Source of the DNA: Psammoneis japonica | Taxonomy: Eukaryota | DNA: 64,000 nucleotides | NCBI GenBank assembly: GCA_008632985.1 | Contig: QPGO01000132.1 | Coordinates: 1 to 64,000, forward strand | Direction of reading: 5' to 3' | Shown here: piece after piece, positions 1 through 64,000 of the stretch | How the letters are laid out: each line of letters starts with the position of its first letter | How positions within the stretch are numbered: position 1 is the stretch's first letter | Notes under the pieces: model-generated | What the model was told of the DNA's origin: nothing | Database searches by the model: none | The model's input: the letters and a program-made list of their open reading frames with translations, nothing else | Made by a program: the position numbers and the translations under genes

Positions 1-1527
1 GGACCTCCACAGAATCCACACATTTTTACACCAAAGCTGTTGTCTTCTGCAATTTGTGCAAAAACAGACTTGACTGTTGTCTGACCAGGTGCATTGTTGC
101 AGACATGTTTTCTGAAATGTGCCTGATCAGATGACAGTCAATCTCATCATTTTTTGCAAAGACACTTTTCAATGTCAGCTGCCCACCCTCAGCCTCTGTG
201 TGTGTTTCCATGTGCCCTCTCATGCAGAGATGTTGCCCTTCTCAGAGAGTGTTTCCCCTGGTCTTGCCAGCCCATTTTGGCCACCTCTGCTGATGGTGCA
301 ACCTTGTTGTGGCATGATGAGCAACACTCTCCAGCAGCAGAAAGAAACTGGCACATGCATGCCTTGTGGCTCACAAGCCAGCTGACTTGTCTTGCAATTT
401 TCTGCCAGCTCAATGCAGTTTCTGTGCAGGCTTCAGTGCAATTCTGCATGCTGCTGAAATGTCCTCCAATGGCCACACAGTTAAATCTCAGAGCTGCTCC
501 TCTTGCTCATGTCCACCCACATTCCTCAACAATCTTTTCTCTCTCTGTTGGCTTGTCAAGTCCCCTTTGCTCTGCTGAGCAGTGAAAGCACTGCATCCAT
601 TGTGTGGCACACACGAGTGTGAAAATGAGTCATCCTTCAACATCATTTGGCAGGCATTCATTTTGTGGGTGCATTGGCGACACTTGTGCAACAGCTCTGG
701 CATTGTTTCTGCATGAGATTGAGGCTTTTTTCTGGCAGCCAACTCATGACATCATCAAGCACCCCTGTTTCTCTCACCCAGCTGCCAGCCCTGGACAACC
801 CATCCCTTCCTTGCTGGCATGTCTCAAGAGCTCCCTGCTTCGAGTGGCATTCTTTCTGCTGCTGTCACACTGCTTGGAGGTGTGAAGTTGGGCCTCTTTT
901 TGACAAGTGCAAGTCTGTGCCTGGTTTGCTTGGCAACCATGTTGCTGTCTCATTTGGTTGAGCAAGATTGGAAACGCCTGATGAGAGGAACCCACTTCGC
1001 AAAAAACATTGCAACAGGATGATTCAGTTCCTCTTGCGCGCGCCATTGACAACCAAACAAAGAGGATGAATTGCAAACCTTCACACCCACATAAAGTCAT
1101 TTTAACAAACATGTTCAATTCTGAACATCGATTGCTCTTTCGAGCTGCCCCCATGCCAACGCCTTCTTGTGTTTCTGAATGACAGACTAAAACTTTGACT
1201 TCTGCCCAGCCAAGTTCTGCCTTTCATTGATGTTCAAAAAATGCAGAAGACAGAAAACCACAGTTAGTTGTGTTTGTTCGTTTGCTGTGAGGTGACCTCA
1301 TGGAATCTACAGCAGCACACATGCAACTCGCAACGACTTCTTGCAAATGAAATTAAAAAGGGCAGTGTCACCAGGGAGAGGGACTTTTGCCGAGGACGGC
1401 AAAATGGTCCGGTGGTCGACACCTGACACCGAAAATGGACACTGGTGAGTGTGACCTCCTGCCAACAACAGATTTGCCTGGCCGCACCCTGGGTGACATC
1501 TCTAGATGCGCTCATTCATGTTCAACC

Positions 1528-2555
1528 ATGGATGAAGAGTCTGATCACGAAAGCATTGAGTCGTCGGCAGCGACTGTCGACGATGTCAAAGAGGGTGCGA
1601 ACTCTAAGAAGTTGGTTGTGCCAAGGACATTAGAGCCCAACGTTTGTGGGCAGATCCATCCCGTGGAGAGCCCCGAGTTGATCGCTGCAGCGCTCCCAGA
1701 GTTTGACAACGAGCTGCGGTTTGTTGAAACCAAACAGAAAGATGCTCTGCTTCAGGCCGAGAGAAAATGTCCTCAACTCCTGACAAAAGAATTAAAGCTC
1801 ATGTTCCTTTGTGCTGAAGTCTTTGACGTTGATGTGAGTCACCCTTCACAGACTTCACAGTGATTTTATGATCGTTGCATCTTCATTTGTTCCTGGTTTC
1901 TGTCTTTCTTCATGCGCAGCGTGCTGCAAAGCGTCACATGCGGCACTGGTCAAAGCGCTTGGACGTTTTTGGTCCTCTGAAGGCTTTCCAACCGCTCACA
2001 TTGCAGGGAGCTCTTTCAGATGACATTGACATCATTTGACCAGGATTTGTCCAACACTGCTTGACCAAAGATGCTTCTGGTTGTCCGCACGCAATGCTGA
2101 ATCCTGCAAAACTCGACCGAAACAAGTGCACTGTAGAGGGCATGGCGCGAGTGTGCTGGCATTTCTTGCATGTGATGAATGAATCCGAAATGGGGCAAAA
2201 GCAAGGGTTGGTCACATTGTTCTGCCTGGATGATCTTGGTGTGAAGCATGTGGATTGCAAATTAATCGGGGGAGTGATCCCTGGCATCCTCGGCATCACG
2301 CCGAACAGATGCAGTGCGATTCACGTTTTTAGACCTCCACCCTTTGTGCAACTGGTGATTCCTTTTCTGCACATGTTTTTGAATGAAAGGATGAAAAAGA
2401 GAGTTGTTTTTCACATTGACTCCAAGCAAAAGATCGCCAACTTGTTAGAGAGAGAATGTGGTTTGCCATTTGACTGCTTGCCAAAAGAACTCGGCGGCAA
2501 GGTGAGACTGTGTGTCGACAGTTGGATGGTTCAGAGACAGGCCGAAGGGAAGTGA
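1528..2555 (+). pseudogene. CRAL-TRIO (Sec14-like) lipid-binding protein, hypermutated paralog of 5727-6990
   Basis: Colinear with the intact gene (HPVESPELIA, AERKCPQLLTK, HVFRPPP, LPKELGG). Same intron position (1834-1919). In-frame TGA near 2037 where the paralog has Arg. Paralog Tyr codons read Cys or His. Confidence 0.9.
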
Positions 2556-2800
2556 ATTAAAAAACATGTGGGCAAATGATGCAGTTTAATTTGTTGTTCT
2601 TAATGGTTGCACTTTAGAACGCCAACTTGTCAGAGGGAGAATGTGGTTTGCCATTTGACTGCTTGCCAAAAGAACTCGGCGGCAAGTTGAGACTGTGCGT
2701 TGATGGTTGGATGGTTCAGACACAGGCCAAAGGGAAGTGAGTTAGAAAATTTGTTGGGAAAGGATGCAGTTTACTTTGCAGTTCTTAACAGTTGCACTTT
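2435..2800 (+). repeat. Tandem duplication of ~181 bp (2435-2615 and 2620-2800) covering the 3' end of the CRAL-TRIO pseudogene
   Basis: cgccaacttgt...gttgcacttt occurs twice with high identity. Confidence 0.9.
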
Positions 2801-5726
2801 CCATCACACTCTCTCTAAAGGCATGAGTTGACAGACATTTGACTGAGTGCTGACTTCGCGAACCAATGTTTTGTCAGTGGCACACTCTTCGAACTGCCCA
2901 GCCAACAACATGCTGCTGAGCCAGCCATTGCTGCAGCCCCATGGAGCCTGGCATTTGAATGACGTGTCCTTTTGCGTGCTTTTGGTGGGATTCACACTGG
3001 CAACAGACAGCCTTCATTTCCCTGCCTCAAGCCAGTGTGTGGTGCTGCACTTTTGAGGAGATTTTGTTCACAACCTGAAGCATTGCAGTCCAATTGTGAT
3101 CTTCTGTTCTCTGCTGGAAAACTTTCTCTTCTTGATTTTTCCATTTTCTAACTTTGTTTTCAGTTGGTGTCAATGACTCTGCCACACCCATGTGCAGCTG
3201 GGGAGAAATGTCCATGATGCAGTCCTGAGCTGCAGCTCATGTTATGACCAGCAAACATCTGTGGTGCACGACTGCAGCTGACAAGTTTTCTGTGGCTGAA
3301 CAACTTCAATCCAAGACCCTAAATCTCAAATCAAACATTTGAGTTCAAAATCCAGAACCCAAAACAGAGCTTGCTGCTTTAAGAGAGCTTGCGCCAAGGC
3401 TCACAAATTGGAGAGAGTGCTGAGAGCACTGCAAAATGCAAGAAACACATGCTCACAAGTGAGCCTCCTGGGAATCCCAAAAATGGCAGCACCAGGTGCG
3501 ACAAACAAGGTCACCACATGTGCCAAAAAGGAATGCCAAGGTTTGCTTGTGACTGGCCCCATGCTCAGTGCACACAACCACATGTCTGTGGCAGCATTGC
3601 AAGCTCACTTTTCACCCAGCTGATGCAACAACTTGCCAACAATGAGTTGGACCTGAGCCGCCCTCAAAAACAGCCTCACTTTTGGTTGCATCCAGAGGCC
3701 AGTTTTTTTGTGCTGGTGCTCATTCACACCATCACAATGCTGCTGCAGTTTTCATTGAATGTTGGCCAACCATGAATCATGTTCTCTTTCTTTTCATTTT
3801 TGCCATCAGCTGGGTGTGCCAGAAACCCAGCTTGCTGTGGGTTGATGGAAAGTGCAGAGCTGGCACAAACCACAGGATGCTGCAACCTGGCGCACAATGG
3901 CACGTTTCTAAAGTTTTCCTCTGAAATGTGGATCTTTGCTTGGGAACCATTTCTCAAGCACATTTGTTGAGCAATGTCAAAGGTCTTACACAGAGCTCTG
4001 CTGCTGCAGTGGTGGGTGCATGCGAGCAGTGGTGGCATGGACAACAACAATTTGGGGGCACCTTGTCTGCAAAGCCCCGGCATTGTCATTGGCTCCAGCT
4101 GCTTGACTTTGATGGCATCTTCCCAGGGTTGTCACCAGAGAGGATGAGAGATGGTGCAGAAGCCCTCACATGCCAATTTTGGGTTGTGCTCTCACACTGA
4201 CTGGTGCGCAAGACCCCACTGCCTCTGTTTTCACAGCAGCAGGAAAGGCGCAGTTTTGCCAAGAGGAGATTGACAAGGATGTGTGCAGCATTCTTCACTG
4301 CAACAAAGCACTGGCCCACGCAATTTGCCAAAACAAACATTTGCATCTGAGACAGTGATGCACATGGCATCTCTTGCATTTTCTTGGCTTGCCAACTCTG
4401 GGATCAAGGAAGCATGCAAGCCGGCCATCTCCCGCCCACTTGCGCTCACAAGGAGAACAAGGTGCTTTTCCTCTTTGATTTGCACCATTTTTTGCAGATG
4501 TGCCACGTGAAATTCCTGCTCAATCTTCAAAGATCAGGCACTTGAGCAACTTGTCTCGCAGCACCGATGACTGGGCTCTGCCGCAGCACAACCATCGCAT
4601 TGTTTTGCACCACGAACATGAGTGCACAAACAAGGGCACACCAAATTTTGCTCACACTGCTCCCCAGATGAGTGCTGCTTGAATTTTGCCCAGCAATGTG
4701 TGTTCAGGCAACAAAGTGAGCCACGGCTCTTGAGCCAGCTCTCGCTGTCTGTGTGGCTGCTGCGGCTTGTACAGCCAAAGTCTCCTGTCATTGATTTTGC
4801 TTTGGCTGGCTCTGGCAGTGTTGAAGAACATGAACCATCAATCGCTGACCATGTTGGGTGCAATTGAGGCACACTTGCTGGGTGTTGCAATGTGCGGCAA
4901 TCACTCCAACAATCTCCATGATTTGGTGATGCGTGCACCTCGAAAGGCAGCCTGCCCAGCCGGCTGACTTTGTGCCAAATTTTGAGAAAGAAAAGAGCTC
5001 ACCAAACTGTTGTGACAAACACGCACCTGTGGACGTCCAAGGCAGAAACGAGAAAACTGGGTTGGACTGAAAATCACAACCAAGCTTTGAAATGATGAGT
5101 GTTGGCAGCTGCCAAAGCTTTTTCGTCACGTTCTGTTCGCGGCGCGCGGTGCATTCGAAAATTTGATAATGCCCTGGGCCACCATCACACTCTCCTCTCC
5201 ACCACAACCACACATTCAACAAATGTTGAAAAGTGAGCGCGAGTTCCGCGAATCCCGTAAGGTTTATTCCCGCCAAAATTTTTTGATATTTGATTTATCT
5301 TTATTGTTTGTGCGTTAATATATTAATCTTCAGAGGTAGCACTATAGTGACGTTTATCAAAGTTAATTTAGCTGAAAATGTATATGAAATCCGTTGTAAG
5401 CAACAAATTTCTAACAGGTATCATGCGATTTTACATTCAAATTTCATATGTCACACATGAAAACTCAAATTTGATTCACAATCAATGATACCGACTTTAT
5501 GATAAATATTAGAGTGCAAAGTATTGGATAATTTTCGTTAACAAACTTGTATCAGAAATGAGAGTTTACTCATGTACGTTTCATAAGATTGGATAAACGG
5601 CGTTTACGTGCATGTGAAATTTCGCAAAAAATCTCGCAAAAACAAACAACACAAACGACGTGTTCTCGTCATACACAGTGTTGCATGAACGAGAACGCGG
5701 GTAGTTCCCACTTTTAGAACCCCACC

Positions 5727-6990
5727 ATGCCTCCCAACAAACCTGAAAGAACGTTAAAGAGAGCAGCTTCACTTGGAAGTGGAGTTGTATCCGATGATGG
5801 TAAAACAATAGAGTGGTCATGGACTGCAGAAGAAGGAAGCTCGGGAGTCACCAAGCAGAACGATGAGCCACTAGTAAACAACAACATACTGCTCTTCCCT
5901 CCAACACAAGATTTCCCCCTCCGCGTCCTGAGTGATGTTTCTTATCTTAATGATTCGTCAGTTTCTAGTCAGAATGACATGTCTTCCATCACAGATTCGG
6001 ATCGAGACAGCTCCATCGACGAAGGCAAGCCCTACATTGAGTCTCCTAGGAGTGCCAAATTGGTGGTACCGAGGTGCAGAAAGAATGACGTTTATGGGCA
6101 AAGCCATCCTTTGGAGAGTCCCGAGTTGATCGCTACAGCGCAGGACGAGTTTGAGAAAACGTTGCGTTTTGTCAGGCGGGAGAGAAGTGCCTATGCTCTT
6201 CGTCAGGCAGAGAAGAACTGTCCCGAACTGCTCACCAAAAAGTTCAAGCTCTTGTTCCTTCGTTCCGAGCGTTTTAACATTGATGTAAGTCACGAGCCCA
6301 ATCCTGGTGTTGACTTTGTTAGATCGTGGCTCACTCCTTGCTTTCTCTCTTTCTAACGAATAGCGTGCTGTAAAGCGCTATCTCACGTACTGGGACAGGC
6401 GCTTGGACATCTTCGGTCCCAAGAAGGCGTACCAACCGCTCACGTTGCAGGGAGCTCTTTCAGAAGACATTGACACTATAAGACTGGGATTCGTCCGAAT
6501 CTGTTTCGATGCCGACCTTTCGGGACGACCGTACTTTTTGTTGGATCCTTCAAAACTGGATCGAAAGAGCTACACCGCCGAGAGCATGTCGCGAGTGTGC
6601 TGGTACTTCTTGCACGTAGCGAACGAATCGGAAGCGGCCCAGAAGCGAGGTGTCATGTTATTGTGGTACCTGGAAGAATTCCGCATGAAGCATTTGGATC
6701 ACAAATTTGCCAAAATGGTTCTCCCGTCTATTCAAAGTGCCATTCCAATTCGGCTGAGTGCCGTGCACGTTTTTCGACCTCCGCCCGTGGTGAGAGTCAT
6801 CATTCCCTTTTTATACCTTTTTGTGATTGAAAGGATCAAAAAGCGAATTTTGTTTCACTTCGGATCCCAAGACGCAGTCGCCAAGTTAGCGGTGAAGAAG
6901 TACGGACTGGCTTTGCCGAAGGAACTCGGTGGCAAGCAGTGTCTTTGTATCGATCGTTGGGTGGAACAGCGACTAGCGGAAGGCAAGTAA
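5727..6990 (+). CDS. CRAL-TRIO (Sec14-like) domain protein, 2 exons (5727-6284, 6364-6990)
   Basis: GT-AG intron 6285-6363 joins the frames. Motifs FLRSERFNID-RAVKRYLTYWDRR, PIRLSAVHVFRPP, LPKELGG. Confidence 0.85.
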
Positions 6991-7479
6991 AAAAAAAAAG
7001 AAAAAAAAAAGACCAGCTAAGCATCTAATAATAAGATGACCAAGACCACTCGGTCTTAGCGCAATTACTTCAGTTTCTTTGTGCTGTACTCGTAACACCG
7101 TGACACTCTACTTGTAGCTACTAGAGTTCATATTATTTTTGAAGCATGTTGTCGCAATACAGTGAATGTGAAATGGTGCCCAAAAGCATGTTCAGTAAAG
7201 GGGTTTACGTTTCGTGACTGCGCGGAAGCCAACGTCGGTCAGCGCGCGCTCGCCGCTCGCCCAATCGTGGCTCGCCACGTCGTGTATGTACAGCATTCAT
7301 ACTGTAGGGCTATGATTGATACTGTACGGTACGTTGTGGAGCGGGCAGGCGCTCGCGCGTTGACAAACGTTTCAAATTTTTCGAAAGTCAATCTTCAAAA
7401 AATCTACTTGCATGCCTGCGGAAGAAGATTAAATTTTCAATTGCCCCCCCGGCCGGGCTCTTTTTTTTCGCTTTCTGTA

Positions 7480-9290
7480 GAGTCACATTGCAATGATGTT
7501 TTTAGATGGAGCTTTCTGACTGAACCCCGCTTCATTTGTTTCTTTCTTCTGACTTTCCTTTCTTCTTTGATGACTTGCCTTTGATGCAGCAAATCAAAAA
7601 GGAGAGGGTGTTGTTGCTGGGGCTGGATGATCTGTTTGTCCTTCACACAGCTTGTGTGCAGACAAGATGATGGATGCCAGCTCTGTTGGGGCGTAAAACA
7701 CGATGTGGGGTGAGCTGGTCCAGGTTTTTTCTTGGGCTCAATGTGCTTCCTTTAGTGAGGAGACTCATTTTGAAACAACTGGGATGCTGTGCCCTTTGTT
7801 CTTGTCTGCCCTGCACTGACAAATGGCAGCATGCTCAGCATCACTTGTGGCAAACACAGCAGCCGGCTGCTCCTGCATCAATGACATTTGCTTGAAGTCT
7901 GCCCCTCATTGCTCATGTCTGTTTTAAAGTCATGGCACCAATGCAGCTGGGCTGCTGGTGTCTCTCCCATGCTTTCTTGTGTGCCAGGTAGAAAAAGCAT
8001 GTGGCTGCTTTGACGTGCACCTTCAGGCTGTGGTGCAAGAGTGCAGCTCCATGCAAATGGAGTCTTGCCCAATCAAAAAAAGACTTTTTGGCAATTTTTT
8101 TGTCATTTCTGAGTTTCCAGCTTTGGGTGCACTGGCCTGCACAGCAGCAAAAACAAGAGAACCAGTGTGCAGGAAATGGGCGCAGCAGTCAGAAAGCCTT
8201 GGCACAGCAAGCAACAGGTTTTCTTTTTGTTTTGTCAGGTGGAGCAGCAGCATGAAACAACAGGGCAACGTGCATGGCAAAACATGCCCAAAGTGTGGTC
8301 CATGGAATGAGCCAGCACTTGCGTGACTGCGTCAATTGTTTGGAAAAAGGCCAAAGAAGTGGCTGGTCACAAAAGGAGAGCTGGCATGCTGAAAGATGGC
8401 AAGACTTTGTCAGAGTAAATGGGCCAGTGAAGGGGGTGCTTGCAAGCTTCAAAACTGGCAGAAAAATGAGCTTTTGACTGCGACGGGACCAAGCGGGGTG
8501 CTTGATGGAACAACACCCTTTTTTTCTCAAAGCTGATGCATGAAGCAATTTGTGAAACAGGGGTGAAATTCATGATGCTGCTGCAATTGCCGACATGCTG
8601 CATCACACAAGCTCTCCTCCTTGCACTGCTCTCGACATGCTTGGCTGCAGCTGCCGCACCTCTTGTTGGCACCACACAAGAGTGGTTGTTTTGTGATCTT
8701 TGGGGTTCAGAGTGACAGCACAAGCCCCATGGTGAGGAGGGGGGAGTGAAAAGCTTGCAAAGCTGGTCAATGAGAAACACGAGCATGTGATGGTGTGCTC
8801 CACTGTCAACTTGAAGGAGGGGCAGCTCTGGTCGATTTTTTGAATGTGCAGGTTGAAGCCATGGCTGACAAGGTTGGAACTTTTGTGTGTGCCAAGTTCA
8901 ACATTGCCAAGGAGGATAATCTCTCAGAAACAAAGGCATGGCATTGTGTTGTGAAAAAGCCGGCACACCATCTCTGCTGGCCGCCAAAGCTCCCAGAGCA
9001 GAGAAGTGCTTTGTGTGTTGCTGCCGCGCCGCTCCTTCACACAAACAACAGAGAGTTTCTGTGCCAAGGCTTGCAACAACAACACAAGAACCAGTGTGCA
9101 GATGGGTGCTGTGTCTGTGCAAGTGATGTTGCTGTGCAGTTTTCTGCCACTCTCAAGCCAAGCTGGCGGGGCTGTTTGCAGCACCCTCTCGATTTTTTTT
9201 TCTTTTGGAGTGCATGCAAGCTTGGGGCCTCTGCAGCTGCACTCCACAACACAGCCACACCCTCTGGGACAGCCTTTCCAAACAGATAAT
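7480..9290. other. TpA/CpG-depleted domain, degenerate repeat of unknown family
   Basis: Near absence of TA, TG/CA excess, no recognisable protein. Confidence 0.75.
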
Positions 9291-9624
9291 AAATGAGTGA
9301 GACCCTCGTCTGGCTCTCATGTTAGAGATGAAAGCACGATGGTCGAGGCTTTCTCACTGAAGTTCGTGCCAGAAACTTCAAGCGACAGCGGGGGTTGCTC
9401 TGTTTCGAATTTTCTTCAGTCACGATTTGTCACGATTCGCAACCTCCTGTCTCCTGTCGCTCACCATCACTTTCACTCTCTTGACTGTTGCCTGTTGCCT
9501 GTTGCCATTTTTGTCAGACGCTCAGGCCTGCACAACGCACAGTACCACCAACAAAGTGTCCTCTCTATAAAGTCAAGCTCTACTGGATGGCTGAAAGCTC
9601 GAAGAGAACAAAATCCTAGAAACT

Positions 9625-10602
9625 ATGCGGCCGAGCAACAGGCAGGGTGCTTTTTGGTGTTTTAGAAGTACAAACAATGTTCTTCCCACAACAACAACAA
9701 CCACTGCTCGATCACCAACACGCAATTCTTGTTGTTGCATTTCGGTCGCAATCATTCGCAAGAAACGACGACGGACTCTGTTAATTTTGCTTGTGTTTCT
9801 TTATTGCGTCCACCGGCTTCGCAGAAGCTACTTTGAACTCGAACTTGCCATTACTGATCCCTACCGTGAAGCACAAGTCATTTGGCCGTGGAGGTATTTT
9901 CAGGTCAAATACTTGCAACGACACCCCTCTGCAATACGCAACTTTACCATGACGGCCGAAAATGCATTTGTCATTAATGTGGATTCCGACACGGCTCGGT
10001 ATAGATCCTTTCGGTACCATAGCGGCAATGCGACCATTACACGCTTTTCGGCGTCCACGTGGACCAGAAACCACAATCGTTCGTCGGAACAAGAAATTTA
10101 TATGCATCAATATCCATGGATACAAACTTCAGTCCGCAAGAAAGCATTTGGGGATGCCGCGTGTGCACTCTCGCATATTCGACTGCTGGAACACTTTCTC
10201 GACATGGACAACATAGACTATATGTTTGTCTTTGAAGACGACGCCATATTTGACAAGAGATTCCTCGAAACACGTTCGATTCGCGCTCCAAACGATGCGC
10301 AAGCCATTCTCTTGAGCAAGACATCCACCAAACTTGTAGAGATTCCAATCAAGCACCACCAAAAATACGCAACCCGCGTCATTCAAGGCTTTGGCATGTT
10401 TGGATTTGTCATTACCAAGGAGGGAGCAAAGCGATTATTACAAATCATGCAACGTCGTGGTGACGCCGCCTTGGATGTGGTGCTCAATTCCAGACTTTTA
10501 ACCTATCATCCAATCGACTATTGGCCACTGGTGCATCATGCCGATCGACCTTCGACGAGACGAAAAGTAAACGATGGATTGTATCTCCACCGAAAGAGAT
10601 GA
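9625..10602 (+). CDS. Glycosyltransferase family 25-like, type II membrane protein
   Basis: N-terminal TM (TLLILLVFLYCV). Motifs FVINVDSDTAR, ACALSH, VFEDDA, GFVITKEGAKRLL. Start codon uncertain. Confidence 0.8.
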   Translation: MRPSNRQGAFWCFRSTNNVLPTTTTTTARSPTRNSCCCISVAIIRKKRRRTLLILLVFLYCVHRLRRSYFELELAITDPYREAQVIWPWRYFQVKYLQRHPSAIRNFTMTAENAFVINVDSDTARYRSFRYHSGNATITRFSASTWTRNHNRSSEQEIYMHQYPWIQTSVRKKAFGDAACALSHIRLLEHFLDMDNIDYMFVFEDDAIFDKRFLETRSIRAPNDAQAILLSKTSTKLVEIPIKHHQKYATRVIQGFGMFGFVITKEGAKRLLQIMQRRGDAALDVVLNSRLLTYHPIDYWPLVHHADRPSTRRKVNDGLYLHRKR

Positions 10603-10810
10603 ATGATGCGTTAACAAAAGATTCATCTTTCTCGTTTTGTTTTTGCAATCTAATCTATTGACACGGTGTTGTCACACTGTGTCTTGTTGTGTATCCATAG
10701 TCTAAAACTTTTCGTGTTGAGACATGTCTGACCATACCAGCTTTGCGAGAAAAAATGTTCAAGTACATGCAATTCAAAACTTGAAATATGATTTGTGGTC
10801 TAACTAATGC

Positions 10811-13786
10811 TTACAAACTATCGGCGGAAGGAACATTAAGGGCATCGAGTTCCTGGTTGCAGTTTAGAAAATAGGATGGATCCGGAAAGCCATGGGTCCC
10901 ACTATCAGGGCTCGTCTTGTGGTGGATCGAAGACCACGTGATTCGGTTGGATAGGCCAGTCGTCATGGAGGTGCCAATGGTAAACGTTAGACCATGCCAG
11001 AATGCAAATTTTAAACGCTTCAGAAGCTTCCGGCCCTCATCATTGTCAGGGAGGTATGCTACGCGAAATTCCGATCTGTAAGAGACGCCTGGGTTGGAAT
11101 GGTAGCTCTTTTGTACGCCACCCTCGAAATCATATGTGATTACTATGCTGCCGGGAGCGAAACCTGCGCACGTCGTGTATTTGCATTGCGATACTTCCAT
11201 CGTCCCCGAGGGCATCTTGCCTTGCGGCTTACCGACCGGCTTGCGACAAACTGGACAGGTCTTGGCATGCTGGAGCGCGTGCTTGACACAATTGTAGTGA
11301 AAGACGTGTCCACAATCCTTGATGCTCACGACCCTCTCAAAACAGCGCAACGATGAAAGACAAATCGCACAATTGTCATCAGAATCATGACGTTTAATGT
11401 CTTCAAAGCTGTCCTTGTAATGAGAGTCTTGAAGTTTGGATGGGGCATCATATCGAATACTTTCATCGATTGAAGCACCTGAGTTACGGTGCGTGCTGCT
11501 GGTGCTTATTCCATGATGGGCTTGACTCTGGTTTGAAGGAATGGTGGCCGCCCCAAAAGGAACAATAGACAAAGGGTAGCCGCCAAAAGACACCCTGTAA
11601 CCAGCCGCGGAAGACGTAGACGGAGCGCTTGCACCCAACGCAAACGGGCCTGATCCAGCATAGGATCCAGATGTGTTAGTCACCGAAGATGTAGAGGCAG
11701 TCACACCAAACAAACTCCCAACGGCTCCTGAAGGCGGCACGGGTGCATTAGATGCTGAAAATGTAGAGGGAGCGCTCGCACCAAATGAGAAACTGCTTGC
11801 TCCTGAACTTGCTCCAAATGCATTAGACATAGAGGGAGCGATCCCACCAGAGGAAGACCCGACGGCTCCTGAAGTCGGTACAGATGCAGTAGAGGCAGCG
11901 CTTGCACCAAATGAGAAACCATAGGCTCCTGAGGTCGGCGCAGATACATTCGGCGTAGACCCGAAGGCTCGTGAAGCCGGCGCAGATGGATTAGATGCAG
12001 AGGGAGCGCTTGCGCCAAACGAGGAACCACTTGCTCCTGAGGTCGGCACAGATACATTAGAAGCTGATGATGTAGAGGGAGCGCTTGCACCGAACGAGAA
12101 ACCACTTGCTCCTGAACTCGGTCCAGACACATTAGACGCTGAAGATGTACCGGTAGCTGGCGCGCTTGTGCCAAACAAAGGCAAGGCTCCTGAATTGAAT
12201 GCAGTAGACGTGGATGGAGTACTTGCACCAAACGAAAAGGAGGCTGCTCCTTTAGAGGATCCAGTTGCGTTGGATGCTGAAGACGTAGATGAAGCACTTG
12301 CACCAAACGAAAAAGAAGCGCCTCCACCAAACGAAAAGGCTCCTGCTCCTGCATGGGATCCAGGTGTGTTGGACGTAGAATGGGCAGATTGAGCGATGCC
12401 ACTCAAAGAGAACACGCGTTTTCCAGTATTCATTCCAGACAAATGGGACAAAGAAGAGGGAGGAGCTCTGCGAACCGTAGCTCCTGAATTTGATACAAAT
12501 GCATTGGATGTAGATGAGAGAGAGGGAGCGCTCGCTACGGCTCCTGACCTGGAGGCAGACGAAGCGCCGCCTAGAGTCGTCGGCCAACCATACGGCGCTG
12601 CTGATCCGGAAGTGTCCCCAATCTTGGTCTTCACTCCATTGTTGAAGAACTTGTCCACAATCTTTTGGAGCTCCGTTTGGTAAATGGCCACGTTTCTGAC
12701 AGAAATGTCTAAGTTTCCTGATTCCACCAATATGCTTGGGTATTCAATCAGAGCGAGGCATTGGGAAGGCATACCCAAAACCACCATTGGACGAGCCGAT
12801 GGAGGTACTACCGTGTCGCACCAATCCTTCGTACTATTCTCGACTCCTTTGAGCCGGGCCACGATAAGCCCCACGTCGCCGTAGCGTTTGTAATCAAAAG
12901 GGTTGTTTCCCGTGTATACCCCGTCACCGTACACCGATCCATTGTGGTGGCTCTGAATACCACTTGCTTCACGCTTCGCCTTGGTGAGTAGCCCATCTGT
13001 CTTGATCCGAGCCATATTCTTTTTCAATGTGTAATGATAGCCGATATCGACATGCGTAGGCTTGCCGGCAATTTGAAACGCGTTTTGCGTTCGAAACAAA
13101 GCCTCGGCTTGAAACACCATGTCGTCAACCGCCACCGCTTTAAAGCTATCAAACCCGGACCCCTGCTGGCTCTTGAATCGTTCATCAAGCACCATTACGG
13201 CCTTGACGAAAAGCCACGCTTTCCCCGAATCGGTGCTTGCCATTTTCTGTTCCTCCGCGTCCTTTGAGTTTCGATGCAACTCGGCCTGCAAGTCCTTCGC
13301 GACCTGTTCATCACGTTGCTCTTGAAGTTGCATGCTCTTGCTCTTGAGAGGTGACTTGGCCGCCATCTTTTGTTGGAGCGCAAAAGCACGGTCGTTGTTG
13401 TGCTGGCAATTGTTTGGAACCCGGGCGTTTGGTCGAACCGTTGCTTTATCGGTGAAAACCTGGTTTTGAAGTTGAGCCGTTGTTGCGACCTTGCCAAAAG
13501 CTGGGCTTTGAAATTGTCTTTTGCCATGGGCGCTGTCGGACTTGACGTTTCGAGAAGTGCTGCCAAAATGTTGAATGAATCTTCCAGTCGCCGCATCATT
13601 TCCTTTCACCTTGACAAAATCTTTACGAATTTGAAACGACGGCGTGCATGATTTCTTCTTGTGCATGGTGCGGGTCTTGGCAGCCACCGCTGGCTTGCAA
13701 CCCCTTTCGTTGCCACGATGACTTTCCATTAGAGACCTGTCAATACGGGCCTTCTTGGCGGACGGTTGCTTCTTGGCCACCACCAT
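10811..13786 (-). CDS. Deltex-family RING-DTC E3 ubiquitin ligase with an N-terminal ADP-ribosyltransferase-like domain and FG-like repeats
   Basis: RING-H2 (CAIC...CGHVFHYNCV...CPVC) followed by the Deltex C-terminal domain (GKMPSGTM, RVAYLPDNDEG, FTIGTSMTTG, WSSIHHKT, HGFPDPSYF). Upstream HYT...YGDGVY motif. Repeated FSFGASA. Probable ATG at 13786. Confidence 0.85.
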   Translation of the reverse strand: MVVAKKQPSAKKARIDRSLMESHRGNERGCKPAVAAKTRTMHKKKSCTPSFQIRKDFVKVKGNDAATGRFIQHFGSTSRNVKSDSAHGKRQFQSPAFGKVATTAQLQNQVFTDKATVRPNARVPNNCQHNNDRAFALQQKMAAKSPLKSKSMQLQEQRDEQVAKDLQAELHRNSKDAEEQKMASTDSGKAWLFVKAVMVLDERFKSQQGSGFDSFKAVAVDDMVFQAEALFRTQNAFQIAGKPTHVDIGYHYTLKKNMARIKTDGLLTKAKREASGIQSHHNGSVYGDGVYTGNNPFDYKRYGDVGLIVARLKGVENSTKDWCDTVVPPSARPMVVLGMPSQCLALIEYPSILVESGNLDISVRNVAIYQTELQKIVDKFFNNGVKTKIGDTSGSAAPYGWPTTLGGASSASRSGAVASAPSLSSTSNAFVSNSGATVRRAPPSSLSHLSGMNTGKRVFSLSGIAQSAHSTSNTPGSHAGAGAFSFGGGASFSFGASASSTSSASNATGSSKGAASFSFGASTPSTSTAFNSGALPLFGTSAPATGTSSASNVSGPSSGASGFSFGASAPSTSSASNVSVPTSGASGSSFGASAPSASNPSAPASRAFGSTPNVSAPTSGAYGFSFGASAASTASVPTSGAVGSSSGGIAPSMSNAFGASSGASSFSFGASAPSTFSASNAPVPPSGAVGSLFGVTASTSSVTNTSGSYAGSGPFALGASAPSTSSAAGYRVSFGGYPLSIVPFGAATIPSNQSQAHHGISTSSTHRNSGASIDESIRYDAPSKLQDSHYKDSFEDIKRHDSDDNCAICLSSLRCFERVVSIKDCGHVFHYNCVKHALQHAKTCPVCRKPVGKPQGKMPSGTMEVSQCKYTTCAGFAPGSIVITYDFEGGVQKSYHSNPGVSYRSEFRVAYLPDNDEGRKLLKRLKFAFWHGLTFTIGTSMTTGLSNRITWSSIHHKTSPDSGTHGFPDPSYFLNCNQELDALNVPSADSL
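11580..12345 (-). repeat. Degenerate coding tandem repeat encoding (S/T)SGAxxFSFGASAPSTSSA
   Basis: About a dozen imperfect units visible in DNA (gcttgcaccaaa...gctcctga) and protein. Confidence 0.85.
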
Positions 13787-14153
13787 GATGATAGTTCTTT
13801 GTCTGACACTTGACACTCTTTTCTGCTCAAGTTTGGATAAAACTGGAAACCGTTGGCGATTTTCAGTCGTTGAAAGCGCGCTTGCTACATCGGACTCCAC
13901 CGACAAAAAATTCGCGCATTCGCGCGCCGCTTCGGTCCATCCATGATGACGTCATTGAAAACTCAAAACGAGCGAGCGAGTTGGCGGGAAAAAATGACGT
14001 GGTTCCGGCACCTCACGAAAAAGGTGGACGAAGCCTGATGATGCAAACGGTTGGCTGATCAGACATGCACTCAACAAAACACATCATTGCATCAAAAACA
14101 CTCAATTTGTGCATTTTCAAACGCGAGAACTATAGATTCACTAGTACAAACCA

Positions 14154-15675
14154 TGCCACCTCAAACCTCCGACATCAAGGACGACGTCGGGACTACGTCT
14201 ACCGTACAGCTTTCCGTCTACCAATATGAACCCGGCAAGAGATTACGAGAAGGACGAAACGAACCGCAACAAGAAGTCAAAGACACAATAGAAGAGTCTG
14301 AACAAGAAGAAGAACAAGTCGGGCCTTGGTACAAGCGAGCCTGGAATTGGTGGTGCAATTTCTATGCAGCAAATTCGTTCCTTGTCGGTGTCGTAATTGC
14401 CATTCTGTTGGCCTTGGCGTACCCACCGCTCGGAGCCGACTATTTGCAACCTCAAATTACTGCGACATGGATTGCCGTCATTTTTATATTTTGTAAGTGT
14501 AAACGAGTCAACGCAACGAAACGTTCCAAATGACTTGCCAACTGACTCATCCTTGTTTTTAATTTTTAACAGTAATGGCGGGTCTTGGTCTCAAAACAGA
14601 AGAACTCAGCAAGGCCTTTTTGAGAATTTACTTTAATGGCTTTGTTCAAATTTTTAATTTCGGCGTCGTATCAGCCATTGTCTTTGGGTTTTCCCGTTTA
14701 ATGAAAACGGCAGGAGCCTTGAATAGTAGTTTGGCCGACGGCATGGTGATTTGTTCGTGTCTACCACTCACCATCAACATGGTCATGGTTCTAACAAAAT
14801 CGGCCGGTGGAGACGAAGCTGCCGCCATTTTCAATGCCGCCTTTGGAAACTTGATTGGTGTCTTTTTGAGTCCAGTGCTCATTTTGGCGTATATCGGAGT
14901 CACGGGAGACATTGATATTGGGACTGTCTTTTACAACTAGCACTCCGAGTGCTGACGCCGCTGCTGGTTGGACAGATTCTCCAAAAGAAATCAAAGACGG
15001 TTGTCGATTTTGTCAAAAAGTACAAGCCTCGTTTCAAAAAGGCCCAGGAATTGACACTGATCTTTATCGTGTACACAGTGTTTTGTCGAACCTTTGACAA
15101 TGGCACCGATTCGACGTTTGGCGACGTGGTCATTATGATTTGCTTTCAGGGATTCTTGCTTTGTCTCGTCATGGTCTTGGCGTGGTTTGCCTTGCGTTTT
15201 CTCTTTCCCAACGACCCCAAGTTGCGTGTCATGGGATTGTTTGGATGCACCCACAAGACGTTGCCATGGGCGTGCCACTTATTAATGCCATTTACGAGAG
15301 CGATTCCAATGTAGGGCTCTACACGTTGCCTCTTTGATTTGGCATCCCATGCAACTCATTATTGGATCGGCACTTGTGCCAAGATTGGCAGCGTTTGTGG
15401 AAAGGGAAGAAGAACGATTAGGAATTGACAAAAAAGAAGAGGAAGGCGTTGACGAGGCTTCTGGGGATGAAGAGTCGTCACCAGGAACGAGGGACGATGG
15501 CGATGAAGAAGCATTAGATCCCGTCGACGAGGAGGAGGGATCAATAGCCGAAATCGACGATGAATCTCCCAAAGAAGTTACGGCTGATGAGGAGAACTCA
15601 TCACCAGACGACAATGACGAGGAAGCTCCAAAGAAAGTTGAAGCCGACGAGGAGGCTCCAGACGAATCAAGATAA
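14154..15675 (+). CDS. Sodium/bile acid cotransporter 7-like (SLC10A7 / SBF-like) with acidic C-terminal tail
   Basis: Motifs [45 protein letters not shown](V)[15 protein letters not shown]. Intron ~14493-14573. Three 1-bp deletions (~14936, ~15260, ~15334) interpreted as assembly errors. Confidence 0.85.
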
Positions 15676-15775
15676 TATCGCTAAGATTACTTCATCAGGT
15701 TTCTAGAATACAGGTATCAGGTGGGAAAAGAGCATGGTACATTTAATTTAAGATTCTCATTTTATTTCCCGAATC

Positions 15776-17278
15776 TCATAGCTTTTCATTGGATGATCTT
15801 GACGACTTTTTCCGAATCCAGTTTGCCACTCGCTTTGCACCTCTCACAATTTTTCCAAGATCTACCCCACCTTGCTGCAGCGTGGGCAATGTCGCTGCAG
15901 TCGTATCCGACAATGTCGTGGCAGCAGGCTTGTCGGATAGCAACAATTGTTGTGACGTTTCTTGTTCTTGTGCCACAACGGGTGGTGGACGTCCATCGTC
16001 GGGTAAAAAGGTAGAGGACGGCGACTTGCCATTGGCGGCATAGACTCGATTTCCCGACATGCGTGCTTTGAGCTCTTCTTCCAATCCACTCACCATGACA
16101 CTCAGTACACCATCGACATTGTAGGCTCCACCCGCGGGACGCCACAATTCACCGACAACCTGTGTAGTGAATATTTTCCAAGTGTGAAGAATGTGAGAGG
16201 GGACCATACAACTGTGTTAACACACAAGAATCATCATCATTTTCTTTTTCTTTTTCACACTACTTACACGCAACGTCATGACAATGCCAAACGTCATGAC
16301 ACCAAACAAGCATCCCTCCACGGTCAAAATATTGTACCACCAATCGTTTGTGTCCCGGCACCCAACAATGGAAAGCTCACCAATTCAATCGCCGCCAGAA
16401 TCCACAGCAACAACATGTGAATCGATGGTAATTTGCGTTGCAACGCTCCAAGTCGTTTGGAACGTTCTTGTCGTAAACTCCGTACCGTCTCATAGACCGA
16501 CGATGGTACCCCCACGCTCGTCATGTACATGATGGCCTCGAGTGGATCATCCACGGGCCGCGCCGAAAGTAAAATGGCGGATCGTCTTGCAATCTCTTGA
16601 GATCTTCTTGAACGTATTTGGAAATGGACTTGAGAATGGAATGATACATGGACCGTCCCTGACAGACGAGTGCGACTTGTTCCAATAACGATTTGGCTTC
16701 GGTAACTTCACTAAAGAGTGCGTAAAAGACGGCTTCTTGTTGCTGATACATGAAATAGTACGTTTGTCCGGCGAGAATACTAAACAAGAGTCCCGAGACT
16801 GTCAAGAAATTTTGTACAAATTGAGACGAATCTTGTGACAACACCGCAAAGACACCGGCATCATTCATAATGGACGCGAGCGTTAATGCAAAAAAGGGAA
16901 AAAGCAACGTGGCCACAACGCCGGCAAAGACGGACGGAATGCCCACACGAAGCAACGTGATGAGTTGCACCTTGAGCTTGTCCCGTTCTGATGTGATCTC
17001 CTTGTAGGGAGCCGATGCCTTGACGGCGGCTGTTTGAGACAAGACGGATGCCATGCGTTCCCAAATGGATACCTTGTTCTCGTCGCCACCAAAGTACGTG
17101 GAAGATAAGATTGTTTTTTGAGTATTACCGCACTGTGAATGATGAGAAACACATGATCGAGATTGGAATGGTGACACGACACCACTTTTGGTGATACAAA
17201 CGCCATGGCGACTCCATTCTGTTCTAGGCAAAGCAAAGGCGCTGCCAGAGGAAGCAATAAGGCTTTCTTAGATCTCAT
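15776..17278 (-). CDS. Predicted plastid-targeted multi-pass membrane protein (DUF4239/bestrophin-like, tentative)
   Basis: Signal peptide ending VAMA-F(VSP), resembling the diatom ASAF motif. TM segments GLLFSILAGQTYYF and RKLPSIHMLLLWIL. Intron ~16160-16266. Several 1-bp frameshifts. Confidence 0.55.
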
Positions 17279-18824
17279 GGTTGACTTGAAAATGAAGGTC
17301 TCTCGGTCAACATCTCATTTATTTTTTCATGGTCGTTCGTCGTTCGCTCCGATGCATCAACGGCCTGTATCTTCCAACGTCACATGCGAAGGGCCACGTA
17401 GAATCAACGAGATTTCGTGACGTCACTTCTTCTAAACATAAGCCTCCAGTCATGATGTTTGATTTCAATCCGCTCACAAAATCTTTTTGACAACGCACAC
17501 CACTTGACACCTTTCTCATTCTTTCGAAAAGAGAGAAAGCGCACCATGTTGATTACCAAGTTACCCCGTCTTTCCATTCTTGCAGACCACCCAAATGCCT
17601 GTAGTGCACTAGCGTTTGGATCCATTGTGATTGCTCGAAATCTCTTTGGCACCAAGGTAAGAATTGGGAAATTGCTGACATGCTGGGTGTTGCGTTTACA
17701 TGCATGTTGAACTTGTTGCACGCTTCTCTCACACTTTCAAACACGATAGGTCGATCCGACCATGATTCACAAGTACAAGCACAATTTTGATGAACAAGAA
17801 TGGGGAAGTCATGATGAACGGCATGAAAAAATGACACCACCTCGCAGAAGCACTCCTCCCAAACATTCCATTCTCAAAAAGAAAAAACCTACCGAACCAT
17901 ACTACAACAAATTCATGCACAAAAACAAGTAGAATAGTACATGATTCTTTGTATGCATGATGTTGAATATTATATGGATTGTGTTGCGCAAGAGCAGAGT
18001 GACGATTTTACGGCGAATGCATACATGCTACATGACCTACTCCCTCTTTCCAAACAAGGCGAGATTACTACAAGAAAAGAAGGCGCTACTTACTAAATAA
18101 TTTCTGTGCTTGATTCATACCTACACAGCGCAAGAACAACTGTCTATTTTCCGATAAGAGCCACATGCGGACCATCCATGAAGGTTTCTGAACGAGAGTG
18201 CCCCATGATCAAAACGATTTTGGCTTGAACATGACATGGTCCTTGCGTGCTGCTCTTTTTTTCCAGTTTGCTTTAGAATTATCCAACGCGACTTACCAGT
18301 TGTATTTATCCTTTATAAAAAAGCACTTTTGTTTAGCCACTTGTTTGAATGCGCACACGGTGAAAATGACTCGATTGTCAATTTACTCATTCATTGTTGC
18401 TTTCTTTGGGTTTTGGAATTCCCTGTCAATGCGTGTTTGTCAATGGTCCATGTTGTTTCATTTTAAATTTGAACGGGTAGCTCTCGAGACAATTCACTGG
18501 GTCAAGTCACGTCTCTTTGGGCGTGACATTACCGCCATCGATTACATAATATCTGCTGACCGTTTCAATAAGGGAACTAGAAGAAACGCCGCGCACATTG
18601 ATCAACACGCCGTACATACTATGTTACAAGACCAGTGTACGCCAAGCAGAACAACAATAGACACAGGGGCGGATGATTCCCCATACACTATAACAGCATT
18701 TTTCATCAATGTACACATTTGAAAAGAGAATGCAGTAGCCAGCTGACGTAGCTCCATTCATGATGATTAGTTCGTTATTTACAACAACACATTAGACTAC
18801 AGGTTCATGATGAGAAACGAGGAC

Positions 18825-20827
18825 CTAGACATCAGGAGTCTTCTCCTCAGGGTCTTTCTGCGGAGCAATTCCCCTGCAAGTACATGACAGTAGAGACAAT
18901 GGCACGGCGGTGAGACACAAATCCAACGGAAAAATCACCCGTCTCTCGACATTTTGCAAATGCTTAAAATAGTTCCACTTACATTTTGACCAACATTTTG
19001 GTAAATTCCTCTTGTCCAATCACTCCGTCACCATCCTTATCGTACTTTTTAAACATTTCATTGACAGCATCTTGGTCAATGTTGTAGTTACGACGGTATT
19101 GACGATCGGGTTCATTCAACTCGGGTGGCGGACCTTCGTCTTCTTCTTGTGCCGCCAAGTACCGTTGCAAACGCCAGGCAACCTTGCGAATAAAGTCCTC
19201 CGTGGTGTATCCCTCGGGTCCAGACATGTCTCGTGTTCCCTGTCCGTACCGAAAGGTGTTGTGCATGGCAAGACGGAGTGTGTCTGTATAATTCATGACC
19301 TTGTCGTATACCAACTTCTTTTCTTCGTCCGATGGATCTGCTTCATGCTCGAGAGTGGCAGCATGCTGCATGGCACCAATCATGGCTTCGACCAACCCAA
19401 GGGATTCAAGGACGTTTCCTTGCCCGCCAAATGATCGTTCCACAAGTCCGACACAGTCCCGTGAGAGGCTTCAAACTCCTTGATTAAACGCCCATCATCC
19501 GCCTTTCCGACAAGATTGGACGTGATGAAACCGGGCGAACGGTGGACCTGCGCAATCTGATCGGTAAGCATGTCTCCATCGTAATTGTGAGCCGCCATTC
19601 CAAATCCACCGTCGGTCCAACGGATCAATTGCATCGTGGCGGCATCGGAAATCAAATGCTGCAAATCACCTCCACACTTGTCCAACAAACCCGCCTTGGA
19701 AAAATCGTCCTTGTAATTTTCATCAAACACTTGTTTCATGGTGGCCCAGAATCCCTCTTGCCACTTGAAGACGGTCTTTTTCGTGACTATATAAGGCGTA
19801 ATGTCCGCCTCCAGACAGCGCTTGAAAAACAAATGCGCAAGTGCCTCGACATTGTCGTAGGGATTGTGGTAGACCACACACACATTGTGATCATCCGTCA
19901 AGTCACGCTTGTCCACAACAAAGGGAGCGGCTCCGTCTTCGGGAATATACGTGGTGAGCAACGTACCCTTGCCCACCTCGTTCCAACCGGCACCGTACTC
20001 TCCGCCTACGGCGTGGCGTTCGAAAAAGACGGGATTCTTGTATCCCAATTCAATGCCATCAATGTGAATCGTATCACGGCTAATGGTAATACCGTTCCAT
20101 CCACGACGCATGGCACCATTGGGGGAACCAAACGACTTGGAGAGTCCCATTTCTTCAACCTGAATTAAAAAAAGAAAAAGAATAAGAAAGAAAAGAATAC
20201 ATACAAAGTGAGAAACGGAAAAAAAGCCACAAAAGAAAGAGAATCAGCCACATCATCATCCTTCTCAATCCAATCATAAAATTTACACATCCTTTTCACC
20301 GGCTGCTGCCTATCATAAGCTTTTAACAACGTCTGAAATGAAATCGATACAAAGTATTCATATAATATATGACTCACTTGAACAGCCGTCGGCGTAATTG
20401 TGGGTTCCTTGAAAATGGCTCCAATCCTGGCACCCGCCTCGACGGCACTGTGCAAGACGTCATCGTTGGTTTCGTCACGGGCCTTGCACGACAAATCAAA
20501 GGTTTCCCATTTCGATGTATCAAAGTAGGGTTTGATCCAGTGCTCCACAATCAATTGACAAGCATAATGTGTCATTTCTTCACCCGAAATGTAAACCATG
20601 GGAGGTGCCACGACATTTTCACCGAGACTGAGTGTCGCGTGAAATCGCAAAGACGACGACAAACATGGCTTGAAGGTCGTGTTGTGCGGCGTTGTTTTCA
20701 ACAAAGAAGAGGTGCTTCCTCCAAGAGCAGCATAATGATTGTTGCTGCTCAACGATGATGAAACTGCTGATAAGGAGCGACGCGATGTGGTGCTCGCAAA
20801 GGAACGAGCCACGAGTCGAAGAGCCAT
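18825..20827 (-). CDS. IDH: Isocitrate dehydrogenase (homodimeric type), mitochondrial presequence, C-terminal EF-hand
   Basis: Motifs VYISGEEMT, KEPTITP, SPNGAMRRGWNG, HNYDGDMLTD, EASHGTV, TSLNPLG. EF-hand DKDGDGVIGQEEF. Introns 20160-20377 and 18874-18982. One 1-bp frameshift near 19395. Confidence 0.92.
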
Positions 20828-21239
20828 GGTGGATCTCCCACAAACAAAAGACAAGAAGAAGTGAGAATATCCAAAGCAGAAAAAAAATGAAAATGCCGAT
20901 GAAAGGATTTTGCTTCCGACGTCGATGCGCGCATTTTTGTGTGTTGTTGGTGGCGCGGCTGCAATTGCAGCGAGAAAGACTTAGAATTAAAGATTCCTTG
21001 AAATCGCAAGCGATCATAACAAACTTGTGTGAAGAAAGGAATCAAGAATCACTTGCCTCATCTCAGTTGCCTGTTTGTGCGAGAAAGTAAGACTCAAACT
21101 TCCGCCACCTTTTTCGGTACAAAGTTCCGTACATTTCTACATGAGAGAAGAACAAGCTATGCGGTTTAGGCTTTTGCTCTTCAATGCACGAAAGAGTGAC
21201 CTACCGACCTAACCTCGCGGACGGCGGACCGACACATGA

Positions 21240-22780
21240 TCTTTGATTGGCAGCCAGCATGCTTGTGTTCACACAATGGTGAAAATGTTGGTTAGAATTC
21301 GAGTGAACCAGGCTCCCCCTCCATCAATTGTTTGTTCTCTGCTCTCATCACACTTTTTTGTTTCACACAGATGTGGACATGAGTTTGTGCAAAGCAACAA
21401 CAGCGCGTGCTTCTCCGGAAAAGACGCTGTGCCAGAGCTGCGCAGCTGGCAGCAAGTGGCTTTGCTCGCACACCTTGCTCACATCTTGTGTGAGAGTTAA
21501 AAGAGCCTCTCTTCTTGGCTTTGTGCCAAGTGGTGATTGGAAGAGTGGTTGGCAGCTCTGTCACAGAAGCCAGGCTGCTCTGGCTGCACAGAAGGGTGGG
21601 CATTTCTTGGGAAAATCGTGTGAGCTCGTTTGGGCCCCAGAGCTTTCTGCCAAAAAAAAAAGAGGAGGGGAAAAAGAGCAGCTGCAGCTCTTCATTTGAT
21701 CAACAAGAGCTCATCACACTGAGCACAAGAAGCCCTTGTTCAACCCTTCAGCTGCCGGACTTGAGCAAATCTCTGCAGGTGGAGATTTGCTCGCTTTGCA
21801 AGCAAATCAAATGAAATGTTCTCAGATGTGAACAATGAACAATTTGTGCATGATTTTGTTTTGGAACACATGCACTCATTAAAAATCTGGGGGGAGGGGC
21901 ATTTTTCTTGCGATTTAGAAAGTTCAATGTCGACTTTCGACACCTTTTTTTTTGCACACTTGATCTGTGTGTGGAGAGGCAGGAACCAAATCTCACCTGT
22001 TGACAATGAAATTTGTGATGAGCCACTGTCACAACAGAGCAGCAAATGCCACACCCTTGGAGCAAATCTCCAAAATCAAGAATGCCATCACTTGTTGCAA
22101 GCAATCACAGCAGCAAATGGGTTGGCACATGATTGAAACTTTGGCGCTGTTGTTTCTTCTGTCTCAGCGGGGAATGGTGCACCTTGCTCAACAAGCTGGA
22201 GATGGACAACATTTGGAGAAAGATCACCAAGGGGCAGGTTGTCAATGCCTTCACTGCATCATGCATGCTTCAATTGTTTCACTTCATCCATGGCAGGGTC
22301 CCAGCCTTGGTGACAGGGGCTGCTTCTTGGTGTCTCGGGATGTGTTGGTGTTTGGTTGAGTGCATGTGGCTCCAATGAATGGTGTGCAAATTCCATTTTT
22401 AACTCATGAGATGTGAGCTCTGGATCTGGTCAATGCTTTCTGGACACTTGTCAAGCAGTCCTTTGTGCTTTGTCAACACAGGAAATGGAAGGGACGATGC
22501 AAATGAGGCCATGCCGGCCAACCTCCTCAATGGCATTAATCTGGGTTGTGTTGACATTTTCAATGCTGGGATGATGGATGCAGGAGAAGATGAGCAGTGT
22601 GTGTTGTGGGTCAGCAAAAACACAAGGACACAGTGCAAAGCCTTGATTGACAATGACTTGATTGAATCCATGAAAGTGCACAGCACCCTCTGTCTGCATG
22701 CGCCACTCAACCGAAGATGAGCCCATTGCCTTTGAAAACATCCCAAATTTGACTGCCAATGCCAATTTGGACCTCTGTGT
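21240..22780. other. TpA-depleted domain, degenerate sequence of unknown origin
   Basis: TA nearly absent, TG/CA excess. TA resumes at ~22780. Confidence 0.75.
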
Positions 22781-22815
22781 AACCACTGGGGAACACAGCG
22801 GCGAAGCAGTCGTAT

Positions 22816-23165
22816 CTTGTCTTGTGGGCATAACGATCCCCTACTGGATCAACTCTTTCAACGTTCAGAACTATCCCGTGAAGGAAAGAATTAGCAGGGG
22901 TGGCTGCTCTAGCAAAGGGGACTCAGCTCGAGAAAGAAGACTTTGTTGTATGCGATTTCTCGGCTGTTGTATCATCTTTTTCTAACGAAAAACCGATCTT
23001 GTGGACAGCGCATTCCCCTAAATATGGATCAACCGTTTCAATCTTCAGAACTTTCCCGTGAGGGAAAGGAGTGTTGGGCTATGTCTGCTCTCATCGGACT
23101 CAGCTCCAGAAAGACGTAGTTGCAGGCAATTTCTCGATCGTTGTGTAATATTTTTCTTAAAAAAA
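22816..23165. repeat. Diverged tandem duplication, ~178-bp unit
   Basis: Shared blocks tcttgtgg, tggatcaac, tttcaa, ttcagaact.tcccgtga.ggaaag, ctgctct, ggactcagctc.agaaaga, atttctcg, tttttct. Confidence 0.75.
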
Positions 23166-23256
23166 AAAAAAGAATGTAGCTTACCAAAGATGCAATCTCT
23201 AATTATTGTCTCCCTCTCTCCCTCTCGCCCTTGACCTCTACCGGTACTGTGACTTG

Positions 23257-24426
23257 CTACATGATGCTTTGTCCCATAATGGACGTGACAAGATGCAATC
23301 CAAGCTCGACCGTTTCCTTCCCACCCGCTTTATCCGACAAGCTCGGATTCACTTCTACAATTTCAGCACTGGCCAAGAGACCGCTTTTTGCCACGGCCTC
23401 TGCAACATAATGTGCCTCTCGATACGTCAAACCTCCGCGAACGGCGGTTCCCGTGGCGGGTGCATGGGCCGGATCTACAGCGTCAATGTCATAGGACAAG
23501 TGCAGCGGGCGGTTGGGATCGTTTTGTAACAAATGTTGCAAGGCCATGTCCATGACGTTGCCGATTCCATAATGATCAATATCATGCATGCTAAAGGCAC
23601 GAATACCCAATCGTCGAATGGCGGCACGTTCGGCGGGATCGACATCGCGGAGACCGACATAGACAATGGAATCCGGTTGCAGTCGTGGTGTGTCGCCATC
23701 CTCTGACAGCCACTCGAGTCCGGGAAAGAGAGAATGATCCGGTGCCATGCCTTGCATAATCATACCAATAGGCATTCCATGTAAATTACCACTCTCGGAT
23801 ATATCCGGTGTGTTGAGATCCGCATGAGCATCCACCCAGATAATTCCCGTTTGTGGCCGACACTGCAAAATTCCCGCCAGCGAACCAATTCCAATCGAAT
23901 GATCGCCGCCCAAGATGAGCGGAAAACGACCTTCACTCAAACTCGTTTGTACGACTCGAGCCAATTCCTTGGTTCCCGCACCGACCAATCCACAATTCTT
24001 GGCATTCTGTAAATTGACATTGGCGTGTTGTGGCGATTGCTTTCCAATTTCATCAAAATCCAAATCACCCAAATCGTCCACTCTCCATCCCAACGAGGTT
24101 AATTTCGACAAGAGACCCGCCTCTCTCATTAATTGTGGTCCCATGTCGGTCCCCACAAAGGGTTGACCATAGGTCATGGGTGCTCCAATCAAGGACACGG
24201 TTTTGGGGTGTTTGGTATGCAAAAAGAGATCGCTTGAAATGGGAAGCAAGTGATCGTGGACATTACCAAAGCCAGCGCCGGCGCCGTCGTCTGTCTTCTT
24301 CTTCTTGGAGTTGTGCATGATGCGGCTTGTGTGAAACAATTTTCGAGTAGTGTTGTTGTTGGATGAATAATTACGGCATTTTGGGACGACCGTTTGACCG
24401 CAACGCAACAATCGAACTGATGACAT
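23257..24426 (-). CDS. ARG: Arginase (urea cycle) with mitochondrial-type presequence
   Basis: Motifs GGDHSIG, WVDAHADLN, SGNLHGMP, GLRDVD, SYDIDAVDP, EIVEVNP. Confidence 0.96.
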   Translation of the reverse strand: MSSVRLLRCGQTVVPKCRNYSSNNNTTRKLFHTSRIMHNSKKKKTDDGAGAGFGNVHDHLLPISSDLFLHTKHPKTVSLIGAPMTYGQPFVGTDMGPQLMREAGLLSKLTSLGWRVDDLGDLDFDEIGKQSPQHANVNLQNAKNCGLVGAGTKELARVVQTSLSEGRFPLILGGDHSIGIGSLAGILQCRPQTGIIWVDAHADLNTPDISESGNLHGMPIGMIMQGMAPDHSLFPGLEWLSEDGDTPRLQPDSIVYVGLRDVDPAERAAIRRLGIRAFSMHDIDHYGIGNVMDMALQHLLQNDPNRPLHLSYDIDAVDPAHAPATGTAVRGGLTYREAHYVAEAVAKSGLLASAEIVEVNPSLSDKAGGKETVELGLHLVTSIMGQSIM

Positions 24427-24910
24427 GGGGATGCAGAGGCTTTTACGGCAACAAATTACGTACGGAGTGTTGTCGACTCTGCTGATGACGCCGAATCATC
24501 TACCCCTCGACAACAGTGAAGAGATCGGCGATGCACGCACTGCCTCATCGAGATTCATTTTGTGAGGTGGGCAAAGTCGTGGCGCGCGTTTTCAGTTGGA
24601 CGCGCGACCGAGTCGTGGATGGTCGCGCTTGAGTCCCGACTTCTGCATGCTTGCTGTAGCTTCCACTGCTCGAGCGTTTTTTGAGTTCGCTGCATCACCC
24701 ATCACCCATCACCTCATGAGGTTGAACACAAAAGAAAGGACGTGAGAGAACAGGAATTGAGATCCAAACCTTCTGGTTATGCACCTGCAATCTCACAAAA
24801 AAGGAGCTTTCTGAAGAATACAATCCATCATACTGTAGACGACTGTGGACGTGACGTTTTCGCATACCGAGCACGACAAACGAAGCGCCGAAAAGTAAGA
24901 ACCGAGGAAC

Positions 24911-25954
24911 ATGAAGCAGCCAAACGATGATGATTCATCCTTAGAGATTGGTTCCTTGGAATCTGCCGAAAAGCACTCGATATCTTTGGACAGTGATCGT
25001 ACTTTGACCTATTACACCTTTCCAGACTACAACAACGACCACACATCGCCGTCCTATCCCGTCTTGTACCTTCATGGCTTTCCGGGCAACGGCCTGGAGG
25101 CGGCGGTGTTGTGTGCTCCCGCCGCTGCAAATGTCAAGCTATATGCCTTGGATCGTCATGGCATGGGTGAGTCCGACGGGTTTGACGGCAATAACTTGAC
25201 GACACCAAGAGAGAGATACGAGCAATTTTGCAAGGACGTGTGGGATCTTGCCGCAAAACTCGAGTGGAGCAAGTTTTCAATCATTGGTGTCAGTGGAGGT
25301 GGGCCCTTTGCGTGTGCAATCCTCGAGTCTTACTTGTCATCCAAGTTGCCAAAGAACAACGACAATATTGTGCTGGAACGAGTCGTATTGGTCGCAGGCG
25401 TTTGCTGTTCGGCGGGTGTTTCAGACATGTTTTCGATCAATCAAAAAATGTATTCCATGGGATCGACGGTCGAAACAAGTATGCTCTCGTATTGGAAACT
25501 ACGACTCTTGTTTGGTACGACGCGGTGGATGGTGAAAATCATGCCATCATCTTTAATGTTGAAAGGAGTTGCCAACAAGGAATTGCCCCAGGTGGATCAA
25601 GATTTACTCACCAACACTGCCATGGGCAAGGCCATGTATGATGTGCTTGTCGTGTCCTTGAAGAATGGTTCTTTTGGAGCGTTTTCAGAGGCGTGTACGA
25701 TTTTTCGGCCCAAACAGGAATGGGAAGATTCCTTGCGGCTGCACTATGCCAAAGAAAGCAATGCGCAAAACCTTCCTCGGATTCACATCTTTCAAGGAGC
25801 CAAAGACAAGAATGTGCCGCTCTCGCATGGAAAATACTTTCACGAGACCATCTTTGGCGGAAAGTCAACATTTTATCAGTACGATGGGCTAGGTCACATC
25901 AGTTTGGTTTATGAAAAGAGGGAGGAGTATCTCGCAAAGGCGGTAAATGGTTAG
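24911..25954 (+). CDS. Alpha/beta hydrolase fold protein
   Basis: Motifs HGFPG, DRHGMGES, nucleophile elbow GVSGGG, QGAKDKNVP, GH. Divergent from arginase. Confidence 0.9.
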   Translation: MKQPNDDDSSLEIGSLESAEKHSISLDSDRTLTYYTFPDYNNDHTSPSYPVLYLHGFPGNGLEAAVLCAPAAANVKLYALDRHGMGESDGFDGNNLTTPRERYEQFCKDVWDLAAKLEWSKFSIIGVSGGGPFACAILESYLSSKLPKNNDNIVLERVVLVAGVCCSAGVSDMFSINQKMYSMGSTVETSMLSYWKLRLLFGTTRWMVKIMPSSLMLKGVANKELPQVDQDLLTNTAMGKAMYDVLVVSLKNGSFGAFSEACTIFRPKQEWEDSLRLHYAKESNAQNLPRIHIFQGAKDKNVPLSHGKYFHETIFGGKSTFYQYDGLGHISLVYEKREEYLAKAVNG

Positions 25955-26278
25955 AAATTTGGCACGGTTATTGATCAGCACAGTAGGGCATCCTTCCGGC
26001 CGTCTTTAAACAAGTTTGCGATCACTATGTAGTGTCTAGTGGTGGCTTGCTTGCTAGCCACAGTAGTACGAACTGTCACGGCGCTGTTGCATAATGTGGT
26101 TGCGTTGGAAGTGCGGTAGCTCTAGGCCTAGCAGAAGAAACCCGCAACAGTTTCTCAATTTTTGTTTTGCAAGCATTCGCTGCTATACTGCTTGCTATAC
26201 ATTAACATTGAACTGTTCCCTTTTGGAACAGATTGTGCAATTAAGCAGATAGCAGGCTTTGCCCTGGATAGAAGCTTC

Positions 26279-26893
26279 TTATTCTTGCCCATTGTTGGGA
26301 CGATAAATCCTGTCAGCCGTCACTGGATCAAAAAGTAATTGTAGCATGTGGGGCGCCATATAGGAGTAATACAACAACTGAATGGCCAACGGCAGTGTCA
26401 CCACGGCAATAGGCGATAAAAACAGTGGACCCGCAATCAACTCCAAGAGACGTCCCACGGCAACGAGTTGACATATTATACCCCCAACAAAAGCAAAGGT
26501 CCTGTGCGGTTGCCAAGTCAGCAAGTAAAACATTGTAAAGAGTATTCGAAATACTGTAAATGTGTAAACAAGCACTTTGAGTTCTTGATCTTGTCGATTG
26601 CCAAGCGCCACGGCGTACAAAATGAAAACGATCCAGGCGTGCATGTTTTCCGTGTCGTTGCGCTGAATGTGGCTCCATCGAGTGACCCATTGATTCTCGC
26701 TAACAGTGGTGGCAATGTGGCCACCAATGTGAAAGTCTTCTCGGTTTCGAAAGTTTCGAGTTTTGACACGAAGAAATCCAATGACTTGGGATGTAAAGGT
26801 GCACTTGAGCGAAAGGATCGAAACACCGAGAGCGACAGGTGCCAGTGACGGGTATTGGTCAAAGACGTTCTTGACTGTAGCAACCGTCATCAT
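26279..26893 (-). CDS. MAPEG family protein (microsomal GST / prostaglandin E synthase-like)
   Basis: Motifs R..F.N.ED, RWSHIQRNDTEN, FTVFRILFT...QPHRT, with hydrophobic helices. Confidence 0.75.
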   Translation of the reverse strand: MMTVATVKNVFDQYPSLAPVALGVSILSLKCTFTSQVIGFLRVKTRNFRNREDFHIGGHIATTVSENQWVTRWSHIQRNDTENMHAWIVFILYAVALGNRQDQELKVLVYTFTVFRILFTMFYLLTWQPHRTFAFVGGIICQLVAVGRLLELIAGPLFLSPIAVVTLPLAIQLLYYSYMAPHMLQLLFDPVTADRIYRPNNGQE

Positions 26894-27589
26894 CAATGTT
26901 TCTAAAAATATCAGCGGAGGAAACAAAGGAAGACGAGGCTCCGGATACAAAGCACAGTTCCTTCTTACTGTAGACTAGAGAGTATATTTTACTTTGCATG
27001 TCGTTGGATGATTCCGATGATACATCATGCAAATAATACGATCGGCTCGATCGGGCGCCGGGCGCCTCGGGAGTTTTTAGAAAATTTAATACCCTATTCA
27101 ATGATGCATGCTGTAAAAAAATTTAGTATAACGATTTGTGGGGAGGAGGTCGCGCATCGCGACCAACCGCACGACTCATGCGCGAGCAAAAAGCATCATC
27201 TTGCCCACAAGGTCGCAATGGTCACCACTGTAGAGAAGCAGCATGATTTTGCCAAGTGGTGGATCATTGCTGTCTAACTGCCAAATGGGCAGAAGAAAGG
27301 AGCATACACACGCATGTGATCAGAGGAGCTTGGTTGGCAGTGAACAGGAGGCTCAGCGAGCAAGTGTGCTGTCCTGGAAATGTGCATGAAGCCGGTGCTC
27401 CCAGCTTGTGCGCTGCATGTCTGTTTCAACCTCAATTGACTGGTTGAGACCCCTTCATTGCACAGCCTAGCTTCATCAACCTTGCCAGTCACTGCTGCAT
27501 CTTTGACAACAAAATCAGGAGCTGTGAGAGAGAAAGTCTGCAAAAAGACGTCGAGTCTGTCCAGCGTTCACCAACCCCCCCCCCCCCCC

Positions 27590-30500
27590 AATGCACAATT
27601 TGACAGACTCTTTCAGCACAAATTCCAAATTTGGTGTGCAAGATGATTCTTCAGCGGGTGTCACAGCAACAACAGAGGGACAACAACAATGGACACTGGA
27701 GCAGTTGTTGCCGTTGCGCCGTGTCATGAACTGGCCTTGGAGTCTGGTGGAGGAGGTGACTGTGCAGCTGATCTTCAGCAACGGTCTCCCTCCGAGCGGC
27801 AATGAGGATTTGTTTGAGCAACTCTGTGTTTCAGCATTGTTTCCATTCATCTTGGGTGTCCCATCAAATCAGGTGCAACTGCATTTGGTGGATGAGAACC
27901 GGGTTGGAGATCCAGAAGAAGACTGTGGGGGGGCACATTCAACAAAAAGAGTTGAGGAGTTGAAAAGTCATGAAGATGAAAGTGAAGCTGTCTCGCCTGC
28001 TGGTTGCCATGACTGTTTCATGGAGATTTGTGGGTGTGCTGCAAGAGGGCAAGAAGGTCTCCCTGAGTGCAGCTTCTGCACATTTTCTGGCCATGGTCAT
28101 GGGACAGGGCAGATGGACAAATGTCATGTCAAATGCGGAGCAAAAGGCCACAAGTTGCGCTTTGTTCATTTGGGGGCAAAGGCGACAGTTCTCATGATCC
28201 TTGACATTTGCGGCAATCTGCACGCGGTTGCCTGCATGAGTGACAGGGTTCCTCCAGGTGATGCAATGAGAAGATGGAAGAAGACCATCAGAGTGCACGA
28301 CATCGTAACAATGTCTGCATGCGTGACAAAATTACATTGCTGTGTTACAAAATTTACTTGTCTGCACATGACGGTTTTTGTCATTTGGTCAATTGTCAAT
28401 CTCCTGCTGTTCTTCATGTTTGAACACAGATGCTTTTTAATTTTTATGCTCTGCCTTTTTCACAACAACTGACGATCTTTAACGACAAGCCAAACACTGC
28501 AATTGCATGCAATGAAATTTTCATCATGCAAAGTGTGCACCAATTGTTTGATCAACAACTGTGCTCCAATTGGCCCATTCGTCCACATCGTCCTCTTCAT
28601 TCCATGTGTCTTGTCCACTCTCTTGCAAGAATTTCAAATGTGCCGCTGCCGCATTGGCCTGACCACAGCGCCGACTTTCAGCAGGCGATTGTGGCTGCCA
28701 GGGAACATTTCATGGCACAGGATGACTGAATGGACTGTGCAAGTGGACACTGCATAGAATCCATGAGGAAGCAATTGCTCTGAAACTGCGCACATCTGAT
28801 GCATCGAGAGTTTCCTGTCGTGTCGGTGGTTGGGAAAGCCTTCCGATCTGGAAGAAGCTTGTCTTGGAGTTTCAGAAGAAGACATCAGAACGAAAGCAAC
28901 AGAAGGTGCTCGTGCCGCACTGCTTCACGTGTGCCACAATGACTTTGCCAATTCTGAAAGGATCAAATTCATCATGTTTGCAAGAAAGAGTCAGGAAATC
29001 ACTGTGAGTGAATGACAGATTGATGTGCATGTCCCATTTTAGAAACAAATCTGACCAACACTTCCTTCTGTCCTGTGTGGCCCAAACAAACAGGGCCTTT
29101 TCTTGCGCTTCTGCTGCTCCTGGACATTCTTCATAAACCAAAACATTGTCCCCAATTGCTTCGATGGGGAGAACACGTAACTTGGGTGAGTGCTGAGTCT
29201 TCTCAGGTGTTGAAAGCCAGTTGTTTTGTTTGTGATCAAGCTGCCAGTGACCAACCAAGTCTGTGTGCTGATGCCGTTGCCTCACAGTTCTCTGGTCAGC
29301 TTGACAAGCAGTTGGATGGACCACTGCAAAAATCGATCCTGTGTCTTCCTGTTGAAGAAACATGGCAAACGGGAGGGAAACTGTTGATCGCCCTTTCGTG
29401 CGCCAAAGGTCACACAGGCAAAGTCATGCCATCCCTCCCGTTTGCATTGCAAAACTCTGTCTTACAAGTCAGGTGTGCATTTTCACTGTCTTCACCAACA
29501 CAATCCTCTCACTTTTCTGACATGAAGTTCAGTGACACAGGATGAACTTGGCAACGAGCATGCAAGCTGTTCCACTCAAACGTCACAGCGCCAATCCCTC
29601 GGTTGCAGGTGAGAGTGAGTGCACTTCCTCCCAGCGTGTGATTGTCCGTCCTGACTCTTGATGATTCCTTTTTCCCAGTTGGCAAAATCCAACTGTCAGC
29701 TGAAATTGCGGCATTGAGCCTCATTTGGTCCTCCATGCGTGACACAACCTGCTTCAGAAAACTGTCGAGGTCATGTTGTTGTGCGGCAGATGACAGCAGC
29801 TTGAAAAAGTCTTTCAAGAGACATTCCCCCAACCCTGCGTCAAAGTTCATCGCATGTCGGCAACAACAAAGAAACACTGGGAGATGGAGTGTTTCATAAA
29901 GCTTTTGAAGCTTCCGCCCGCATCCTTCTGTTCGCAGGACGAATTGCACTGTCCGGTCAATGAGGAGACGGATTTTCTTGTTTATTTTCTGAATGGATGA
30001 ACTGGGAGTTGCACTTGTGATGGGTGGATTGCCCAGCCTGCACCATGCGTGGAAGACAAGAAGGTCCTCGAGCAATTGAATGAAATTCCGGACGCTGCAG
30101 TTGAGTCTTTTTCCCTTGTGTTTTTTCTTTTTTTGGTTGTCGTCACCATCCTCAGCCTCACTCTCCTCTTTCTCATCCTCATTTTCGTCCCAGTCACCCT
30201 CTTCGGACTCCTCTGACCTTTCATCGTCAGAGTCCAAGTGCTCACTGGGTTGGCAGCAACTCTCAAAGTTCACTTTGGGTGTCTTGCGATTCTCTGGAAC
30301 AATGGGTTCGTCTGCGTCCTCATCAAGGAAGCATGACTCACATGCGTTTCGTCCCTCACTGGTCAACAGGAGAAGGTAGAAAACAAAAGCCATTCCAGCC
30401 CAGTGGTGAGAGTTGAGGAAGGTGAGCGACGTTGCTCCTCCTTTGAAGTTTGTTCGCAAAAAGGATGCTTTGCAAGTTGACCGGTGATTGCTGAAAATCC

Positions 30501-33500
30501 TTTCCACTGTGCTGTCCACCTCACTTGCGACCACAGGTGTCATGCTGTCTACAAATGAATTGACTGCCCTTTTCAAGGTGCCATTTTCAAAGAGATGCAT
30601 CATGTCGCTTGCTGTCGCAAGGGTGATGCCGCATGGTTGTGCACCAAAGTCTGCCTCAAAAAGACAGTTGGCAGGTGCGTTGTGTTGCTTGAGGCAATGC
30701 AAGATGCCCAACCAGTGCTTCCTTTCTTGGTCTGATCTGTTGTTGTCGTTGGCCTTAGTTTGCACTTGGTGGAGATCCAGTCCTCGGACAAACTTGCATT
30801 CAATCCATGGGTCATCCAGTTTGTTGAAGCCAGTGAGGCAAAAACGACAGCAACGTTGACGACAGTTGTGACCTCCGCATCGTCCGATGAGACAGTCGCC
30901 ACTTTTTGCATCTCCTGTGATCAGAACGATCAGCGGGATTGCGTGGAGGTGTCGCATCTCATCCCCTCGTCGCACACATGTTTTCATGCCTCCTTTTCTC
31001 ATGACTTCCAAAAGTGGCTCCAAAACAACACGCAAGCAAGTGTGGCAGTCTCTCAATGAGCGTCCCTTCTCCGCCTTGCGATTGTTTGAGAGATTCTTTG
31101 CCGCAGATGACGACATCTTTTCCAAATCCGGGAGACAACCAATTGGTTTCCAGACACTCTTGTCTGACCATTTGTCGAAGGCAACATGCACAGAGGTCAT
31201 GATCACTGGTTCTCCGCAATGTGATCCCATCCCTTGTGTCCCACCAGTCTTGTTGAGGCAAATGACATTGCACTCGAGAAATTGTTTCTCCGGGTCAGTT
31301 GTCCATTCTTCGTAACTGCGCCTGTGCCACTCACCCGCCAAAAGGCACTTGTCATCCAGTCCCTTCGCTTTGAACTTCCCAAAAGGATTGTCTGGATCGG
31401 CCACATTCTCTCTGCTGCACCACAGGTGAGGATCGAGTGAAAACTGTTCCCAAACCTTTGTGAAATCCCATCTTGGCACTGACACTCGTTTTGGCAAACC
31501 GGTTTTGAAATTTTTGGTTTCTAGAGTGACAGGAATAGACTCGCTGGGTGGAAGAGGGAAATGATTGGTCAAGGCATGCATCAACTCTTTTCTCCTTGGC
31601 AGAACTGCACCAAGCTCAATGTTGCTGTCACCAGTGTGCCTCTCAATGAAATCAACAATGCAATTGCACAATTCCAGGGGAGCACCACGTGTGTCCATGA
31701 TCTTCTTGCACAACTCTGCGCAAGCTCCGTCAAGATTTGTCAAAGAGGGAGCAGAAGCCAAGGCCTCTTCTGCAGGAGCATCACACCTGATCCCCAAACG
31801 TTGATCCTCATCATGAATGTCCTCTTCCTCCTCCATTGTCATGTCCAACACTGCAGCAAAGGATTGACCACCGCCAACATCCAAATCGTTCATTGCCAAA
31901 AGTTCAACTCCATGCATGCTGTGGTTTGATGAAATGGAGGACATGTCGTCCATTCCGTGTGGTGCGTCATCCTGGGAGGGGAACAAGGGGCTGCTGCTCA
32001 GATCACTCATTGAAGATCTTGGGAATCTGCTGTGAGTGGATCGCCTTGGATGGGATTCGTCATCATCAGAGGACGAAGAGGAAGAGCTGCCACTTTCTTT
32101 GGGTGGCCCCTCTGTTGTGGCAGGAATGTCACTTTGATCTGGGACCAGATCTTGGGTTTGCAACTCTTGGGCAACTGAGTGACACGTCGGCGAGCATCTC
32201 CAATGGCAGGCTGTTCGCAAAAAACTTTGGCCACAACCTGGACAGAGAAGAGGGTTTCCGTCCATTGTCAATCAGACAACATTGACAGGGCCTTCATCAA
32301 GACTCACACTCGTCGTCCTTGTCTTGTGGATGAGAAGGGAAAAGAAGAACAACATGCAAAAAGTTGGTGGGAAACTGGCAAACATTACATTGCACTCCAG
32401 ATTTGGATGATTCTCATGGGTGTGACATGTCTGCATTTTGATTTTTTATCTGGCACTCACAATGAACATTGTGCTTTTTATTTGCTGTCAAAATGTGGGA
32501 TGTTGTCTCCGTTGAAACGCAATGACAGCCACATCAAAAAGCAAGCTGGACTGTTCGTTGTCATGTGCAAATGTGTTTTCAAATTTCAGTGTTGCTGACA
32601 ACAATTTGTGCAATGTTTTGGAGAAAAACAGAGTGCCTGGCTGTCTCAACACGACCCAAACAACGGTTGCACTGTGGAACAGTGCCACTCCTCTCATTGT
32701 TTCCGTGAAAAGATCAAGATGTCGCATCCAGCACCACCGGCAAAGAAGAGAAAGAAAAATGAGACTGTCAAGCCAATGAGCCCAAGACTTCAGGCAGTGT
32801 TGAAGAGAACAGGTGCGCAGGCAGCGCATGGTGCATTGAAATCAGAAGTGGAGAAGGTGGCTGGAAATGATCTGTTTCCACAGGTGAAGTTTCTCAGTCC
32901 ATCAGAATTGGCAAGCAATGGGAGCGTCTCAATGTTTGTCAAGAAACAGATTGCTGGTGGCAACATGGACACTTCAAACTGGTCAGGAACTTGGGAGGAA
33001 TGGGCAAAAAAGGCGGTAAAAAGGCAAATTGACAATCGCAGAAACACGGTGTGTTCGGCTGTTGGGGTGGAGGCAATGGCCCGTAAGTCAAGTGACCAAT
33101 GTGTGTGACTCGAGAGTTGCACGTGTCTCACAAGAAGATGATGGTGATGCTTCATCTGTGCAGGCATTGTCGCTGAGGAAGAGGGAAAGGAAAAAGAAAA
33201 GAAACTCAAGGCGGCAGCCAGGAGGAAAAAGCAAGGCAGGAAAAAGTCAAGCTGTGACAAGAATGAAGAGAATGATGTCCCGTTTGTGCCGACATGGGAT
33301 CCGTTTGGCCTGGACACCATCACCGGCGGCAAACGAAGGAACAAGCAGGCACACAAGTGGTTCTGTGATCACATGCCACCTCAAACCACATGGAGCAGCG
33401 CTGTCAAAACTGGGAACGCACAGGTCTCACAGTTGTTTGCGGTCGGTGACGAAGCTTTGGCACTGTCAGCTGTGGAGAATTGTTGGCAGGTGTGGGCATG

Positions 33501-34010
33501 CAGGAACAAGGAGGAGGCGGTGGAAGAATTGGGTGAGGAAATGGAGCCCGAAGAAACAAGGCCTGCCCCTCGGCACATGAAGCCAAAGAAACAACGAGTG
33601 TCTTGGGGAGACAAAGGAATCAATTGGTTCGACGATTTGTGCAAAGAGGTGACAAAAGACAGAGACTCCAAGGAGGGCAAGGAGTTTGAAAAGTGGCACG
33701 CGGAGATCAAGAAAAGCGAGTGCGAGAAGTCCGGAGAAGCAAAAAAGAAGAAGAAAAAAGCACCAACTGGTGACACGGAGAAGGTGAAGGCAATGAACAG
33801 CCCAATGGTGGAGAGCAGCAGGGACGACAATGGCAACGACGATGAGCAGGAGGAAGGGGCAAAAGGCAAAACGGACGACGGAGGAGACGAGTCCGATGGA
33901 GACGAGTCCGATGATGATTGTTGGCTCAGTTTGAGAGAGTTGCAGCAAGAAAATGTGTGCACAGTTGACACAGCACTCGGTCATTGCACTGCAGACGTAA
34001 CAAGGGATTG
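27590..34010. mobile_element. Putative Plavaka/CMC(EnSpm)-like DNA transposon relic with transposase and accessory ORFs; termini not identified
   Basis: Transposase-like ORF on the minus strand, a divergent intron-containing ORF (32718-34011), and a convergent ORF relic (27591-29035). All are TA-depleted. Confidence 0.6.
29030..32271 (-). pseudogene. Plavaka/CMC-like transposase, hypermutated
   Basis: N-terminal CPGC...H...C finger. Motifs ITGDAKSGD...CRFC, DMMHLFENG, KLQKL(H>Y)ETLHLP, NFDAG.GE. Only ~3 Tyr in 920 aa. A TGA at 29509 truncates a frame whose likely C-terminus continues toward ~29030. Confidence 0.65.
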
Positions 34011-34011
34011 A
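32718..34011 (+). pseudogene. Transposon-associated accessory ORF (basic/acidic, NLS-like PAKKRKK), hypermutated
   Basis: GT-AG intron 33083-33163 joins two frames (AMA-R-IVAEEE). Motifs DEALAL..EN.W and W..KGINWF..LCKEV..DR. No Tyr. Confidence 0.5.
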
Positions 34012-37000
34012 CTTGGCCGATGAAATGATCACGCACTGGCATGTGGCAACAAGGTGGAGGCAGAAATGGTGATGTGGAGACAGTGAAAAATGGCACACAT
34101 GATTCTCAATGAGTCATTGCAACATTGGTGTGCCAAACTTGCAACCAGAGGTTGGCCTTTCATCACATGACAACAATTTTTTGCAACATTTTGACAAATT
34201 GTCATCATGCAAATCTGCACATTTTTAACATTTCGTGCACTCTGATGACCGTGGCATGTCAAAATGTTCCTTTTCCATTGGCCTGAGCAAAGAGCTCCGT
34301 CTCATGGTGCTGTCGGGTTGGATGGGTTGGTCAACATGATGTGGATTGTGCACATGAAGAGCACAAGCCTTGTGAAATCTTGGGGCTGCTGCTGAGCCAT
34401 CTGGTTTGCTTTCCCGTGGCAAATTGCATCCCAGCCGTGACAAAGGCCTGCAAGTGTGATGCCAATGAAGACCGTGACTTGGATGTGACATTTTGCAAGA
34501 AATTTCAGGGGTTGAATCCTTGGCGCTTTTGTGAGAATCCCGACAAGCATCTGCCATGCACTCACACAGGTTTGAGTCATCTGCAACAGCTTGTTGACAG
34601 TGGGACATGTTGCCTGTCAAGCAGGATGCATCAAAATGCACCCTCTGTCAGCAAGAGTGGGAGTGGTTCTCCACATGCAAGCTTGCTCTGACATTTGATG
34701 ATGGGGACAAGGTTGGTCACAGCATTGTCAAATTCATCATCAAATCAATTCTTCAATGGCACCAGAAGGATCCTGAGAGACGCTGTTGGAATCAAGCATT
34801 GGCACCCGGCTGCAGCAACAAAGGTTGCTCTGACTGTGAAGCCTGCAAAGCATGGCACATGTTGCTGGAAATGGCGGGAAAATTCCGCCCCCAGCTCATT
34901 CATTAATTTTGTTACATTGGCGAGCAACATGTGACCCGTTGTGTCAATGAAGACAACTCAAATGTAGATGTGGGCTGAAGGGTTTGGCCCTCTGTCATCC
35001 AGACCTTCTGAAGGTTGTTGAAAAAGTCGAGTGTTGGATTGCCACAGGCTTCAACAGAAAAAGAGGCAATTTTGTGAGTGCACAAACTCCTCCACACTCA
35101 GAGGACATCATTTTTGGTTTGTCCAGGTGTGAAACAATGTTGTCGAAGTGTGTGTGCACAATGTGCAGTGCATGATCAAAGTGGCGCAAGGTTCCACCTG
35201 CAGTGGAGAGCTGGAGCCAACCTGCAGAACACACATGTGGGCTGAAAAACAATGCTGCAAGTGCACCACAGAAGGACTCAACAAAACTGTGATCAGCATC
35301 CTTCCCTTGCAAACACAAACACATTGCTGGCAAGCTCAGGTGCTGATTTTGGCACCACTGGAAATGTGCCAGCCAACAGCAGCAGTCGCGGTGCCAGCTG
35401 CAGCATGGATTAGATGCAACAAAGAAAATTCTTTTCAAGAGGATCTCTGTCCAGAGAATCCTGGTGCACACTTTTGTCAGAAGCCAGTTTGAAGACAGAA
35501 CAATGAGCTCATTTTCTCAACCAGGGACATTGGGCAGTTTGTTGGTTTGACTGGAGAAAAAAAAACTCAGCAATGTGGCCAATGGACCCACTCAGATGAA
35601 AACTTGCTTGGCCAGCAAAGATGGCAAGTGCACTTCTCACTTCTGCCCCTTTGCCTCCAGCAGCAGCTGTGCTTGGCCAACTGCTGCCCATGTTGTGCTG
35701 GCTTTCAGCATTGACTTTTGCAGTTGCTTTCCTGTGCCAGTGCATGTTCATTTTGTGTTGGAAACAAAGCCAGCAAAATCAGCTGTGCACACAGCCATCC
35801 AACAGCAACACAACAGCTCTCACTCAGCAAAACATGCACATTCTTGCCAAATTCATTGCACACAATGGGGGGGAGCACTGATGGGGTTTGTTCTGAGGAC
35901 GGAGGTTTGAGGCAGAGATGTGGTCATTGAAACACATCCATCCACTGAGTTGTTTGATGGCTGTGCCCCACAAAATTCACCTGCTCACTGCTTGTCAGTT
36001 GTTGATCCTCCAAGAATGCTCCAAGACCAAAATGACACCAGCCTGCCCACCAACCATGTCACTTCAATGAGTGAGCACTCATTTCCGCCCACATGCTTGC
36101 ACTTCTAAGTTTCTGAAAGAGTTGATGCTCAGTGCACAATGCATGGTGCTGCATGGGCCACACAGCTGGCCCCACCTTTTGCTTTCAATCACTGCATTGT
36201 CGCCTCATTCTTTCTGCTCCAAGCAGCAACATTTTGTGCAAAAGTTGTGTTTCACAAGCCAGGATCATCCACAGGTGTGGGCCCCAACAAGAAGAAATCC
36301 ATGACATGCCTCTCAAAAAGTTGGGTCAAAAGTTCTGAGAAATGCAGCTCTTGAACTGGTTCATGAAGACTCAAAGGATGAGTGCACTTTGCTGCTTTAA
36401 CAAGCTTTTCTAGATAAAATGATGATGCAGTGGATCTGACTTTGCCAAAAGGGGCAAAGAAATTCTGTTGCATGCACAAAACCTTTCCTCCAGCTCCCCA
36501 TGGTCAACCAGACAATCAAGCTCAAAATGCAACTGAAGAAGATGTGTGAAGCAGTCTGTTGAGTGCTTGTTGGGTTGAAGAAGTCAGATCTGCCAACAAC
36601 AACCACCAACTTCTGCAGTTGAGACAAACAAGCTGCAAGAAGCTTGGGAAGCATCTTGCTGATGAGCAGGTGGAGCAAGAACTTCTTGCTTGTGGTGCTG
36701 ACAAGGACAAGAAGGATCCAACAAATCACATTGTGAGCATCAACCAGAGCCACCCAGATCCAAAGCCCCATCACCAGGAATGGACTGGTGGCTCATCAAA
36801 GAAGAAAGTGGCCATTGTCAGTTTCCCAGACTGGAGATGTTTTCCACATTTTGAAATGCTGGACATTGGTTGGGTGGAGCTGAAGTTGCTGCAGAAGCAT
36901 GGCATGCCAATTGTGCCTCACAGATTTCATTGATGGCAGGATGTGCATCACAGATTGGATTGCTTTTGGGCAGTGGAACGTCAGTCTGTTCGCTCAAGTG

Positions 37001-38462
37001 AAGATCAATGTGTGCCAATGCCAACACCATCTTCTGGATCTGCGCTGCATCTTGAACTCCCAAGTGATGAGCAAGGTTGCTGCTCTGTCATCTCCTGTGC
37101 CAACTTGCCCAAAGGCTGTCCTCAGAAACTCAAAAGAAGCTCATCAGCCAAGTCCATTCTCAGATTTTCCATCACAGAGATGCTTGCTCGCCTTGCTCTT
37201 GGAGCCATCAATGCATGTTCTTGGTTGGGGCACACAGTTTTCACTTGACTCAAATTCAACAGGATGTGTTTTCCCCCTCACATTGCGTGCATGCAAGGAT
37301 TGTGTGGATGTGGGCAGAAACAACATTGATGCTCATGTTGCAACACCCAGGCTTAAAAGTTTGGGAGTGCACATGGCAGACCAAGTGACCAACTTGATGG
37401 GAAATGCTTGGTGTTGTGTCAGGCTGTGCCAACATTCCTCAATCCCAGCACGCAGCTGCATCTCTAGTTCTTCATGTTTGCATGGCATCCTTTTGATCAT
37501 GTGCCATGTTGATGTGATGAATGAGTTCAAAAAGTCTGGTGTGGTGGCAACAAAGCCACTGAAAACCTCAGCAAGAAAGACTTGAGTGCCAGCATCAAAG
37601 ATGCAAGGTTCCAAGATTTGTTGCCAGAGATGCTTCTTGGCAAGTGGCTGGACATCATCATCAAGAAAGATTTTGAAGTGCCCAAATCCTTGGCATTTTG
37701 GTCAAGTTGCCCCAGGTGGTTCAAATCTTTGAGCCACCACATTGTCAACCAGCAGACAGAGCTGTTGTTGGAAATAAAAAGCATGCTGCAGACAGTGTTG
37801 AAAGAGAGGGTGGAAGACTGGCAACGGCTGACACTGTCTTTGGAGGGCAAGGGTTCTGTGCAGGAAAACAAAAAGAGCCAGCTGCAGGAGCAAGACTTGT
37901 GCAGAGTCAAGACCAAGCTTGCAATTTAAAGATGCCAGAGTTGTCAAACAGGGTGGGAAGGCACCATCCATCTGAAGCATCTGTTGTCAACCCGCAGTTG
38001 CTCCTGGAGCCTGCACCTCAAAGATCTCCACCATCTGACTCAATCATGCCAGAAGCACTGGTGCACCACAGGGCTTGTGCAAAGTTTGTGCTGAGAACAA
38101 AAAGGCAACAAAGACAAACCAGTGCTGCATGCTCTGCAGGACTCAAAGAGAAACAGCTGTGCTGCTGGTGGGAGGACACCCAGGGACTGGAAGAGTGTGT
38201 GTCTGCAAAGCACATTGTGGAGAAATCAAACCTCAAATGTGTCTTGGAACTTGTTGAAAAAGTCACCACCAGCAATGAAAAGAAGATGCTGAGAATGTTG
38301 GTGGTGGGAACAATGGAGCTGGAGGCATGTGCGCCACAGCAGTGCCACTCAGAAATGCTGCATGACCCAAGAAATGTGTCTCCACAAAGAAGCAAGGCAA
38401 AGATCTAGAAGTTGAAAGGCAGAGAAAAAAAAACAGCAAATGCCAAGAGAGCCACGCACCAG

Positions 38463-38911
38463 GTGCAACACACAGCTGCTGACAAGAGTCAATGCATCAC
38501 GGTGACGTGTTGCAGCCTTTAAATGTCACAAAGGGCGTGACAAAAACAACCTTTTGTCTGCATGCATGCTGCACCATGAATTCACAATGGAGTGGTGCAT
38601 CGCAACCACTGGGCAGGAGGCCAGGGGTTCGAAACCCTGAGTGGGAGTTGTCTGCAGCAACGTTGATCACTGTCGAGCGCGTAAAACTCTGTGCAGTTCT
38701 GTGTGTTCCTTCGCACGTGCCCACACTGTTCCGCCAAAACCGTGCAGTGTCAGCACACGTTAGCAAAGAGCCGCATGGACGCGTGATGCATGGGGAGGAG
38801 TGCAACACACAGCTGCCAATGAGAGCCAATGTGTCACGGCGACGTGTTGCAGCCTTTAAATGTCACAAAGGGCGTGACAAAAATGACCTTTTGTCTGCAT
38901 GCACACTGCAC
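38463..38911 (+). repeat. 112-bp direct repeat (38463-38574 and 38800-38911)
   Basis: gtgcaacacacagctgc...gacgtgttgcagcctttaaatgtcacaaagggcgtgacaaaaa...ctgcac occurs twice without gaps. Confidence 0.9.
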
Positions 38912-40908
38912 AGGCAACTGCACAAGAAAGTGCTCAAGACTGCCTTGCTCAGAAAAAAATGCGCTTGGCCTGGAAACAAATCTGCCAGCTCATTTTTTCC
39001 ATGACTCACAACTCCACATTTGGCATTGTCATGATTTCATCATGCAAGAGTTGTTTTGTGATTGCAAGTGTCCTGTGGGTGCAGCAGCATGAGTTGTGGT
39101 TTCTCATGGTGTTGACATGTCGCACAAATTTTGTTGATTTTTGACCTTTTCACAAAAAGCACTTTGAGCCAGCCTGCTCAAATTGACCATGTGCATCTTG
39201 CAATTTGGGAGGAAGAAAGAGCTCAGACACCAATGCCAAGGTCTGCACACTCACATGCGTGCAGACCTCAACATCAAATTTCATGTGTGAGAAATTTGTC
39301 AGCTTCAGAGCACTGCATTTAGCTCCACAAGCCACACCCGCATGCTGGGAGCTTTCTTTTGAGAGCCTCTGCAGACTGCAGCAGCAACTGGCAGGTTGTC
39401 AAATGGCGTGGGTTGGCACACAACACAATGATGTTGCTGAGATGCAGATGGTCATTTTCTGAGCAAATGGCCTGTGTGTGCTGTCAAGTTCACAGCACAC
39501 ATGAGAAGTTGCTGACAATGAAGGGTTGCTTTCCCCCTGTGTGCACTGTGAACATGCACGCAAATCTCCCTCATGTGTGCTGCAGCATGATGTCCACAAT
39601 GATTGTCATTTGAGCGATTGCACCTCATGTGTGGTGCAAGTCTCACACCACACACAAGGGGGGAGATGTCGCCAAGTTTTGCCGCACATGAAGGCAAATT
39701 TGTCACATGCTCAATGGGGCAATTTCTAGACTCATCATGCCTTGCACCTTGTCATTTTAATCAAGTTAGTCAAACACAGCTTTAAACCACCATGATGCAG
39801 TGCACATGGAGAGGACAGATCTTGTGGCTCAAATGTCGCCAGTCGTGAGCTTCTTGCCAGTGCCGCTGGTGCTTGGTGCATTGCAAGCAGCACGACAGTG
39901 TGCTCTCTTGAGCCGCTGTCTGGCCAAAGCTGCACAAAGTTGGTTTGCTTCTCTCTGTGTGGCTTTTTGACTTTGCTTGTGCTGTCCTCAGTGCCACACA
40001 AGCAAGCCTTTGTTTTCTCATGCTGCTTGTCATTTCTGGCTGCTCTTTTCATCTTTTCTTTTTGTTGTTGCTCTGGCTGCTTGCTGCTCCAACTTGTGCA
40101 GGGCTGCTTTCTGCTGCCACTGCTTTTGACAATCTTGGCATTTTTGTGGAGAAGTGCTGCTGTGCTGGGAGCTCTGTGCTGAAGCTGCAACGATGATTTT
40201 CCAGCTCTGCTGAGAGGCAATGGAGTGCACGCTTGTGCTCTCATTTGACAGAGGCAGTGCGCGGCAGCAGAGAGACATCTTCAGAGCAAGCTCCAATGCT
40301 TCCACATGCTTGAAGATTTTGAAAAAAGCACCGAGGCAGTCCTTTGTGATGCAGCTCTTGACAAAAACTGGGTTGCACCCCAAAGTGGTGCTGAAAACAT
40401 TTTGTGAGGTGCTGCTTGGTCGTGGACAACAGCAACCACATGGGGGGCTTCTTGGCTGGCCAGCTGGGGTGGCAACAAGTTCTTGCTGGGTTGTGCTGCT
40501 GCAGAGCATCTCAACTGCTTGCTTTTGGCACCCAAAACAGCCTCACAATTCTCCCTTGTGGCACCTTGTTCATCCCTTCCGCCTCTGTTTCTTCAAGCTG
40601 CAGCACACAGGGTCGGCTTTTTTTTCGACTCCTGGCAGCTTCTTGCTTCTGCACAAACTCCTTGTGTCTGCACCCGACACTTTGCTTCACAAATTGTTCC
40701 TTGTCCTTGAGCGCCAAAGCTGTCTTCGGTGGTGCTTGTGAAAAATCATCAGCTCACCCCACATAAAATCCGGGTTGCTTCTAGCTGGCTCCACTCGAGT
40801 CGAATCAATCAAAAGTTACCAAATGGCCAGCAATTTGCGTGCGAAGTTCGCGCGATTGTCGCGCAAAGGCTCACGGTGGGGTGAAGGCTTTTGGCTTTTG
40901 CGGCCACC

Positions 40909-41637
40909 ATGACAACGACAGCGATGACTCCAGAGCAACTCAGAGCCGTGACACTGCTAGATGAAGACGAGGAGCCGGTCGCATCGAAAAGTGTGATTGG
41001 AGAAGTGAACGAGGAGCGCCGTCGCGTCTGGTTGTCGCGACTAAATCAAGATGAGCAAGAGCAGTTGAAGCCGGCGGATAAACTCGTTGCCGTGTCCTGT
41101 GTGGGCGGTCGCGGACCCCTTGAACATGCTGTAAGAGTACGAGACGGCGTAGGTACTCCTCTTTTGCTCGAGTGCAAGGTATCCTACGAAGAGTTACCTC
41201 CTTCCATGCTAGTCGAGTACACGTTTGATAATGCTACGTGGCGTCTCTCTTTCGTCTGTCTCGACTATTTGTTGAGTTTTCGCAAGTCCAAATTTCAAGA
41301 TTGGGAAAAGCGAATAACTAACCCTACTTGTAAGGCTGAACTGAAGCGTATGCTGGCGATTGGGGTCGTGACGCGCGTCTACGACCACTACATGTTTCCA
41401 TCCACTGAAGCAGAAATGCAGGACTATCAAGTGACAGATGAAAATGGCAAGACCGTCGTTTTACCAAGGCCTGTGGCGGCCTTGCGCATTTGGTCAACTG
41501 AGAAACAAGCATATGAACCTGTAGATGCGACACTGGACGGTGCTCCAGATGATACCGAGGGGTACTGGAAACAGCTCATTGCGAAACTCAAGACTGAATA
41601 TCCTGACGAAGTAGAGGAGCTCTTGAGTGCGACATAG
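40909..41637 (+). CDS. Hypothetical protein (242 aa), intact gene island
   Basis: Uninterrupted ORF with natural amino-acid composition and normal Tyr and TA content. Good ATG context (gccaccATG). Confidence 0.75.
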   Translation: MTTTAMTPEQLRAVTLLDEDEEPVASKSVIGEVNEERRRVWLSRLNQDEQEQLKPADKLVAVSCVGGRGPLEHAVRVRDGVGTPLLLECKVSYEELPPSMLVEYTFDNATWRLSFVCLDYLLSFRKSKFQDWEKRITNPTCKAELKRMLAIGVVTRVYDHYMFPSTEAEMQDYQVTDENGKTVVLPRPVAALRIWSTEKQAYEPVDATLDGAPDDTEGYWKQLIAKLKTEYPDEVEELLSAT

Positions 41638-42308
41638 TTCAGTGTATCACACTAGAAGTAGCTGGGACGTATTGGAGCAGTCAATGCCTGGCGGGGGTAT
41701 TGACATTGACTGGGATGGCAAGAGAATGAGACACTCTTGAAATTAGTTGAGTAAGACAAGAACTCATGGAATGAACGATACCATTAATTTATTATCATCA
41801 CTTTTGATTACATCGTTCTCCATCATACTTGTGACTCGTGACGCTGTTTATCGATGAGGCCGTTAGACTGGGGTGAGCCTTCGTTAAAACGTCTCTACGC
41901 TTGATCTCCCTGGCATGGAACCAGCCATCTCAGATCTCAGTGCTAATGGCACAAATGGGTGTTCTTCTGGGAATTGCCTTGAGCATGACAAACGCAAGTC
42001 CACAAATCTCTCCACTCCTTGGGGCACGCTGAATTAACAGGATTTGCCAAATCTGCAAAAAGCACTGTGAATCTACCAACTGTTGCCTGCTGCAGAACAT
42101 GGATCCATGCTGCAGAAGAGCCATTGTGGCATCTGTCTTTTGGCCTTGCTTGGGCAACTGATTCATTCTTTGAGAGCTGCTTTTGCTTCCTTTGCTCACT
42201 CTGCCACATCTTCTGATGCTCATTGCTGGAACCCCCCGGAGGTCAAGATCTTCACTTCACATGCAGGTTGAAACAAGCCCGCAGACCAAAGGTGGATGCC
42301 AGCAGTTC

Positions 42309-42334
42309 CTCTCTCTCTCTCTCTCTCTCTCTCT
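42309..42334. repeat. (CT)n microsatellite
   Basis: About 13 CT units. Confidence 0.9.
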
Positions 42335-45300
42335 TGGGGCTCTAGAGATTCTTGCCTCTTGATGCCTCATCAGCAAGGGACAAGCAAGGGCGGGTCTTGA
42401 CAGTCTCAAAGCAACTGGCAGAGCTGGATGGGGAACTGGCAGAGCAAGAGAGGGGGTTCATTGTGTGGGCAGTGTTGGTCAATTGATCAAAGAGGGACTC
42501 CTGGAGAGTTGTGCGGCTCTGGAAAACCATTCAAATACAAAAACGAAGGCGTGAACATTGAGGTTGATGAAGGATTCATCTCATCAGAACACCTGGCATT
42601 TGATGTGGAATCCAGACATCAAGAAAGTGAGTGGGGTCACAGTCAAGGGCAATGAATTTGATCAGACCTTGTTTCTGAAATTTGTTGGGAAATGGAAGAT
42701 GGGGAGGCAAAGTGCTTCGTGAAATGCGCCAATGAGGAGACAGGCCACGCCTTAGTTTGCCAATCACTCAGGGACACCATCAATGTGTTCAGCGGCAAAG
42801 ATGCACTTGAAAAACATTTTGGATTGACCACATTTGGTTTGTGTCCAGACCTTGTCCTTGTGATCTGCACCAGACTGGGGAGCACTCCAATTGACAAAGT
42901 GAAGAATCCAAGCAAAGATGACTGCAAGGTTTTCAGCAGCAAAATTGCAAAACAGGTGCATGACCATCTTGCTCAAGGTCATGGAGAGAATTGAGCATGC
43001 TGCACCATTCATGTTGGTGATGATGCATGAGGAGCTTGCACTTGCAAAACTCAATCAGGAGAATGAAAAGCATTCTCAAGTCACGCAAGAGAGTGCTGCA
43101 CACATTGCCAAAGTGTTCAACCACCGGGAAAATTGTTCAAGAGGAAAAAAAAAGGGGAAACAAAGCCTCCGGCCAGTCCACCCAGAAAATTGCCACAAGA
43201 CAATTTGAGTTCTGAAAATTTGACCATTCTTCTCCTGGTGATTGATGCTGGTGACCAGGTGAACAACAAAGATGAGGATGAAGCCTTTGAAGATGGAGAC
43301 AAGGCAGCACAGGCCTGATGTTGTGTGCTCAAAGATTTTTGGATGGCCACATGTTGTGAAGGCATTGATCCTTGCTGCAGTTTGTGGGCACAGAATTGCT
43401 GAAAAATGTGAAACCAAGTGACAAGGGGACAGCAGGTGCCTTGAGTGGAGCAGCCACCTTGCCGGCAGAAGACCAAGTCATGGAGTCATGGAAAAACAGG
43501 ACATGCCTTTTGCTTGCCAAAACACATTGAGGTGGAAGAAATGCAGCAAAGAGATCCCACACCAACAGTTCCCTGGAGGAAAGTCAAAAAGCTTTTTCCT
43601 GTTTGAGGCCTCCTGTGTGGCAAAGATGATGAAAAAAGTCTTCCCACACATGGCATTTTGTTGTGATGCAAGATCTGAGTGCACAATGATTTGGCACAAT
43701 TGCCTGCTTGCATGACCCCGCATTTTCGTGCTGCAAAGCAGGCTCATGATTTTCCCACCAGCACTTTTGTTGCACATCTCTGTTTTTGCCACTTGTCAGT
43801 GCATGGGGCATTTGTTTCACTTTTGTTTGGATTTTTGAAATGCAGTTCTTGCACTGTGCTTGCTTGAAAAAAAGAACCAGCACTTTTCACAAATGACAAC
43901 AATTTTCTCATTCTCACACTCCCTTGCAATTTCTCAAACATTGTTGCCACTCAAACAGCCAGCAGTGAAGTGCTTGAAACTGCGCCCATGCCAATGATTT
44001 GGTGAAGACAGCTCAGTCACCACAATGGGCTGTGCTTGGATTTTGGCATCCTCGCCCCCCATGGAAGCCCTTCTCCACATGGTTGCAATGGAGTTGTGCC
44101 CCAATGTGTTTGGTTTGGTGGCACAATTTCACAGCAAGTTGGCCAATTTGATGGCCCCCAAATCTTTTGCAAAATCCTGTGGGCCAATCAACTGGATGCC
44201 CTGCCCACACAAAAACTCAGCAGTCATGGGTTCTCACAGCCCAAATCACATCCCACATGGCTGCACTCAAAGCCATGACAAAGGCCAGAAATGACACCAA
44301 AAGAGCACTGAAAAGGAGTCACACAGATCTCTGTTCATTTTGAAAAGCAGGGGGTGTTTTGGTTTGACTGCTGGGCAGCACCACTTCCCAAAAGACTTGC
44401 GCTGGCAGCTCTTGCAGAGCTGTTGGTCAGTGCAATGCTGGCACTGGTGGCAGCTCAGGCCACCCCTCTTGTTCATCAGATTGGTTGGTGCCACCCTTTC
44501 TTTTCTTTCTGCCTTGCCCCCCTGCTGCAGGCTTGGTCACTTGCACCAAAACCAAAAAGTTGAGAATTGGACATTTTCATGACATTCCGCTGTTTGTGCT
44601 GCTTTTCTCATTGTGAGCAAAAGGCTTGCAAGTGAGCCAAGAGCATGTGACTCACCAAGCTCACTCTTGGGAAGACCAAGCATCCCTGCTCAACATTTCT
44701 GTTTGCCCACACATTGTCCATGGCACTTCTTGTTGATCTGCAACACCTTGATGCCCATGCAATGCCCACTCTCTGCCGCCCTCCTGGGAGATTCTTTTTC
44801 ACATTAGAGCTGCTCCTTGCACGTGCAAAGAAAATGTTTTGCATTCCTCTCAGTTGAGGAAAAAGTGGTGGCTGGCAATCATTGTTGATGCTGTGGAGTC
44901 TGCTTGAAAAGCAAAGCTGTGCTTTGAACACACAAAATCTGCAGCTGGCAGCTGCAGCACTGCCACAAAAATGCTGTCTTTTCTTGTCTCAAAATGCTGA
45001 CACCTCCTGCTCATCAAGTCATGCACTGCAAAAAAAAACTGGAAGTGGCCACCAGCAGAGTGCAGAGAAAGCAGCACCATTTTGCTGAAGATGTGCTCTG
45101 CTTCCCCCCCTGCAACGACAAATTTTTGAAAAAAGATGCAGACACTCCCCAGCACACAAGTGAGCTAAAGAGCTGCGTGCACTGTGTGTGTCCACAAGAA
45201 AGTGTGCTGCTGTTGTCAAACTCTTTGATGAGCTGTGCACACAGGTGGGGCACCTTTCATGAAGCTTTGTGGAGATGTCAAATGCTGATTTTCCTGAGAG

Positions 45301-46851
45301 AGTCTGCCTGCAACTTTCAAGAGGTCTTTGTTTAAAATGACACATGGCTTTTGACAGAGTCAAAGCCCACAAGTGTGCACCAAGTGGGTCATGTCACCAA
45401 TCACCTGCTTTTGTGCTAAAGGCTGGCTTGGGTGGCATCACCACCAAAGGCCTGCTGCAATGGCCACCTCCAAATTGGACAAAATCTAGCTCCTTGCTTG
45501 TTTTCAAAAAAATCTTCTCGACCGCTTCAACTTGAGACTGAACTGCAATCCACAGAAACAGCCAATCAGCCTTTGCAGCTGGCATCCTCAACATCATCCG
45601 GCCGCCAGAATGACGAACAGAAATCAAGCAGGACAACAAAGGCAATCTTCACCAACACACTGTCAGATTTGAGATTAACACTCTGCAGCAGAGGTCAAAG
45701 GAACTTGATCACAAATGTTTGTGAGTCAAACTTGTGCTCAGTGGAAACAGTGTGCTGAAAGCACCAAACTGTTACGCTGCAATCGATGTCCTTGGTGCAC
45801 AGTGCTGCATCGATGTTTGCAAAGTTAGAGACACTTGGGATCCGACAAACTAAAAAGCCAGAGAGCCAATCAACCCCCTCTGCACCTGTCCCCCAGTGCT
45901 CTGGAGAGAATCCTCTGTGGGGCTTGGACGCGTGCCGGCAAGGAAATCTGATGAAGGAGCTCCTCAAAATGACATCCCGTTGCACTGTTCAGCTCTCTCT
46001 ACTTTGAGTCTTTGCAGGCATTGCAGCAATTCTCTGGGCTGACCTGGTTCCACAAAAGATGCGCGAAACACTGTGAGTTGACAACCTGGAAAGCAGATCC
46101 AAAGTTTGGCTTGCCGTTTGCATTGCCAGGGGTTCGGAACATGGTTCGAACACAATCAGGGCTTTTTGGATCCCCGTGTCCTTTTGTGTCCACAACACTC
46201 AGCATCGCCTGTTCCTTGGACATGGCATCAACCGTGGCCTTCTTGTCCAACTTCCAGAGTTCTGGACTCTTGGCACACTCGAATGCCTCCCGCATCCGAC
46301 CACCAGTGTGTGATGGAAAATGTCCTCAAAAACTTCATCGGGAGAACAGCTGGAAGCAGATTTGTCATTGGCATCAGCATCGGCTTCATCAAGACATTCC
46401 ATTCCATCATCAGATTTTGTTGTTGCTGAAGCCGCTGCTGCTTTGCTGTCACCAGCTTGTTTTTTGCGGACTGGAATGTCCAAAGTGCACTCCAGCACTG
46501 AGCGCAGGTCCGGCTTTTCCCAGCCACTTAGAATGACCAGAGCAGATGATCTCATAGATTCTCCCTGAGGTGCATCATGTCCACTGCTTGTTGCAAGGCA
46601 ATGGTGTGGTTGACTCACATCTTCGTCACATTCGTGAGGACCATCAAGGAAAAAGAGGACTTCCTTGGCCAAAACTTTGATCTCTGCCTCATCAGGTGTG
46701 ACCCTCATGTGCTTTTGCAAAGCATCCTCCAACACATCTCCCACCATCCAGCATTTTTTCAACTTTCAATTGAAGTGAATCGTAGCCCACTCATTCTCTG
46801 TGTTGCCACTGACCTTCTTTCACATGAAAAACACACTCATGGGTTCTTGAA

Positions 46852-47127
46852 TGACAGAAATTGAAGGCAAATGGCAAGAATTCAAACAATGGCTCCTTGC
46901 TGCTGTCTAAACAGCAGATGAGTCTCCGCTCAGAGACCGTTGCAGGAGCCGAAAGACGTGCAAGTCGGTGCAATCGGGCTGCTGTCATCATTCTTGTGAG
47001 CCTTGTGGCTCGAAAGCAAACTACATCGCGTGCGAACGCGCAGAACTGAAGCACACAAAACTGTGTGCGGCAAACTAAACAGTGCGCGACATGTTGCGCG
47101 CACCCAAATCCTGTTCAAATCCTGTCA
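46852..47127 (-). repeat. 3' LTR
   Basis: Ungapped match to 53660-53935. Adjacent to a PPT-like tggggag on the minus strand. Confidence 0.96.
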
Positions 47128-47142
47128 CTCCCCAGTTTGCTT

Positions 47143-50100
47143 GAGGAGCCACAGAAACAGATTCAACTTCGGATGGAATGAAGTTCCAGAACATGAGGGG
47201 GCGGAGAAGGTCCCAGACTTGGGAGCAACCCCAATGCTTGCTGAGAATGTCAGCAGGGTTGTGGGAGCCTTCGATGAAGTGGAGCTCAAGGCAACCAGAG
47301 GCAATTGCCTCACGCACATGGTGGAATGACAGTGCAGTGTGTCGCTTGTGTAACTTGGAGTGCGGGATGGTGGCACTGTCTACAACCGACTTGTTGTCAC
47401 CGAACATGTAACTGATGTCACGGATCTGGACGCCAAGGCAGCGCAGGGTGATGCGCAGGTCGACAATCTGCTCGACACAAGTCCTTGCGGCAACAAATTC
47501 AGACCCGTGAGTCGCAGTCTCCACGGTGGCTTGCTTCTTAGAGAACCAATCAGCCGGGAATTTGTTGAGGAAGTGGAGCATTCCCATGACAGAGCGTCTG
47601 GTGAGCATGCAATGGTGCAAGTTTGCATCGACGTAGTGGGTGGCAGTGACGAACTTGCCAAGGGGCGGTGGAGCGTCCTTCGGGATCATCTCTTCTGCTT
47701 TGCCGCACACGGAATGCATCCATTCATGGGCCGGAGCAGGGAGATCCGAGTGGTCGGGCTCTTCCGTGCGAACGTGGAGAGCGCCGTGTTGCATCTTGGA
47801 GAGGTGCCCACAGACGCGTTTGGCACGATCCAAGTGGCCTTGACGGGGCGCAGCTTGGAAGCTAGAGAGTGACATGACGGCCGTGGTGATGTCAATTCGA
47901 CCAAGGGACACTGCCCATTGGAGTGAACCAACAAGAGACTGGAACTTGTGAATGCCATCGGGCCCCAGCAATTCGGAAGTGTCCAGTTCGGAGTGGTCAC
48001 CCTTCTCCAGAGGTGACAGGGCGTTGGTGGCAGGTTTCTCCCCAAACAGTCGGGTGCAGCTGTCGACCATGCGCTCGATGTACTTGCGCGGAGACAGGCA
48101 CAAGGTGCCGTCGGGATCCCGGGAAAAGTCGCAGCCCAGATGGAACTCAATCGGTCCCGCACCCTTGAGCTTGAACTTGTGCTTTTCCATGAGAGTGTCG
48201 ACAAAAGATTGAGGGTCCTTCATGGCAATGGCGAGGTCATCCACACAAACGGCAATGCATTCGCAGTGGTTGCCGTTCCTGTGCATCCAAATGTCGGGTT
48301 CGGCATGGCAGGGGAAGAAACCTTCAGCTCGCAGGCAGTCGGCGAAGCGCTCATGCCAGCGGAGGCCAGAGCTGCGCAGTCCATGCAGGGCCTTGTGGAT
48401 GACAAGGATGTGGCCTTCGAGTTTGCCAAATTCAGGTCCGGCTGCAATGTAGAGCTTCTCCTTGGTGGTGGCTTCAAGGTGGGCATTGCCAATGTCGGTG
48501 GCCCATGTCTCCAACTCATTGAGTTCAGCCAGGAAAATCATCAGCCGAAGGCCACGGAGGGAGACTGCTCCGGAGCAGACACTGTCGATGGGTGCGTCCG
48601 TGAGGTGCCCATCGGCTGCGAGACGTGCCTTGTGGCGACCGTCGTGTTTCACGTCGCACACCAGGTGCACTCGGATCTTCTTGTGTCCCGCAGGAGGAGT
48701 GGAAGACTCGGAGGGCCCGCAGTCATGGAAGACTTCGCATTCCTCGAGTTGGTCCATCTCGAGATTAGTTGCGTCTCCCCATTTGCGGTTGCCGTTGCGT
48801 TCGTCTGGTGACATGGCGTGTTTGCAGTTCCGGGGAACTTCGCATCCGTGCTTGCAGCGAGGTGCAGTGCGGAAGGAGCGAAGCTTGGCTTGGTTGGCCA
48901 TGCAGAATGGCTTCTTCTGGCGCCTCGCGATGGTGCGGAACCACTTCCAGCCATCAGTGTCGAGAAGTCCGTTCTCTCGTGCATGGATGGCGCAGGTGAC
49001 AGGGTCGTCCTTGGCGATGATGGCAAGAGGCTCGGACGTGATCTCCCCACTTTCCCATTCAAGCACAATGTTGTAGCTTGAGCCTTTCCAGGTTGGGTCA
49101 TGGGGCTTCAGAGGTCCTTCGTGTGACACAATGCATCGAAATTTCCAAACAGCAGTGTCTTTGTCTTCTTGCTCAATGTGATTCATGATGTCGTTGTAGG
49201 CCAGGACTTCCTCACATTCGTCGTTGTTGACAGAGCAGACGAACTTAGTGAGCTCGGGATTGCCATTCACTTTCCATTCGTGGTCTTCAACGGCCTTGAC
49301 GATGCAAGCTCTGTGGCGTTGTCCATCCTCTTGTGGCTGCATGAGGAAGGTGCATCCGATGGTGTCTTGCGGATCAAAAACTGGCATCTTGGGTGTCCTG
49401 ATCTCCCCATCAGGTGAATCGACGGGGTTGTCATCATGGCGAGATTTGATGATGGGTTCAGGTGGCTCCCCATCAGGAGGATCAAGACGCAGGTTTCGAG
49501 CGGCAGGATCAGTGGCAGCGGATTGTACGTTGGACCGGCAGAGGATCTTCTGAGTCTCGTCAGAGAGGATCTTGAAGGTCATCTGGTGGCCAACGTGCTC
49601 AGCAATGCCAACAAAGCGTCCACGCAACTCACGGGATTCGGACGGCCAATCGGAGTCATCGAGGTGGAAGCACACAGGTTCCCACCAGTGAAAGCGAAGC
49701 AATGGGCTGATGTCCGGGGTGGAGCCAGTGAGAGTCTCGAGGGGCGTGTGCCAGTGGAGACTTGGGGACGCTGCATGGTTGAGCACGAAGCACACGTGCA
49801 TGAGCGCCAGCAGCCATGTGTGGGCAGGCGAACCGAAACGATCCATGACAGTGTTTGCCACGCGCTTCACGGTCTGGTGTTGACGTTCGGCAAAGTTTTG
49901 GTGTTGCTGGTGAGGCTCACTTTGCCAGCTGGAGACAAAGAGGGCTCGTAGGATCCCGAGCACCTTGTTGCTGATCTCAACTTGAGCACGGTCGCCAATG
50001 AGTTTGGATGGAGCACCACGCTCACGGATCTGATCCTCGAGTGTGTTGACAAACTCTTTGTCCGTTTTGGTGCCACAGACGTCAGTGACGGTAGACTCGG

Positions 50101-52744
50101 TGCCAACAAACAGTTGGGCGCTGGTGCAACCAGAGTCGACGGCCGGGGTGTCGGCACAAACGGTGTCAGTGGCGACAGGCTCGTTGTGGCGGTGCACATT
50201 AAGGGCGGGGTTGGGCGATTTGTGGGCCTTCCCAAGGTGTGCACCGGCGGGCATGCGGGCGCACTGCGTGGTGCAGTCGAAAGTACGACAAACCGCATCG
50301 GCAGGTTGGAAGCCAAAGTGAGGCCAAAGAGACTCGAAGGGGGGGTCCTTGGGCTGCACAGTGCGCTCCGGGGGCGGAACGTCGTCGTCCTTGGGGTCAA
50401 TCGCGTGTAGATGACACTCGTGGAACACGTCGTCATTCGGAATGAGATGGTCATCGAGGGCGGACGCGTGATCGGCAGACAAGGAGGCGGACATGATGGT
50501 CTTGTTGACGACGACACGATGACGGCAGTTGCCGCATTCGTCAAACAGGTTGGCAGTGGGATCGTCCTGCAGGTCAGAGATCGCATCGCACCACTGGTCG
50601 TCGTCAGTGACAGAGTGATCAAGGACGGAAGGATCCCATGTGTCATCACCGGTGAGGATGACATGGGGCAGGGTGTCCCATTCGGCGTCAGTGCAAGGTC
50701 GCATGGCAACATGAGGCAGGCCGCCCTTGATGTCAATTGGGATGACACAGCCATCAGGGGTGGCAATGCGTTGCAAGCCGTTGGGCACCTTGACAGAGCG
50801 ATCGTTGACATCCTGTTTGTGCCATTCGAGCTGGCCGCAGGAATGGATGGTCTCGCCCTTTCCCGTGCATGCGTGCTGATGGAGGATGGCGATGACGGGG
50901 CCATGCTGTGTCTCAATGACGGCACCAGTGGTGACAACAGGGATGTCCACCAATTGATGGTCGTCAATGCCCTGAACGTCGACTTGGCGAGAGGTGCATG
51001 CAACAACGCGAACGTCGTCGCCAGCAATGCCGCTGTTGGCCCCACGATCGACCAGAGCACCAGTGCGTGTGGAGCGATGAGCAGAGGCAGAGCAAATGAC
51101 ATTGTGGTCATCAACGCGGTGGCAAGTGCGGCCGTTAAGTTCTGTGTCATCGGCAGGAGCGGGCGAGGTAGAGGGAGCGGCGGATGGCCCTGTTCGACTG
51201 GCGTTGGGGGCTTGGTTAGGAGACAACAGGCGTTGCAGATCACCGGGTGGCAGTGGCTTGCGTTTGGTGAGGTGCGCCAGGATGGGATCATCTGAAGTGG
51301 CACCCACATTTGGAGTGGGGTCACCAGAGTCAGCAGGAGTCGTGTTGGACAAGTTGACATCACCGTCACTCCCAAGGTGTTGGTCGTGAAGGTTGGCCGT
51401 AACGGACTCATGGCAGTTGCTGGCTCGCGGGTTGCGGGGAGGCAGATGAGAATGCTCAAGGATGATCGCCTTGGAGGAATGGGGCAACAAATCCCAAATC
51501 CGTTGGTGATCGGGAGGGAGACGTTTCCATTGGTCACCGGTGAGGCTGGGACCGCGGGTGCAGGCAGCATTGGCCTGAAGGACGTCAATGTCGCTGTCGA
51601 TGTCACAGAACACATCATCGGACGGTTCCTCGGAGTGGACGTCGTGTGCGTGTGTGGCACATCAGGGAGCTCGAGGTGTCGTCTTGGGTTGAAATGCACT
51701 GTTGCAATGAGCCGCTGCAGAGAGGATCAAGCCACAATGTTGATCGCATGTGAGGCTCTTGCCACTCTGCGTGCGATGCTGATCAGCTTGGTTCTTGACA
51801 GCACGGAGTTCCTCGACAGGATGCATGGCATTCTCGAGCATGACGCGCTTCTGTTCTTCAGAGAAGTGGTCACTGGCCGGGATGAGTGCCTCGCACTTGC
51901 GCAACTGATCTTGCCAATGAAGAATGAACCCGTGGGTCGGACCTTTCCAAGTGCCATCACCAAGACGTGCGGTGGCAAGGTGCGTGAGCAAGGTGGAGGA
52001 CTCGACAGATGCGCGGGTGGAGGCAAGCGCATGCTCGGACAAGGCGCGGCAGACGGTCTGGGCGTCAGAAGACCCCACATTTTTGTGAATGAGAGCCTTG
52101 CCCTTGTCGGTGAGAAGGATGCGTTCGAAGACGGCGAACATGTGCTTTTGCTGTTCAGCAAAGAGCAGTTTGTCTTCGGGGCTGGTCGGTTTGTACGACA
52201 AGTCTAGGGTGCACTTGACGTCTTGGGCACGGGCTTGTGCCACAAGTGAGGTGTGCCAAGTGTGCCACTGCTTGTCGGATTTGAGGGCCGTGAAAGCGGT
52301 GGGGTCACGCTTGATGCCTTGCTTGAAGTCTCGCACTGGGTCGCGTGCCTTGGTCGGGTTGGTGACATGCAGAGGTGCGAGGGGCGAGCTGCCGACGGAC
52401 ACAGAAGACATGCAGTCGGGGCTGAGGCGGCAGGCAAGGAACTCCTCATGCATGAACAATGAGGAGTCATTGGCAACATCGAGACCTTTGTGTGCTTTGA
52501 CAATGTACAGACTAACTAGAGCTGCTAACATGTTCTTACAACCGCGGGGCAAAGGGATCACATTGGTGCCGTTGTCGCACTCAAGCGAGTCGATTTGGGA
52601 CGGCATGAACGTGAACAGTTCTTGGCACGAGTCCGTGCCGTCATGGGTCAAAGCCAAACAAAGAGGGCTTCCAGCACCTTGGGCAAGCACGGTTCCAACA
52701 ACGTGCTCGAAACCATCGGTTTGTTGCTGACAAGTGAGAACCAT
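47143..52744 (-). pseudogene. Copia gag-pol polyprotein (protease, integrase, RT, RNase H)
   Basis: ALVDRGAN (PR); VATDTV, QQHQNFAER (IN); HKARL, DIGNA, KAL.GLRSSG, .VDDL (RT); VDAN, GSEF, GDNKSV, NPADILSK (RH). The gag and pol ORFs share one frame, separated by a single TGA at 51662-51664. Confidence 0.93.
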
Positions 52745-53659
52745 GACAGACAAAAGCGGTGTCAGGACAAGCGATTCTTGTTGGGATGCGAAGGTAGACT
52801 TGAAACTTGGGTGAGAAAGGACTTGACTTGAAACAAACTTGACTTGAAATCTTGAACTGCCTTAAAATCAGAAGTCGCCGGGCTGTGCCATCCCATTCGT
52901 TGTCAAGTGCCAAACTTCCCATCCGGTCCGTAGAGTTGTGCCGGCACGTCCGAACCCGCAGCTGGCGGTGCTTTGGGTTGCTTACGAGCGGAGCAGCGGG
53001 TTGCAAACCCCTGCAGGTGAGCTGACCAGAGGTGGACAAGACCCCCGAACCATTCTCATTTTATGTCGGTTGGATTTCCCGATCAGGCTGGCCAGTTGAT
53101 GCAGGCATCAGGCGCTGTGGACGAACGAACAAACGCGGGAAAACACCCTCGCCCCAACGCAGGCTGCAATCACGGCTGCTTGCTCTCACAGTCGTCCTCG
53201 TGGACCTGGTGGAACTGCAGAGCACCAGCAGTCCAGGGCAGATCAGGTGCAATGGACTCGGCGTGCTTGTAGAGTGGCAGCAAAGCCGCAGTCCAAAGAG
53301 TGGGTTCAAGTCCTTGGCCGTGGAGACATGCACAGATCCTTGAACATGTGGGGTTCTTGACCGTTGACCGTTGAATGGGCACATCAAGGGATGAGGATCA
53401 AGGGTGGACTTGGACATGACCGTTGAATGCATGTCTTCAGCGACAAAAAGCAGCACAATCAATCCAGACATGCAGCGGCAAGGAGACTTGACGGTGACGT
53501 TAACTTCCTGCCGATGCCCTGGTGTTGAATGCGCGCAGACTTGCCGATGTGCGTAGAACACATGCGGAGGTCCACGCAGAATTGAAGTGGCGTCGTCGGC
53601 AAATCAACGACGACGACGGCGGTTGCTCAATGGGTTGACAATGAGCAAGACTGTTGATC

Positions 53660-53935
53660 TGACAGAAATTGAAGGCAAATGGCAAGAATTCAAACAATGA
53701 CTCCTTGCTGCTGTCTAAATGGCAGATGAGTCTCCGCTCAGAGACCGTCACAGGAGCCGAAAGACGTGTGAGTCGGCACAATCGGGCTGCTGTTGTCATT
53801 CTTGTGAGCCTTGTGGCTCGAAAGCAAACTGCATCGCGCGCGAACGCGCGGAACCAAAGCACACAAAACTGTGCGCGGCAAACTGAACAGCGCGCGACAT
53901 GTCGCACGCACCCAAATCCTGTTCAAATCCTGTCA
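53660..53935 (-). repeat. 5' LTR
   Basis: Ungapped match to 46852-47127. Confidence 0.96.
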
Positions 53936-55319
53936 TTGAATGTCTTTCATCTTGCAAGCGAAGCAGACAGGCTTGGGATTTTTGTCGCACAGAGTGCAGC
54001 AGAGTGCCACAAGGAACAGCAATGTTTTTTTCCCTGCACCAGGTGAGCCAACTGCAATCTGTCTTTGCTTTCGATGACTCTTGGTCAGTTCCTTGAGTGC
54101 ACCACACATTTCCCTCCGAATGTGAATGGCCCCATTGGGGAAAAAGTGTTCCTTGATTCCCTCCGGATGAGGGGCAAGGGGTGCAAGAAATGCTCCGATG
54201 TTGATGCACCCTCCCTCCAGTGGGCCTGTGGTGGCACACAAGCTGGCGTCAGCACAGTCAAGCGCCGCTTTTCCATGCTGGATTGATGACAACGACGTCA
54301 TTGCCAACGCTGGTCATGGCACCTTGGTCGTCCTCTGGGGGGCATCTTCGGAAGTGAGACTGTCAAAGAAAGTTGCATGGAATTTGTGCCAAAACAGTCT
54401 GTCAATCAGTGCAGTTGGGCATTTGGGACCTCTGGACAGATCCTGCATGTTTTCTTGTGCATGCAAATTGCACTGGAAAACCCCCCAAACGCACTGGCGA
54501 TCAGACCGCCTTCGATGATCTCACTTCCAAAGACGCCCCCCACCAACTCCCTCTAGCTGGCAGAGAGCAGGGCCCCAGAGCAGTGGAGAGCAGAGTTTGA
54601 GACAGTGTGGGGGAAGTCTCCAGTCAGCGCGCTGCTGGCTGAAGAAAATTGTGCAGTAGAATTTGCACTGAAAGTTAGGAGTTTTGGTGAACGCAGGACA
54701 GACTCGACGTCTTTTGCGCAGGCGGGCGGGCAGGGCCTAAAAATTGCACTGCAATTACAAAACCCCCCAAACGCACTGATGGTCAGACTTTCTTCAGCCA
54801 GCAGCTGGCTGGAGGAGTCGTCCCCCGCACTCGGTATGTTTGATTCATTCAGGACGAGTGCTCTGTATGATGCTCGACAATGAGCAAAGTCTGGAGTCAG
54901 GCAGCGTGTCGACTGGCAAGAGGTTGTGTCGGAAGTCTCCTTTGTTTCCTGTCATGAGAATGAGATCAAAAATTTTCCAAAAGATTGTTCTCTCAACGTC
55001 TTCGATTGCGAACCCGAGATTCCATCATGTGCACCCTGCGATAATTGGCCACCACAGGAAGACAATGCGGACAGAAGAAAGAAAAGAAAGGAATAGTCAG
55101 GCCACAGCTTGTCATGGGATGACGCGAGCGTTTTACAAAGTCTCACTGATAAAATAAGAGGAAAGCGAAGCAAAGATCGCGGTGGAGAAGCAAACATCGC
55201 AGACACGAATTGTGGGTTCGCAAAATTTGCACGAGTCAACAATCGCATAAAATCTACATCAGCAATGACACGACATACGATCCACTGAACATCCATTGTC
55301 TACAGCTGTCCCCTTGACC

Positions 55320-56627
55320 ATGTTGATCCGAACTACCGCCATCAGTCTCATGTTGCTCTTCAAGTGGCAAGTCCTTGCGATTCAGCCACCTGTACCGCCC
55401 ATGCCGCCCGAGCCTCCTATCCCACTTGCATGTGACGCATGCTTGGGAGGTGGAGTCCCAGCGTCGACCCCATTTTGCAATGAACTTGTTGCGCGGGCAG
55501 CGGAACTTGATTTTTCATTAGATGATGACGTGGAGGAGTGCCGCATTATCCAAGTGAATGCTGCTGAAGAGTGCGGCCCCGACTGCGTTTTGCCACCAAT
55601 ACCTTCCGGGAACTGCAGTGTGTGCGCTGACGGATTGCCTGTTGCAAATCCAGGCAGAAAAATTCCAATTGTGGAGGGTATTATAGACACGACGTGCTCA
55701 CATTATGATGAATATTTTTGGAGAGGTTTTGCCCCATGGTTATGCGCCACTACCAAGCAGCGCCTGGGAGCGTGGTGTGGGTGTGAAGGAGTGGAGAATG
55801 AGTGCCCCCTTTGTCCCGAGGCTGATCTTGACAAAGCGTTCCCGTGTTTCCCTCCATGTTTCCCATTCAAGCTCAGTCTTTCTTCCCGTGTGACTTGCCG
55901 GGATGCAGCGTTTTACCTGTCCACGTTGAAACGTTGGGAATGCAATGATGTCTATGGTGAATTCAGTCCTTTATCTTTTTGCGGCTGTAACGCGCCGCGT
56001 CCTAATCTTTGCAAAGTCTGCCCGGATGGTCAAGTACTCGCAAATCCTGAAAAGGTGATTGATATTCATGGCATTACCTGCCGAAGGGCTCAAGAGATTG
56101 CGTCCTACTTGTACCTGGGTAATTATTGCAACCTCGTTAAGTTTGCAGCAGAATCTTGTTCATGTGTGAGCGGTGCTTCGACTACCTCCCCGGTGCTAAC
56201 GTTTGAGCCAACAACTCCTGAGCCGACCACCGAGCCCCCCAAGACTCCTGAACCGAGTACGGAATCGACTCCTACGCCAACCACTGAGCTCCCCAAGACT
56301 CCCGAGCCGACCACCGAGCCCCCCAAGACGCCAGAGCCAACGACGTTGAAGCCTTCACAGACGCCAGGTCCGACCACCGAGCCCCCCAAGACGCCAGAGC
56401 CAACCACTTTGAAGCCTTCACAGACGCCAGGTCCGACCACGCAGCTTGCACAGACACCAGAGCCAACGACTGAGTTTCCACAGCAGACCACTGGGCCTGT
56501 GCAGACGCAGGAACCGACTGCAGACTCATCTCCACCGGCAACTGAATTGGGAGACGACTCGAGCGCAACGTTGATTCGCTGTGTCTTGCCATACTTCTTG
56601 GAAATCGGTGCCATGTTTGCGATGTAA
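55320..56627 (+). CDS. Secreted/cell-surface Cys-rich protein with Pro/Thr mucin-like stalk and possible GPI signal
   Basis: Signal peptide, repeated CxxC...TC...CGC modules, TPEPTTEPPK repeats, and DDSSA followed by a hydrophobic C-terminus. Confidence 0.8.
   Translation: MLIRTTAISLMLLFKWQVLAIQPPVPPMPPEPPIPLACDACLGGGVPASTPFCNELVARAAELDFSLDDDVEECRIIQVNAAEECGPDCVLPPIPSGNCSVCADGLPVANPGRKIPIVEGIIDTTCSHYDEYFWRGFAPWLCATTKQRLGAWCGCEGVENECPLCPEADLDKAFPCFPPCFPFKLSLSSRVTCRDAAFYLSTLKRWECNDVYGEFSPLSFCGCNAPRPNLCKVCPDGQVLANPEKVIDIHGITCRRAQEIASYLYLGNYCNLVKFAAESCSCVSGASTTSPVLTFEPTTPEPTTEPPKTPEPSTESTPTPTTELPKTPEPTTEPPKTPEPTTLKPSQTPGPTTEPPKTPEPTTLKPSQTPGPTTQLAQTPEPTTEFPQQTTGPVQTQEPTADSSPPATELGDDSSATLIRCVLPYFLEIGAMFAM
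56210..56480 (+). repeat. Coding tandem repeats (TPEPTTEPPK / TPEPTTLKPSQ)
   Basis: ccgaccaccgagccccccaagac occurs three times, with related units. Confidence 0.9.
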
Positions 56628-56989
56628 TATTTCGTTGAGAGAATTACCCCGAGAAAACCGTTTTATTCCATGCATCAGTACATACCTTGAATACATAATA
56701 CGCAATACGGTTGCAACCGTTGACATGAATGTAAAATTGAATGCTCGTTTCGACCGGCCTGCTTTAGAGCGGGCTACAGAAGCGTGACACGTATTTGCCG
56801 AGAAAGTAACTCGGCCCCGATAGAACAAAAGAGAAAGTAGAGACAGAAAAATAGACTTATGTCAATTACTATTAAGGTTTAAACAACTCTCTAGAGAGTT
56901 GTACGAGCCGAACTCTCTGCATACGATAGTTCTGGCTGACTCCCGCATTAAACGCTAAATTATTCCCGCTTGTCGTTCCGTCCTTTTTA

Positions 56990-57433
56990 TTATTCAAAGA
57001 ATTCAAATTCGACCAGAACAATCTTGGAATTTCCATCATAGAAGGTCAGATAATTTCCATCAACCGTGATCTTTGTCATCTCGGGCAAATGGGAGGTCAG
57101 GTAGTTCTCCATTGGACGTTGCTCCGGCGGAGGCAGCATTTTGGTACTCGCCACGGGTCCCACCTCAATGTCACCCTGGTCATTCAACACTGTAAACTCC
57201 GTCGACATCCTATTGGCAACCCTCGTCTTGATGGTATACTTGTTCTCTCCGTCTGCTTTGTCGATAAAGAACGAGACACCACCGTTCGTTTTCGTCACGG
57301 GAATCAAATCCGCGCGTTCTTGGTTGTTTTCAAAGGCCGTCTGGATTTTCCAAACTCCTTCATACTGAGCCATGGATGATGCTATGCAGATCGCTATCAA
57401 GAGAAAAAGGGACCGTAGGGGAGACGCTGTCAT
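56990..57433 (-). CDS. Secreted META-domain (HslJ-like) protein
   Basis: Signal peptide. Motifs EGVWKI, ANRM, VGPVASTKMLPP, ENYL...L. Confidence 0.7.
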   Translation of the reverse strand: MTASPLRSLFLLIAICIASSMAQYEGVWKIQTAFENNQERADLIPVTKTNGGVSFFIDKADGENKYTIKTRVANRMSTEFTVLNDQGDIEVGPVASTKMLPPPEQRPMENYLTSHLPEMTKITVDGNYLTFYDGNSKIVLVEFEFFE

Positions 57434-57719
57434 GGTTGTAGTTTTCGTTGTATGCTTCGTTGTTCGTTTCGTACTTCTTTTTTCTTGCTGTTGTCGGGCT
57501 CTTTTTATTTCTGGAGCGAGGCGCGAACGAGGTGGAGCGAGGAGCGAGGCGGAGGGGTCTTCCAGTAAGTTCGGCTCTCCGTACCCCGTCGTACATTTTC
57601 TACAGAGAACGTCATCACTTAGGAAAGACAATACTGTATGTTGTACATACTGCACTCTACAGTACATACACAGAACAATATGAGAGTCATCTTTCTCCGC
57701 TCCTTATTGCGTGCGTGCT

Positions 57720-58390
57720 TGGTTGACTTTTTGTCGATTGGGTTGGTCATTTCTGACTGGTCACAGTCATTCAATCGAAAAAGTCGTGCAGGTGGGTTCA
57801 GTGCCACAAGCGGTGTGGCGGACGCTGTTGTGCTGCAATCGATGGACTGTTGAGACTGACAAGTCATGATGTCCCAGAGGTTGTTGTGCATTGAAGAGCC
57901 AAAGCTCAATGACTGCTGAGCAGCAAGCTGCTTGCGACAAAGCAAGAGCAGCATGCCTGACCCGCTTTTTTGTGCTGCGATGCTCTTCTCCCCACACGCT
58001 GCCTCTGACCAGGTGTCTCTGGAGAAATGTGCTAGTTGTGTGCCAAGAGATCTGTCAGACCCATGTTTTTCACCACAAAAACCATGAGACTCATGGCCAA
58101 AAAGAGCTGCCTCGCCATTGGGGCTCTGCTCTTGCTTTTGTGTGCTTGTTTTGGCACAGCACCAATTTTTTTTTTGGCCACTGGAAGTTGCTCTTTTTGG
58201 CTGGCTGCCCCTGCTGTGCTGCAGCGAGAAAACCTGGAGATGATGCTGGGTGTGTGTTGTGCATTCGGCGTTGTTCCTCGGTTGGACCAACAGCGTTCAC
58301 TTGGCTGAGCATCGGGTGTTCAGTGCTCCACTCTCCCACACACAATCGAAGAGCCAAACGGTTCTGTGTTCGAGCTCCAAGCTCTCAAAA
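57720..58390. other. Short TpA-depleted insert between divergent genes
   Basis: About 670 bp with about one TA, flanked by TA-rich sequence (57630-57710 and >58490). Confidence 0.75.
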
Positions 58391-58511
58391 CTAATCTCGC
58401 TCCGAGCAACACAACACACAACAAACGAAAAACTGCCGCCAGCGATGACAACAACCATCAGAAGAAAGTGAAGAGTTGATTGTTGTTTGATATAAGCAAG
58501 AGTTCATCACA

Positions 58512-60091
58512 ATGATTGTCGCTACTAGCACAAGTTTTAACGAAACACGCATTGCTTCCTTGCTGGGAACGTGGACTTCCACCGTGCGCGTCAAGGCATT
58601 CCTGGGAAATTACCAGCTCTTGACGTACTTTGTCCTTCACCTCATGCCTAATCCCACGCGAGAATATCGCTGTTCCCGATCGGATTGCAATGAAATCGAC
58701 AATGAGGTTTGCGTCAAGCAATATACTACGCAAAATACCTTTCAAAGCAAGTGCGTCAACTTGACGGATGAAGTAGTGGAGTGGTCTGATGGTATGTGGT
58801 TTGAGCGCCGTTTCTGCTTTCTGCGTGTACCCGTAGATGGTGATTTTTTGAGATAATTTGATTCTCACACTTTTTTGACTCGTTTTCATAGTCTCCGCCT
58901 TTTTGTATTTTGGTTCAAAGGTTGATGCTGGGATCCCATTTAATATTCATCAGGAGCACAACACTGGGGGCTGGGTAGGGCCTTTTAGTTTGATTTTTGC
59001 CCAAGATCCATCCATCAACGGAGAAAATCAGCAGCAAGACAACCAAACCATTACGTTGGATCGGTATTTTGTTCGCTACGCCAACACACCCACGACACCT
59101 TACTTGCACATGAACCCCAACAACACGCTAGTGTCTCAAGAAGAGGATTTCAATAGGTACATGGGGCCTTTAGCGGTGAATGAAACCATTGTCAAGCAGC
59201 CGCATGTTACAGCCGAGACGGATCCCTACGAGCAATACCTCAAGACCTGCGAACATGGCAATGTCAAGCCCATTTTACCATTGTTTGACTTTACCTTTGT
59301 CCAAGACAAGGAGACTGCACAGGAACGCGTCAATGTCAAATTCAATTACAAACTCTTGTCCATTCCGCAAAAGGGGGATATCATGTACAAGGTGTTTCCT
59401 TGGATGCAGTCACGGGTGAATCGAAGGCAAAAGGACTTTCATATTTCTGGGCCTTATTGCTATGGTGAGTTATCAACAGTTTCGAATCTAGGGGAGATTG
59501 TCTACAACTAGTGTTTATCGGTTGTGCTCATGCGTGTTTTGTATTTCAAGGAGACGATGCAAAGCGAGGCTACACGTTTGATCTAACATACGACTCGACA
59601 CAAGAGTCCCAGGTCATGACTCTCATTCATGGGTGTGCAAAAGGTATTTGCAAACGATACACTACAACAAGCTTTGTTTGTTTCTTGAATGTGCTCATGT
59701 GTCGTTTGTCTTCTCTGTTCTGTCGTTAGGTTATCCCTGCCTTCCGTCAGCGGCAAAATTGGGAACAGAGGATGCCGACAGCATCATTCACAATGCTACA
59801 AAGATTGACACTGGAGATGTGGATGCCGGTGCCATTTCGCTGCTCATGTTTGCCTTGTACTTTTTGTTGCTTGCACTGCTTGTTGCACTAACGTGCAATT
59901 GTCGCTTGAGGCGAAGATTGCGTCACCAACGTGCACTCACTCCATTACGCCGCCGGGCGGCGGCGGCGGACCCTGGTCCTTTTGGTGATTTGGGAGAAGA
60001 TAATGATTTGACAGAGCCTCTTGTGGAAAACAAACAGGACGATACAAAGGAGGAAAGTGTCAGCGAGAGTGCAAGGGTTGAATTTGTATAG
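58512..60091 (+). CDS. Hypothetical multi-exon single-pass membrane protein
   Basis: Consecutive natural-composition ORFs with probable introns near 59465-59550 and 59643-59729. C-terminal TM (AISLLMFALYFLLLALLVAL) followed by a basic stop-transfer segment. 5' structure uncertain. Confidence 0.55.
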
Positions 60092-61143
60092 CCTGCTAGT
60101 TGCTTCCTCTCCACGAATGACTGACAGCGTCCTTTTGTGTCGAGTCATTCAACAAGGAGCTAGCATTCAGTTCTGCTGAAGGAATGTATGTAATATAAAT
60201 GTTGTAGAGCAATGCAATACCACAAGAGTAGAGATCATTTGAGACAAATCCCGATGTAGTCTAGTGAAATTTATGAGTGCTCTTCAGGTCCTAGTTGTCG
60301 GGGCAGTCTGGCCAGTTGAAGAGGACGATCGACAAGGCGGCACAGGAAACCATAATGTGCTTGTTCATCATGGTCAACGTGTTACTCCTGAAACTTCTAA
60401 TTCAGTGAAAGACAACTGAGTTGGAAGACACGACGACTCGCTTCATCTCAACAACGTAGCACTCTCTACTCTAGCTCTAGCTCTAGAGAGCTTGAGTAGA
60501 GAGTAGCTACGGTACGTTATTTTTTATTTTTGTTCATGAAAACGCGTGAAAAGCTGGTGAAAAAGCAAAAACAGGAAAAACGGGAAAAACTGAGATGATG
60601 AGGCAAAATTACCGGGAATATGATTATTACTTATGTAAGTATTAGTGGTCGAATATTTTATCCTTTATAACGGACAACTGATATTTCCGATGACTTCCTA
60701 AGCTCTGAATATATTATTTAATTCAACCGTCACGATTGGTTGATTCAGGTCGTTGCTTCGTCGGCGTGGGGGGTGGAATATGGTCAGATACTGTCCAAAG
60801 AGGCTCTGTCCTCCAAACGCGTTTCGGGTTTTCTTGGACAATTTCACGTAGAAAATTACGTAGAGTCTTTCCATCGTTCACCGAAAACCCCACACGTACT
60901 GATTGATAGACTGTTTCATACAAACTCTACACAAGATTCTTTGGACAGCTTCTGTTGGATGGAGTAGGCGTCATCACGGTGACAGTGGTTGTGCCACTCT
61001 TGTGACACTGCTCAACGTGAACCTACTGTACCTACCTACCACCACTTCACTTCTTCAACATACCGTTACATTCAACTTCCTGCGGCGCCGTAAGTGTGTT
61101 GTTGTTGTGTTATCAACTGTAGAGAGGTTTTTCCGAGGTAACC

Positions 61144-64000
61144 ATGAGCTCTCCAGAGAAGGAGGAGGAGAAAAACGGAATCGAGGAGGAGCCAGCCATG
61201 GCCTCTCCAGAGGAGGAGGCGAAGAATGGGATCGATTCTTCATCGGAACGGCAGCTGAGTAAATCGGGAAGTAGTCGAAGGCGAAGGCTATCTCGTCTCG
61301 ACAGCCTCTTGGAAGTCCGCCGCGAGTCCATGAAGAATATCGTGCAGTTTACCGAAGAAGAACTGATGAGTCCCATTGACGCTGTGACGGACGAATTCAC
61401 GGTATCCACCGAGTCCATGTCTTCGTCGGATCCCGCGGGGGTCCGAATGACGGAAAAGAAGCTCCGCCGAATCTCCCATCGTGTCTCTGCCTATCACGAT
61501 CAGCTCCCCAAGGAGCGTTTGGTGGAGGTGCGTCTCTCGGACCTGTCCTATCACGTTCCCGTACGAGCCGATACCCCCACGGTACCCACCATTTGGAACG
61601 CCACGCCCTTGTACAGGGCCTATCGGTTCTTTCGTCGTATCCATTACTACCGAAGACGCCAACAGATGGAAACGCGAAACCTGAAAAAGTTTGTTCCGAG
61701 GAGCATGAGTGATATTATTACACCCTATCGGAAAAAGACGATTCTTAACAATATCAATCTGGTCCTCAAGCCGGGGAACTCCTATCTTATTTTGGGGCCG
61801 CCAGGGTGTGGTAAGTTCACGTATAGTTATCATTTTCGTTCAGAAACTCTCTGTCTGGCCGTTTCTTACCATTCTGGTTATCAATTACAGGGAAAACAAG
61901 TCTTCTCAAGGCCATTGCGGGCGATCTTAAGGGTGGTACCACGGAAACGTTGAGCCATCAGCCTTACTTTGACGGTCGTATCGAGTACAATGGTCTCACG
62001 AGAGAGGTAAGCTGTTTGTTGGGACTGACTATTATACCCGAGGTTCTTTGTGAATTTGCGTCTTACTTTGATTGTTTTTTTTTTATTCCTTTTACAGGAG
62101 GACCCGTACATGATTTTGCCCAACATTTGCTCTTATGTGGAACAGCAGGACGTTCACGCACCGCGTCTCACAATCAAGGAGACGTTTGAATTCGCCTTTC
62201 AGTGTAGGACGGGTGGAAAGCACCACAATGTCGGTGTCGCGGACAAAAAAATTGGAAGTCAGTACGATTCGGTGAATTTTACGGAAAACATTACCATTGA
62301 GACCCTTGGCCTGGCGCACGTGGCGGACACCTTTGTGGGTGATGAAGACATTCGTGGTATTTCCGGTGGGCAACGCAGACGTGTCACGGTGGGTGAAATG
62401 ATGCAGTCCTCGAGTCCCGTGGCGTGCGCCGACGAGATTTCGACCGGGTTGGATGCGGCTGTCGCCTTTGATATTTGTCGCAGTATTGTGACGTTTGCCA
62501 AGGCAGCGAAAACGACGAGAGTCATGTCTCTTTTGCAGCCTGGACCGGAGGTGTTTAGTTTATTCGATGAGGTGATTATCCTCTCGGAGGGATACCTTGT
62601 CTACGCTGGACCAGTTGACAGCGTCGTGGATTACTTTGAGGAGCTGGGATACCATTTGCCTGCCACGGTGGATGTGGCTGACTTTCTTCAGTCGTTGCCG
62701 ACTCCGGACGGCGCCATGTATTTCGAGCCTCCCGATGGTTCTGAACAGACGACCCATTATTCCTCGGAAGGCTTTGCTTTGGCCTTCAACGAGAGCGACG
62801 CAGGCCAAGCCATTCGAGATGAGCTGAACTCCAATCTCATTTGCAAGTGGCAAGCAGCAACCGCCCCCTCGGGCGAAGACGAAGAGCAAGCCACAGCCCG
62901 TTTAGTCGTTCCCACTCCCGACGAGTTCAAGGTTGAGTTTCAAAACACCTTCCGAAAGGCAACTAGGTTGAATTTTAGGCGATTCCTTACCTTATGGACA
63001 CGTGATATTGGATACATCATTGGAAGATGCTGTGAGAATGTTGGTATGGCGGCTGCGACTGGTGGCATTCTATTTGGTAATGGCAAGGTCACGTGGGATC
63101 AAGACGCGCCCATTGATGCTGAGGCAGCCGAAAAATATTGAAGTTGGAGTCCTCCATTTTTGGAGCACTCTACATGGCTGCGTTCTATGTTGTGCAGGGT
63201 GCCAATGTTAATGCTCCCGAGGAACTCGGTGATCGTACCATTCATTACAAGCATGCGAACGCAAATTTCTACCAGAGTCTGTCGTTTGCAGTCGGAAGGC
63301 TTGTGGCAACATTCCCTCAACGAGCCATTGATATTACCGTCTTTGGACTTCCCTTGTATTGGATGGTTGGGCTCTACGCGGATGCAGGTGCCTTCTTCAT
63401 CTTTTTGCTGCTGCTCATCTTTCTGATTGTAGTTGAGAAGATCTTGTACGGAATCGCGGTTGCTTTGGTTCGAACAAAGCAGAATATATTGGGAATCGGG
63501 TCTTTCCTGATGCTCCTTCAGCTCCTCTTTAGTGGATACATTGTGTTTCCTGATGCCATTCCGGGGTACTATTACTGGATCTACTACATTAACCCAATGG
63601 CATGGGTGTTCCAGGGTCTTCTACTCAACGAGTTCCTATCGGATAAGTATGATGATGGAGAATCAATTCTACGCACAAGAGGCTTCCCCACTGAGAAGGC
63701 ATGGATTGGTTGGGCCTTTCTCTTCTTGGCTTTGGTCGGATTGGCGGCTACCTTGGCTCTGGCATACGCGCTGAAGAAGGTGCGTTTCGAGGCCGCGAAA
63801 CCGAAGGTAACCGCCGCCGATGAACATGCGGAAGACTCTGAGTACGACAGCAAGGCTTTCACTTTGCCATTCACTCCTGTCAACCTTACCTTTGAGAAGA
63901 TCGAATACGAAGTTAAGGCTTCAACGGGGAAGGAAATGATTAAGATTCTGAATGGCATTAGTGGCCATTTTCGTTCTGGGCGTCTATGCGCGCTGATGGG
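61144..64000 (+). CDS. ABC transporter G family (PDR-like, full size), truncated by the window end
   Basis: Spliced Walker A GPPGCGKTS (intron 61811-61890), second intron 62007-62097, signature ISGGQRRRVT, DEISTGLD, SLLQP, TMD, start of NBD2. 1-bp frameshifts after 63138. Confidence 0.93.

Follow-up and report, generated by a model that had tools for sequence, protein, structure and literature searches.

Features of the window

The 64-kb window (the whole stretch of diatom DNA that was analyzed) alternates between gene regions of normal composition and blocks with hardly any TA. Its diatom origin is supported by an arginase search, in which every hit with a species name belongs to a diatom. 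Over its full length the observed-to-expected (o/e) ratios are 0.30 for TA, 0.69 for CG, 1.45 for TG and 1.44 for CA. Segmentation with 300-nt windows delimited six low-TA blocks, 35.9 of the 64 kb, with TpA o/e of 0.06–0.10 against 0.4–0.75 elsewhere. The first block (1–5200; 33 TA; o/e of 0.10 for TA and 0.36 for CG) contains a hypermutated CRAL/TRIO gene copy; the next two, 7501–9500 (10 TA; o/e 0.08 and 0.29) and 21301–22800 (6 TA; o/e 0.06 and 0.25), are without a recognizable domain. The largest block, 27301–40900 (54 TA; o/e 0.06 and 0.37), carries a transposase-like open frame, a Copia element is nested within 41901–54700 (63 TA; TA o/e 0.09), and a small block, 57701–58500 (about 57705–58490; 5 TA, one of them internal; TA o/e 0.10), lies between two genes. 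CpG o/e varies from 0.25 to 0.61 across the blocks. The interval 13101–14100 (TA o/e 0.16) was not counted as a block; it has normal CpG (1.11) and is situated within a Deltex-like gene.

The Ty1/Copia LTR retrotransposon occupies 7084 bp on the minus strand (46852..53935; PF07727, E 2.3e-22); it has a match to the RVT_2 reverse transcriptase, 276-nt direct LTRs with TG..CA ends (46852–47127 and 53660–53935, 92% identical) and a 5-bp target-site duplication, TTGAA (46847–46851 and 53936–53940). Its polyprotein frame (47075..52861, minus strand; 1929 codons) has one internal and one terminal stop, and 1653 homologs were found at E ≤ 1e-10. The second recognized element is a 920-aa open frame on the minus strand (29512..32271) related to Plavaka/KDZ-type DNA transposases. 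A Pfam scan of this frame itself gave no match; relatives at E ≤ 0.001 number 991, all eight tested match PF18759 (six above the cut-off), and its language-model neighbours are Plavaka clusters.

The mutated CRAL/TRIO copy (1357..2552, plus strand; PF00650, E 2.6e-12 for 2040–2552) has an intact paralog at 5718..6990 (plus strand), a gene with normal TA in normal-composition DNA which served as reference; the intron region of the pair is alignable. A fragment at 36550..36930 (plus strand), in a depleted block, resembles an eIF2D winged helix (PF25304, E 5.2e-5, 23.8 bits versus a cut-off of 27) and probably derives from a gene that was captured or has decayed. Among 146 ORFs scanned against Pfam the CRAL_TRIO copy alone exceeded the curated cut-off, and most of the block sequence is without a recognizable domain or origin.

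Composition of the TA-depleted blocks

The depletion goes far beyond a mild bias. The longest TA-free run extends over 2052 nt (42753–44805); with TA as dense as in gene regions (38.1 per kb), such a run would have a probability of ∼e^-78. Block edges are sharp, with the transition completed within ∼100 nt; e.g. from 5258 on TA occurs every ∼10 nt, while directly before this point it is present only at 4770 and 5167. From gene regions to blocks, TA decreases from 38.1 to 4.8 per kb and CG from 56.8 to 28.8 per kb, while TG+CA increases from 147.4 to 206.1 per kb; the density of all pyrimidine-purine (YR) steps stays constant (242.2 versus 239.7 per kb). In terms of mass balance, the lost TpA and CpG of the blocks are recovered as TpG/CpA, with GC content nearly the same (0.50 in blocks versus 0.475). 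The original prediction had described sharply bounded, TA-poor and TG/CA-rich blocks covering about half of the window and holding every recognized transposon; the segmentation agrees with this, and both recognized transposons (Copia and the Plavaka-like transposase) are located in depleted blocks.

Direction, timing and context of the substitutions

Polarity of the change was assessed by comparison with relatives. The Copia polyprotein contains 0.42% Tyr, 3.43% Cys and 5.81% His; in 71 full-length homologs Tyr content averages 3.83%, with a minimum of 2.86%. In an alignment with 40 homologs, of 39 conserved Tyr columns 20 have become Cys, 12 His and two Phe, with five kept, while each of the non-Tyr residue classes was 72–100% kept; 14 of the 58 conserved Arg columns now hold His, Cys, Gln or Trp. 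The reverse transcriptase motif reads CVDD where YVDD is expected. The same is seen in the Plavaka-like frame: Tyr makes up 0.33% versus a mean of 2.96% in relatives, none of seven conserved Tyr was kept, and CCC stands where a 62%-identical relative has YYY.

At the nucleotide level, 5–9% of TA dinucleotides present in four metagenome relatives of the Copia element were kept in the window; 45 of 88, 59 of 97, 54 of 79 and 47 of 75 of the relatives' TA, respectively, are now CA or TG. The relatives are neither TA-poor nor Tyr-poor, so that the outcome named in the original prediction as speaking against it did not occur: in 70 metagenome Copia loci TA o/e was 0.33–1.02, none of the 70 had TA o/e <0.3 or was poor in Tyr, and YVDD was present wherever the motif could be located. 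In the pairwise alignment of the CRAL/TRIO genes, the intact copy has 27 TA, and not one was kept in the mutated copy; 23 are now TG (13) or CA (10), while other dinucleotides were 27–61% kept.

The two LTRs, identical at the time of insertion, now differ at 21 positions over 276 nt; 20 of these fall at YR steps and one elsewhere. Differences at YR steps comprise six TG/CA doublets, two TA/TG and six CG/TG-or-CA sites, i.e. 14 positions at TA-derived sites and six at CpG. Dinucleotides common to both LTRs include 16 CG but a single TA, so that ∼87% or more of the LTR TA sites were converted. Since the LTRs have diverged at TA sites, the change occurred after integration; TpA conversion also outpaces both CpG decay and background substitution by a wide margin.

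Variation between family copies was seen in contigs of an accurate-read run, X1 (platform unrecorded), which may be the data set used to assemble or polish the window. We placed 14305 of its contigs on the window, nearly all on Copia. Transitions account for 359 of the 409 variant places, in agreement with the substitution spectrum expected. Among 40 variant rows listed, seven are TG/CA doublets whose marginals demand 0–21% TA in other copies; at four single variant sites TA makes up 15–90% of depth. The three polarity controls of the original prediction were all reproduced and extended. Thus Tyr columns, the paralog pair, metagenome relatives and the LTR pair uphold TA as the ancestral state and the claimed direction, TA>TG/CA (A:T>G:C, on either strand), and by its direction the change could not have come from the C>T processes, RIP and 5mC decay.

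The conversion follows a flanking-base rule: RTA/TAY sites were erased and YTAR sites partly retained. Given the presupposition that blocks began with the tetranucleotide make-up of gene regions, surviving contexts (per 10 kb, blocks versus genes) are TTAA, 9.2 versus 19.9, and CTAG, 4.2 versus 13.2; erased contexts are ATAT, 0.3 versus 26.0, ATAC|GTAT, 0.3 versus 29.9, and GTAC, 1.7 versus 34.2. From genes to blocks, the A_G context gained CA (+26.6) and not TG (−2.3), and the C_C context gained mainly TG (+52.6; CA +7.6), directions in keeping with the rule. Copia Tyr codons preceded by a purine have become Cys in six cases and His in eight, those preceded by a pyrimidine 14 and four, respectively (Fisher p = 0.068); the agreement of this direction test with the motif is only suggestive. 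TG and CA outcomes are interleaved along Copia (21 runs versus 16.0 ± 2.6 expected).

Proposed hypermutation process

We conclude that transposon-derived or otherwise inserted DNA in this genome has probably undergone fast, near-saturating, context-specific TpA->TpG/CpA hypermutation after integration. In the scenario we propose, an inserted sequence (transposon-derived or other) becomes subject to A:T>G:C change at TpA on either strand; conversion favours 5′-TAY-3′ (5′-RTA-3′ on the opposite strand), spares 5′-YTAR-3′ and ends within ∼100 nt of the block edge. Proteins are ruined by Tyr>Cys/His and similar changes, such as YVDD -> CVDD in the Copia reverse transcriptase. The TA->TG/CA change is unable to generate stop codons; on the contrary, TAA and TAG vanish, and dead elements therefore retain very long open frames, such as the 1929-codon Copia frame with its one internal stop. 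A slower second process, ordinary CpG>TpG/CpA decay, wears down the same blocks afterwards; old blocks are thus short of both palindromic YR steps, and the young Copia mainly of TpA.

As the signature is strand-symmetric, A>G at TAY and T>C at RTA are not distinguishable. The most economical chemistry would be an enzyme that deaminates adenine at TpA in DNA, leaving hypoxanthine, with G fixed at the next replication and silent or foreign DNA being targeted; among the candidate chemistries it is the one we favour, though with the odds somewhat against it. The trigger may be repetition, small RNA, the state of the chromatin or the act of insertion, and the process may be either a selected defence or a side effect of silent chromatin. 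More tentatively still, one could speculate that this diatom has an adenine editor of its own, directed to DNA at 5′-TAY-3′ by chromatin or by insertion and serving as a stop-free defence against transposons. We know of no precedent for natural adenine deamination in chromosomal DNA. Deaminase and TET/JBP domains were sought in 25 + 146 ORFs of the window and none was found, as anticipated in the original prediction, which placed no candidate enzyme here.

Alternative explanations

The strongest competitor, which we still consider unlikely, places the chemistry on the thymine side: in silent transposon DNA an enzymatically modified T at TpA (TET/JBP-type 5-hydroxymethyl- or 5-formyluracil) would now and then pair with G, yielding T>C at 5′-RTA-3′, and hypermutation would follow incidentally from a silencing mark, with no dedicated editor at work. 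The strand-symmetric signature is compatible with this, and CpG decay in the blocks suits heavily marked silent chromatin. On the other hand, 5hmU opposite A is, to our knowledge, not strongly mutagenic; the extent of LTR conversion next to one non-YR change in 276 nt suggests a speed closer to direct editing than to infrequent mispairing; scanned window ORFs showed no TET/JBP domain, and nothing in our analysis points to such a mark in diatoms. In dinoflagellates, according to excerpts of PMC11572971, a TET/JBP homolog makes 5hmU that is enriched at repeats and tied to transposon silencing, and an older report had T in TA and TC as preferred; the TA preference was not reproduced in the base-resolution map of another dinoflagellate, Breviolum, as presented in an excerpt of PMC11071213. 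Dinoflagellate marking is similar to the process described here in that, within a related supergroup of algae, a modification directed to transposons falls on the T of A:T pairs; it differs in being an epigenetic mark for which no mutational footprint has been reported, and it is not known in diatoms.

Could the depleted sequence be an artefact, with modified silent DNA making a basecaller or polymerase misread TpA while the true sequence keeps TA? The DNA of the blocks is probably modified, their CpG decay being suggestive of 5mC, and the window sequence was matched in one sample and study alone, perhaps the assembly's own source. Still, this is highly improbable. X1 contigs (again with the proviso that X1 may be the assembly's own data) reproduce the depleted stretch 42345–46877 with one difference in 4533 nt, and three block borders are bridged by such contigs. 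Word depth in this single-copy stretch is 68.9, compared with 56–63 in flanking genes; noisy long reads would be unable to yield k-mer contigs matching at this gene-like depth (about 57–69). A misread modified base predicts strand-specific read populations at half depth each, with TG read from one strand and TA or CA from its complement, and column consensus would leave about a quarter TA and about a quarter CG; we saw TA at 2–10% of expectation and CG depleted. Moreover, TG and CA outcomes alternate from site to site, the remaining TA obeys the flanking-base rule, and the same site can be TA, TG or CA in different family copies. Depth and strand logic thus argue that the blocks are true genomic DNA.

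Editing prior to integration is equally hard to sustain: ADAR-like A-to-I editing of transposon RNA, or editing of cDNA while it is reverse-transcribed, would be inherited by new insertions. The Copia family is highly abundant, the A>G change next to a 5′ U/T resembles what ADAR prefers, and at some sites most copies share an outcome (e.g. CA in 71% of depth at 47727–47728), as would be expected had copies multiplied once mutated. However, the LTRs of one insertion differ at eight TA-derived sites (six TG/CA doublets and two TA/TG), and both directions appear on the coding strand (Tyr>Cys in 20 columns, Tyr>His in 12), yet the genomic RNA strand alone is copied. The same signature is found in the DNA-transposase element, in the intron-bearing gene copy and in unidentifiable single-copy DNA. 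As the source of the bulk signal, pre-integration editing, ADAR RNA hyper-editing included, is largely refuted.

Finally, native composition or selection (gene regions having gained TA, or elements avoiding it because of their codon usage, the stability of their RNA or a horizontal origin) has next to no chance of being right and is refuted by the polarity tests: TA is indeed under-represented in most genomes, gene regions of this window included, but the Copia relatives have ordinary TA, normal Tyr and YVDD, the alterations extend to non-coding LTRs, to the intron region and to one stop codon (TAA->TGA), the two LTRs became different at TA sites once inserted, and o/e of 0.06–0.10 with 2-kb TA-free runs exceeds any compositional bias known to us.

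Comparison with known systems

The proposed post-integration TpA hypermutation has much in common with fungal RIP (by the cytosine-methyltransferase-like enzymes RID/DIM-2): near-saturating transitions in transposon DNA, sharp borders, a dinucleotide rule, action after integration, dead elements, and cytosine-methylation-type decay joining in or following. RIP, however, needs an enzyme of the RID/DNMT4 type, takes place ahead of meiosis and is a C>T process, mainly CpA>TpA, through which TpA arises, GC drops and stop codons appear, whereas here TpA is destroyed, GC is near-constant, stop codons are impossible and the host is a diatom, not a fungus. RIP also hits both duplicates; here the paralog at 5718–6990 was spared while the copy at 1357–2552 was mutated, and the depleted stretch 42345–46877 is single-copy at ≥85% likeness in run X1, a limit that leaves room for old diverged copies. 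A RIP-style trigger requiring both copies is therefore not supported: of the repeat targeting originally claimed, the presence of recognized transposons in the blocks stood, and repetition as the trigger was not borne out, given the untouched CRAL_TRIO paralog and the 4.5-kb single-copy stretch. RIP indices are quoted in an excerpt of PMC7884421, and DNMT4 relatives occur in many diatoms according to an excerpt of PMC9998398.

Deamination of 5mC explains the CpG part of the signal alone (CpG loss in blocks, the altered Arg columns, six CG/TG-or-CA LTR differences); TpA loss is impossible by this route, and CpG change is the slower one here, as the 16 CG versus one TA in both LTRs indicate. APOBEC-type editing was rejected: it would give strand-coordinated C>U (G>A on the opposite strand), whereas the excess here falls on A:T pairs, with the two strands interleaved. 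ADAR, which hyper-edits double-stranded RNA, and the tRNA adenosine deaminases TadA/ADAT, adenine base editors included, likewise yield A>G and prefer a U/T on the 5′ side. TadA acts on U33-A34-C35 and early base editors prefer YAC, to which the TAY motif may be compared by analogy. These are RNA enzymes, with laboratory-evolved DNA versions, unlike a process that, after integration, affects both strands of chromosomal DNA and elements without an RNA intermediate. Very-short-patch repair in E. coli, with its T:G>C:G bias, is thought to turn CTAG into CCAG/CTGG, a TA>CA/TG outcome reached by another route; it is genome-wide, weak, CTAG-specific and acts on an evolutionary time scale, whereas the change described here is local and saturating, with CTAG among the best-protected sites. 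A literature search found no description of such TpA-erasing hypermutation.

Implications

The effect would be RIP-like with the opposite chemistry. If the proposed process is real, one of the major groups among marine primary producers harbours a mutator directed at transposons, with a chemistry (A:T>G:C at TpA) that none of the compared systems produces, and a second hypermutation defence has evolved independently alongside RIP. It would also imply that adenine or thymine in chromosomal DNA is the substrate of some natural enzyme, one of interest to genome editing; should it be an adenine editor, it would be the first native counterpart to laboratory adenine base editors and the mechanistic mirror image of RIP. 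There are practical consequences as well: dead elements with long frames risk being called intact genes, and dating by LTR divergence would be badly inflated, with 20 of 21 differences at hypermutable YR steps.

Loss of TpA at constant pyrimidine-purine content offers a simple signature for searching other genomes. In public data, three transposase relatives are nearly without tyrosine, a hint that the system may operate in other element families or genomes too. Two Tyr-free relatives have one-sided outcomes (eight His and no Cys in one, seven Cys and one His in the other), at odds with the interleaved outcomes in Copia.

Composition of the TA-depleted blocks

Over the whole window the observed/expected (o/e) ratios were 0.30 for TA, 1.45 for TG, 1.44 for CA and 0.69 for CG. 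We saw that the TA deficit was concentrated, not diffuse: six blocks (1–5200, 7501–9500, 21301–22800, 27301–40900, 41901–54700 and 57701–58500; 35.9 of 64 kb in sum) had TA o/e within 0.06–0.10, versus 0.4–0.75 in the gene regions, i.e. the remaining DNA of normal composition. Block borders were sharp to ∼100 nt or better. The longest TA-free run extended over 2052 nt; at the TA density of gene regions its probability is ∼e^-78. From gene regions to blocks, TA fell from 38.1 to 4.8 per kb and CG from 56.8 to 28.8 per kb, with TG + CA rising from 147.4 to 206.1 per kb; the total of pyrimidine–purine (YR) steps stayed constant (242.2 versus 239.7 per kb), therefore the entire compositional difference consists of transitions at YR steps. 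Within blocks, TA and CG, both self-complementary steps, are drained into TG/CA.

Segment 13101–14100 (TA o/e 0.16) was excluded as a seventh block; its CpG ratio was normal (1.11) and its composition that of ordinary coding sequence. It is high in AA/TT and lies inside a Deltex-like RING/DTC gene (10811–13951, − strand), and looks like coding composition, not hypermutation. For the three small blocks, a search of the edges for terminal repeats and target-site duplications gave only short, chance-level repeats, and an origin of these blocks as discrete insertions is thus only putative.

With TAA and TAG nearly gone, abnormally long open frames occur in the blocks whichever of the six frames is read; the blocks overlap 158 stop-free frames of at least 90 aa, and the dead Copia element has one internal stop in 1929 codons. 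Over-prediction by gene callers is to be expected in such DNA.

TA as the ancestral state

Four independent comparisons (with Copia proteins, a Plavaka-like frame, a CRAL/TRIO gene pair and metagenome DNA) indicate that TA is the ancestral state. The original prediction had polarized the change as TA to TG or CA from Tyr codons, a gene-paralog pair and LTR/repeat pairs, and all of these agreed.

The Copia polyprotein (47075–52861, − strand) was aligned with 40 of 71 full-length homologs. At the 39 columns with Tyr in at least 80% of homologs the window copy has 5 Tyr, 20 Cys, 12 His and 2 Phe; residue classes other than Tyr were 72–100% kept in the same alignment. Its Tyr content is 0.42% versus a mean of 3.83% (minimum 2.86%) in homologs, and the reverse transcriptase motif reads CVDD versus YVDD in relatives. 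A CpG component is visible at Arg, where 14 of 58 conserved columns are now His, Cys, Gln or Trp. At the DNA level, comparison of Copia with four metagenome relatives showed TA kept at 5–9%, and TA changed to CA or TG at 45 of 88, 59 of 97, 54 of 79 and 47 of 75 sites.

For the Plavaka-like 920-aa frame (29512–32271, − strand) a word-index protein search gave one match and an exhaustive search 991 relatives; the Plavaka transposase domain was matched by all eight relatives tested, six of them above cut-off. None of the seven conserved Tyr columns was kept (3 Cys, 2 His, 1 Phe, 1 Arg), and YYY of a 62%-identical relative appears as CCC.

The CRAL/TRIO copy at 1357–2552 (+ strand), in block 1–5200, was compared with the intact gene, which lies at a distance of 4.4 kb (5718–6990, + strand). 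Not one of the 27 TA of the intact copy was kept (13 became TG and 10 CA), versus 27–61% of other dinucleotides; at the intron 5′ site GTAAG became GTGAG, and TGA replaced the stop codon TAA. The mutated copy has its 3′-end tandemly duplicated (2431–2800; 185 bp, two copies, 88% identical).

Timing and sequence context of the change

The LTRs of the Copia element (46852–53935) measure 276 nt and have TG..CA ends; an intact 5-bp duplication of the target site, TTGAA, flanks the element. LTRs of one insertion are identical at integration. The pair now differs at 21 positions: 12 in six TG/CA doublets, 2 TA/TG, 6 CG versus TG/CA and 1 elsewhere. A TG/CA doublet requires that a TA or CG once shared by the two LTRs has changed once in each; with 16 CG still in common and only 6 different, CG double hits are expected well under once, and TA is therefore the source of the doublets. 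Assuming concordant and discordant conversions to be of similar frequency, about 87% or more of LTR TA sites were converted, the figures for CG and for the remaining positions being ∼14% and 0.4% (rough estimates from one pair). This one LTR pair places the TpA process after insertion and indicates that it runs far faster than either CpG decay or background change. Young Copia DNA is low in TA (o/e 0.05–0.1) and has CpG o/e of 0.75–0.94 because the TpA process outpaces CpG decay; in other blocks, for example at 35001–37000 and 43001–45000, both TA and CpG are lost.

The Copia family is clearly very abundant in X1, a sequencing run: 14305 X1 contigs fell on the 20-kb stretch 41001–61000, almost all on Copia, with a summed Copia depth of 58000–114000 that is not a copy number. 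Transitions made up 359 of 409 variant places on this stretch. Among the 40 of 432 variant rows listed there were at least seven adjacent TG/CA doublets, whose marginals require 0–21% TA in other copies, four sites with TA in 15–90% of depth where the window has TG/CA, and 12 sites with CG in 88–100% of depth where the window has TG/CA. Copia copies show TA, TG or CA at the same site, which is what conversion in each copy independently would produce; most CpG losses occur in the window's copy alone.

Leftover TA varied with flanking bases. The following frequencies per 10 kb (blocks/gene regions) presuppose, when read as context rates, gene-region composition as the blocks' starting state: TTAA 9.2/19.9; CTAA and TTAG 5.9/14.4; CTAG 4.2/13.2; GTAC 1.7/34.2; ATAG and CTAT 0.4/18.7; ATAC and GTAT 0.3/29.9; ATAT 0.3/26.0. 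By hand calculation, the ten TA contexts were fitted by a one-flank additive model, in which a purine before T makes the change fast, equivalent to a pyrimidine after A on the other strand. The direction of change was consistent with it: CA +26.6 and TG −2.3 in the A_G context, TG +52.6 and CA +7.6 in the C_C context. TA remaining in the LTRs is CTA in every case, the family site at 90% TA is CTAG, and an independent direction test on Tyr codons agrees weakly with the motif (p = 0.068).

Mechanism and alternatives

The process that produced the blocks acts on DNA after integration, changes A:T to G:C specifically at TpA and follows a flanking-base rule; it is limited to DNA that was inserted or derives from transposons, and CpG decay comes after it at a slower rate. 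An enzyme probably carries out the TpA change; the window yielded no candidate for it. The simplest route would be deamination of adenine to hypoxanthine at 5′-TAY-3′ on either strand, with hypoxanthine fixed as G upon replication; the U-A-C target of TadA/ADAT appears to resemble this motif. We propose adenine as the substrate tentatively. A route through thymine is inseparable from it by sequence, as an A>G change equals T>C when read on the complementary strand. The thymine-side route, the main rival, appears rather unlikely. In dinoflagellates repeats are marked by 5hmU made by TET/JBP, and an old report of TA/TC preference is mentioned in a passage of PMC11572971; however, according to a passage of PMC11071213, this preference was not reproduced in Breviolum.

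One could also suppose that a modified base was misread, the true sequence still being TA; this is very improbable. Read support comes from one sample and study, of which X1 is the largest run, and contigs, not raw reads, were compared; X1 is possibly the window's own assembly data, and its agreement with the window is not independent-platform confirmation. X1 contigs had word depth of 57–69, and contigs built from 31-mers at such depth would need accurate reads. The depleted segment 42345–46877 was covered by one 4569-nt contig with a single difference, at depth 68.9 (flanking genes 56–63), and further contigs ran across the borders of blocks at about 41.9, 54.7 and 57.7/58.4 kb. Two arguments do not depend on platform. 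Misreading predicts strand-specific read populations at half depth, whereas one contig at full depth was observed; and a column-wise consensus would keep about one-quarter TA and one-quarter CG, whereas TA is at 2–10% of expectation, CG is low and the outcome switches between TG and CA from one site to the next.

For most of the signal, RNA or cDNA editing prior to integration is excluded, as the LTRs differ, both directions occur on the coding strand and non-retro sequences are affected. Polymerase-eta errors have the motif WA>WG, and this type was rejected with AA and TT not depleted (78.7 and 76.0 versus 81.6 and 83.3 per kb); so was GC-biased gene conversion, with GC barely altered and the loss confined to TpA.

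Among the other runs, X2 (filed as 'DNA?') resembles a transcriptome: a contig skips 58791–58890, fitting a GT..AG intron at 58792–58891 (100 nt). X2 gave no cover on 42335–54340 or 57676–58342, which is no evidence that the blocks are silent. X3 (1439 records) covered only the Copia element within 41001–61000, at depth 2.5–29, by contigs 90–99% like the window's copy.

Relation to known systems

We know of no previously described signature of TA>TG/CA transposon hypermutation, and keyword searches of open-access full texts, which cannot prove absence, found no description of it. Fungal RIP is alike in effect, but its defining direction of change and mutation of both duplicates were not seen here. 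The features that define 5mC decay were absent from the TpA component, and those of APOBEC and ADAR editing were absent as well. Diatoms often have RID-related DNMT4 genes, of unknown function according to a passage of PMC9998398; a cytosine enzyme such as DNMT4 cannot produce the TA to TG/CA change. Passages of PMC9258296, PMC7884421 and PMC12543289 have subject matter unrelated to this signature.

Sequences affected

Recognizable block contents were Copia, the Plavaka-like transposase, a gene copy and a sub-threshold eIF2D-like fragment; no domain was found in block sequence beyond these. Repetition, the trigger originally predicted, is not supported: only one CRAL_TRIO paralog is mutated, and segment 42345–46877, though depleted, is single-copy in X1 at ≥85% likeness.

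Hypermutation implies that intact relatives should not be equally poor in TA and Tyr, and this was borne out: none of 70 metagenome Copia loci had TA o/e below 0.3 (range 0.33–1.02) and none was Tyr-poor; the signature is thus not inherent to this lineage of elements. In one of the 70 loci (L040) the polyprotein is normal and Tyr-rich, and a 1-kb segment downstream of it (2601–3600) has TA o/e of 0.18.

The signature recurs in public data: three of 151 Plavaka-like relatives (P0179, P0262 and P0210; 1127–1290 aa) contain 0.08–0.09% Tyr, at most one Tyr each, with Tyr columns filled by His or Cys. Of 13 Tyr columns, 8 are His and none Cys in one such relative, and 7 are Cys and 1 is His in another. 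These proteins suggest that strand-biased versions of this hypermutation act on other elements or in other genomes. Unlike these one-sided cases, the window's Copia has TG and CA outcomes interleaved (21 runs versus 16.0 ± 2.6 expected).

The DNA is that of a diatom: named arginase matches came from diatoms only, at 59–68% identity, with no close sequenced relative at the locus. A 452-aa open frame without Pfam match (55269–56627) contains Pro/Thr/Glu-rich tandem repeats of 30 and 63 nt at 56214–56471.

What the first reader, a model, noticed from the sequence alone, without database searches (positions are those of the whole stretch)
1..5130. Surviving TA sites are biased to YTAR contexts (TTAA, CTAA, TTAG, CTAG)
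Of the roughly 30 TA dinucleotides found by eye in this block, about three-quarters are pyrimidine-TA-purine (gttaaa, gactaa, tctaga, attaga, cttaat). The same bias is apparent in the other blocks. Inference: the mutator has a flanking-base preference, acting most on TAY/RTA, as an enzyme would. Bacterial TadA acts on UAC in tRNA, and its DNA-editing derivatives favour TA. The preference is not absolute: CTAA vs CTGA differs between the LTRs.
Basis: partly seen in the sequence, partly recalled or inferred. Interest (0 to 1): 0.7.

Follow-up and report, generated by a model that had tools for sequence, protein, structure and literature searches.

The report
Flank-biased TA hypermutation in diatom repeats
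In this diatom genome, repeat-rich DNA has had most T-A steps rewritten to T-G or C-A, fastest when a C or T follows the A, which looks like the fingerprint of an unidentified DNA-editing defence against mobile DNA.

Summary
Confirmed. 23 of 32 TA sites in 1-5130 are YTAR (34% expected, p=1e-5). In a 380-kb genome sample, 42% is TA-depleted, and YTAR makes up 318 of 604 survivors there against 1459 of 8711 elsewhere. The genome is a diatom's. Copies of three repeat families show why: TA changes to TG or CA, by transition only and on both strands, about 10-40 times more often than at other adenines. At sites with one TAY and one TAR strand, the TAY strand is the one hit in 94 of 109. Relative rates by the base after A: C 3.9, T 2.8, G 1.6, A 1; positions +2 and -3 also matter. 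YTAR survives because both of its strands are slow. The process matches the TpA hypermutation reported in Bigelowiella natans (2026 preprint), whose main text gives no flanking context; ten searches found no diatom report. The enzyme is unknown: a DNA adenine deaminase is likeliest (about 0.5), but TadA itself is not supported. One candidate is a second ADAR-fold gene conserved across diatoms. Three metagenome retroelements carry the same signature. The scan noted this earlier on four other pieces of this genome.

The parts
1..5257 (.). TA-depleted domain of the finding (TA o/e 0.095, CG o/e 0.38); 32 TA in 1-5130, 23 of them YTAR
1..161 (.). old dispersed repeat (copies 75-82% identical)
163..919 (.). 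old dispersed repeat of about 750 bp (copies mostly 65-75% identical); no Pfam family
1357..2555 (+). TA-depleted duplicate of a CRAL-TRIO gene, with an in-frame TGA at 2037-2039; 6 TA in the aligned span against 28 in its partner
2431..2800 (+). 185-bp tandem duplication of the gene's 3' end (88% identical)
5718..6990 (+). normal-composition CRAL-TRIO partner gene; a contig of run X2 skips its GT..AG intron 6285-6363
7504..9542 (.). TA-depleted domain (9 TA)
21211..22779 (.). TA-depleted domain (6 TA, all YTAR)
27306..41041 (.). TA-depleted domain (54 TA, 26 YTAR, 0 RTAY)
28657..34200 (-). multi-copy element, probably a Plavaka-type DNA transposon (family B; 22 copies aligned)
   Evidence: Atlas feature hit 0.95: a lead; no Pfam hit
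38463..38911 (.). 450-bp element with 112-bp terminal direct repeats, TRIM-like (label from recall; family C; 30 copies aligned)
41945..55041 (.). TA-depleted domain (66 TA, 31 YTAR)
46852..53935 (-). Copia LTR retrotransposon, 276-bp LTRs 92% identical; 19 copies compared
57706..58490 (.). short TA-depleted domain (2 TA)

Best explanation
SHOWN: in repeat-rich domains of this diatom genome, the adenine of 5'-TA-3' mutates to G in genomic DNA, on either strand, giving TG or CA. The rate depends on neighbours of the edited A: +1 C > T > G > A (about 3.9:2.8:1.6:1), +2 A protects, -3 A promotes and -3 T protects. A duplex TA offers two targets, so YTAR (TAR on both strands) decays slowest and RTAY fastest; that is the observed survivor bias. 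INFERRED: the agent is a host nucleic-acid adenine deaminase brought to silenced, CpG-methylated repeat chromatin. It converts A to hypoxanthine on transiently exposed DNA (R-loop or bubble), and replication fixes the change as G, destroying tyrosine codons of transposons. The enzyme is not identified. Candidates are ADAT2 (G000:C26) with a new cofactor, and a second ADAR-fold deaminase with no dsRNA-binding domain annotated (G000:C79).
For: A>G per aligned site: TAC 0.41, TAT 0.28, TAG 0.18, TAA 0.13, against 0.002-0.015 at the 12 non-TA contexts; 0 transversions at TA beside 500 A>G cells (17 target copies). Paired test at mixed sites: 63 vs 11 (Copia), 25 vs 4 (family B), 6 vs 0 (family C), 5 ties. 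Joint model on 208 sites and 71 copies. Additive two-strand model fits ten tetramer classes (deviance 3.8, 6 df). No strand bias after context: odds 0.92, 1.27, 0.80, all intervals spanning 1. Direction is fixed by outside homologues: 13 of 16 conserved Tyr are Cys or His in the window's copy, while 116 of 119 homologues have none; Cys codons 143 vs His 58 over 19 copies. It acts after insertion: 125 of 175 LTR-pair differences in 12 copies are TA, CG or TG/CA type, 63 TA vs 26 CG. It also hits a host-gene duplicate. The same dinucleotide spectrum arises de novo in B. natans (bioRxiv 10.64898/2026.01.13.699255). A-deaminases in general favour U/T at -1 (PMC11156358, PMC8065034, passages).
Against: No biochemical evidence; sequence alone cannot say whether the A or its paired T is the lesion. 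The +1 preference is opposite to fungal Tad2/3 (A/G at +1), unlike ADAR (slight G at +1) (PMC11156358) and unlike amphioxus ADAT2 (GAA; PMC10354150). No link between predicted unpairing and editing (rho -0.08, p=0.24, 194 targets). Strand coordination is weak (0.52 vs 0.485, p=0.03), unlike a processive single-strand burst. Survivor counts rank T above C while alignments rank C above T. In family B, retention of YTAR was not higher than of mixed sites (p=0.77). Copies are related, so cells are not independent; rests on 27 bootstrap replicates. Methylation was not measured.
Confidence: 0.5

Rival explanations
1. A specialised error-prone polymerase, recruited by repair of T:G mismatches from 5mC deamination, inserts G opposite template T at TA (Pol eta-like).
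For: CG and TA loss share domains and rise together across Copia copies (by eye). Editing is patchy over up to 500 bp. About five Y-family loci exist. AAY mutates more than AAR (52 of 437 vs 36 of 692 sites, p=6e-5).
Against: Pol eta gives A to C/G at WA motifs (PMC4686820, passages). Here AA is hit 0.002-0.012 vs TA 0.13-0.41, with no transversions at TA. TA differences outnumber CG differences in LTR pairs. Metagenome Copia loci L182, L183, L158 and L194 lost CG (o/e 0.02-0.16) but kept TA (0.58-0.72).
Confidence: 0.17
2. The lesion or the decisive step is on the thymine of R-T-A: a T modification that pairs with G, or a glycosylase that removes T opposite spontaneously damaged A in TpA.
For: Sequence-equivalent to the adenine model. 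Human TDG excises T opposite hypoxanthine, in a TpG context (PMC4041421, abstract). The hypoxanthine glycosylase family PF02245 gave no match in G000 (not proof of absence).
Against: The TDG precedent is TpG, not TpA. Spontaneous A damage is unlikely to give the 1000-fold rate seen in B. natans (inference). No glycosylase or thymine oxidase was searched for.
Confidence: 0.15
3. Repeats carry a symmetric adenine mark (such as 6mA) at TpA, and the marked base is deaminated or miscopied; the flank bias is that of the writer.
For: TA is self-complementary, like CpG; both strands are hit equally.
Against: Eukaryotic 6mA is known at ApT in genes (recalled). PF05063 gave no match, but its control rang nowhere, so that search is uninformative.
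Confidence: 0.1
4. RNA-level A-to-I editing of transposon transcripts, copied back by reverse transcriptase.
For: Two ADAR-fold genes exist.
Against: No strand bias; LTR pairs differ at TA; a probable DNA transposon and an intron-bearing gene duplicate are hit.
Confidence: 0.03
5. No rate bias: YTAR survives through local A/T-rich composition, stop-codon avoidance in the comparison DNA, selection, or new TA made from TG/CA.
For: Normal segments are coding-rich and under-use YTAR (16% vs 27% expected), which inflates survival ratios.
Against: Within-block and local nulls are rejected. The paired test compares two strands of the same site. TG>TA is rare (0.001-0.008) and not higher before purines.
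Confidence: 0.02

Closest known systems
TpA hypermutation of integrated NCLDV and virophage DNA in Bigelowiella natans (bioRxiv 10.64898/2026.01.13.699255; parts 1-3 of 5 read, term search of the main text, supplements not seen)
   Same: A:T>G:C transitions at TpA giving TpG/CpA, on both strands, in domains of foreign or mobile DNA; ADAT2 proposed, not shown.
   Different: Different eukaryotic supergroup. Here it is near saturation over about 42% of sampled DNA, on LTR, probable DNA-type and non-autonomous elements and a gene duplicate, and coupled with CpG loss. The preprint's main text has 0 hits for trinucleotide, flanking, context and diatom. Here it is inferred from copies; there it was measured in mutation-accumulation lines.
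Repeat-induced point mutation (RIP) of ascomycetes (PMC2621366, abstract start in search listing)
   Same: Dinucleotide-specific transition hypermutation of repeated DNA.
   Different: RIP is C>T, mostly at CpA, and mutates both copies. Here it is A>G and destroys TA, and of the two CRAL-TRIO copies only one is hit.
E. coli TadA and TadA-derived ABE7.10 (PMC8065034, passages)
   Same: 5' T strongly preferred; TAC best.
   Different: Native TadA does not edit DNA (PMC10354150, passages). No +2 G advantage and no hairpin preference here.
Fungal Tad2-Tad3-Ame1 mRNA editing (PMC11156358, passages) and amphioxus ADAT2/3 (PMC10354150, passages)
   Same: tRNA deaminases retargeted to other substrates; U at -1 in fungi; A-to-I on DNA in amphioxus.
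   Different: The fungal enzyme edits RNA and favours A/G at +1; the amphioxus enzyme favours GAA and hairpin loops. Neither matches TAY.
Pol eta / non-canonical AID signature (PMC4686820, passages)
   Same: A:T mutations after T, tied to mismatch repair.
   Different: WA motif with A>C as well as A>G; here TA far exceeds AA and there are no transversions at TA.

Membership tests
B. natans-type TpA hypermutation | A:T>G:C transitions concentrated at TpA | tested here: met
B. natans-type TpA hypermutation | both strands (TpG and CpA products) | tested here: met
B. natans-type TpA hypermutation | confined to domains of foreign or mobile DNA | tested here: met
   Window domains hold dispersed repeats while genes are normal. 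Exceptions: a gene duplicate is hit, and 3300-5130 matched only itself.
B. natans-type TpA hypermutation | de novo rate about 1000-fold above background, in only some lines | not testable with these tools
   Indirect only: 9 differences to run X1 in about 6.8 kb of depleted DNA vs 1 in 4.7 kb of normal DNA, p=0.04.
B. natans-type TpA hypermutation | same enzyme (homology of mechanism) | not testable with these tools
   enzyme unknown in both organisms
RIP | C:G>T:A transitions that create TpA | tested here: not met
   TG>TA 0.001-0.008 per site; TA o/e 0.06
RIP | both copies of a duplication mutated | tested here: inconclusive
   Only one CRAL-TRIO copy is depleted, but the pair is about 78% identical by column, perhaps too diverged to count.
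TadA/ADAT2-type DNA editing | T at -1, TAC best | tested here: met
TadA/ADAT2-type DNA editing | preference for hairpin-loop adenines | tested here: not met
   (42-nt windows, DNA parameters; a coarse test)
TadA/ADAT2-type DNA editing | inosine formed in DNA by the enzyme | not testable with these tools
   needs biochemistry
Pol eta signature | WA motif with A>C and A>G | tested here: not met
ADAR hyper-editing of retroelement RNA | one-strand bias, fixed before insertion | tested here: not met

The most novel reading that the evidence does not exclude
Diatoms have a natural, chromatin- or RNA-guided DNA adenine editor with a T-A-Y motif that works as a genome defence, an A>G mirror of RIP. 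It has rewritten about 40% of this genome and is active in other diatom-like lineages. Its catalytic subunit may be the second ADAR-fold protein (G000:C79), which is conserved across centric and pennate diatoms; I put about 0.12 on that specific protein.
Probability: 0.42. Interest if true: 0.92.

Novelty: new variant of a known kind. Interest (0 to 1): 0.72.

Why it matters
Natural adenine editing of genomic DNA is barely known; adenine base editors had to be engineered from TadA. A repeat-targeted A>G process was first reported in 2026 in one rhizarian alga. Finding it near saturation in a diatom, with a measured sequence motif, widens its range to a second supergroup and gives a fingerprint against which candidate enzymes can be tested. 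In practice it distorts transposon annotation (Tyr to Cys/His hides domains), inflates LTR-based ages, and gives a simple screen (TA o/e plus YTAR share) for other genomes.

Tried and rejected
Pfam on six frames of 1-1352 and 2801-5259, stops read as X: one weak hit (E 0.055) in 12 translations. 3300-5130 matched only itself in G000. Hairpin dependence: none. Long strand-coordinated tracts: weak at most. TACG looked protected in survivor counts but was the most edited class in alignments (0.52, 40 targets); I put this down to young elements keeping both TA and CG (inference). An expanded TadA/APOBEC-like family: not seen with PF14437 and PF00383. Hits were a TadA-like gene with an N-terminal extension, ADAT2, dCMP deaminase on two contigs, two guanine-deaminase-like genes, RibD and one decayed copy (names are my reading of motifs and Pfam). 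ADAT3 was not identified. PF02245: no match; PF05063: uninformative. Atlas search on the C40 deaminase: no usable hit. Sequencing runs: no RNA holder listed; run X2 has no cover over the depleted gene copy, which is no evidence. Rows 46-215 were dropped as other repeat copies. The codon table printed codons reversed; one search is the corrected one. Seven of 19 LTR pairs were skipped for gaps or truncation. Literature searches found no diatom report; the library lacks most subscription papers.
Full report
THE OBSERVATION. The window alternates between normal DNA (TA o/e 0.5-0.76, CG about 1.0) and domains nearly free of TA (o/e 0.04-0.10), with CG reduced and TG/CA raised. In 1-5130 there are 32 TA: 23 YTAR, 8 mixed, 1 RTAY. 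Base composition predicts 25% YTAR and a dinucleotide null 33.6% (p=1.1e-5); a local null averaged 10.2 and never reached 23 in 100,000 draws. Over the window, 91 of 170 depleted-domain TA are YTAR against 170 of 1066 in normal DNA, and CG survivors show no such bias. Small blocks are not significant alone. Domains were called by a two-state model on TA itself, which is circular for depletion but not for context.

THE GENOME. The window is G000:C132:1-64000, in a 91.4-Mb assembly. The named top relatives of its arginase are diatoms. The block holds two old dispersed repeats (1-161, 163-919), a CRAL-TRIO duplicate with an in-frame TGA (1357-2555) and unidentified DNA. Of 40 requested 10-kb stretches, 38 existed (round coordinates on large contigs, not random). 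Of these 380 kb, 160 kb (42%) is depleted: TA o/e 0.06, CG 0.41. YTAR is 318 of 604 survivors there against 1459 of 8711 in normal DNA. Survival falls from TTAA 0.63 to ATAT 0.011. A model in which each strand's A has a rate set by its 3' base fits the ten folded classes (deviance 3.8, 6 df); equal depletion does not (619, 9 df). The baseline is coding-rich, so these absolute values are approximate.

SURVIVORS REFLECT MUTATION RATES. I compared existing copies of three families: a Copia element (19 copies), a probable Plavaka-type DNA transposon (22 of 27 loci given to the script) and a 450-bp direct-repeat element (30). Where two reference copies agree, 17 other Copia copies show A>G at 0.41 (TAC), 0.28 (TAT), 0.18 (TAG) and 0.13 (TAA), against 0.002-0.015 at other adenines. 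There are no transversions at TA, and CpG>TpG runs at 0.03-0.055. The cleanest test is within a site: where one strand reads TAY and the other TAR, loss is mainly on the TAY strand at 63 vs 11, 25 vs 4 and 6 vs 0 sites, with 5 ties. A joint model on 208 sites gives +1 C 3.9 (3.2-5.4), T 2.8 (2.1-4.3), G 1.6 (1.3-2.2) relative to A; +2 non-A about 1.7; -2 G 0.65; -3 T 0.35, C 0.59, G 0.63 (27 bootstraps, related copies). Against a tidy picture: family B did not show higher YTAR retention than mixed sites (p=0.77), and survivor counts rank T above C. A weaker 3'-pyrimidine bias appears at AA too (52 of 437 vs 36 of 692).

DIRECTION, LEVEL AND TIMING. Of 16 Tyr columns conserved in 119 outside homologues, the window's copy has 8 Cys, 5 His, 2 Tyr and 1 Phe, while 105 of 109 conserved F, W, H, C, D, K and G columns are kept; 116 of the 119 homologues have no Cys or His at the Tyr columns. 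So TA is the older state. There is no strand bias after context. In 12 of 19 copies with an ungapped LTR pair, 125 of 175 differences are TA (63), CG (26) or TG/CA (36) type; without two copies shifted by indels it is 108 of 124. The process therefore acts on inserted DNA. It follows domain rather than sequence family: the CRAL-TRIO duplicate keeps 6 TA where its partner, 4.4 kb away, has 28. Editing is patchy within copies up to about 500 bp, with little strand coordination; shared ancestry may contribute to the patches. Contigs of run X1 differ from the window by 9 events in about 6.8 kb of depleted DNA (3 at TA, 4 at CG, 1 TG/CA, 1 other) and by 1 transversion in 4.7 kb of normal DNA (p=0.04). 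X1 may be the source sample, so this suggests recent activity but is not independent support.

BEYOND THIS GENOME. Of 54 metagenome loci with related Copia, three (L174, L171, L163; 61-65% amino-acid identity) have TA o/e 0.13-0.31, 12, 14 and 6 conserved Tyr changed to Cys or His, and 31 of 88 YTAR against 1502 of 9177 in the other 51 (p=1e-5; L163 alone p=0.09). Their hosts are unknown. Four other loci lost CG but not TA, so the two decays can be separated. Metagenome assembly collapses repeat copies and can hide the signature.

MECHANISM. Transition-only change of one base in a defined context points to base modification by an enzyme (inference). Adenine deamination is the simplest route; I give it 0.5. 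But natural eukaryotic retargeted enzymes prefer other +1 bases: A/G in fungi, slight G for ADAR (PMC11156358, passages), GAA in amphioxus (PMC10354150, passages). No hairpin preference was found. TadA-fold genes in G000 look like housekeeping enzymes. ADAT2 has the Asn that the B. natans preprint stresses (read), but from recall that residue is general in ADAT2. G000 has two ADAR/ADAT1-fold genes. C40 reads as ADAT1 (my reading). C79 has HAE and PCG motifs, matches human ADAR catalytic domains, and has orthologues in Skeletonema, Thalassiosira, Attheya, Seminavis, Nitzschia, Fistulifera and Pseudo-nitzschia with only PF02137 annotated; all 120 listed are closer to C79 than to C40. A 2017 review says only ADAT1 was known throughout protists (PMC5558901, passages). 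This makes C79 a lead, not a result. Rivals are an error-prone polymerase (contradicted by the TA/AA ratio and the lack of transversions; PMC4686820, passages), a thymine-side route (precedent in PMC4041421, abstract) and an adenine mark. Many C5 methyltransferase matches exist (27), consistent with CpG methylation, which was not measured.

WHAT IS KNOWN. The closest case is TpA hypermutation in B. natans (bioRxiv 10.64898/2026.01.13.699255; parts 1-3 of 5 read). Its main text has no flanking-context analysis and no mention of diatoms; its supplements, which list the mutated sites, were not seen. Ten searches found no diatom report. This works like the B. natans process and meets its sequence-level criteria; shared enzymology is untested. 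It is not RIP. The scan noted the same process on four other pieces of this genome; those notes are not independent evidence.

VERDICT. New variant of a recently described kind; interest 0.72.

Noticed in passing
L141 (G000:C79:344558-345390): Second ADAR/ADAT1-fold deaminase gene with only the catalytic family annotated, conserved across diatoms and distinct from the ADAT1-like gene at G000:C40.
   Followed up: partly
L174, L171, L163: Metagenome Copia relatives with low TA, Tyr to Cys/His changes and YTAR excess; L182, L183, L158 and L194 lost CG but not TA.
   Followed up: partly
L130-L132, L136 (G000:C301, C297): Several C5 DNA methyltransferase copies sit in TA-depleted, ORF-dense DNA (TA o/e 0.07-0.11), possibly an integrated foreign element being hypermutated.
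   Followed up: no
L085:319-1791 (G000:C79): Deaminase domain fused to a 2OG-Fe(II) oxygenase.
   Followed up: no
L139:677-1138 (G000:C151): Decayed deaminase-like ORF with His/Cys where Tyr is expected (by eye).
   Followed up: no
window 46852-47127 and 53660-53935: Most LTR differences are TA, CG or TG/CA type, including 6 double TG/CA differences, so LTR dating is inflated.
   Followed up: yes
window 1-161: Short dispersed repeat that matches many copies in both orientations over 60-141, so it is partly palindromic.
   Followed up: no
window 11601-12535 and 56212-56484: Coding tandem repeats in a Deltex-type RING protein and in a Pro/Thr-rich ORF.
   Followed up: no
G000 (whole genome): No match to the hypoxanthine DNA glycosylase family PF02245; not proof of absence.
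   Followed up: no

Follow-up and report, generated by a model that had tools for sequence, protein, structure and literature searches.

The window analysed here (positions 1–64,000 of contig QPGO01000132.1, forward strand, from the Psammoneis japonica assembly GCA_008632985.1) contains near its left end two related CRAL-TRIO genes, an intact gene (B) and a damaged copy (A). Two sequencing runs were used alongside it: X1, a DNA run whose assembled contigs were compared with the window, and X2, a run with spliced or cDNA-like contigs. The features of the two genes are as follows:

5727–6990, plus strand: gene B as a whole, an intact spliced CRAL-TRIO gene
5727–6284, plus strand: gene B exon 1, 186 codons (open frame and spliced contig)
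6285–6363, plus strand: gene B intron, 79 nt, GT..AG, phase 0 (an X2 contig joins 6284 to 6364)
6364–6990, plus strand: gene B exon 2 with the CRAL-TRIO domain (PF00650 match) and stop codon TAA
5673–7065, plus strand: extent of the spliced X2 contig of gene B
1318–1527, plus strand: copy A, frameshifted N-terminal remnant of the ancestral coding part (frame reading and alignment to B)
1528–1833, plus strand: copy A exon 1, with the extent given in the first-pass annotation described below; the open frame could begin at ATG 1432
1834–1919, plus strand: copy A intron, GTGAGT..CAG, position and phase as in B
1920–2555, plus strand: copy A exon 2 with the CRAL-TRIO domain, stop codon TGA and no Tyr codons (translation, PF00650 match)
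2037–2039, plus strand: premature in-frame TGA of copy A (translation)
2431–2800, plus strand: tandem duplication of the 3' end of copy A (2431–2615 against 2616–2800, 88% identical)

Gene B is expressed, with an X2 contig joined exactly over its intron. Its second exon matches the Pfam family CRAL_TRIO (PF00650) with 59.7 bits (E 3.8e-16) and positions 2040–2552 of A do so with 47.2 bits (E 2.6e-12), both scores lying above the curated Pfam cut-off of 22.6 bits by which membership is defined. The two genes share the same orientation and keep an intron at identical position and phase, after codons reading ..(F/I)D(V/I)D and before RA(A/V)KR, and are a tandem gene duplicate made at the DNA level as opposed to a retrocopy. 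Judging from a dS of about 0.9 (0.94, with 57% amino-acid identity, or 157 of 274 codons), the duplication is old.

A first-pass annotation had described A as a mutated copy at 1528–2555. This holds for the hits at its TA sites but is too narrow in extent and understates the damage: homology to B begins near 1318, and MKLKRAVSPGRGTFAEDGKMVRW, read in the frame that starts at 1302, resembles LKRAASLGSGVVSDDGKTIEW of B; that frame then meets a stop, after which homology resumes in the frame starting at 1300. The frameshift is a lesion outside the class of TA and CG hits described below. Where A has its premature TGA, B has AGA (Arg); an origin by CGA>TGA would be plausible, at a column that varies among outgroups. 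The annotation had overlooked both lesions, together with the 3' tandem duplicate, the age of the duplication and a CpG>TpG/CpA component.

Over four ungapped alignment blocks (857 nt, 68.4% identical), the 27 TA sites of B appear in A as TG (11), CA (10) or other dinucleotides (6), and never as TA. Conversely, A holds seven TA sites, just one of which faces TG or CA in B, giving 21 changes from TA to TG or CA in A against one in the reverse sense (binomial p=1.1e-5). With TG and CA outcomes so evenly matched, there is no strand bias. CG is affected to a lesser degree: 17 of the 58 CG sites of B are kept in A and 18 have become TG or CA, as against five in the reverse case (p=0.011), an excess that suggests a CpG decay component, presumably acting on methylated cytosine, in the lineage of A. 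All the examples of the first-pass annotation recur in the alignment, at DNA level (TAT/TGT, gctAcagc/gctGcagc, GTAAG/GTGAG, TAG/CAG, gTaaag/gCaaag, Tactgg/Cactgg) and in the proteins and stop codons (WYFLH/WHFLH, WYL/FCL, FLYL/FLHM, KYG/ECG, TAA/TGA). Eight of the nine Tyr residues encoded by B exon 2 face His or Cys in A, and the intron of A holds one TA where that of B holds four. Changes of this class nevertheless make up a small part, about 39, of the roughly 271 bases that differ; at 68% identity, the divergence of the two genes is mostly ordinary old substitution.

The direction of change was read from an alignment of A, B and 55 outgroup proteins. It shows A to be the derived copy, since the His and Cys residues of A stand opposite Tyr in the outgroups: of the ten columns in which a Tyr of B faces His, Cys or Phe in A, seven have Tyr as the commonest outgroup residue (at three of these, in 49, 52 and 41 of 55 rows), the other three columns being non-Tyr among the outgroups (Phe in 40, Ile in 34 and Lys in 29 of 55 rows). 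Arg is found in 55 and 35 of the 55 rows at two columns where A has Cys. In the tree, A and B are sisters with support of 1.0 and branch lengths of 0.50 and 0.35, respectively. Among 126 strongly conserved columns, A alone deviates at 17, including six Y>C/H and two R>C, and B alone at ten, none of them of these kinds; all six strongly conserved Tyr are missing from A. Once the hit class is removed, the two deviate equally from the family consensus (nine columns against ten). These comparisons support A, the sister paralogue of an open and spliced gene, as the derived, mutated member of the pair, and the annotation's use of the intact gene to polarise the changes stands; the refuting case that it named, Cys or His as the outgroup state at those positions, is not what the 55 proteins show.

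Two readings would do away with mutation in A altogether: that its TA-poor sequence is an artefact at modified bases, or that B gained TA through CpA>TpA changes, as in fungal repeat mutation (RIP), with A ancestral. Modified bases can give systematic miscalls in long-read assemblies, but contigs assembled from X1 alone reproduce positions 280–10000 with ten listed differences (3 in 2202, 5 in 5948 and 2 in 1395), and the TA-poor sequence is thus not an assembly artefact. The reverse direction was rejected on the grounds of the outgroup Tyr and Arg residues and the open, spliced state of B, whose TA o/e (0.49) is that of other genes in the window. We find neither reading credible.

Dinucleotide o/e values divide the left end of the window into three domains, the first of which begins with a repeat:

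1–5120, no strand assigned: left hit domain, with TA and CG turned to TG and CA, containing copy A (dinucleotide o/e)
5121–7480, no strand assigned: island of normal DNA with sharp edges, containing gene B (dinucleotide o/e)
7481–9300, no strand assigned: right hit domain bounding the island (TA o/e 0.08, CG o/e 0.22)
1–1000, no strand assigned: dispersed repeat upstream of copy A (summed X1 contig depth)

Around A, TA o/e lies between 0.03 and 0.19 and CG o/e between 0.08 and 0.69 throughout the 5-kb domain. The flanks of A (1–1000, TA 0.03 and CG 0.08; 2801–5120, TA 0.05 and CG 0.26; TG and CA o/e 1.8–1.9 in both) are more strongly decayed than A itself (exon 2, TA 0.10 and CG 0.65; intron, TA 0.18; upstream DNA, TA 0.19). 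Summed X1 contig depth is 532 at 1–334, 81–105 at 335–1002 and 62–66 beyond; many X1 contigs match the repeat over part of its length only, and it matches no Pfam family at E<=0.01 save for one chance-level match. Hit domains of 0.6–10 kb (TA o/e 0.04–0.11, TG and CA o/e 1.5–1.9) make up about 32.5 kb of the 64-kb window, with GC staying at 0.47–0.52.

The island that holds B is 2.4 kb long, with edges at about 5120 and 7480 that are sharp within 100–200 bp. Its non-coding DNA keeps both dinucleotides upstream (5121–5726, 606 bp; TA o/e 0.68, CG 1.52) and downstream of B (6991–7480, 490 bp; 0.77 and 1.35), and the intron of B has a TA o/e of 0.76. Since intron and intergenic flanks keep TA, purifying selection cannot account for the sparing of B. 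The same neutral sites contradict the idea that there is no targeting at all and that a genome-wide bias strips TA and CG from everything but selected DNA such as gene B; A, as a pseudogene free to decay, would suit such a bias, but the sharp edges and the TA o/e of 0.48–0.63 in other gene-bearing stretches, intergenic DNA included, do not, and we regard it as very improbable. The layout supports hypermutation that is set by chromosome domain and is not confined to repeats. It also bears out the earlier statement that a host gene unrelated to transposable elements had been hit and its paralogue 3 kb away spared: A lies at single-contig depth and the neutral DNA around B keeps its TA.

Of the causes offered in the first-pass annotation, the data agree best with targeting by chromatin domain or with spread from flanking DNA; for a nearer copy elsewhere, no match at 85% or more turned up among the X1 contigs. 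Homology-triggered mutation of the RIP type would hold that a closer copy of A exists or existed elsewhere, B being too diverged to pair. Fungal RIP, known from ascomycetes, changes C to T mostly at CpA, making TpA and AT-rich DNA, and needs duplicated sequence (roughly 80% identity over some hundred bases) and a sexual cycle. Such systems are the classical route of repeat mutation, and A does carry its internal tandem duplicate (88% identical). Against this, summed X1 depth is that of a single contig over 1003–2338 (66.5) and 2673–7348 (62.6), as it also is over gene B, with no second contig at a likeness of at least 85% over either stretch; the hit DNA at 2801–5120 and 7481–9300 is likewise at single-copy depth; a repeat search within the 64-kb window found B, at 68% and not hit, as the only relative of A; and the hit state runs continuously through the unique flanks of A. 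We therefore consider this explanation improbable. There are likenesses to RIP, namely irreversible, dinucleotide-specific transitions in transposon-rich regions and a hit on a neighbouring single-copy gene, as reportedly can happen to single-copy genes next to RIP targets in Leptosphaeria maculans. Fungal RIP itself was rejected: TpA is destroyed here (o/e 0.03–0.1), GC stays near 47–50% (0.47–0.52 in hit domains), and the target is not duplicated.

Further along the window lies an element that records what happened to it after insertion and so provides a separate clock of the process:

46852–53935, minus strand: Copia-type LTR retrotransposon in a hit domain, with LTRs at 46852–47127 and 53660–53935 (LTR pair, RVT_2)

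Its ORF (47078–51661) matches RVT_2 (E 2.3e-22) and its LTRs are 92.4% identical over 276 nt. The LTRs differ at 15 sites: six TG-versus-CA pairs, two TA versus TG, six CG versus TG or CA and one other. Since 14 of the 15 are of the kind that conversion of TA or CG to TG or CA leaves behind, the mutation strikes an element where it lies, once it has been inserted. This post-insertion divergence, the equal TG and CA outcomes and the hit on an intron-bearing gene identify the substrate as chromosomal DNA, on both strands, rather than RNA or cDNA. The Copia region has a TA o/e of 0.07–0.2 and still a CG o/e of 0.75–0.94, whilst the old flanks have lost both. The TA and CG processes are separable, the latter being slower, as the young Copia element keeps its CG. 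Besides this element and the single-copy host gene A, the hit domains hold a Plavaka-like ORF (Pfam E 0.024, below the cut-off).

TA loss, unlike CG loss, depends on the flanking bases. Relative to normal DNA, TA survives in hit DNA at 0.31–0.40 for YTAR, 0.03–0.13 for mixed sites and 0–0.05 for RTAY. Of the 147 TA sites that survive in hit DNA, 71 are YTAR; in normal DNA, 154 of 977 are (p=5e-17). In the comparison of A with B, one of four YTAR sites became TG or CA, against 20 of 23 other TA sites (p=0.025). A simple strand rule, with A>G only in 5'-TAY, fits the composition of hit against normal DNA (YTGY plus RCAR rise from 41.6 to 63.9 per kb, YCAY plus RTGR only from 39.0 to 44.1), but neither the polarised events in A, which are mixed (YTAY, 4 TG and 4 CA; RTAR, 3 TG and 2 CA), nor the His codons of hit ORFs, which are not enriched after purine (64 after R, 84 after Y), support it.

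Taken together, these results point to TpA hypermutation directed at domains and accompanied by CpG decay, with host gene A as collateral damage, a reading to which we give a probability of about three in four. A and B are old tandem paralogues of a diatom CRAL-TRIO gene, B lying in an active island and A inside a transposon-rich domain that is probably silent. A fast process turns TpA into TpG or CpA with about equal frequency, through A>G changes or, seen from the opposite strand, T>C; a slower one turns CpG into TpG or CpA, presumably through the usual decay of methylated cytosine. Targeting is by region, with silent chromatin as the likely signal, and not by sequence repetition, so that single-copy A was struck along with the surrounding transposons; none of its conserved Tyr codons is left, several Arg codons have gone too, and a stop has arisen. 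TadA/ADAT2, at tRNA position 34, naturally acts on an adenine preceded by T; the enzyme may be an adenine deaminase of this kind acting on DNA, or T may be modified at TpA.

A may have been silenced before the spreading or by it. If before, the frameshift would have killed A and ended its transcription, after which the TA/CG process struck, with transcription protecting the islands and flank spreading having no causal part. The frameshift falls outside the hit class, normal islands within 1–10000 coincide with spliced or cDNA-like X2 contigs, and the loss of all six conserved Tyr would hardly be tolerable in a working gene. This order of events is possible but on balance unlikely: with A and B deviating at nine and ten columns outside the hit class, there was little time for ordinary neutral decay, and CG o/e (400-bp profile) drops from 0.76 in mid-A to 0.4 and then 0.1–0.2 towards both flanks, as expected from spreading. 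Moreover, the three hit sites of A with one function-keeping outcome (splice donor, splice acceptor and stop codon) all show that outcome, for which the chance is 1 in 8. 

The nearest known system to domain-targeted hypermutation is that of Bigelowiella natans, the only one for which TpA hypermutation is known to be in print (a 2026 preprint, Mettrop et al., bioRxiv 10.64898/2026.01.13.699255). There, integrated viral and transposable-element DNA changes almost only by TpA>TpG and TpA>CpA, TpA-poor, CpA- and TpG-rich windows cluster, TpA-poor genes are enriched in transposon domains, and the process is regional and acts on DNA, one target being a single-copy, transcriptionally silent region; Rho is 0.45 in an NCLDV region and an ADAT2-like enzyme is proposed (10.64898/2026.01.13.699255). 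The P. japonica locus resembles this system in its changes (21 of 27 TA sites to TG or CA in A against one in reverse, and an LTR pair of the same class), its clustered, regional windows and its single-copy target. It differs in that the host is a diatom (a stramenopile) and not a chlorarachniophyte, that conversion goes much further (TA o/e 0.03–0.1 over about half of the 64-kb window, against the Rho of 0.45 there), that CpG decay coincides, that polarity comes from a host gene whose sister copy is intact, and that RTAY is greatly preferred to YTAR, a preference on which the preprint's main sections report nothing.

In its CG component (18 against 5 in A, CG o/e down to 0.08) the locus is like 5-methylcytosine decay in transposons, which explains only that slower half and has no flank preference. 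Transitions tied to a fixed neighbouring base recall deaminase defences (ADAR, APOBEC, or TadA/ADAT2 on DNA), those acting on RNA or cDNA differing in the respects given above. We see an even chance that diatoms possess a repeat-independent genome-defence mutator, guided by silent chromatin and still active, that turns TpA (RTAY first) into TpG or CpA on both strands some ten times faster than methylated CpG decays. If so, it would strip nearly all Tyr codons and TAA/TAG stops from a domain, host genes included, heterochromatin borders would decide the life or death of adjoining genes, and a second independent lineage besides Rhizaria would have a defence based on A>G (or T>C) editing of DNA.

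All ten differences between X1 and the window lie within hit domains and nine are of the hit class, their direction not being polarisable. They are the one hint here of the mark of B. natans-type hypermutation that concerns rate, a per-generation mutation rate orders of magnitude higher in the target region; hypermutation is possibly ongoing, but the differences may instead be allelic, within a single diploid sample. Within the 3' tandem duplicate of A, 22 bases differ between the halves, eight of which, at six sites, are TA or CG versus TG or CA, or TG-versus-CA pairs.

The window is composed of two kinds of DNA that meet at sharp borders, as seen in a 1-kb profile, a 400-bp profile and a segmentation. 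In normal DNA the observed/expected ratio (o/e) of the dinucleotide TA is 0.48-0.63 and that of CG ~1, whilst in what we term hit DNA, where TA and CG have been turned into TG or CA, TA o/e is 0.04-0.11 and CG o/e 0.2-0.7, with TG and CA at 1.5-1.9. A crude segmentation assigns ~32.5 of the 64 kb to hit DNA. Two CRAL-TRIO paralogues are found on opposite sides of one of the borders: gene B, which is intact, occupies a normal island, and copy A is most plausibly a host gene lying within a domain that undergoes TpA hypermutation and CpG decay.

Features of the window
1-5120, hit domain holding copy A
5121-7480, normal island holding gene B
5727-6284, + strand, gene B exon 1
6285-6363, + strand, gene B intron (79 nt, GT..AG)
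6364-6990, + strand, gene B exon 2
7481-9300, hit domain beyond the gene B island
9625-10602, glycosyltransferase family 25 protein, host gene in normal DNA
10811-13906, Deltex-type RING protein (~1030 codons), host gene in normal DNA
23257-24495, arginase, host gene in normal DNA
24899-25954, alpha/beta hydrolase, host gene in normal DNA
26279-26974, MAPEG protein, host gene in normal DNA
29512-32271, - strand, 920-codon ORF in hit DNA like Plavaka-type transposases (protein-atlas 0.95, a lead; Pfam Plavaka E 0.024, below cut-off)
46852-53935, - strand, full-length Copia-type LTR retrotransposon (RVT_2, E 2.3e-22)
62029-63998, ABC transporter, host gene in normal DNA

The named best matches of the arginase ORF (23260-24495) are all diatoms (Fragilaria, Thalassiosira, Skeletonema, Seminavis, Nitzschia and others), at no more than 69% identity, whilst a protein-atlas search with it yielded no informative taxon. 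The window is therefore diatom DNA, as the first-pass annotation had assumed.

Gene B comprises 394 codons and matches the Pfam family CRAL_TRIO (E 3.8e-16). A contig from a second sequencing run (X2) spans 5673-6284 and 6364-7065 with an exact join across the intron and, being exactly spliced, confirms both the gene model and the expression of B. Although its kind is only guessed ('DNA?'), X2 behaves like a transcriptome in its coverage, which within 1-10000 is confined to 5673-7065 and 9486-10000; its lack of cover over 1-5344 was not read as bearing on whether A is expressed. Among named sequences, the closest CRAL-TRIO relatives come from Seminavis robusta and Nitzschia sp. A protein word search with exon 2 of B found one Nitzschia protein (39% identity) among proteins of near length and no match among longer ones, and a scan of metagenome_contigs with the same exon gave 160 pattern matches, none of which was confirmed.

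Copy A lies on the same strand as B, and its homology to B begins near 1318 in the alignment rather than at 1528, where the first-pass annotation had placed its start. Its intron (1834-1919, GTGAGT..CAG) has the same place and phase as that of B, and its second exon (1920-2555) still matches CRAL_TRIO (E 2.6e-12), though without a single Tyr codon. The N-terminal part can be read in one frame to a stop and then in another, indicating a frameshift; an in-frame TGA at 2037-2039 in exon 2, where B has AGA, plausibly arose from CGA; and the last 185 bases are tandemly duplicated (2431-2615 and 2616-2800, 88% identical). At three TA sites the change bears on function: the GTAAGT donor, TAG acceptor and TAA stop, at 6286, 6361 and 6988 in B and at 1835, 1917 and 2553 in A. 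At all three A has the outcome that keeps function (GTGAGT, CAG and TGA), for which the chance is 1 in 8, hinting that A was still under selection at the time of the first hits.

All of the examples listed in the first-pass annotation are present in the alignment of the two copies, whose four ungapped blocks total 857 nt at 68.4% identity. Within these blocks none of the 27 TA dinucleotides of B is retained in A, where they face TG (11), CA (10) or other dinucleotides (6), whereas only one of the seven TA dinucleotides of A faces TG or CA in B (21 vs 1, p=1.1e-5). Of the 58 CG dinucleotides of B, A retains 17 and has TG or CA at 18, against five in the reverse direction (p=0.011). Damage at TA sites, which that annotation had described, is therefore borne out, but it is accompanied by a second component, CG to TG/CA, that had escaped notice.

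The direction of change was polarised using proteins. A HMMER search with exon 2 of B against 1.84 billion representatives returned 1236 proteins at E<=0.001 (best 47% identity), and 55 of the first 60 were aligned with A and B, the other five being excluded as longer than 700 aa. Ten columns pair a Tyr in B with His, Cys or Phe in A. In seven of them the outgroups most often carry Tyr (30, 29, 49, 41, 52, 18 and 31 of 55 rows, rows with a gap being included in the count); in another they agree with A in having Phe (40/55), and in the remaining two they share neither state (Ile in 34 rows, Lys in 29). At the positions with Cys in A but Arg in B, Arg is found in 55/55 and 35/55 outgroup rows. 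The outgroups thus carry Tyr and Arg rather than Cys or His and A is the derived copy, in agreement with the direction originally proposed (A hit, B original). A and B are sisters with support 1.0 (FastTree, 57 sequences), the branch to A being the longer (0.50 vs 0.35). Of the 126 columns on which the outgroups strongly agree, 17 show a departure by A alone (six Y>C/H and two R>C) and 10 by B alone, none of the latter being Y>C/H or R>C; with the hit class removed, the two are equally diverged (9 vs 10 columns). The pair has a dS of 0.94 and a dN/dS of 0.33, with the same amino acid at 157 of 274 codons; the duplication is old, and A was a working paralogue for most of its history.

Could selection on B alone account for the contrast? 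The non-coding DNA around B is also unhit, with TA o/e of 0.76 in the intron, 0.68 upstream and 0.77 downstream and a CG o/e of 1.35-1.52 in the flanks, whilst TA o/e is 0.18 in the intron of A and 0.19 in the DNA upstream of it. Selection on B is thus ruled out as the cause, and the claim that a gene that is not a transposable element can be hit whilst its nearby paralogue is spared is upheld, the two lying across a domain border. The sequence itself is real, as contigs from a DNA run (X1) on their own reproduce 280-10000, with 3, 0, 5 and 2 differing letters in 2202, 195, 5948 and 1395 bases.

A nearer copy of A, suggested in the first-pass annotation as a possible source of targeting, was also sought. 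No second X1 contig at least 85% alike was found on A or its unique flanks, and comparison of the window with itself gave no relative of A except B. Summed X1 depth (66.5 over 1003-2338, 62.6 over 2673-7348) corresponds to a single contig, as over B, and the one dispersed repeat around A is at 1-1000, where depth reaches 532. Decay is weaker in A than in either flank, and CG o/e falls from the middle of A to both sides (in 400-bp windows, which smooth any step), which fits late engulfment of A by spreading.

Dinucleotide o/e in copy A and its flanks
Left flank of A: TA 0.03, CG 0.08
Copy A: TA 0.12, CG 0.69
Right flank of A: TA 0.05, CG 0.26

The two LTRs of an element are identical at insertion. 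Those of the Copia-type element, which has an open frame of 1528 codons (47075-51661), are now 92.4% identical, and their 15 differing sites comprise six of TG vs CA, two of TA vs TG, six of CG vs TG/CA and one other; mutation thus took place after insertion, in place and independently in each copy. TA o/e in this young element is 0.07-0.2 but CG o/e 0.75-0.94, whereas old DNA has lost both, indicating that TA is lost far more quickly than CG and that the two processes are separable. The element is also a useful internal clock for both.

CG is halved in every flanking context. Survival of TA, in contrast, depends on the flanking bases.

TA survival in hit relative to normal DNA
YTAR sites (CTAA/TTAG, TTAA, CTAG): 0.31-0.40
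Mixed sites: 0.03-0.13
RTAY sites (GTAC, ATAC/GTAT, ATAT): 0-0.05

YTAR sites make up 71 of the 147 surviving TA in hit DNA and 154 of 977 in normal DNA (p=5e-17), and amongst the polarised A/B events one of four YTAR sites was turned to TG or CA compared with 20 of 23 others (p=0.025). A strand rule under which A>G occurs only in 5'-TAY would, were it true, explain this preference, and composition fits it, but the polarised events and the base before His codons in hit ORFs give it no support and the rule was not adopted. The equal outcomes in A (TG 11, CA 10), a target that bears an intron and the LTR result together point to double-stranded chromosomal DNA as the substrate, not an RNA or cDNA intermediate. 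At the protein level, three hit ORFs contain 0.39% Tyr (11/2847 codons), 3.83% Cys and 5.20% His, as against 2.82%, 2.22% and 2.49%, respectively, in eight normal ORFs.

Between X1 and the window there are 10 differences away from contig ends, a further eight rows at 46-215 being excluded as lying in repeated DNA and within 32-41 letters of contig ends. All 10 lie in hit domains, and nine are TA or CG vs TG or CA, or a TG-vs-CA pair. The differences are unpolarised and might be allelic within a single diploid sample; possibly, the process is ongoing. At 8683-8684 the window has TG and X1 has CA at adjacent bases, the same type of pair as between the two LTRs of the Copia element and one that would result from hits to two alleles, each on a different strand.

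How does this process compare with known systems? Its CG half is probably ordinary methylated-CpG decay; transposons of diatoms are known to be methylated. Fungal RIP is a functional analogue but fails as the family to which the process might belong, as RIP makes TpA, which is destroyed here, and needs repeats. The process is of a kind described once before, in another supergroup, and is here a diatom variant. In a 2026 preprint on Bigelowiella natans, two integrated viral regions received 231 of 302 new mutations, of which all but one were A>G/T>C, and these 230 all lay at TpA; 124 clusters of TpA-poor, CpA+TpG-rich windows are reported, and an ADAT2-like candidate enzyme is put forward (10.64898/2026.01.13.699255). 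A full-text literature search on diatoms, for hypermutation at TpA or domains poor in TpA, returned only this preprint. The present case extends the phenomenon from that single chlorarachniophyte description to the diatoms, major marine primary producers.

The A/B pair forms an internally controlled, polarised case: same family, strand and neighbourhood, opposite sides of a border and 55 outgroups. It shows that the process acts in place on chromosomal DNA without need for a repeat, stops within 100-200 bp of an expressed gene and is able to destroy host genes. We can only infer which enzyme is at work, what signal targets it and whether silencing came before spreading or after it; the tetranucleotide preference, and the fact that TA loss can be told apart from CpG decay, offer two handles on the enzyme.

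Hit DNA is long-framed on both strands, with 43 stop-to-stop ORFs of at least 70 aa in 6.2 kb around A (1-1330, 2560-5250 and 7400-9600), none of which matched Pfam at E<=0.01 except for one chance-level match. Being nearly without TAA/TAG stops or Tyr codons, such DNA yields many long false ORFs, and its transposons escape homology searches; in genomes of this kind both effects will lead the annotation of genes and repeats astray.

Two smaller features of the window deserve mention. A small island of normal DNA at 40750-42050 (TA o/e 0.63, CG 0.97) is enclosed by 27 kb of hit DNA; the ORF it contains, with no Pfam family (40885-41637, +), may be a second gene that, like B, is protected and expressed. 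At 57850-58450, 0.6 kb of hit DNA (TA o/e 0.06, CG 0.48) interrupts otherwise normal DNA that bears genes and overlaps an ORF, also with no Pfam family (57619-58296, -), beside a META-domain ORF.

Follow-up and report, generated by a model that had tools for sequence, protein, structure and literature searches.

What kind of DNA occupies the middle of a 64,000-nucleotide stretch of the diatom Psammoneis japonica (contig QPGO01000132.1, positions 1 to 64,000; hereafter the window), and why does it hardly contain the dinucleotide TA? The initial annotation took positions 27590-34010 for a multi-ORF DNA transposon of the Plavaka/CMC kind, which carries the same TA signature as a retroelement and host genes. 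We read the region, with a probability of somewhat less than 0.8, as a cut-and-paste transposon of the diatom nuclear genome, Plavaka-like (EnSpm/CACTA-related) and of high copy number, represented by a single dead copy (28286-34247) that was swept after its insertion by hypermutation of TpA to TpG or CpA at the DNA level. The features of the locus are listed in Table 1.

The element is bounded by terminal inverted repeats, perfect over 15 bp. The window has just two occurrences of the 15-mer, inverted relative to each other, and none of 100 shuffled sequences reached two matches; a weaker similarity of the repeats extends to 29 nt. Single-copy contigs of sequencing run X1 break at 28338 and restart at 34219, that is, at the limits of the element. 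Both the repeats and the contig breaks thus displace the limits of 27590 and 34010 given in the initial annotation, which had also proposed a search for inverted repeats and a target-site duplication. The former are perfect and the latter can be read as either AC or GACC. The termini, CATCAGAG (CATCAG...), differ from CACTA. The termini and flanks may have been mutated themselves. In a related locus (L011) a perfect 14-bp inverted pair (1602-1615 and 7016-7029) surrounds both genes described below, and its sequence differs from that of the window repeat. A search of two other related loci, L008 and L003, for terminal inverted repeats found nothing convincing.

The summed depth of run X1 contigs is 2,300-25,000 inside the element and about 60 in its flanks, or 40-400 times the flank level, depth not being equal to copy number. 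A total of 5,706 contigs of this run could be aligned, and 1,376 of them resemble the window copy to 99% or more. Derivatives with internal deletions are present in the reads of the same organism, with joints at 29298>32282 (depth 889) and 28607>32421. Run X1 is represented by contigs only, and the three runs come from one sample and one study. This sample is probably that of the window's own assembly, and the support for the base calls is not independent. The flank to the left of the element is covered by a contig (27575-28338) at a depth of 59.7. This TA-free flank is probably an older, decayed insertion. The ORF that lies mostly within it has no match in Pfam and no counterpart in 20 related loci.

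Table 1. Features of the Plavaka-like element and its left flank (window coordinates)
Feature	Position	Strand	Remarks
Whole Plavaka-like transposon copy	28286..34247	.	5,962 bp; terminal inverted repeats at both ends; 27 TA
Left terminal inverted repeat, CATCAGAGTGCACGA	28286..28300	+	Perfect 15-mer
Right terminal inverted repeat	34233..34247	-	Identical 15-mer
Possible target-site duplication GACC	28283..28286 and 34247-34250		Read off directly; requires the repeat to start at A 28287
Alternative target-site duplication AC	28284-28285 and 34248-34249		2 bp
TA-free single-copy flank, outside element	27536..28285	.	Contains most of ORF 27528-28472
Transposase pseudogene	29037..32265	-	tblastn of 7 homologs; one stop, two frameshifts
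920-codon open frame	29509..32271	-	Within transposase pseudogene; carries LPVFLCCCRHAMNFD and GRCGGHNC
In-frame stop of transposase	29509-29511		Homologs read through
Transposase frameshifts	near 29440 and near 29353
Transposase C-terminal piece			Same frame as ORF 28872-29423
Spacer between divergent genes	32272..32598	.	From gene positions
Second gene, exon 1	32599..33108	+	169-codon frame
Second gene, exon 2	33148..34011	+	287-codon frame

The larger of the two genes encodes a transposase. The tblastn alignment of its homologs does not end with the open frame but runs past the stop and two frameshifts to about position 29037. In all 13 contigs that represent other copies, position 29509 is a C, so that the stop is replaced by a tryptophan codon (TGG), and one contig has an additional C after 29353. 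The intact transposase is about 1,075 codons long. Sixteen relatives were found. Four of the seven homologs scanned pass the gathering score of PF18759, narrowly, at 27.6-34.5 bits. It is the sole family listed for the window ORF, which scores 14.3 bits (E 0.024), below the cut-off of 26.3; no Pfam family was found at E<=0.01 for five window ORFs. In a search of the Atlas, 17 of 30 matches belong to the Plavaka set, with a best score of 0.95. The window copy retains 36 columns that are invariant among the homologs, including several D, E and H residues. Assignment of the ORF to the Plavaka-type DNA transposases is supported by the four homologs, the sub-threshold PF18759 match, the Atlas matches, the perfect inverted repeats, the high copy number and the deletion derivatives.

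The second gene is a conserved, two-exon, divergently oriented accessory gene, to which no function is assigned. Its tblastn matches in three related loci (L008, L011 and L019) lie upstream of the transposase and antisense to it, and in L011 the gene is likewise in two pieces. Exon 2 has 87 relatives at E<=1e-3, eight of them at E<=1e-10. No Pfam family scored above its cut-off for the gene and 13 of its relatives; MCM4_WHD was disregarded as sub-threshold (19.7 versus 24.4 bits). The spacer that separates the two genes is presumed to be the promoter region. The description of the element as multi-ORF is partly wrong: of the ORFs counted, one (27528-28472) falls almost entirely in the left flank and another is the C terminus of the transposase.

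The TA signature reported by the initial annotation is fully apparent in the base composition. The observed/expected ratio of TpA stands at 0.06 across 27590-34010 and at 0.05 in the 920-codon ORF, compared to 0.53 in the host-like stretches of the window (29.6 kb). The corresponding ratios of CpA, TpG and CpG are 1.59, 1.56 and 0.52 in the region and 1.18, 1.23 and 0.98 in the host-like stretches. At host density (1,083 TA in 29,569 bp) about 218 TA would be expected in the element, compared to the 27 present, a deficit far beyond chance. Depletion is just as strong in the second gene, in non-coding DNA and in the unrelated flanks as in the transposase. The losses of TA and CG balance the gains of TG and CA to within about 10%, and CpG, at 0.03-0.3 in the older flanks, decays in parallel with TpA. 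Stop codons, counted in all six frames, number 2.77 per 100 codons in the element versus 3.2-3.4 in host DNA; the loss of TAA and TAG lengthens chance ORFs only modestly because TGA rises.

A map of TpA in 500-bp steps is bimodal. The TE zones of the window have ratios of 0.05-0.07 and the host genes 0.4-0.9, and all stretches below 0.25 are TE-like or unannotated. The border is sharp: the last host TA is at 27468, the next one at 28306 with none between, and depletion sets in no more than about 70 bp from the host flank. The process had been said to hit a DNA transposon, a retroelement and host genes. This is true of the transposon and of the adjacent Copia, but the ordinary host genes of the window are spared, and the single affected gene of host type is a paralog situated inside a TE zone. 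The related loci, which come from metagenomes, are undepleted in 20 of 20 cases (TpA 0.42-0.66).

The effect on the proteins is best seen at tyrosine codons. The 920-codon frame had been described as having only about three tyrosines and odd runs of cysteine and histidine. It contains exactly three tyrosine codons (one TAT, two TAC), 43 cysteines and 36 histidines, and both quoted strings (Table 1) are present. Tyrosine amounts to 0.3% of its residues versus 1.9-3.2% in 13 homologs, and cysteine to 4.7% versus 1.7-3.3%. The unusual cysteines and histidines are not shared by the unedited homologs, which have tyrosine at these positions; FLYYYRH of the closest homolog, for example, is FLCCCRH in the window. 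The 14 aligned tyrosines of this homolog correspond to eight Cys, two His, two Tyr and two other residues, and the reverse replacement, Cys to Tyr, does not occur. Exon 2 of the second gene has likewise exchanged Tyr for Cys and His. In both genes taken together, 34 homolog-Tyr sites have Cys (22), His (9) or Tyr (3) in the window. Conversion of TpA in a Tyr codon (TAY) creates Cys (TGY) or His (CAY), which accounts for the odd Cys/His runs and for the near absence of Tyr.

The neighborhood of the element shows when and on which molecule this conversion takes place. The two LTRs of the adjacent Copia differ at 21 of 276 nt. The differences comprise six TG/CA doublets, two of TA type, six of CG type, one other transition and no transversions. 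Since the LTRs were identical at integration and are now split by the six doublets, which run in both directions within each LTR, the change postdates integration. By a rough estimate from this pair, the rate of change at TpA is at least a few hundred times that at sites that are neither CpG nor TpA. The Copia retains a CpG ratio of 0.7-1.07 while its TpA is already at 0.0-0.2. A duplicated CRAL/TRIO gene provides a further comparison: 27 TA of the normal copy correspond to 13 TG, 10 CA, no TA and four other dinucleotides in the depleted copy, and mutation is confined to the copy that lies in the TE zone. The conversion of TpA acts on chromosomal DNA and on both strands, and it affects transposable elements of class I and class II as well as a displaced gene copy. 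The initial inference of action on chromosomal DNA, rather than on RNA or cDNA, is supported by the involvement of both strands, the LTR divergence, the CRAL/TRIO pair (23 of 27) and the border.

Differences between copies are dominated by transitions, the four kinds being about equally frequent (A>G 90, T>C 93, C>T 88 and G>A 86), the eight kinds of transversion numbering 3-12 each. TG/CA doublets between copies are found at 31438-9 and 31575-6 among the 40 of 416 differences that were listed. The best-supported differences inside the element are mostly of CpG rather than TpA type. A TG/CA doublet could in principle also arise from CpG. In a second repeat family, TA is present at 38719 in most of the depth (24,617 of 34,387), where the window has TG, and at 38764 in a minority of it (11,164 of 26,775), where the window has CA. 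By analogy with the Copia LTRs, and in view of the two doublets, the window copy of the element would have been mutated on its own after insertion.

TA sites preceded by a purine and followed by a pyrimidine are converted preferentially, RTA changing to RCA and TAY to TGY. In the genes of the element His follows only a purine (9 of 9): sites preceded by a purine have become 10 Cys and 9 His, and those preceded by a pyrimidine 12 Cys and no His (Fisher p 0.005). The initial annotation had suggested a comparison with the spectrum of the Copia, which has the same trend (11 His and 9 Cys versus 6 His and 18 Cys, p 0.06); for the two combined the odds ratio is 5.3 (p 0.003). The gains per kb are 22.1 for YTGY and RCAR versus 5.1 for RTGR and YCAY. 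Among the surviving TA, YTAR makes up 53% in the TE zones versus 17% in host DNA, and RTAY 4.5% versus 31%. A strict strand rule restricted to TAY was rejected, and a preference of about 3-5-fold remains. The six His after a pyrimidine in Copia go against such a strict rule; four of the six Copia LTR doublets stand in mixed flank contexts, and in the CRAL/TRIO pair the direction is as predicted at 6 of 13 sites. TA is self-complementary, and a chemistry directed at T fits the data equally.

The shortage of TA could have arisen in other ways. The master copy may have been poor in TA before it amplified, owing to selection, a TA-poor donor or one ancient hypermutation, so that later copies inherited their composition. 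The many contigs nearly identical to the window copy agree with this, as does the CpG character of the best-supported differences; moreover, among the 40 of 416 differences listed, none inside the element has TA retained where the window has TG or CA. A working transposase, however, is unlikely to tolerate the loss of about 90% of its conserved tyrosines, some of them in the most conserved blocks. Nor does inheritance account for the equal depletion of the other gene, of non-coding DNA and of the unrelated flanks, for the post-integration changes of the adjacent Copia, for the two doublets between copies, for the TA kept by part of the second repeat family, or for the normal TA content of the related loci elsewhere. 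We regard it as unlikely. Decay of methylated CpG, coupled with a genome-wide under-representation of TA, would make a special TpA process superfluous. CpG decay also yields TG and CA, CpG is reduced in the element and more so in the older flanks, and diatom TEs are described as CpG-methylated (PMC9998398). Yet it can hardly explain why TE zones and host DNA of the same window differ so much in TpA (0.05-0.07 versus 0.53), why no TA is left at the 27 CRAL/TRIO sites, or why Copia lost TpA while keeping its CpG, and it is unable to replace Tyr with Cys or His. We give this explanation almost no credence. The same is true of ADAR- or APOBEC-like editing of RNA or cDNA before integration, fixed by retro-copying. 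The adjoining Copia is indeed a retroelement, and ADAR has a preference for an A that follows U (discussed by Mettrop et al., bioRxiv 10.64898/2026.01.13.699255, main text). The element, however, is bounded by inverted repeats and moves by cut and paste without an RNA intermediate; its strands are about equally converted, as the CpA and TpG ratios show, its non-coding termini and spacers are depleted as well, and the LTRs of one Copia insertion have diverged by TpA changes in both directions.

The sequence itself could be in error if a modified base at TpA in silent chromatin were miscalled as G or C and the genome truly had TA. The assembly may have been made from run X1 itself, and of the 31-mers sampled from 26000-35000, 35% are absent from the contigs of this run. 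These contigs nevertheless agree with the single-copy, TA-free flanks except for one difference over 764 bp, one over 864 bp and two over 3,439 bp. The TG/CA states are stable, differ between LTRs and obey the flank rule, and miscalling would need an efficiency of almost 100%. According to the main text of the same preprint, such changes were scored as heritable mutations in Bigelowiella natans, in mutation-accumulation lines read on an Illumina NovaSeq. An artefact is very improbable. A modest chance, still clearly on the unlikely side, is left to thymine as the target. T in RTA would be modified, for example hydroxylated, and then misread or misrepaired as C; alternatively, N6-methyladenine at TpA would be lost as hypoxanthine. 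T>C in RTA fits all results as well as A>G in TAY. Thymine-modifying TET/JBP enzymes occur in protists and are linked in fungi with KDZ/Plavaka-type transposons. On the other hand, neither modification is known to yield T>C or A>G transitions nearly quantitatively, and TadA/ADAT enzymes natively act on an A that follows U, a natural fit to T-A. The sole published discussion, as far as the preprint's main text goes, proposes deamination of adenine (Mettrop et al.).

Our preferred reading, mutation of chromosomal DNA after insertion, suggests the following course of events. A:T would change to G:C at TpA on either strand, to near saturation, across the surrounding TE block, and a slower decay of CpG to TpG or CpA, typical of methylated repeats, would run alongside. 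The process is limited to sharply bordered domains of TE or foreign-looking sequence. Adenine may be deaminated enzymatically and the resulting inosine read as G; the deaminase, ADAT2/TadA-like or of another kind, would be brought to silenced chromatin, and the role of the process could be genome defense. The enzyme is plausibly a DNA adenine deaminase. The wider proposal is that diatoms possess a dedicated hypermutation system, targeted to chromatin domains, that converts TpA to TpG or CpA in all transposon classes with a preference for 5'-R-T-A-Y-3', in effect RIP reversed, probably by means of a DNA adenine deaminase, and that saturates at about 2-3% background divergence. To this we would give even odds.

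TpA hypermutation is the mirror image of fungal RIP, and it appears to have entered the literature only in 2026, for one alga. Its saturation in a diatom means that the process is peculiar neither to integrated viruses nor to one lineage. Any candidate enzyme must reproduce the RTA/TAY flank preference. High-copy TE families are natural reporters, in which the process can be measured copy by copy. Repeats from which TpA has been erased escape homology-based TE annotation, as the transposase described here, which fails Pfam, illustrates. The annotation of algal genomes is affected too: codon and amino-acid statistics are distorted, and Tyr-poor, Cys/His-rich 'orphan' ORFs arise. A dedicated diatom system, if it exists, would point together with Bigelowiella to a widespread and possibly ancestral genome defense of the SAR supergroup, open to study in genetically tractable diatoms.

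The element compares as follows with known systems. EnSpm/CACTA elements have CACTA-type termini, a short (2-4 bp) target-site duplication and, commonly, a second ORF, which the element also has. It shares with the Plavaka/EnSpm-CACTA group a large transposase with relatives matching PF18759, terminal inverted repeats, multiple copies and non-autonomous deletion derivatives. It differs in that its Pfam match is marginal, its termini are not CACTA, and its target-site duplication is ambiguous, at 2 or 4 bp. The named clusters of the Atlas are fungal, whereas the present branch comes from a diatom and aquatic metagenomes. The hypermutation, for its part, resembles the action of ADAR and APOBEC in being a deaminase-type transition directed against selfish elements. 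Those enzymes, however, act on RNA or single-stranded cDNA and are strand-asymmetric, whereas here a DNA transposon and non-coding DNA are affected on both strands.

The closest parallel is found in B. natans. In mutation-accumulation lines of this alga de novo mutations fell only at TpA, to TpG or CpA, in integrated viral DNA, with a rate excess of the order of 1000-fold; a single-copy region is affected, the NCLDV region has a TpA ratio of 0.45, and TpA-depleted CDS include DDE-endonuclease and reverse-transcriptase Pfams (Mettrop et al., bioRxiv 10.64898/2026.01.13.699255, main text). As far as this text extends, both cases involve TpA to TpG or CpA, both strands, chromosomal DNA, foreign or TE-like sequence and, as a lasting trace, depletion of TpA with enrichment of CpA and TpG. 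The host here, however, is a diatom (a stramenopile) and not a chlorarachniophyte (a rhizarian), the depletion is near saturation, CpG decay co-occurs, and a defined class II element of high copy number is the target. The idea that the window belongs to B. natans itself was rejected: the best matches of its arginase ORF are 52-69% identical, and each of the 15 matches listed with an organism name comes from a diatom genus. The long exons are a further argument against that alga, given its intron density. An early idea of a dinoflagellate with 5-hydroxymethyluracil was dropped on the same grounds. The RTA/TAY preference found here is absent from the preprint's main text, although its figures or supplements may show one, and the word 'diatom' does not occur in that text. 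A literature search that covered few subscription journals yielded no report of TpA-to-TpG/CpA hypermutation for a diatom or for the Plavaka-like transposon class. The TpA-erasing signature was thus already known from the 2026 preprint, as judged from its main text, and is here extended to a diatom host and a defined class II target.

Like RIP of ascomycetes, the process acts on DNA, produces transitions only, is dinucleotide-specific, inactivates both transposon classes, creates a marked dinucleotide bias and has fairly sharp borders. Repeat pairing is probably not its trigger, because only the CRAL/TRIO copy in the TE zone is mutated and because the region affected in B. natans, according to the same source, is single-copy. 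The composition is also the opposite of the RIP signature, an excess of TpA and a deficit of CpA and TpG: TpA stands at 0.06 here, and CpA and TpG at about 1.6. RIP makes TpA from CpA by changing C to T, whereas in the diatom TpA is destroyed and CpA and TpG are made.

The transposon is bounded by the 15-mer CATCAGAGTGCACGA, of which the window has just two occurrences, a number reached by 0 of 100 shuffles. The contigs of sequencing run X1, which is probably from the same sample as the window, are single-copy (depth ~58-62) to the left of 28338 and to the right of 34219. In between, their summed depth is 2,300-25,000, with 5,706 contigs. The inverted 15-mers and the breaks of the single-copy contigs therefore define a repeated unit of 5,962 bp, 28286-34247, which replaces the limits 27590-34010 of the initial annotation. 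The terminal repeats sought at its ends are perfect, and the TSD is ambiguous, reading AC, or GACC if the repeat starts one base later. Internal-deletion derivatives are found in X1 contigs, with joints 29298>32282 (depth 889) and 28607>32421. Of the 27 TA in the element, 7 lie at 28306-28480, in the left subterminal 200 bp; most of these belong to repeated TTAC/GTAA motifs (AAATTACA, GTTACAAAA and AAATTTAC), which may be transposase-binding repeats in conversion-resistant flank contexts.

Coordinates of the features in the window
Feature	Positions	Strand or zone	Remarks
Terminal inverted repeats	28286-28300 and 34233-34247	inverted	perfect 15-mer; only two occurrences in the window
920-codon open frame	29509-32271	minus	holds both strings quoted in the initial annotation
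Second gene, exon 1	32599-33108	plus	tblastn to related loci
Second gene, exon 2	33148-34011	plus	tblastn and relatives
Copia	46852-53935	minus	complete LTR retrotransposon; RVT_2 match; TSD TTGAA (5 bp); 276-bp LTRs 46852-47127 and 53660-53935
CRAL/TRIO gene, normal copy	5718-6990	host zone	
CRAL/TRIO paralog, depleted copy	1357-2555	inside TE zone	0% Tyr; 47-bit CRAL_TRIO match kept

The description of the element as multi-ORF holds for a genuine second gene of two exons, divergent from the transposase, but not for two other frames: 28872-29423 is the C-terminus of the transposase, and 27528-28472 sits beyond the element, where the flank is single-copy and free of TA, and homology searches (Pfam, related loci) gave it no relatives. 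The second gene is also upstream and antisense in 3 of the 20 related metagenome loci (L008, L011 and L019; tblastn best E 9e-20), and in L011 it is likewise in two pieces. Exon 2 alone has 87 relatives in a representative library at E<=1e-3; no Pfam family was over cut-off in the 13 scanned. Other frames lie next to the Plavaka-like elements of these loci: two large ones of 376 and 692 codons in L011 (6956-10213), with no Pfam match, and a helicase-like one with a P-loop (GVPGAGKTH) in L019 (3-992).

The observed/expected ratio (o/e) of TpA is 0.06 across 27590-34010, where CpA, TpG and CpG are at 1.59, 1.56 and 0.52, and 0.05 within the 920-codon frame. A 500-bp map of the entire window is sharply bimodal, and stretches were pooled according to it into host-like and TE-like zones. 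The host-like zone (29.6 kb) has 1,083 TA and o/e values of 0.53 for TpA, 0.98 for CpG, 1.18 for CpA and 1.23 for TpG, whereas the TE-like zone (33.8 kb) has 154 TA and corresponding values of 0.07, 0.46, 1.67 and 1.63. The TA signature first noticed in the element is therefore real and lies far outside chance expectation. Per 100 codons, the six frames of the element hold 2.77 stops, compared to 3.2-3.4 in host DNA; chance ORFs are only slightly longer because TGA goes up while TAA and TAG disappear. The single-copy DNA to the right of the element (34248-38500) shows the strongest decay in the window (TpA 0.0-0.11, CpG 0.03-0.34, CpA+TpG 1.76-2.02) and is presumably what is left of much older TEs; neither of its frames, 233 and 243 codons long, has a Pfam match.

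The 920-codon frame has 3 Tyr codons, as had been counted approximately before, 43 Cys and 36 His. No Pfam family matched it at E<=0.01, and a permissive scan gave PF18759 (Plavaka) as the sole family, at 14.3 bits (cut-off 26.3). A database search found 16 relatives of the transposase. The closest, P0001, is a 571-residue fragment and is 62% identical, and eight relatives of 1,128-1,267 residues are 35-38% identical. PF18759 is above cut-off in 4 of 7 relatives scanned (27.6-34.5 bits), and the Plavaka set takes 17 of the 30 nearest clusters in the ESM Atlas. These relatives and the TIR-bounded unit support the assignment to a Plavaka-type DNA transposase. The C-terminus is ~250 residues longer in relatives, and in tblastn the homology runs past the stop at 29509-29511, which is Trp in P0001, and across frame changes near 29440 and 29353 to ~29037. 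The gene is a pseudogene of ~1,075 codons. Position 29509 is C in 13 of 13 contigs of other copies, giving TGG (Trp), and in one contig a further C follows 29353; thus the stop and the frame defect at 29353 are private to the window copy or shared by only some copies.

The unusual Cys/His runs had been ascribed to loss of TA. The Tyr share of the window transposase is 0.3% compared to 1.9-3.2% in 13 homologs, and that of Cys is 4.7% compared to 1.7-3.3%. Of the 14 aligned Tyr of P0001, two are kept in the window and the others read Cys (8), His (2), Ile (1) and Ser (1), with no case of Cys in P0001 and Tyr in the window. The run FLCCCRHAMNFD reads FLYYYRHAMNFD in P0001, and HAWCRLG is HAWYRLG. 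In the second gene, ENYW and WAYK of the relatives are ENCW and WACR. Over both genes, homolog-Tyr sites that read Cys, His or Tyr in the window number 22, 9 and 3, respectively (34 in all). The DNA of the related loci is without depletion (TpA 0.42-0.66 in all 20). The unusual Cys/His residues are former Tyr, the residue that the homologs have at these positions.

The neighboring Copia retrotransposon, in which TpA is 0.0-0.2 but CpG is still 0.7-1.07, has the same spectrum. Its conserved Tyr sites were defined with 20 of the 120 homologs listed, as positions where at least 8 of them align and >=60% of these have Tyr. Of the 55 sites, 6 keep Tyr, 5 are now Phe and the remaining 44 are Cys (27) or His (17). 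The outcome depends on the base before the codon. In the element, His is found exclusively after a purine (Fisher p 0.005); Copia has a like trend (p 0.06), and the combined odds ratio is 5.3 (p 0.003).

Outcome at conserved Tyr codons according to the preceding base
Genes	Preceding base	Cys	His	Tyr kept	Other
Element's two genes	purine	10	9	0	not scored
Element's two genes	pyrimidine	12	0	3	not scored
Copia	purine	9	11	1	3
Copia	pyrimidine	18	6	5	2

Tetranucleotides agree with the codons. Per kb, TE zones exceed host zones by 22.1 in YTGY+RCAR, but by only 5.1 in RTGR+YCAY, and in each flank class the TG/CA gains agree with the summed TA and CG losses. YTAR makes up 53% of surviving TA in TE zones versus 17% in host, and RTAY 4.5% versus 31%. 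Therefore the process prefers, though not strictly, RTA (giving RCA) and TAY (giving TGY); RTAY is the most sensitive context and YTAR the least.

The proposal that the process acts on chromosomal DNA, rather than on RNA or cDNA, is supported by several observations. In the TIR-bounded cut-and-paste element, the termini, the spacer and both genes, which are on opposite strands, are all TA-depleted, and CpA and TpG are up equally. The Copia LTRs, identical at integration, now differ at 21 nt: 6 TG/CA doublets, 2 TA versus TG, 6 CG versus TG/CA, 1 other transition and no transversions. Since only ~0.3 CpG-derived doublets are expected (16 shared and 6 half-changed CpG, assuming equal CpG mutability), the doublets are mostly former TA that changed independently in each LTR; both directions are present in each. 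By rough estimate, ~87% of TA site-copies have changed, compared to ~14-16% of CpG and ~0.25% of other sites. Two CRAL/TRIO (Sec14-like) paralogs, ~65% identical, have mutated in one copy only: the 27 TA of the normal copy correspond to 13 TG, 10 CA, 0 TA and 4 other in the depleted copy. At the left border no TA lies between 27468, the last one in host DNA, and 28306; the TE block starts at ~27536.

Differences between copies of the element are mostly transitions, the four kinds being equally frequent (A>G 90, T>C 93, C>T 88, G>A 86), with 3-12 of each of the eight transversion kinds, and include at least 2 TG/CA doublets, at 31438-9 and 31575-6. Because the best-supported differences inside the element, among those listed (40 of 416), are mostly of CpG type, independent mutation of the window's own copy is something that we infer. 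A second very high-copy repeat (37948-39215, summed depth 23,000-45,000) has an internal direct repeat (38463-38574 and 38800-38911); TA is kept in other copies both at 38719, which is TG in the window (24,617 of 34,387 depth), and at 38764, which is CA there (11,164 of 26,775). An inverted repeat of ~40 bp (32 bp at 97%) at 27536-27574 and 54684-54722, with a C16 run after the left copy, brackets the 27-kb TA-depleted TE block exactly at the start and end of depletion. Its two copies may be the termini of a large composite element, or the two ends of one older transposon. Inside the block, a single-copy island at 40760-42080 (TpA ~0.7, CpG 0.7-1.2) is spared, with sharp borders on both sides; its 250-codon frame (40885-41637, plus strand) has no Pfam match.

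On the whole, the finding and the reasoning of the initial annotation stand, with its coordinates and ORF list corrected by the TIRs, contig breaks and tblastn. The chemistry (adenine deamination versus thymine-directed modification) and the targeting signal are matters that we infer. The best matches of an arginase ORF in the window are 52-69% identical, and all 15 that carry an organism name are from diatom genera; a close relative was absent from the database searched. According to PMC9998398, DNMT5a CpG-methylates diatom TEs in P. tricornutum, which fits the parallel CpG decay in the window. A literature search found no report of TpA to TpG/CpA hypermutation in diatoms. This kind of process has, however, already been described in a different lineage, in one 2026 preprint (10.64898/2026.01.13.699255), in the text of which the word 'diatom' does not occur. 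In its mutation-accumulation experiment with Bigelowiella natans, de novo mutations of two integrated viral regions fall solely at TpA (to TpG/CpA). Their rate is ~6e-7 per site per generation, DDE-endonuclease and reverse-transcriptase domains are enriched among the TpA-depleted CDS, and an ADAT2-like adenine deaminase is the proposed cause. The window adds to this a diatom host, a defined class II element of high copy number as the target, depletion close to saturation and a flank preference that can be measured.

Follow-up and report, generated by a model that had tools for sequence, protein, structure and literature searches.

Among the described systems closest to the one considered here, fungal RIP makes TA from CA and TG through C>T changes, ADAR-type enzymes favour a 5' U, somatic hypermutation by polymerase eta has a WA hotspot with A>G changes, and eukaryotic 6mA sits at ApT. 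As far as the available portions of the respective publications state, diatoms encode DNMT4 enzymes that are related to fungal RID and have no known function (PMC9998398); dinoflagellate 5-hydroxymethyluracil (5hmU; TET/JBP enzymes) prefers TA and TC, is enriched on repeats and silences transposons (PMC11572971); fossil APOBEC/ADAR editing is recorded in genomes as clustered transition hypermutation of LTR elements (PMC4866542); patch repair by polymerase eta in A:T-phase somatic hypermutation couples A:T mutations to the deamination of cytosines in their vicinity (PMC2213188); and eukaryotic 6mA is tied to transcriptionally permissive chromatin (PMC12695648). Thymine hypermodification (5hmU) in diatoms was not reported in the literature searched, and the openly accessible literature searched contained no account of transposons mutated from TA to TG or CA, whether in diatoms or in other organisms; none is given in the available portions of PMC9998398, PMC2806351, bioRxiv 10.1101/2025.10.24.684338, PMC11572971 and PMC11804724.

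The locus analysed here lies in a 64-kb stretch of Psammoneis japonica DNA (the window, 64,000 nucleotides) and is a Ty1/copia LTR retrotransposon on the minus strand, inside a transposon island of a diatom chromosome. The element comprises the following features:

46847..46851, no strand: left target-site duplication TTGAA, read directly, identical to 53936-53940
46852..47127, minus strand: LTR, 3' in the element sense, 276 bp, TG...CA ends, with 3 TA and 17 CG
47128..47139, minus strand: purine-rich tract adjoining the 3' LTR, putative polypurine tract (element sense ...aaactggggag/tgacagg), read from the sequence
47078..51661, minus strand: pol-type ORF, 1528 aa, Ty1/copia reverse transcriptase (Pfam RVT_2, E = 2.3e-22)
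51662..51664, minus strand: lone in-frame TGA dividing the gag-pol frame, read from the sequence
51665..52861, minus strand: upstream gag-side ORF, 399 aa, in frame with pol, from the ORF list
53660..53935, minus strand: LTR, 5' in the element sense, 276 bp, with 1 TA and 21 CG
53936..53940, no strand: right target-site duplication TTGAA, read directly

The two LTRs are direct repeats of 276 nt each (46852-47127 and 53660-53935), gapless and 92% identical, and were returned as one pair by the repeat search. The assignment to Ty1/copia is based on these two direct TG...CA LTRs, the 5-bp target-site duplication, the RVT_2 domain and the alignment of the whole pol ORF to gag-pol homologues, the longest of them about 1930 aa. 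Since the same TTGAA stands on both sides of the pair, the LTRs belong to a single insertion. The reverse transcriptase box reads CVDD in place of YVDD. Integrase and protease domains of the pol ORF gave no Pfam match at E <= 0.001, nor did the gag-side ORF have a Pfam match, and no tRNA-complementary primer-binding site was recognisable by eye beside the 5' LTR. The long relatives among the matches listed (about 1850-1900 aa) are presumably single ORFs, unlike this copy, which is split by TGA. BLAST of the element against the window returned the element alone, with no further copies. The flanking arginase gene is diatom-like, being 65-69% identical to named diatom proteins among its best matches, and an initial reading of the DNA as that of a dinoflagellate with 5hmU was discarded for this reason.

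Position-by-position alignment of the LTRs yields 21 differing positions grouped into 15 sites, all 21 of them transitions and none an indel, distributed exactly as the preliminary description had enumerated them: six CA/TG doublets (46912-13, 46941-42, 46961-62, 46969-70, 46986-87 and 47047-48), two sites with TA versus TG (47023 and 47077), six with CG versus TG (four) or CA (two) at 47031, 47042, 47066, 47083, 47095 and 47098, and a lone G/A difference at 46892. Pyrimidine-purine (YpR) steps hold nearly all of them, with 20 of 146 YpR positions differing against 1 of 130 outside YpR, in agreement with the earlier claim that the changes affect YpR dinucleotides on both strands. When 21 transitions were placed at random in 200,000 simulations, six or more adjacent doublets arose with P = 3e-4, and six or more CA/TG swaps were never reached, the maximum being four. 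Across the six swap sites the switch between TG and CA comes every 8-60 bp, in contexts identical in both LTRs, and the TG/CA states have no same-strand run structure (18 runs vs 17.2 expected; 11 vs 12.3 expected). The shared 5-bp duplication and the fit of the differences to independent hits in each LTR place the changes in the chromosome, in situ and after insertion, as had been proposed.

None of the relatives is close enough to supply the ancestral LTR bases (best proteins 69% and 58-64%; metagenome loci 38-60% identical), and the ancestral states were modelled from the LTR pair. A model with two site classes fits about 13.6 TA sites and about 22.6 CG sites in the ancestral LTR. In any one copy, a TA site escapes conversion with probability 0.15, and a CG site undergoes conversion with probability 0.16; only 0.29 of the six swaps would be expected from the CG class. 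On this model, TA sites would have received 1.92 hits per site and CG sites 0.17, the TA process being about 11 times faster. Its misfit, one TA/TA pair observed against 0.29 expected, suggests that sites are not all equally convertible. Both the two-class model and loose-end fragments from single contigs indicate that TA, rather than CG, was probably the ancestral state at most of the six swap sites.

The coding sequence gives the direction of the change and its dinucleotide specificity. We aligned the pol ORF with 34 gag-pol homologues (35 sequences in all) that are 53-62% identical to it and were drawn from the 120 matches listed, which span 44-69% identity. Among 33 conserved Tyr columns, the element carries Cys (TGY) in 17, His (CAY) in nine and Tyr in five, and Arg in none; its overall Tyr content is 0.39% versus 3.87% in the homologues. 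The substitutions explicable by a single transition number 58 and consist of 37 TA>TG/CA, 16 CG>TG/CA and five others, and the 37 TA-type changes split into 25 A>G with a 5' T and 12 T>C with a 3' A. Flanking bases do not separate adenine targeting from thymine targeting (13 vs eight, in a data set dominated by Tyr codons). The trinucleotides TAA and TAG occur in the element at 1.6 and 2.0 per kb versus 7.9 and 7.0 in gene-like DNA. All 120 matches listed retain at least 2.9% Tyr, and the pol regions of related copia elements from metagenomes have a TA observed/expected ratio (o/e) of 0.66-0.81 at 24 of 24 loci; judging from these sequences, related copia elements elsewhere are normal and the TA loss appears to be lineage-specific. 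Tyr-less copia fragments are nonetheless present in public protein collections, and one of them, P0379, has Arg at two of 11 Tyr columns, so that double hits (TA to CG) may have occurred elsewhere, as far as this fragment's sequence indicates. The suggestion that some CG sites of the present element are doubly edited TA is not supported here: none of the 33 conserved Tyr codons became Arg, none of 27 TAs of an unedited host-gene paralogue (see below) corresponds to CG, and no TA/CG pair exists between the LTRs.

The element shares its composition with much of its surroundings. Dinucleotide o/e ratios were computed in 500-bp bins over this one 64-kb window (128 bins), and the signature is restricted to islands:

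About 1-5000, no strand: depleted island holding CRAL_TRIO paralogue A (bin composition)
7500..9500, approximate ends, no strand: depleted island (bin composition)
21300..22780, no strand: short TA/CG-depleted island with sharp boundaries, separating two gene-like regions; 5 TA over about 1.45 kb, with TA dense to either side
27500..41000, approximate ends, no strand: TA- and CG-depleted island containing a Plavaka-like relic as well as the repeat pair 38463-38574 / 38800-38911 (bin composition)
42000..55000, approximate ends, no strand: TA-depleted island with the element and older flanking repeat remains, TA o/e 0.00-0.32 in 500-bp bins
1640..2564, plus strand: CRAL_TRIO paralogue A, inside a depleted island (Pfam CRAL_TRIO, E = 2.6e-12)
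6088..6999, plus strand: CRAL_TRIO paralogue B, lying in normal DNA and used as the unedited comparator (Pfam CRAL_TRIO, E = 3.8e-16)
29512..32271, minus strand: 920-aa open frame, Tyr-depleted relic of a Plavaka-like DNA transposase (homologues 31-62% identical, some with PF18759 Plavaka)

Island-type bins number 67 of 128 (52% of the window), with pooled o/e of 0.07 for TA, 0.45 for CG, 1.64 for TG and 1.66 for CA; the 49 gene-type bins have a TA o/e of 0.58 and a CG o/e of 0.99, and island edges are sharper than about 200 bp. The o/e of TC is 1.05 in both islands and normal DNA, that of AA 1.28 in islands vs 1.15 in normal DNA, and that of AT 0.83 vs 0.94. The sequence hallmarks of methylated-CpG decay are present in the islands, namely CG>TG/CA transitions, CG depletion and an excess of TG and CA.

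The signature is not specific to retroelements and is independent of reverse transcription. At the 27 aligned TAs of CRAL_TRIO paralogue B, paralogue A has TG 13 times, CA ten times and other dinucleotides four times, with neither TA nor CG; paralogue B (912 bp) contains 28 TA and 62 CG, and paralogue A seven TA and 35 CG. All 12 differences within the repeat pair 38463-38574 / 38800-38911 are transitions, and five CA/TG doublets are among them. The Plavaka-like relic has 0.33% Tyr against 2.6% in its homologues, and at conserved Tyr positions it has three Y>C, one Y>H and one Y retained; its single-transition changes (nine TA-type, ten CG-type, 13 other) give a weak signal.

Other copies of the family are represented in contigs assembled from public runs; the four runs come from one sample and one study and are possibly the assembly's own data, which limits their independence, and the family variant positions were taken from 40 of 519 listed rows, none of the 40 lying within an LTR. 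Four variant places, two doublets and two single positions, fall on conserved Tyr codons. This copy reads Cys at 47439/40, where all 34 homologues have Tyr and 36% of contig depth has His; at 47751/2 it has His, with Cys in 51% of depth; at 48576 it has Cys, with TAC still in 27%; and at 47409 it retains Tyr, with Cys in 23%. The preliminary description had named a family consensus of CG at the swap sites as evidence against its reading; at polymorphic doublets inside the element (conserved Tyr codons), the family state is TG, CA or residual TA, with no detectable CG. Among the variant positions listed, this copy has TG or CA at 13 or more positions whose family majority is CG, which marks these states of the copy as ordinary CpG decay from an ancestral CG. 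The doublet of this copy at 51004/5 is opposite to that in 100% of family contigs, and subfamily structure is needed to explain it. Contig depth summed across the element exceeds that of the unique flanks roughly 700-2900-fold, and the family appears to be very abundant. The TA-less flanks are matched by contigs of uniform depth (56-69) with 0-1 differences; in particular, the flank 45500-46877 is reproduced by a separate 4569-bp contig of depth 68.9 with one difference, so that its lack of TA is unlikely to be a read-level effect of a modified base, the other outcome that would have counted against the earlier reading; these checks come out mostly in favour of that reading.

We consider it likely that these patterns reflect an in-situ, island-targeted and TpA-specific A·T>G·C hypermutation accompanied by slower CpG decay. 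Under this model, two dinucleotide-specific transition processes would act on the DNA in place after insertion. The fast process would convert TpA to TpG or CpA, by A·T>G·C changes on either strand, with one hit per site; as a single hit destroys the TA, CG would not be produced. The slow process would be the decay of CpG to TpG or CpA, as expected from cytosine methylation. Each LTR would be hit independently, and a CA/TG swap would result wherever one and the same ancestral TA was hit on different strands in the two LTRs. Given the confinement to sharp repeat islands, with neighbouring genes spared, the process behaves like targeted genome defence or heterochromatin-coupled hypermutation.

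CpG decay alone would make the swap sites ancestral CG, deaminated on the top strand in one LTR (TG) and on the bottom strand in the other (CA). The decay itself is real here, as witnessed by the 16 CpG-type changes among the 58 in pol, the six LTR sites with CG versus TG or CA and the CG majority of the family at no fewer than 13 listed positions; however, a CG-only model predicts 2.0 swaps, 12 CG/CG and 14 CG/x sites where 6, 16 and 6 are observed, and falls about 6 log-likelihood units short of the two-class model when both are compared over the same four classes. Decay of CpG can explain neither the replacement of Tyr codons by Cys and His, nor the 23 of 27 TA>TG/CA changes in the paralogue, the TA o/e of 0.07-0.12 or the surviving TA at polymorphic family sites, and as a sole cause it is very improbable. 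We view as just as improbable an editing step before integration (ADAR-like RNA hyperediting of dsRNA or deamination of cDNA) that was then fixed by retrotransposition. Such editing would accord with the 5' U preference of ADAR-type enzymes and with TA>TG/CA states that seem to be inherited in subfamilies, for instance at 51004/5, with one state in 100% of contigs, but same-strand A>G clusters, identical in both LTRs and limited to retro-copied sequence, are not what is found: the two LTRs of one insertion differ at these sites and on both strands, same-strand runs are absent, and the DNA-transposase relic, the host-gene paralogue and non-coding island DNA share the signature.

A sequencing or assembly artefact, in which modified bases at the TA and CG of silenced DNA are called wrongly depending on the strand, with TG or CA as the resulting consensus, seems slightly less credible still. 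An artefact of this kind would likewise give TG or CA, never CG, and follow methylated islands, and the sequencing platform of the runs is not on record; yet strand-split calls would halve depth or break contigs, whereas the public-run contigs agree with the assembly on the TA-less flanks at uniform depth (at the level of contigs, and from runs that are possibly the assembly's own), TG, CA and TA family alleles occur as separate contigs, and alternation of TG and CA at such short spacing in identical LTR contexts is impossible by local strand majority. Least probable of all is that the LTR differences stem from recombination or gene conversion with other family copies rather than from point mutation: so abundant a family offers many potential donors, but both LTR flanks carry the same 5-bp duplication, the differences are scattered single sites and doublets at YpR steps and not tracts, and the first origin of the variants would be left unexplained. 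Biased gene conversion was rejected because it would not be TA-specific and runs against the loss of CG, and 6mA as the mark because AT is not markedly depleted.

If TpA-specific hypermutation of chromosomal DNA is real, it represents a second, chemically different eukaryotic way of mutating transposons to death, in the A·T>G·C direction, and points to an activity that is strictly TpA-specific on chromosomal DNA. We know of no natural enzyme described with strict TpA-specific A·T>G·C activity on chromosomal DNA; such an activity is of the kind that base-editing technology had to engineer. As to its enzymology, we infer that a DNA adenine deaminase requiring a 5' T and recruited to silenced repeats would be the leading candidate, ahead of a thymine that is modified at TpA and pairs wrongly with G and, behind both, error-prone repair synthesis coupled to 5mC-deamination repair. 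The practical consequences extend to genome annotation. The warning that LTR-divergence dating would be inflated is borne out by a raw divergence of 7.6% against 0.8% at positions outside YpR steps; LTR ages and Kimura landscapes of such genomes are thus inflated about ten-fold, and dating of such elements should use non-YpR sites. Long open frames persist in all six frames of dead elements, which gene finders will annotate as genes. Because TA is lost to saturation at an early stage and CG by degrees, the two losses provide a two-speed clock for island age.

Compared with the known systems, the slower CG>TG/CA component in the same islands resembles methylation-driven CpG decay, which cannot, however, produce the loss of TA, a process about 11 times faster per LTR site. 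Fossil APOBEC/ADAR editing acts on cDNA or RNA before integration and is strand-biased, whereas the changes described here are post-insertion, affect both strands and extend to non-retroelement DNA. The A:T mutations of polymerase eta differ in that AA is not depleted in the islands and the LTR sites lack transversions, and near-saturation is atypical of that process. Dinoflagellate 5hmU may be a possible analogue for the marking of TpA in transposon DNA, although TC is not depleted here and the available portion of PMC11572971 describes no mutational consequence. There is a likeness with fungal RIP, a saturating, transition-only and dinucleotide-specific mutation of repeats and transposons that kills elements and blurs LTR dating, and with RIP-like CpG-targeted mutation in other fungi, which is likewise confined to repeats and transition-only. 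The direction is nevertheless opposite: instead of C>T (G>A) changes at CpA/CpN that raise TA, we found TA destroyed by A>G and T>C; same-strand runs are lacking, and only one of the two CRAL_TRIO copies is mutated (A but not B, which selection could have preserved), where RIP mutates both copies of a duplication. A dedicated defence mutator, which would recognise silenced or repeated DNA and deaminate adenine (or otherwise recode A:T) at 5'-TA-3' in chromosomal DNA, can be put forward only tentatively. Soon after insertion, such a mutator would strip every transposon of its TA and thereby of Tyr codons, TAA/TAG stops and TATA-like signals; it would be a naturally occurring A>G editor of DNA and a mirror image of fungal RIP.

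The two 276-bp long terminal repeats (LTRs), the sole long direct repeat of the region, end in TG...CA and are bordered on both outer sides by an identical TTGAA. Together with the internal ORFs, two in-frame minus-strand reading frames divided by a lone TGA, they represent a single Ty1/copia insertion. The sequences considered here are the following:

46852-47127 and 53660-53935, LTR pair, 276 bp each
between the LTRs, minus strand, pol-type ORF of 1528 aa with a copia-type reverse transcriptase (RVT_2, E = 2.3e-22)
upstream of and in frame with the latter, minus strand, ORF of 399 aa
1640-2564, CRAL_TRIO copy A, within an island (a TA-depleted stretch)
6088-6999, CRAL_TRIO copy B, in normal DNA, 68% identical to copy A
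29512-32271, DNA-transposase relic related to Plavaka, 920-aa frame
23260-24420, minus strand, flanking arginase gene, 65-69% identical to the named diatom proteins among its best matches, which assigns the window to a diatom

The gapless alignment of the LTRs contains 21 differing positions, all transitions, which fall into 15 sites, namely, six CA/TG doublets (swaps), two TA/TG, four CG/TG, two CG/CA and one other G/A, exactly as given in the preliminary description. Twenty of the 21 differences lie within the 146 positions of pyrimidine-purine (YpR) steps and one in the remaining 130, and six swaps did not arise by chance in any of 200,000 simulations. Counted over the whole LTR alignment, the YpR pairs comprise CA/CA (22), TG/TG (20), CG/CG (16), CA/TG (6), CG/TG (4), CA/CG (2), TA/TG (2) and TA/TA (1), with no TA/CG or TA/CA pairs. 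The GC skew of the plus strand at 48001-54000 is strongly positive (up to 0.19), so that the coding strand of the element is C-rich; the element holds 683 TG and 599 CA, which explains only a small share of the skew. The right flank of the element (54106-55098) is itself repetitive, with a summed contig depth of 1,195-4,590 vs 56-69 on unique DNA.

The direction of change can be read from the pol ORF, whose metagenomic relatives are 44-69% identical among the 120 matches listed; 34 of these were aligned with the element. At the 33 conserved Tyr columns (Tyr in at least 80% of relatives), the element carries Cys in 17, His in 9, Phe in 2, Tyr in 5 and Arg in none, and its reverse transcriptase box reads CVDD in place of YVDD; Tyr makes up 0.39% of the element pol vs 3.87% in relatives. 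Single-transition substitutions at conserved columns (n = 58) comprise A>G preceded by T (25), T>C followed by A (12), C>T followed by G (6), G>A preceded by C (10) and others (5); a further 13 substitutions require a transversion and 16 are complex. This spectrum accordingly indicates that two processes yield TG and CA, one from TA and the other from CG, and the TA process ends after a single hit per site.

When the two LTRs are modelled as hit independently, with TA and CG site classes fitted, the TA class comprises about 13.6 ancestral sites with a probability of 0.15 per copy of remaining unconverted (1.92 hits per site), and the CG class about 22.6 ancestral sites with a conversion probability of 0.16 per copy (0.17 hits per site). 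The expected contribution of the CG class to the six swaps is just 0.29. That the swap sites were ancestrally CG and CG decay alone shaped the LTR pair is very improbable, given that such a model expects 2 swaps, 12 CG/CG and 14 CG/x pairs, against the observed 6, 16 and 6, and fits about 6 log units more poorly. Outside YpR steps one of 130 positions differs, which gives a background of 0.004 per site per copy. The rate at TA in the two-class model is 11-fold that at CpG and, as a very uncertain order of magnitude since the background is one event, ~500-fold the background. The LTRs diverge by 7.6% overall vs 0.8% outside YpR steps, a roughly ten-fold excess that bears out the earlier contention that LTR dating would be inflated.

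Across the window, scanned in 500-bp bins (n = 128), 67 bins are depleted (TA observed/expected ratio, o/e, below 0.2; pooled o/e of 0.07 for TA, 0.45 for CG, 1.64 for TG and 1.66 for CA), and 49 are normal (TA 0.58, CG 0.99). Island edges are sharp, as at 21300-22780, where an island of about 1.45 kb between two gene-like regions holds five TAs, with dense TA on either side. TA is evenly depressed across the islands, and their CG o/e spans 0.03 to about 0.9, which fits a fast TA process combined with a slow CG process. In the host-gene pair, the 27 aligned TAs of CRAL_TRIO copy B read in the island paralogue, copy A, as TG (13), CA (10) or other doublets (4), never as TA or CG, and the reverse is rare, TG in B vs TA in A occurring once; Tyr residues of the B protein are His or Cys in A, and the 62 CGs of B include 17 that are CG, 13 TG and 6 CA in A. 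The repeat pair 38463/38800 shows 12 differences, all transitions, including five CA/TG doublets. The 185-bp tandem pair 2431/2616 (2431-2800; 88% identity), at the 3' end of CRAL_TRIO copy A, has 22 differences, which include two CA/TG doublets; 9 of the 22 are transversions, which marks it as older than the other repeat pairs or as more complex. Tyr accounts for 0.33% of the Plavaka-related relic vs 2.6% in its relatives, the codon-level signal being weaker at such distance. TA loss is thus not peculiar to retroelements. In normal DNA, an open frame of 1046 aa (10811-13951, minus strand) contains internal Ser/Ala-rich repeats, with self-matches at 11607-12157.

Stop codons of the element (46852-53935) differ from those of gene-like DNA (10001-20000) in TAA (1.6 vs 7.9 per kb per strand) and TAG (2.0 vs 7.0), with TGA unaltered (20.0 vs 19.4). 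The scarcity of TAA and TAG results in long open frames in all six frames, which could be miscalled as genes.

Four public runs from a single sample, possibly the assembly's own data, contain the stretch as contigs. In run X1, 14,282 contigs match the element with at least 85% likeness, and the summed contig depth per bin (48,693-202,236 vs 56-69 in unique flanks) is suggestive, though no proof, of related copies numbering in the hundreds to thousands. Variable places among these contigs comprise 445 transitions and 55 transversions; family states at individual sites come from 40 of 519 variable places. At 13 of these 40, CG constitutes 57-100% of the family depth where the assembled copy reads TG or CA, and the assembled copy has accordingly undergone CpG decay there. 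Five further sites, doublets or single positions, four of which fall on conserved Tyr codons, are as follows:

Family states at TA-derived sites
Position; this copy; homologues; other copies (share of depth)
47439/40; Cys; Tyr in 34/34; 36% His, about 1% Tyr (share of depth)
47751/2; His; Tyr in 25/34; 51% Cys (share of depth)
48576; Cys; Tyr in 34/34; 27% still TAC (Tyr)
47409; Tyr; Tyr in 28/34; 23% Cys (share of depth)
47887/8; codon-boundary TA, converted; Ile, then Thr/Ala/Met; about 65% opposite doublet, 10% TA, about 26% as this copy

No CG is detectable in the family contigs at any of the five. The preliminary description had proposed that an unedited family member would reveal the ancestral dinucleotides, and some of the Tyr-codon sites indeed retain residual TA beside TG and CA; the mixture without CG therefore indicates that copies independently converted one ancestral TA in either direction. 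At 51004/5, all 19 matching contigs carry the doublet opposite to that of the assembled copy, a state that requires subfamily structure.

The 41 TAs surviving in the element have a 5' A or 3' T in 1 of 82 pooled flanks vs 336 of 1326 in gene-like DNA, and those of all islands in 26 of 292 vs 514 of 1962; hence, ATA and TAT were converted earliest. No run structure was seen in TG vs CA outcomes, and each site is hit independently. Relatives elsewhere have a normal composition: metagenome loci with related copia elements have a pol TA o/e of 0.66-0.81 in 24 of 24 cases, and Tyr reaches at least 2.9% in all 120 listed homologues. Normal DNA of the window (e.g. 10001-20000 and 56001-64000) has a TA o/e of about 0.58 vs 0.73-0.93 across these whole loci, which could reflect a weak genome-wide effect of the TA process or merely codon usage. 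Among the best 150 matches from a wider search of 1.84 billion representative proteins, Tyr is absent in two, 0.66% in one and 1.9% in one. These four, copia pol fragments 48-58% identical to the element, carry mostly Cys or His at conserved Tyr columns, namely, C 9, H 3 and F 1 (P0369), H 7, C 2 and R 2 (P0379), C 5, H 3, F 1 and Y 4 (P0304) or H 2, F 2, C 1 and Y 1 (P0394); the signature is therefore present in other copia lineages, of this organism or others.

A modified base miscalled according to strand would also produce TG or CA and never CG. Yet the TA-less flank 45500-46877 shows one difference from a 4569-bp contig at depth 68.9 (in a run that is possibly the assembly's own data), 53910-54374 and 54504-55400 show none in depth-56 contigs of the same-sample runs, the six swap sites switch between TG and CA at spacings of 8-60 bp in sequence context shared by both LTRs, and the family alleles are distinct contigs, so that miscalling is scarcely credible. 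At 45979, the assembly has G and the sole covering run contig has A at full depth (68.9/68.9), which points to a mistake in the assembly or a difference between strains.

TA conversion occurs in situ in the chromosome, on either strand, as had been proposed from the LTR pair; it is confined to islands, TpA-specific and non-processive, with a single hit per site, and co-localises with CpG decay. A dinucleotide requirement read on a single strand would suffice to explain the absence of CG products: once TA has become TG, the complement is CA, which would no longer be a substrate. Among candidate enzymologies, we would rank highest a DNA adenine deaminase needing a 5'-T and recruited to silenced repeats; TadA/ADAT-type deaminases prefer 5'-U/T. 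Next would come a modified thymine at TpA mispairing with G. A precedent is 5hmU of dinoflagellates, which prefers TA and TC, is enriched on repeats and silences transposons (PMC11572971); TC is not depleted in the window, which counts against this candidate, and no report of a 5hmU-type thymine modification in diatoms was found in the literature. Error-prone patch repair coupled to 5mC-deamination repair would rank last; against it stand an undepleted AA and the absence of transversions at the LTR sites. The CpG component could be driven by diatom DNMT4 enzymes, which are related to fungal RID and have no known function (PMC9998398).

Full-text literature searches, which did not cover this organism's genome paper, if any, yielded no account of transposons being mutated from TA to TG or CA. 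The process resembles repeat-induced point mutation (RIP) of fungi in its logic, with repeat-confined, saturating, dinucleotide-specific transitions, and ordinary CpG decay forms the second component of the diatom process, but it differs from RIP in two defining features, the direction of change and the symmetry between duplicates.
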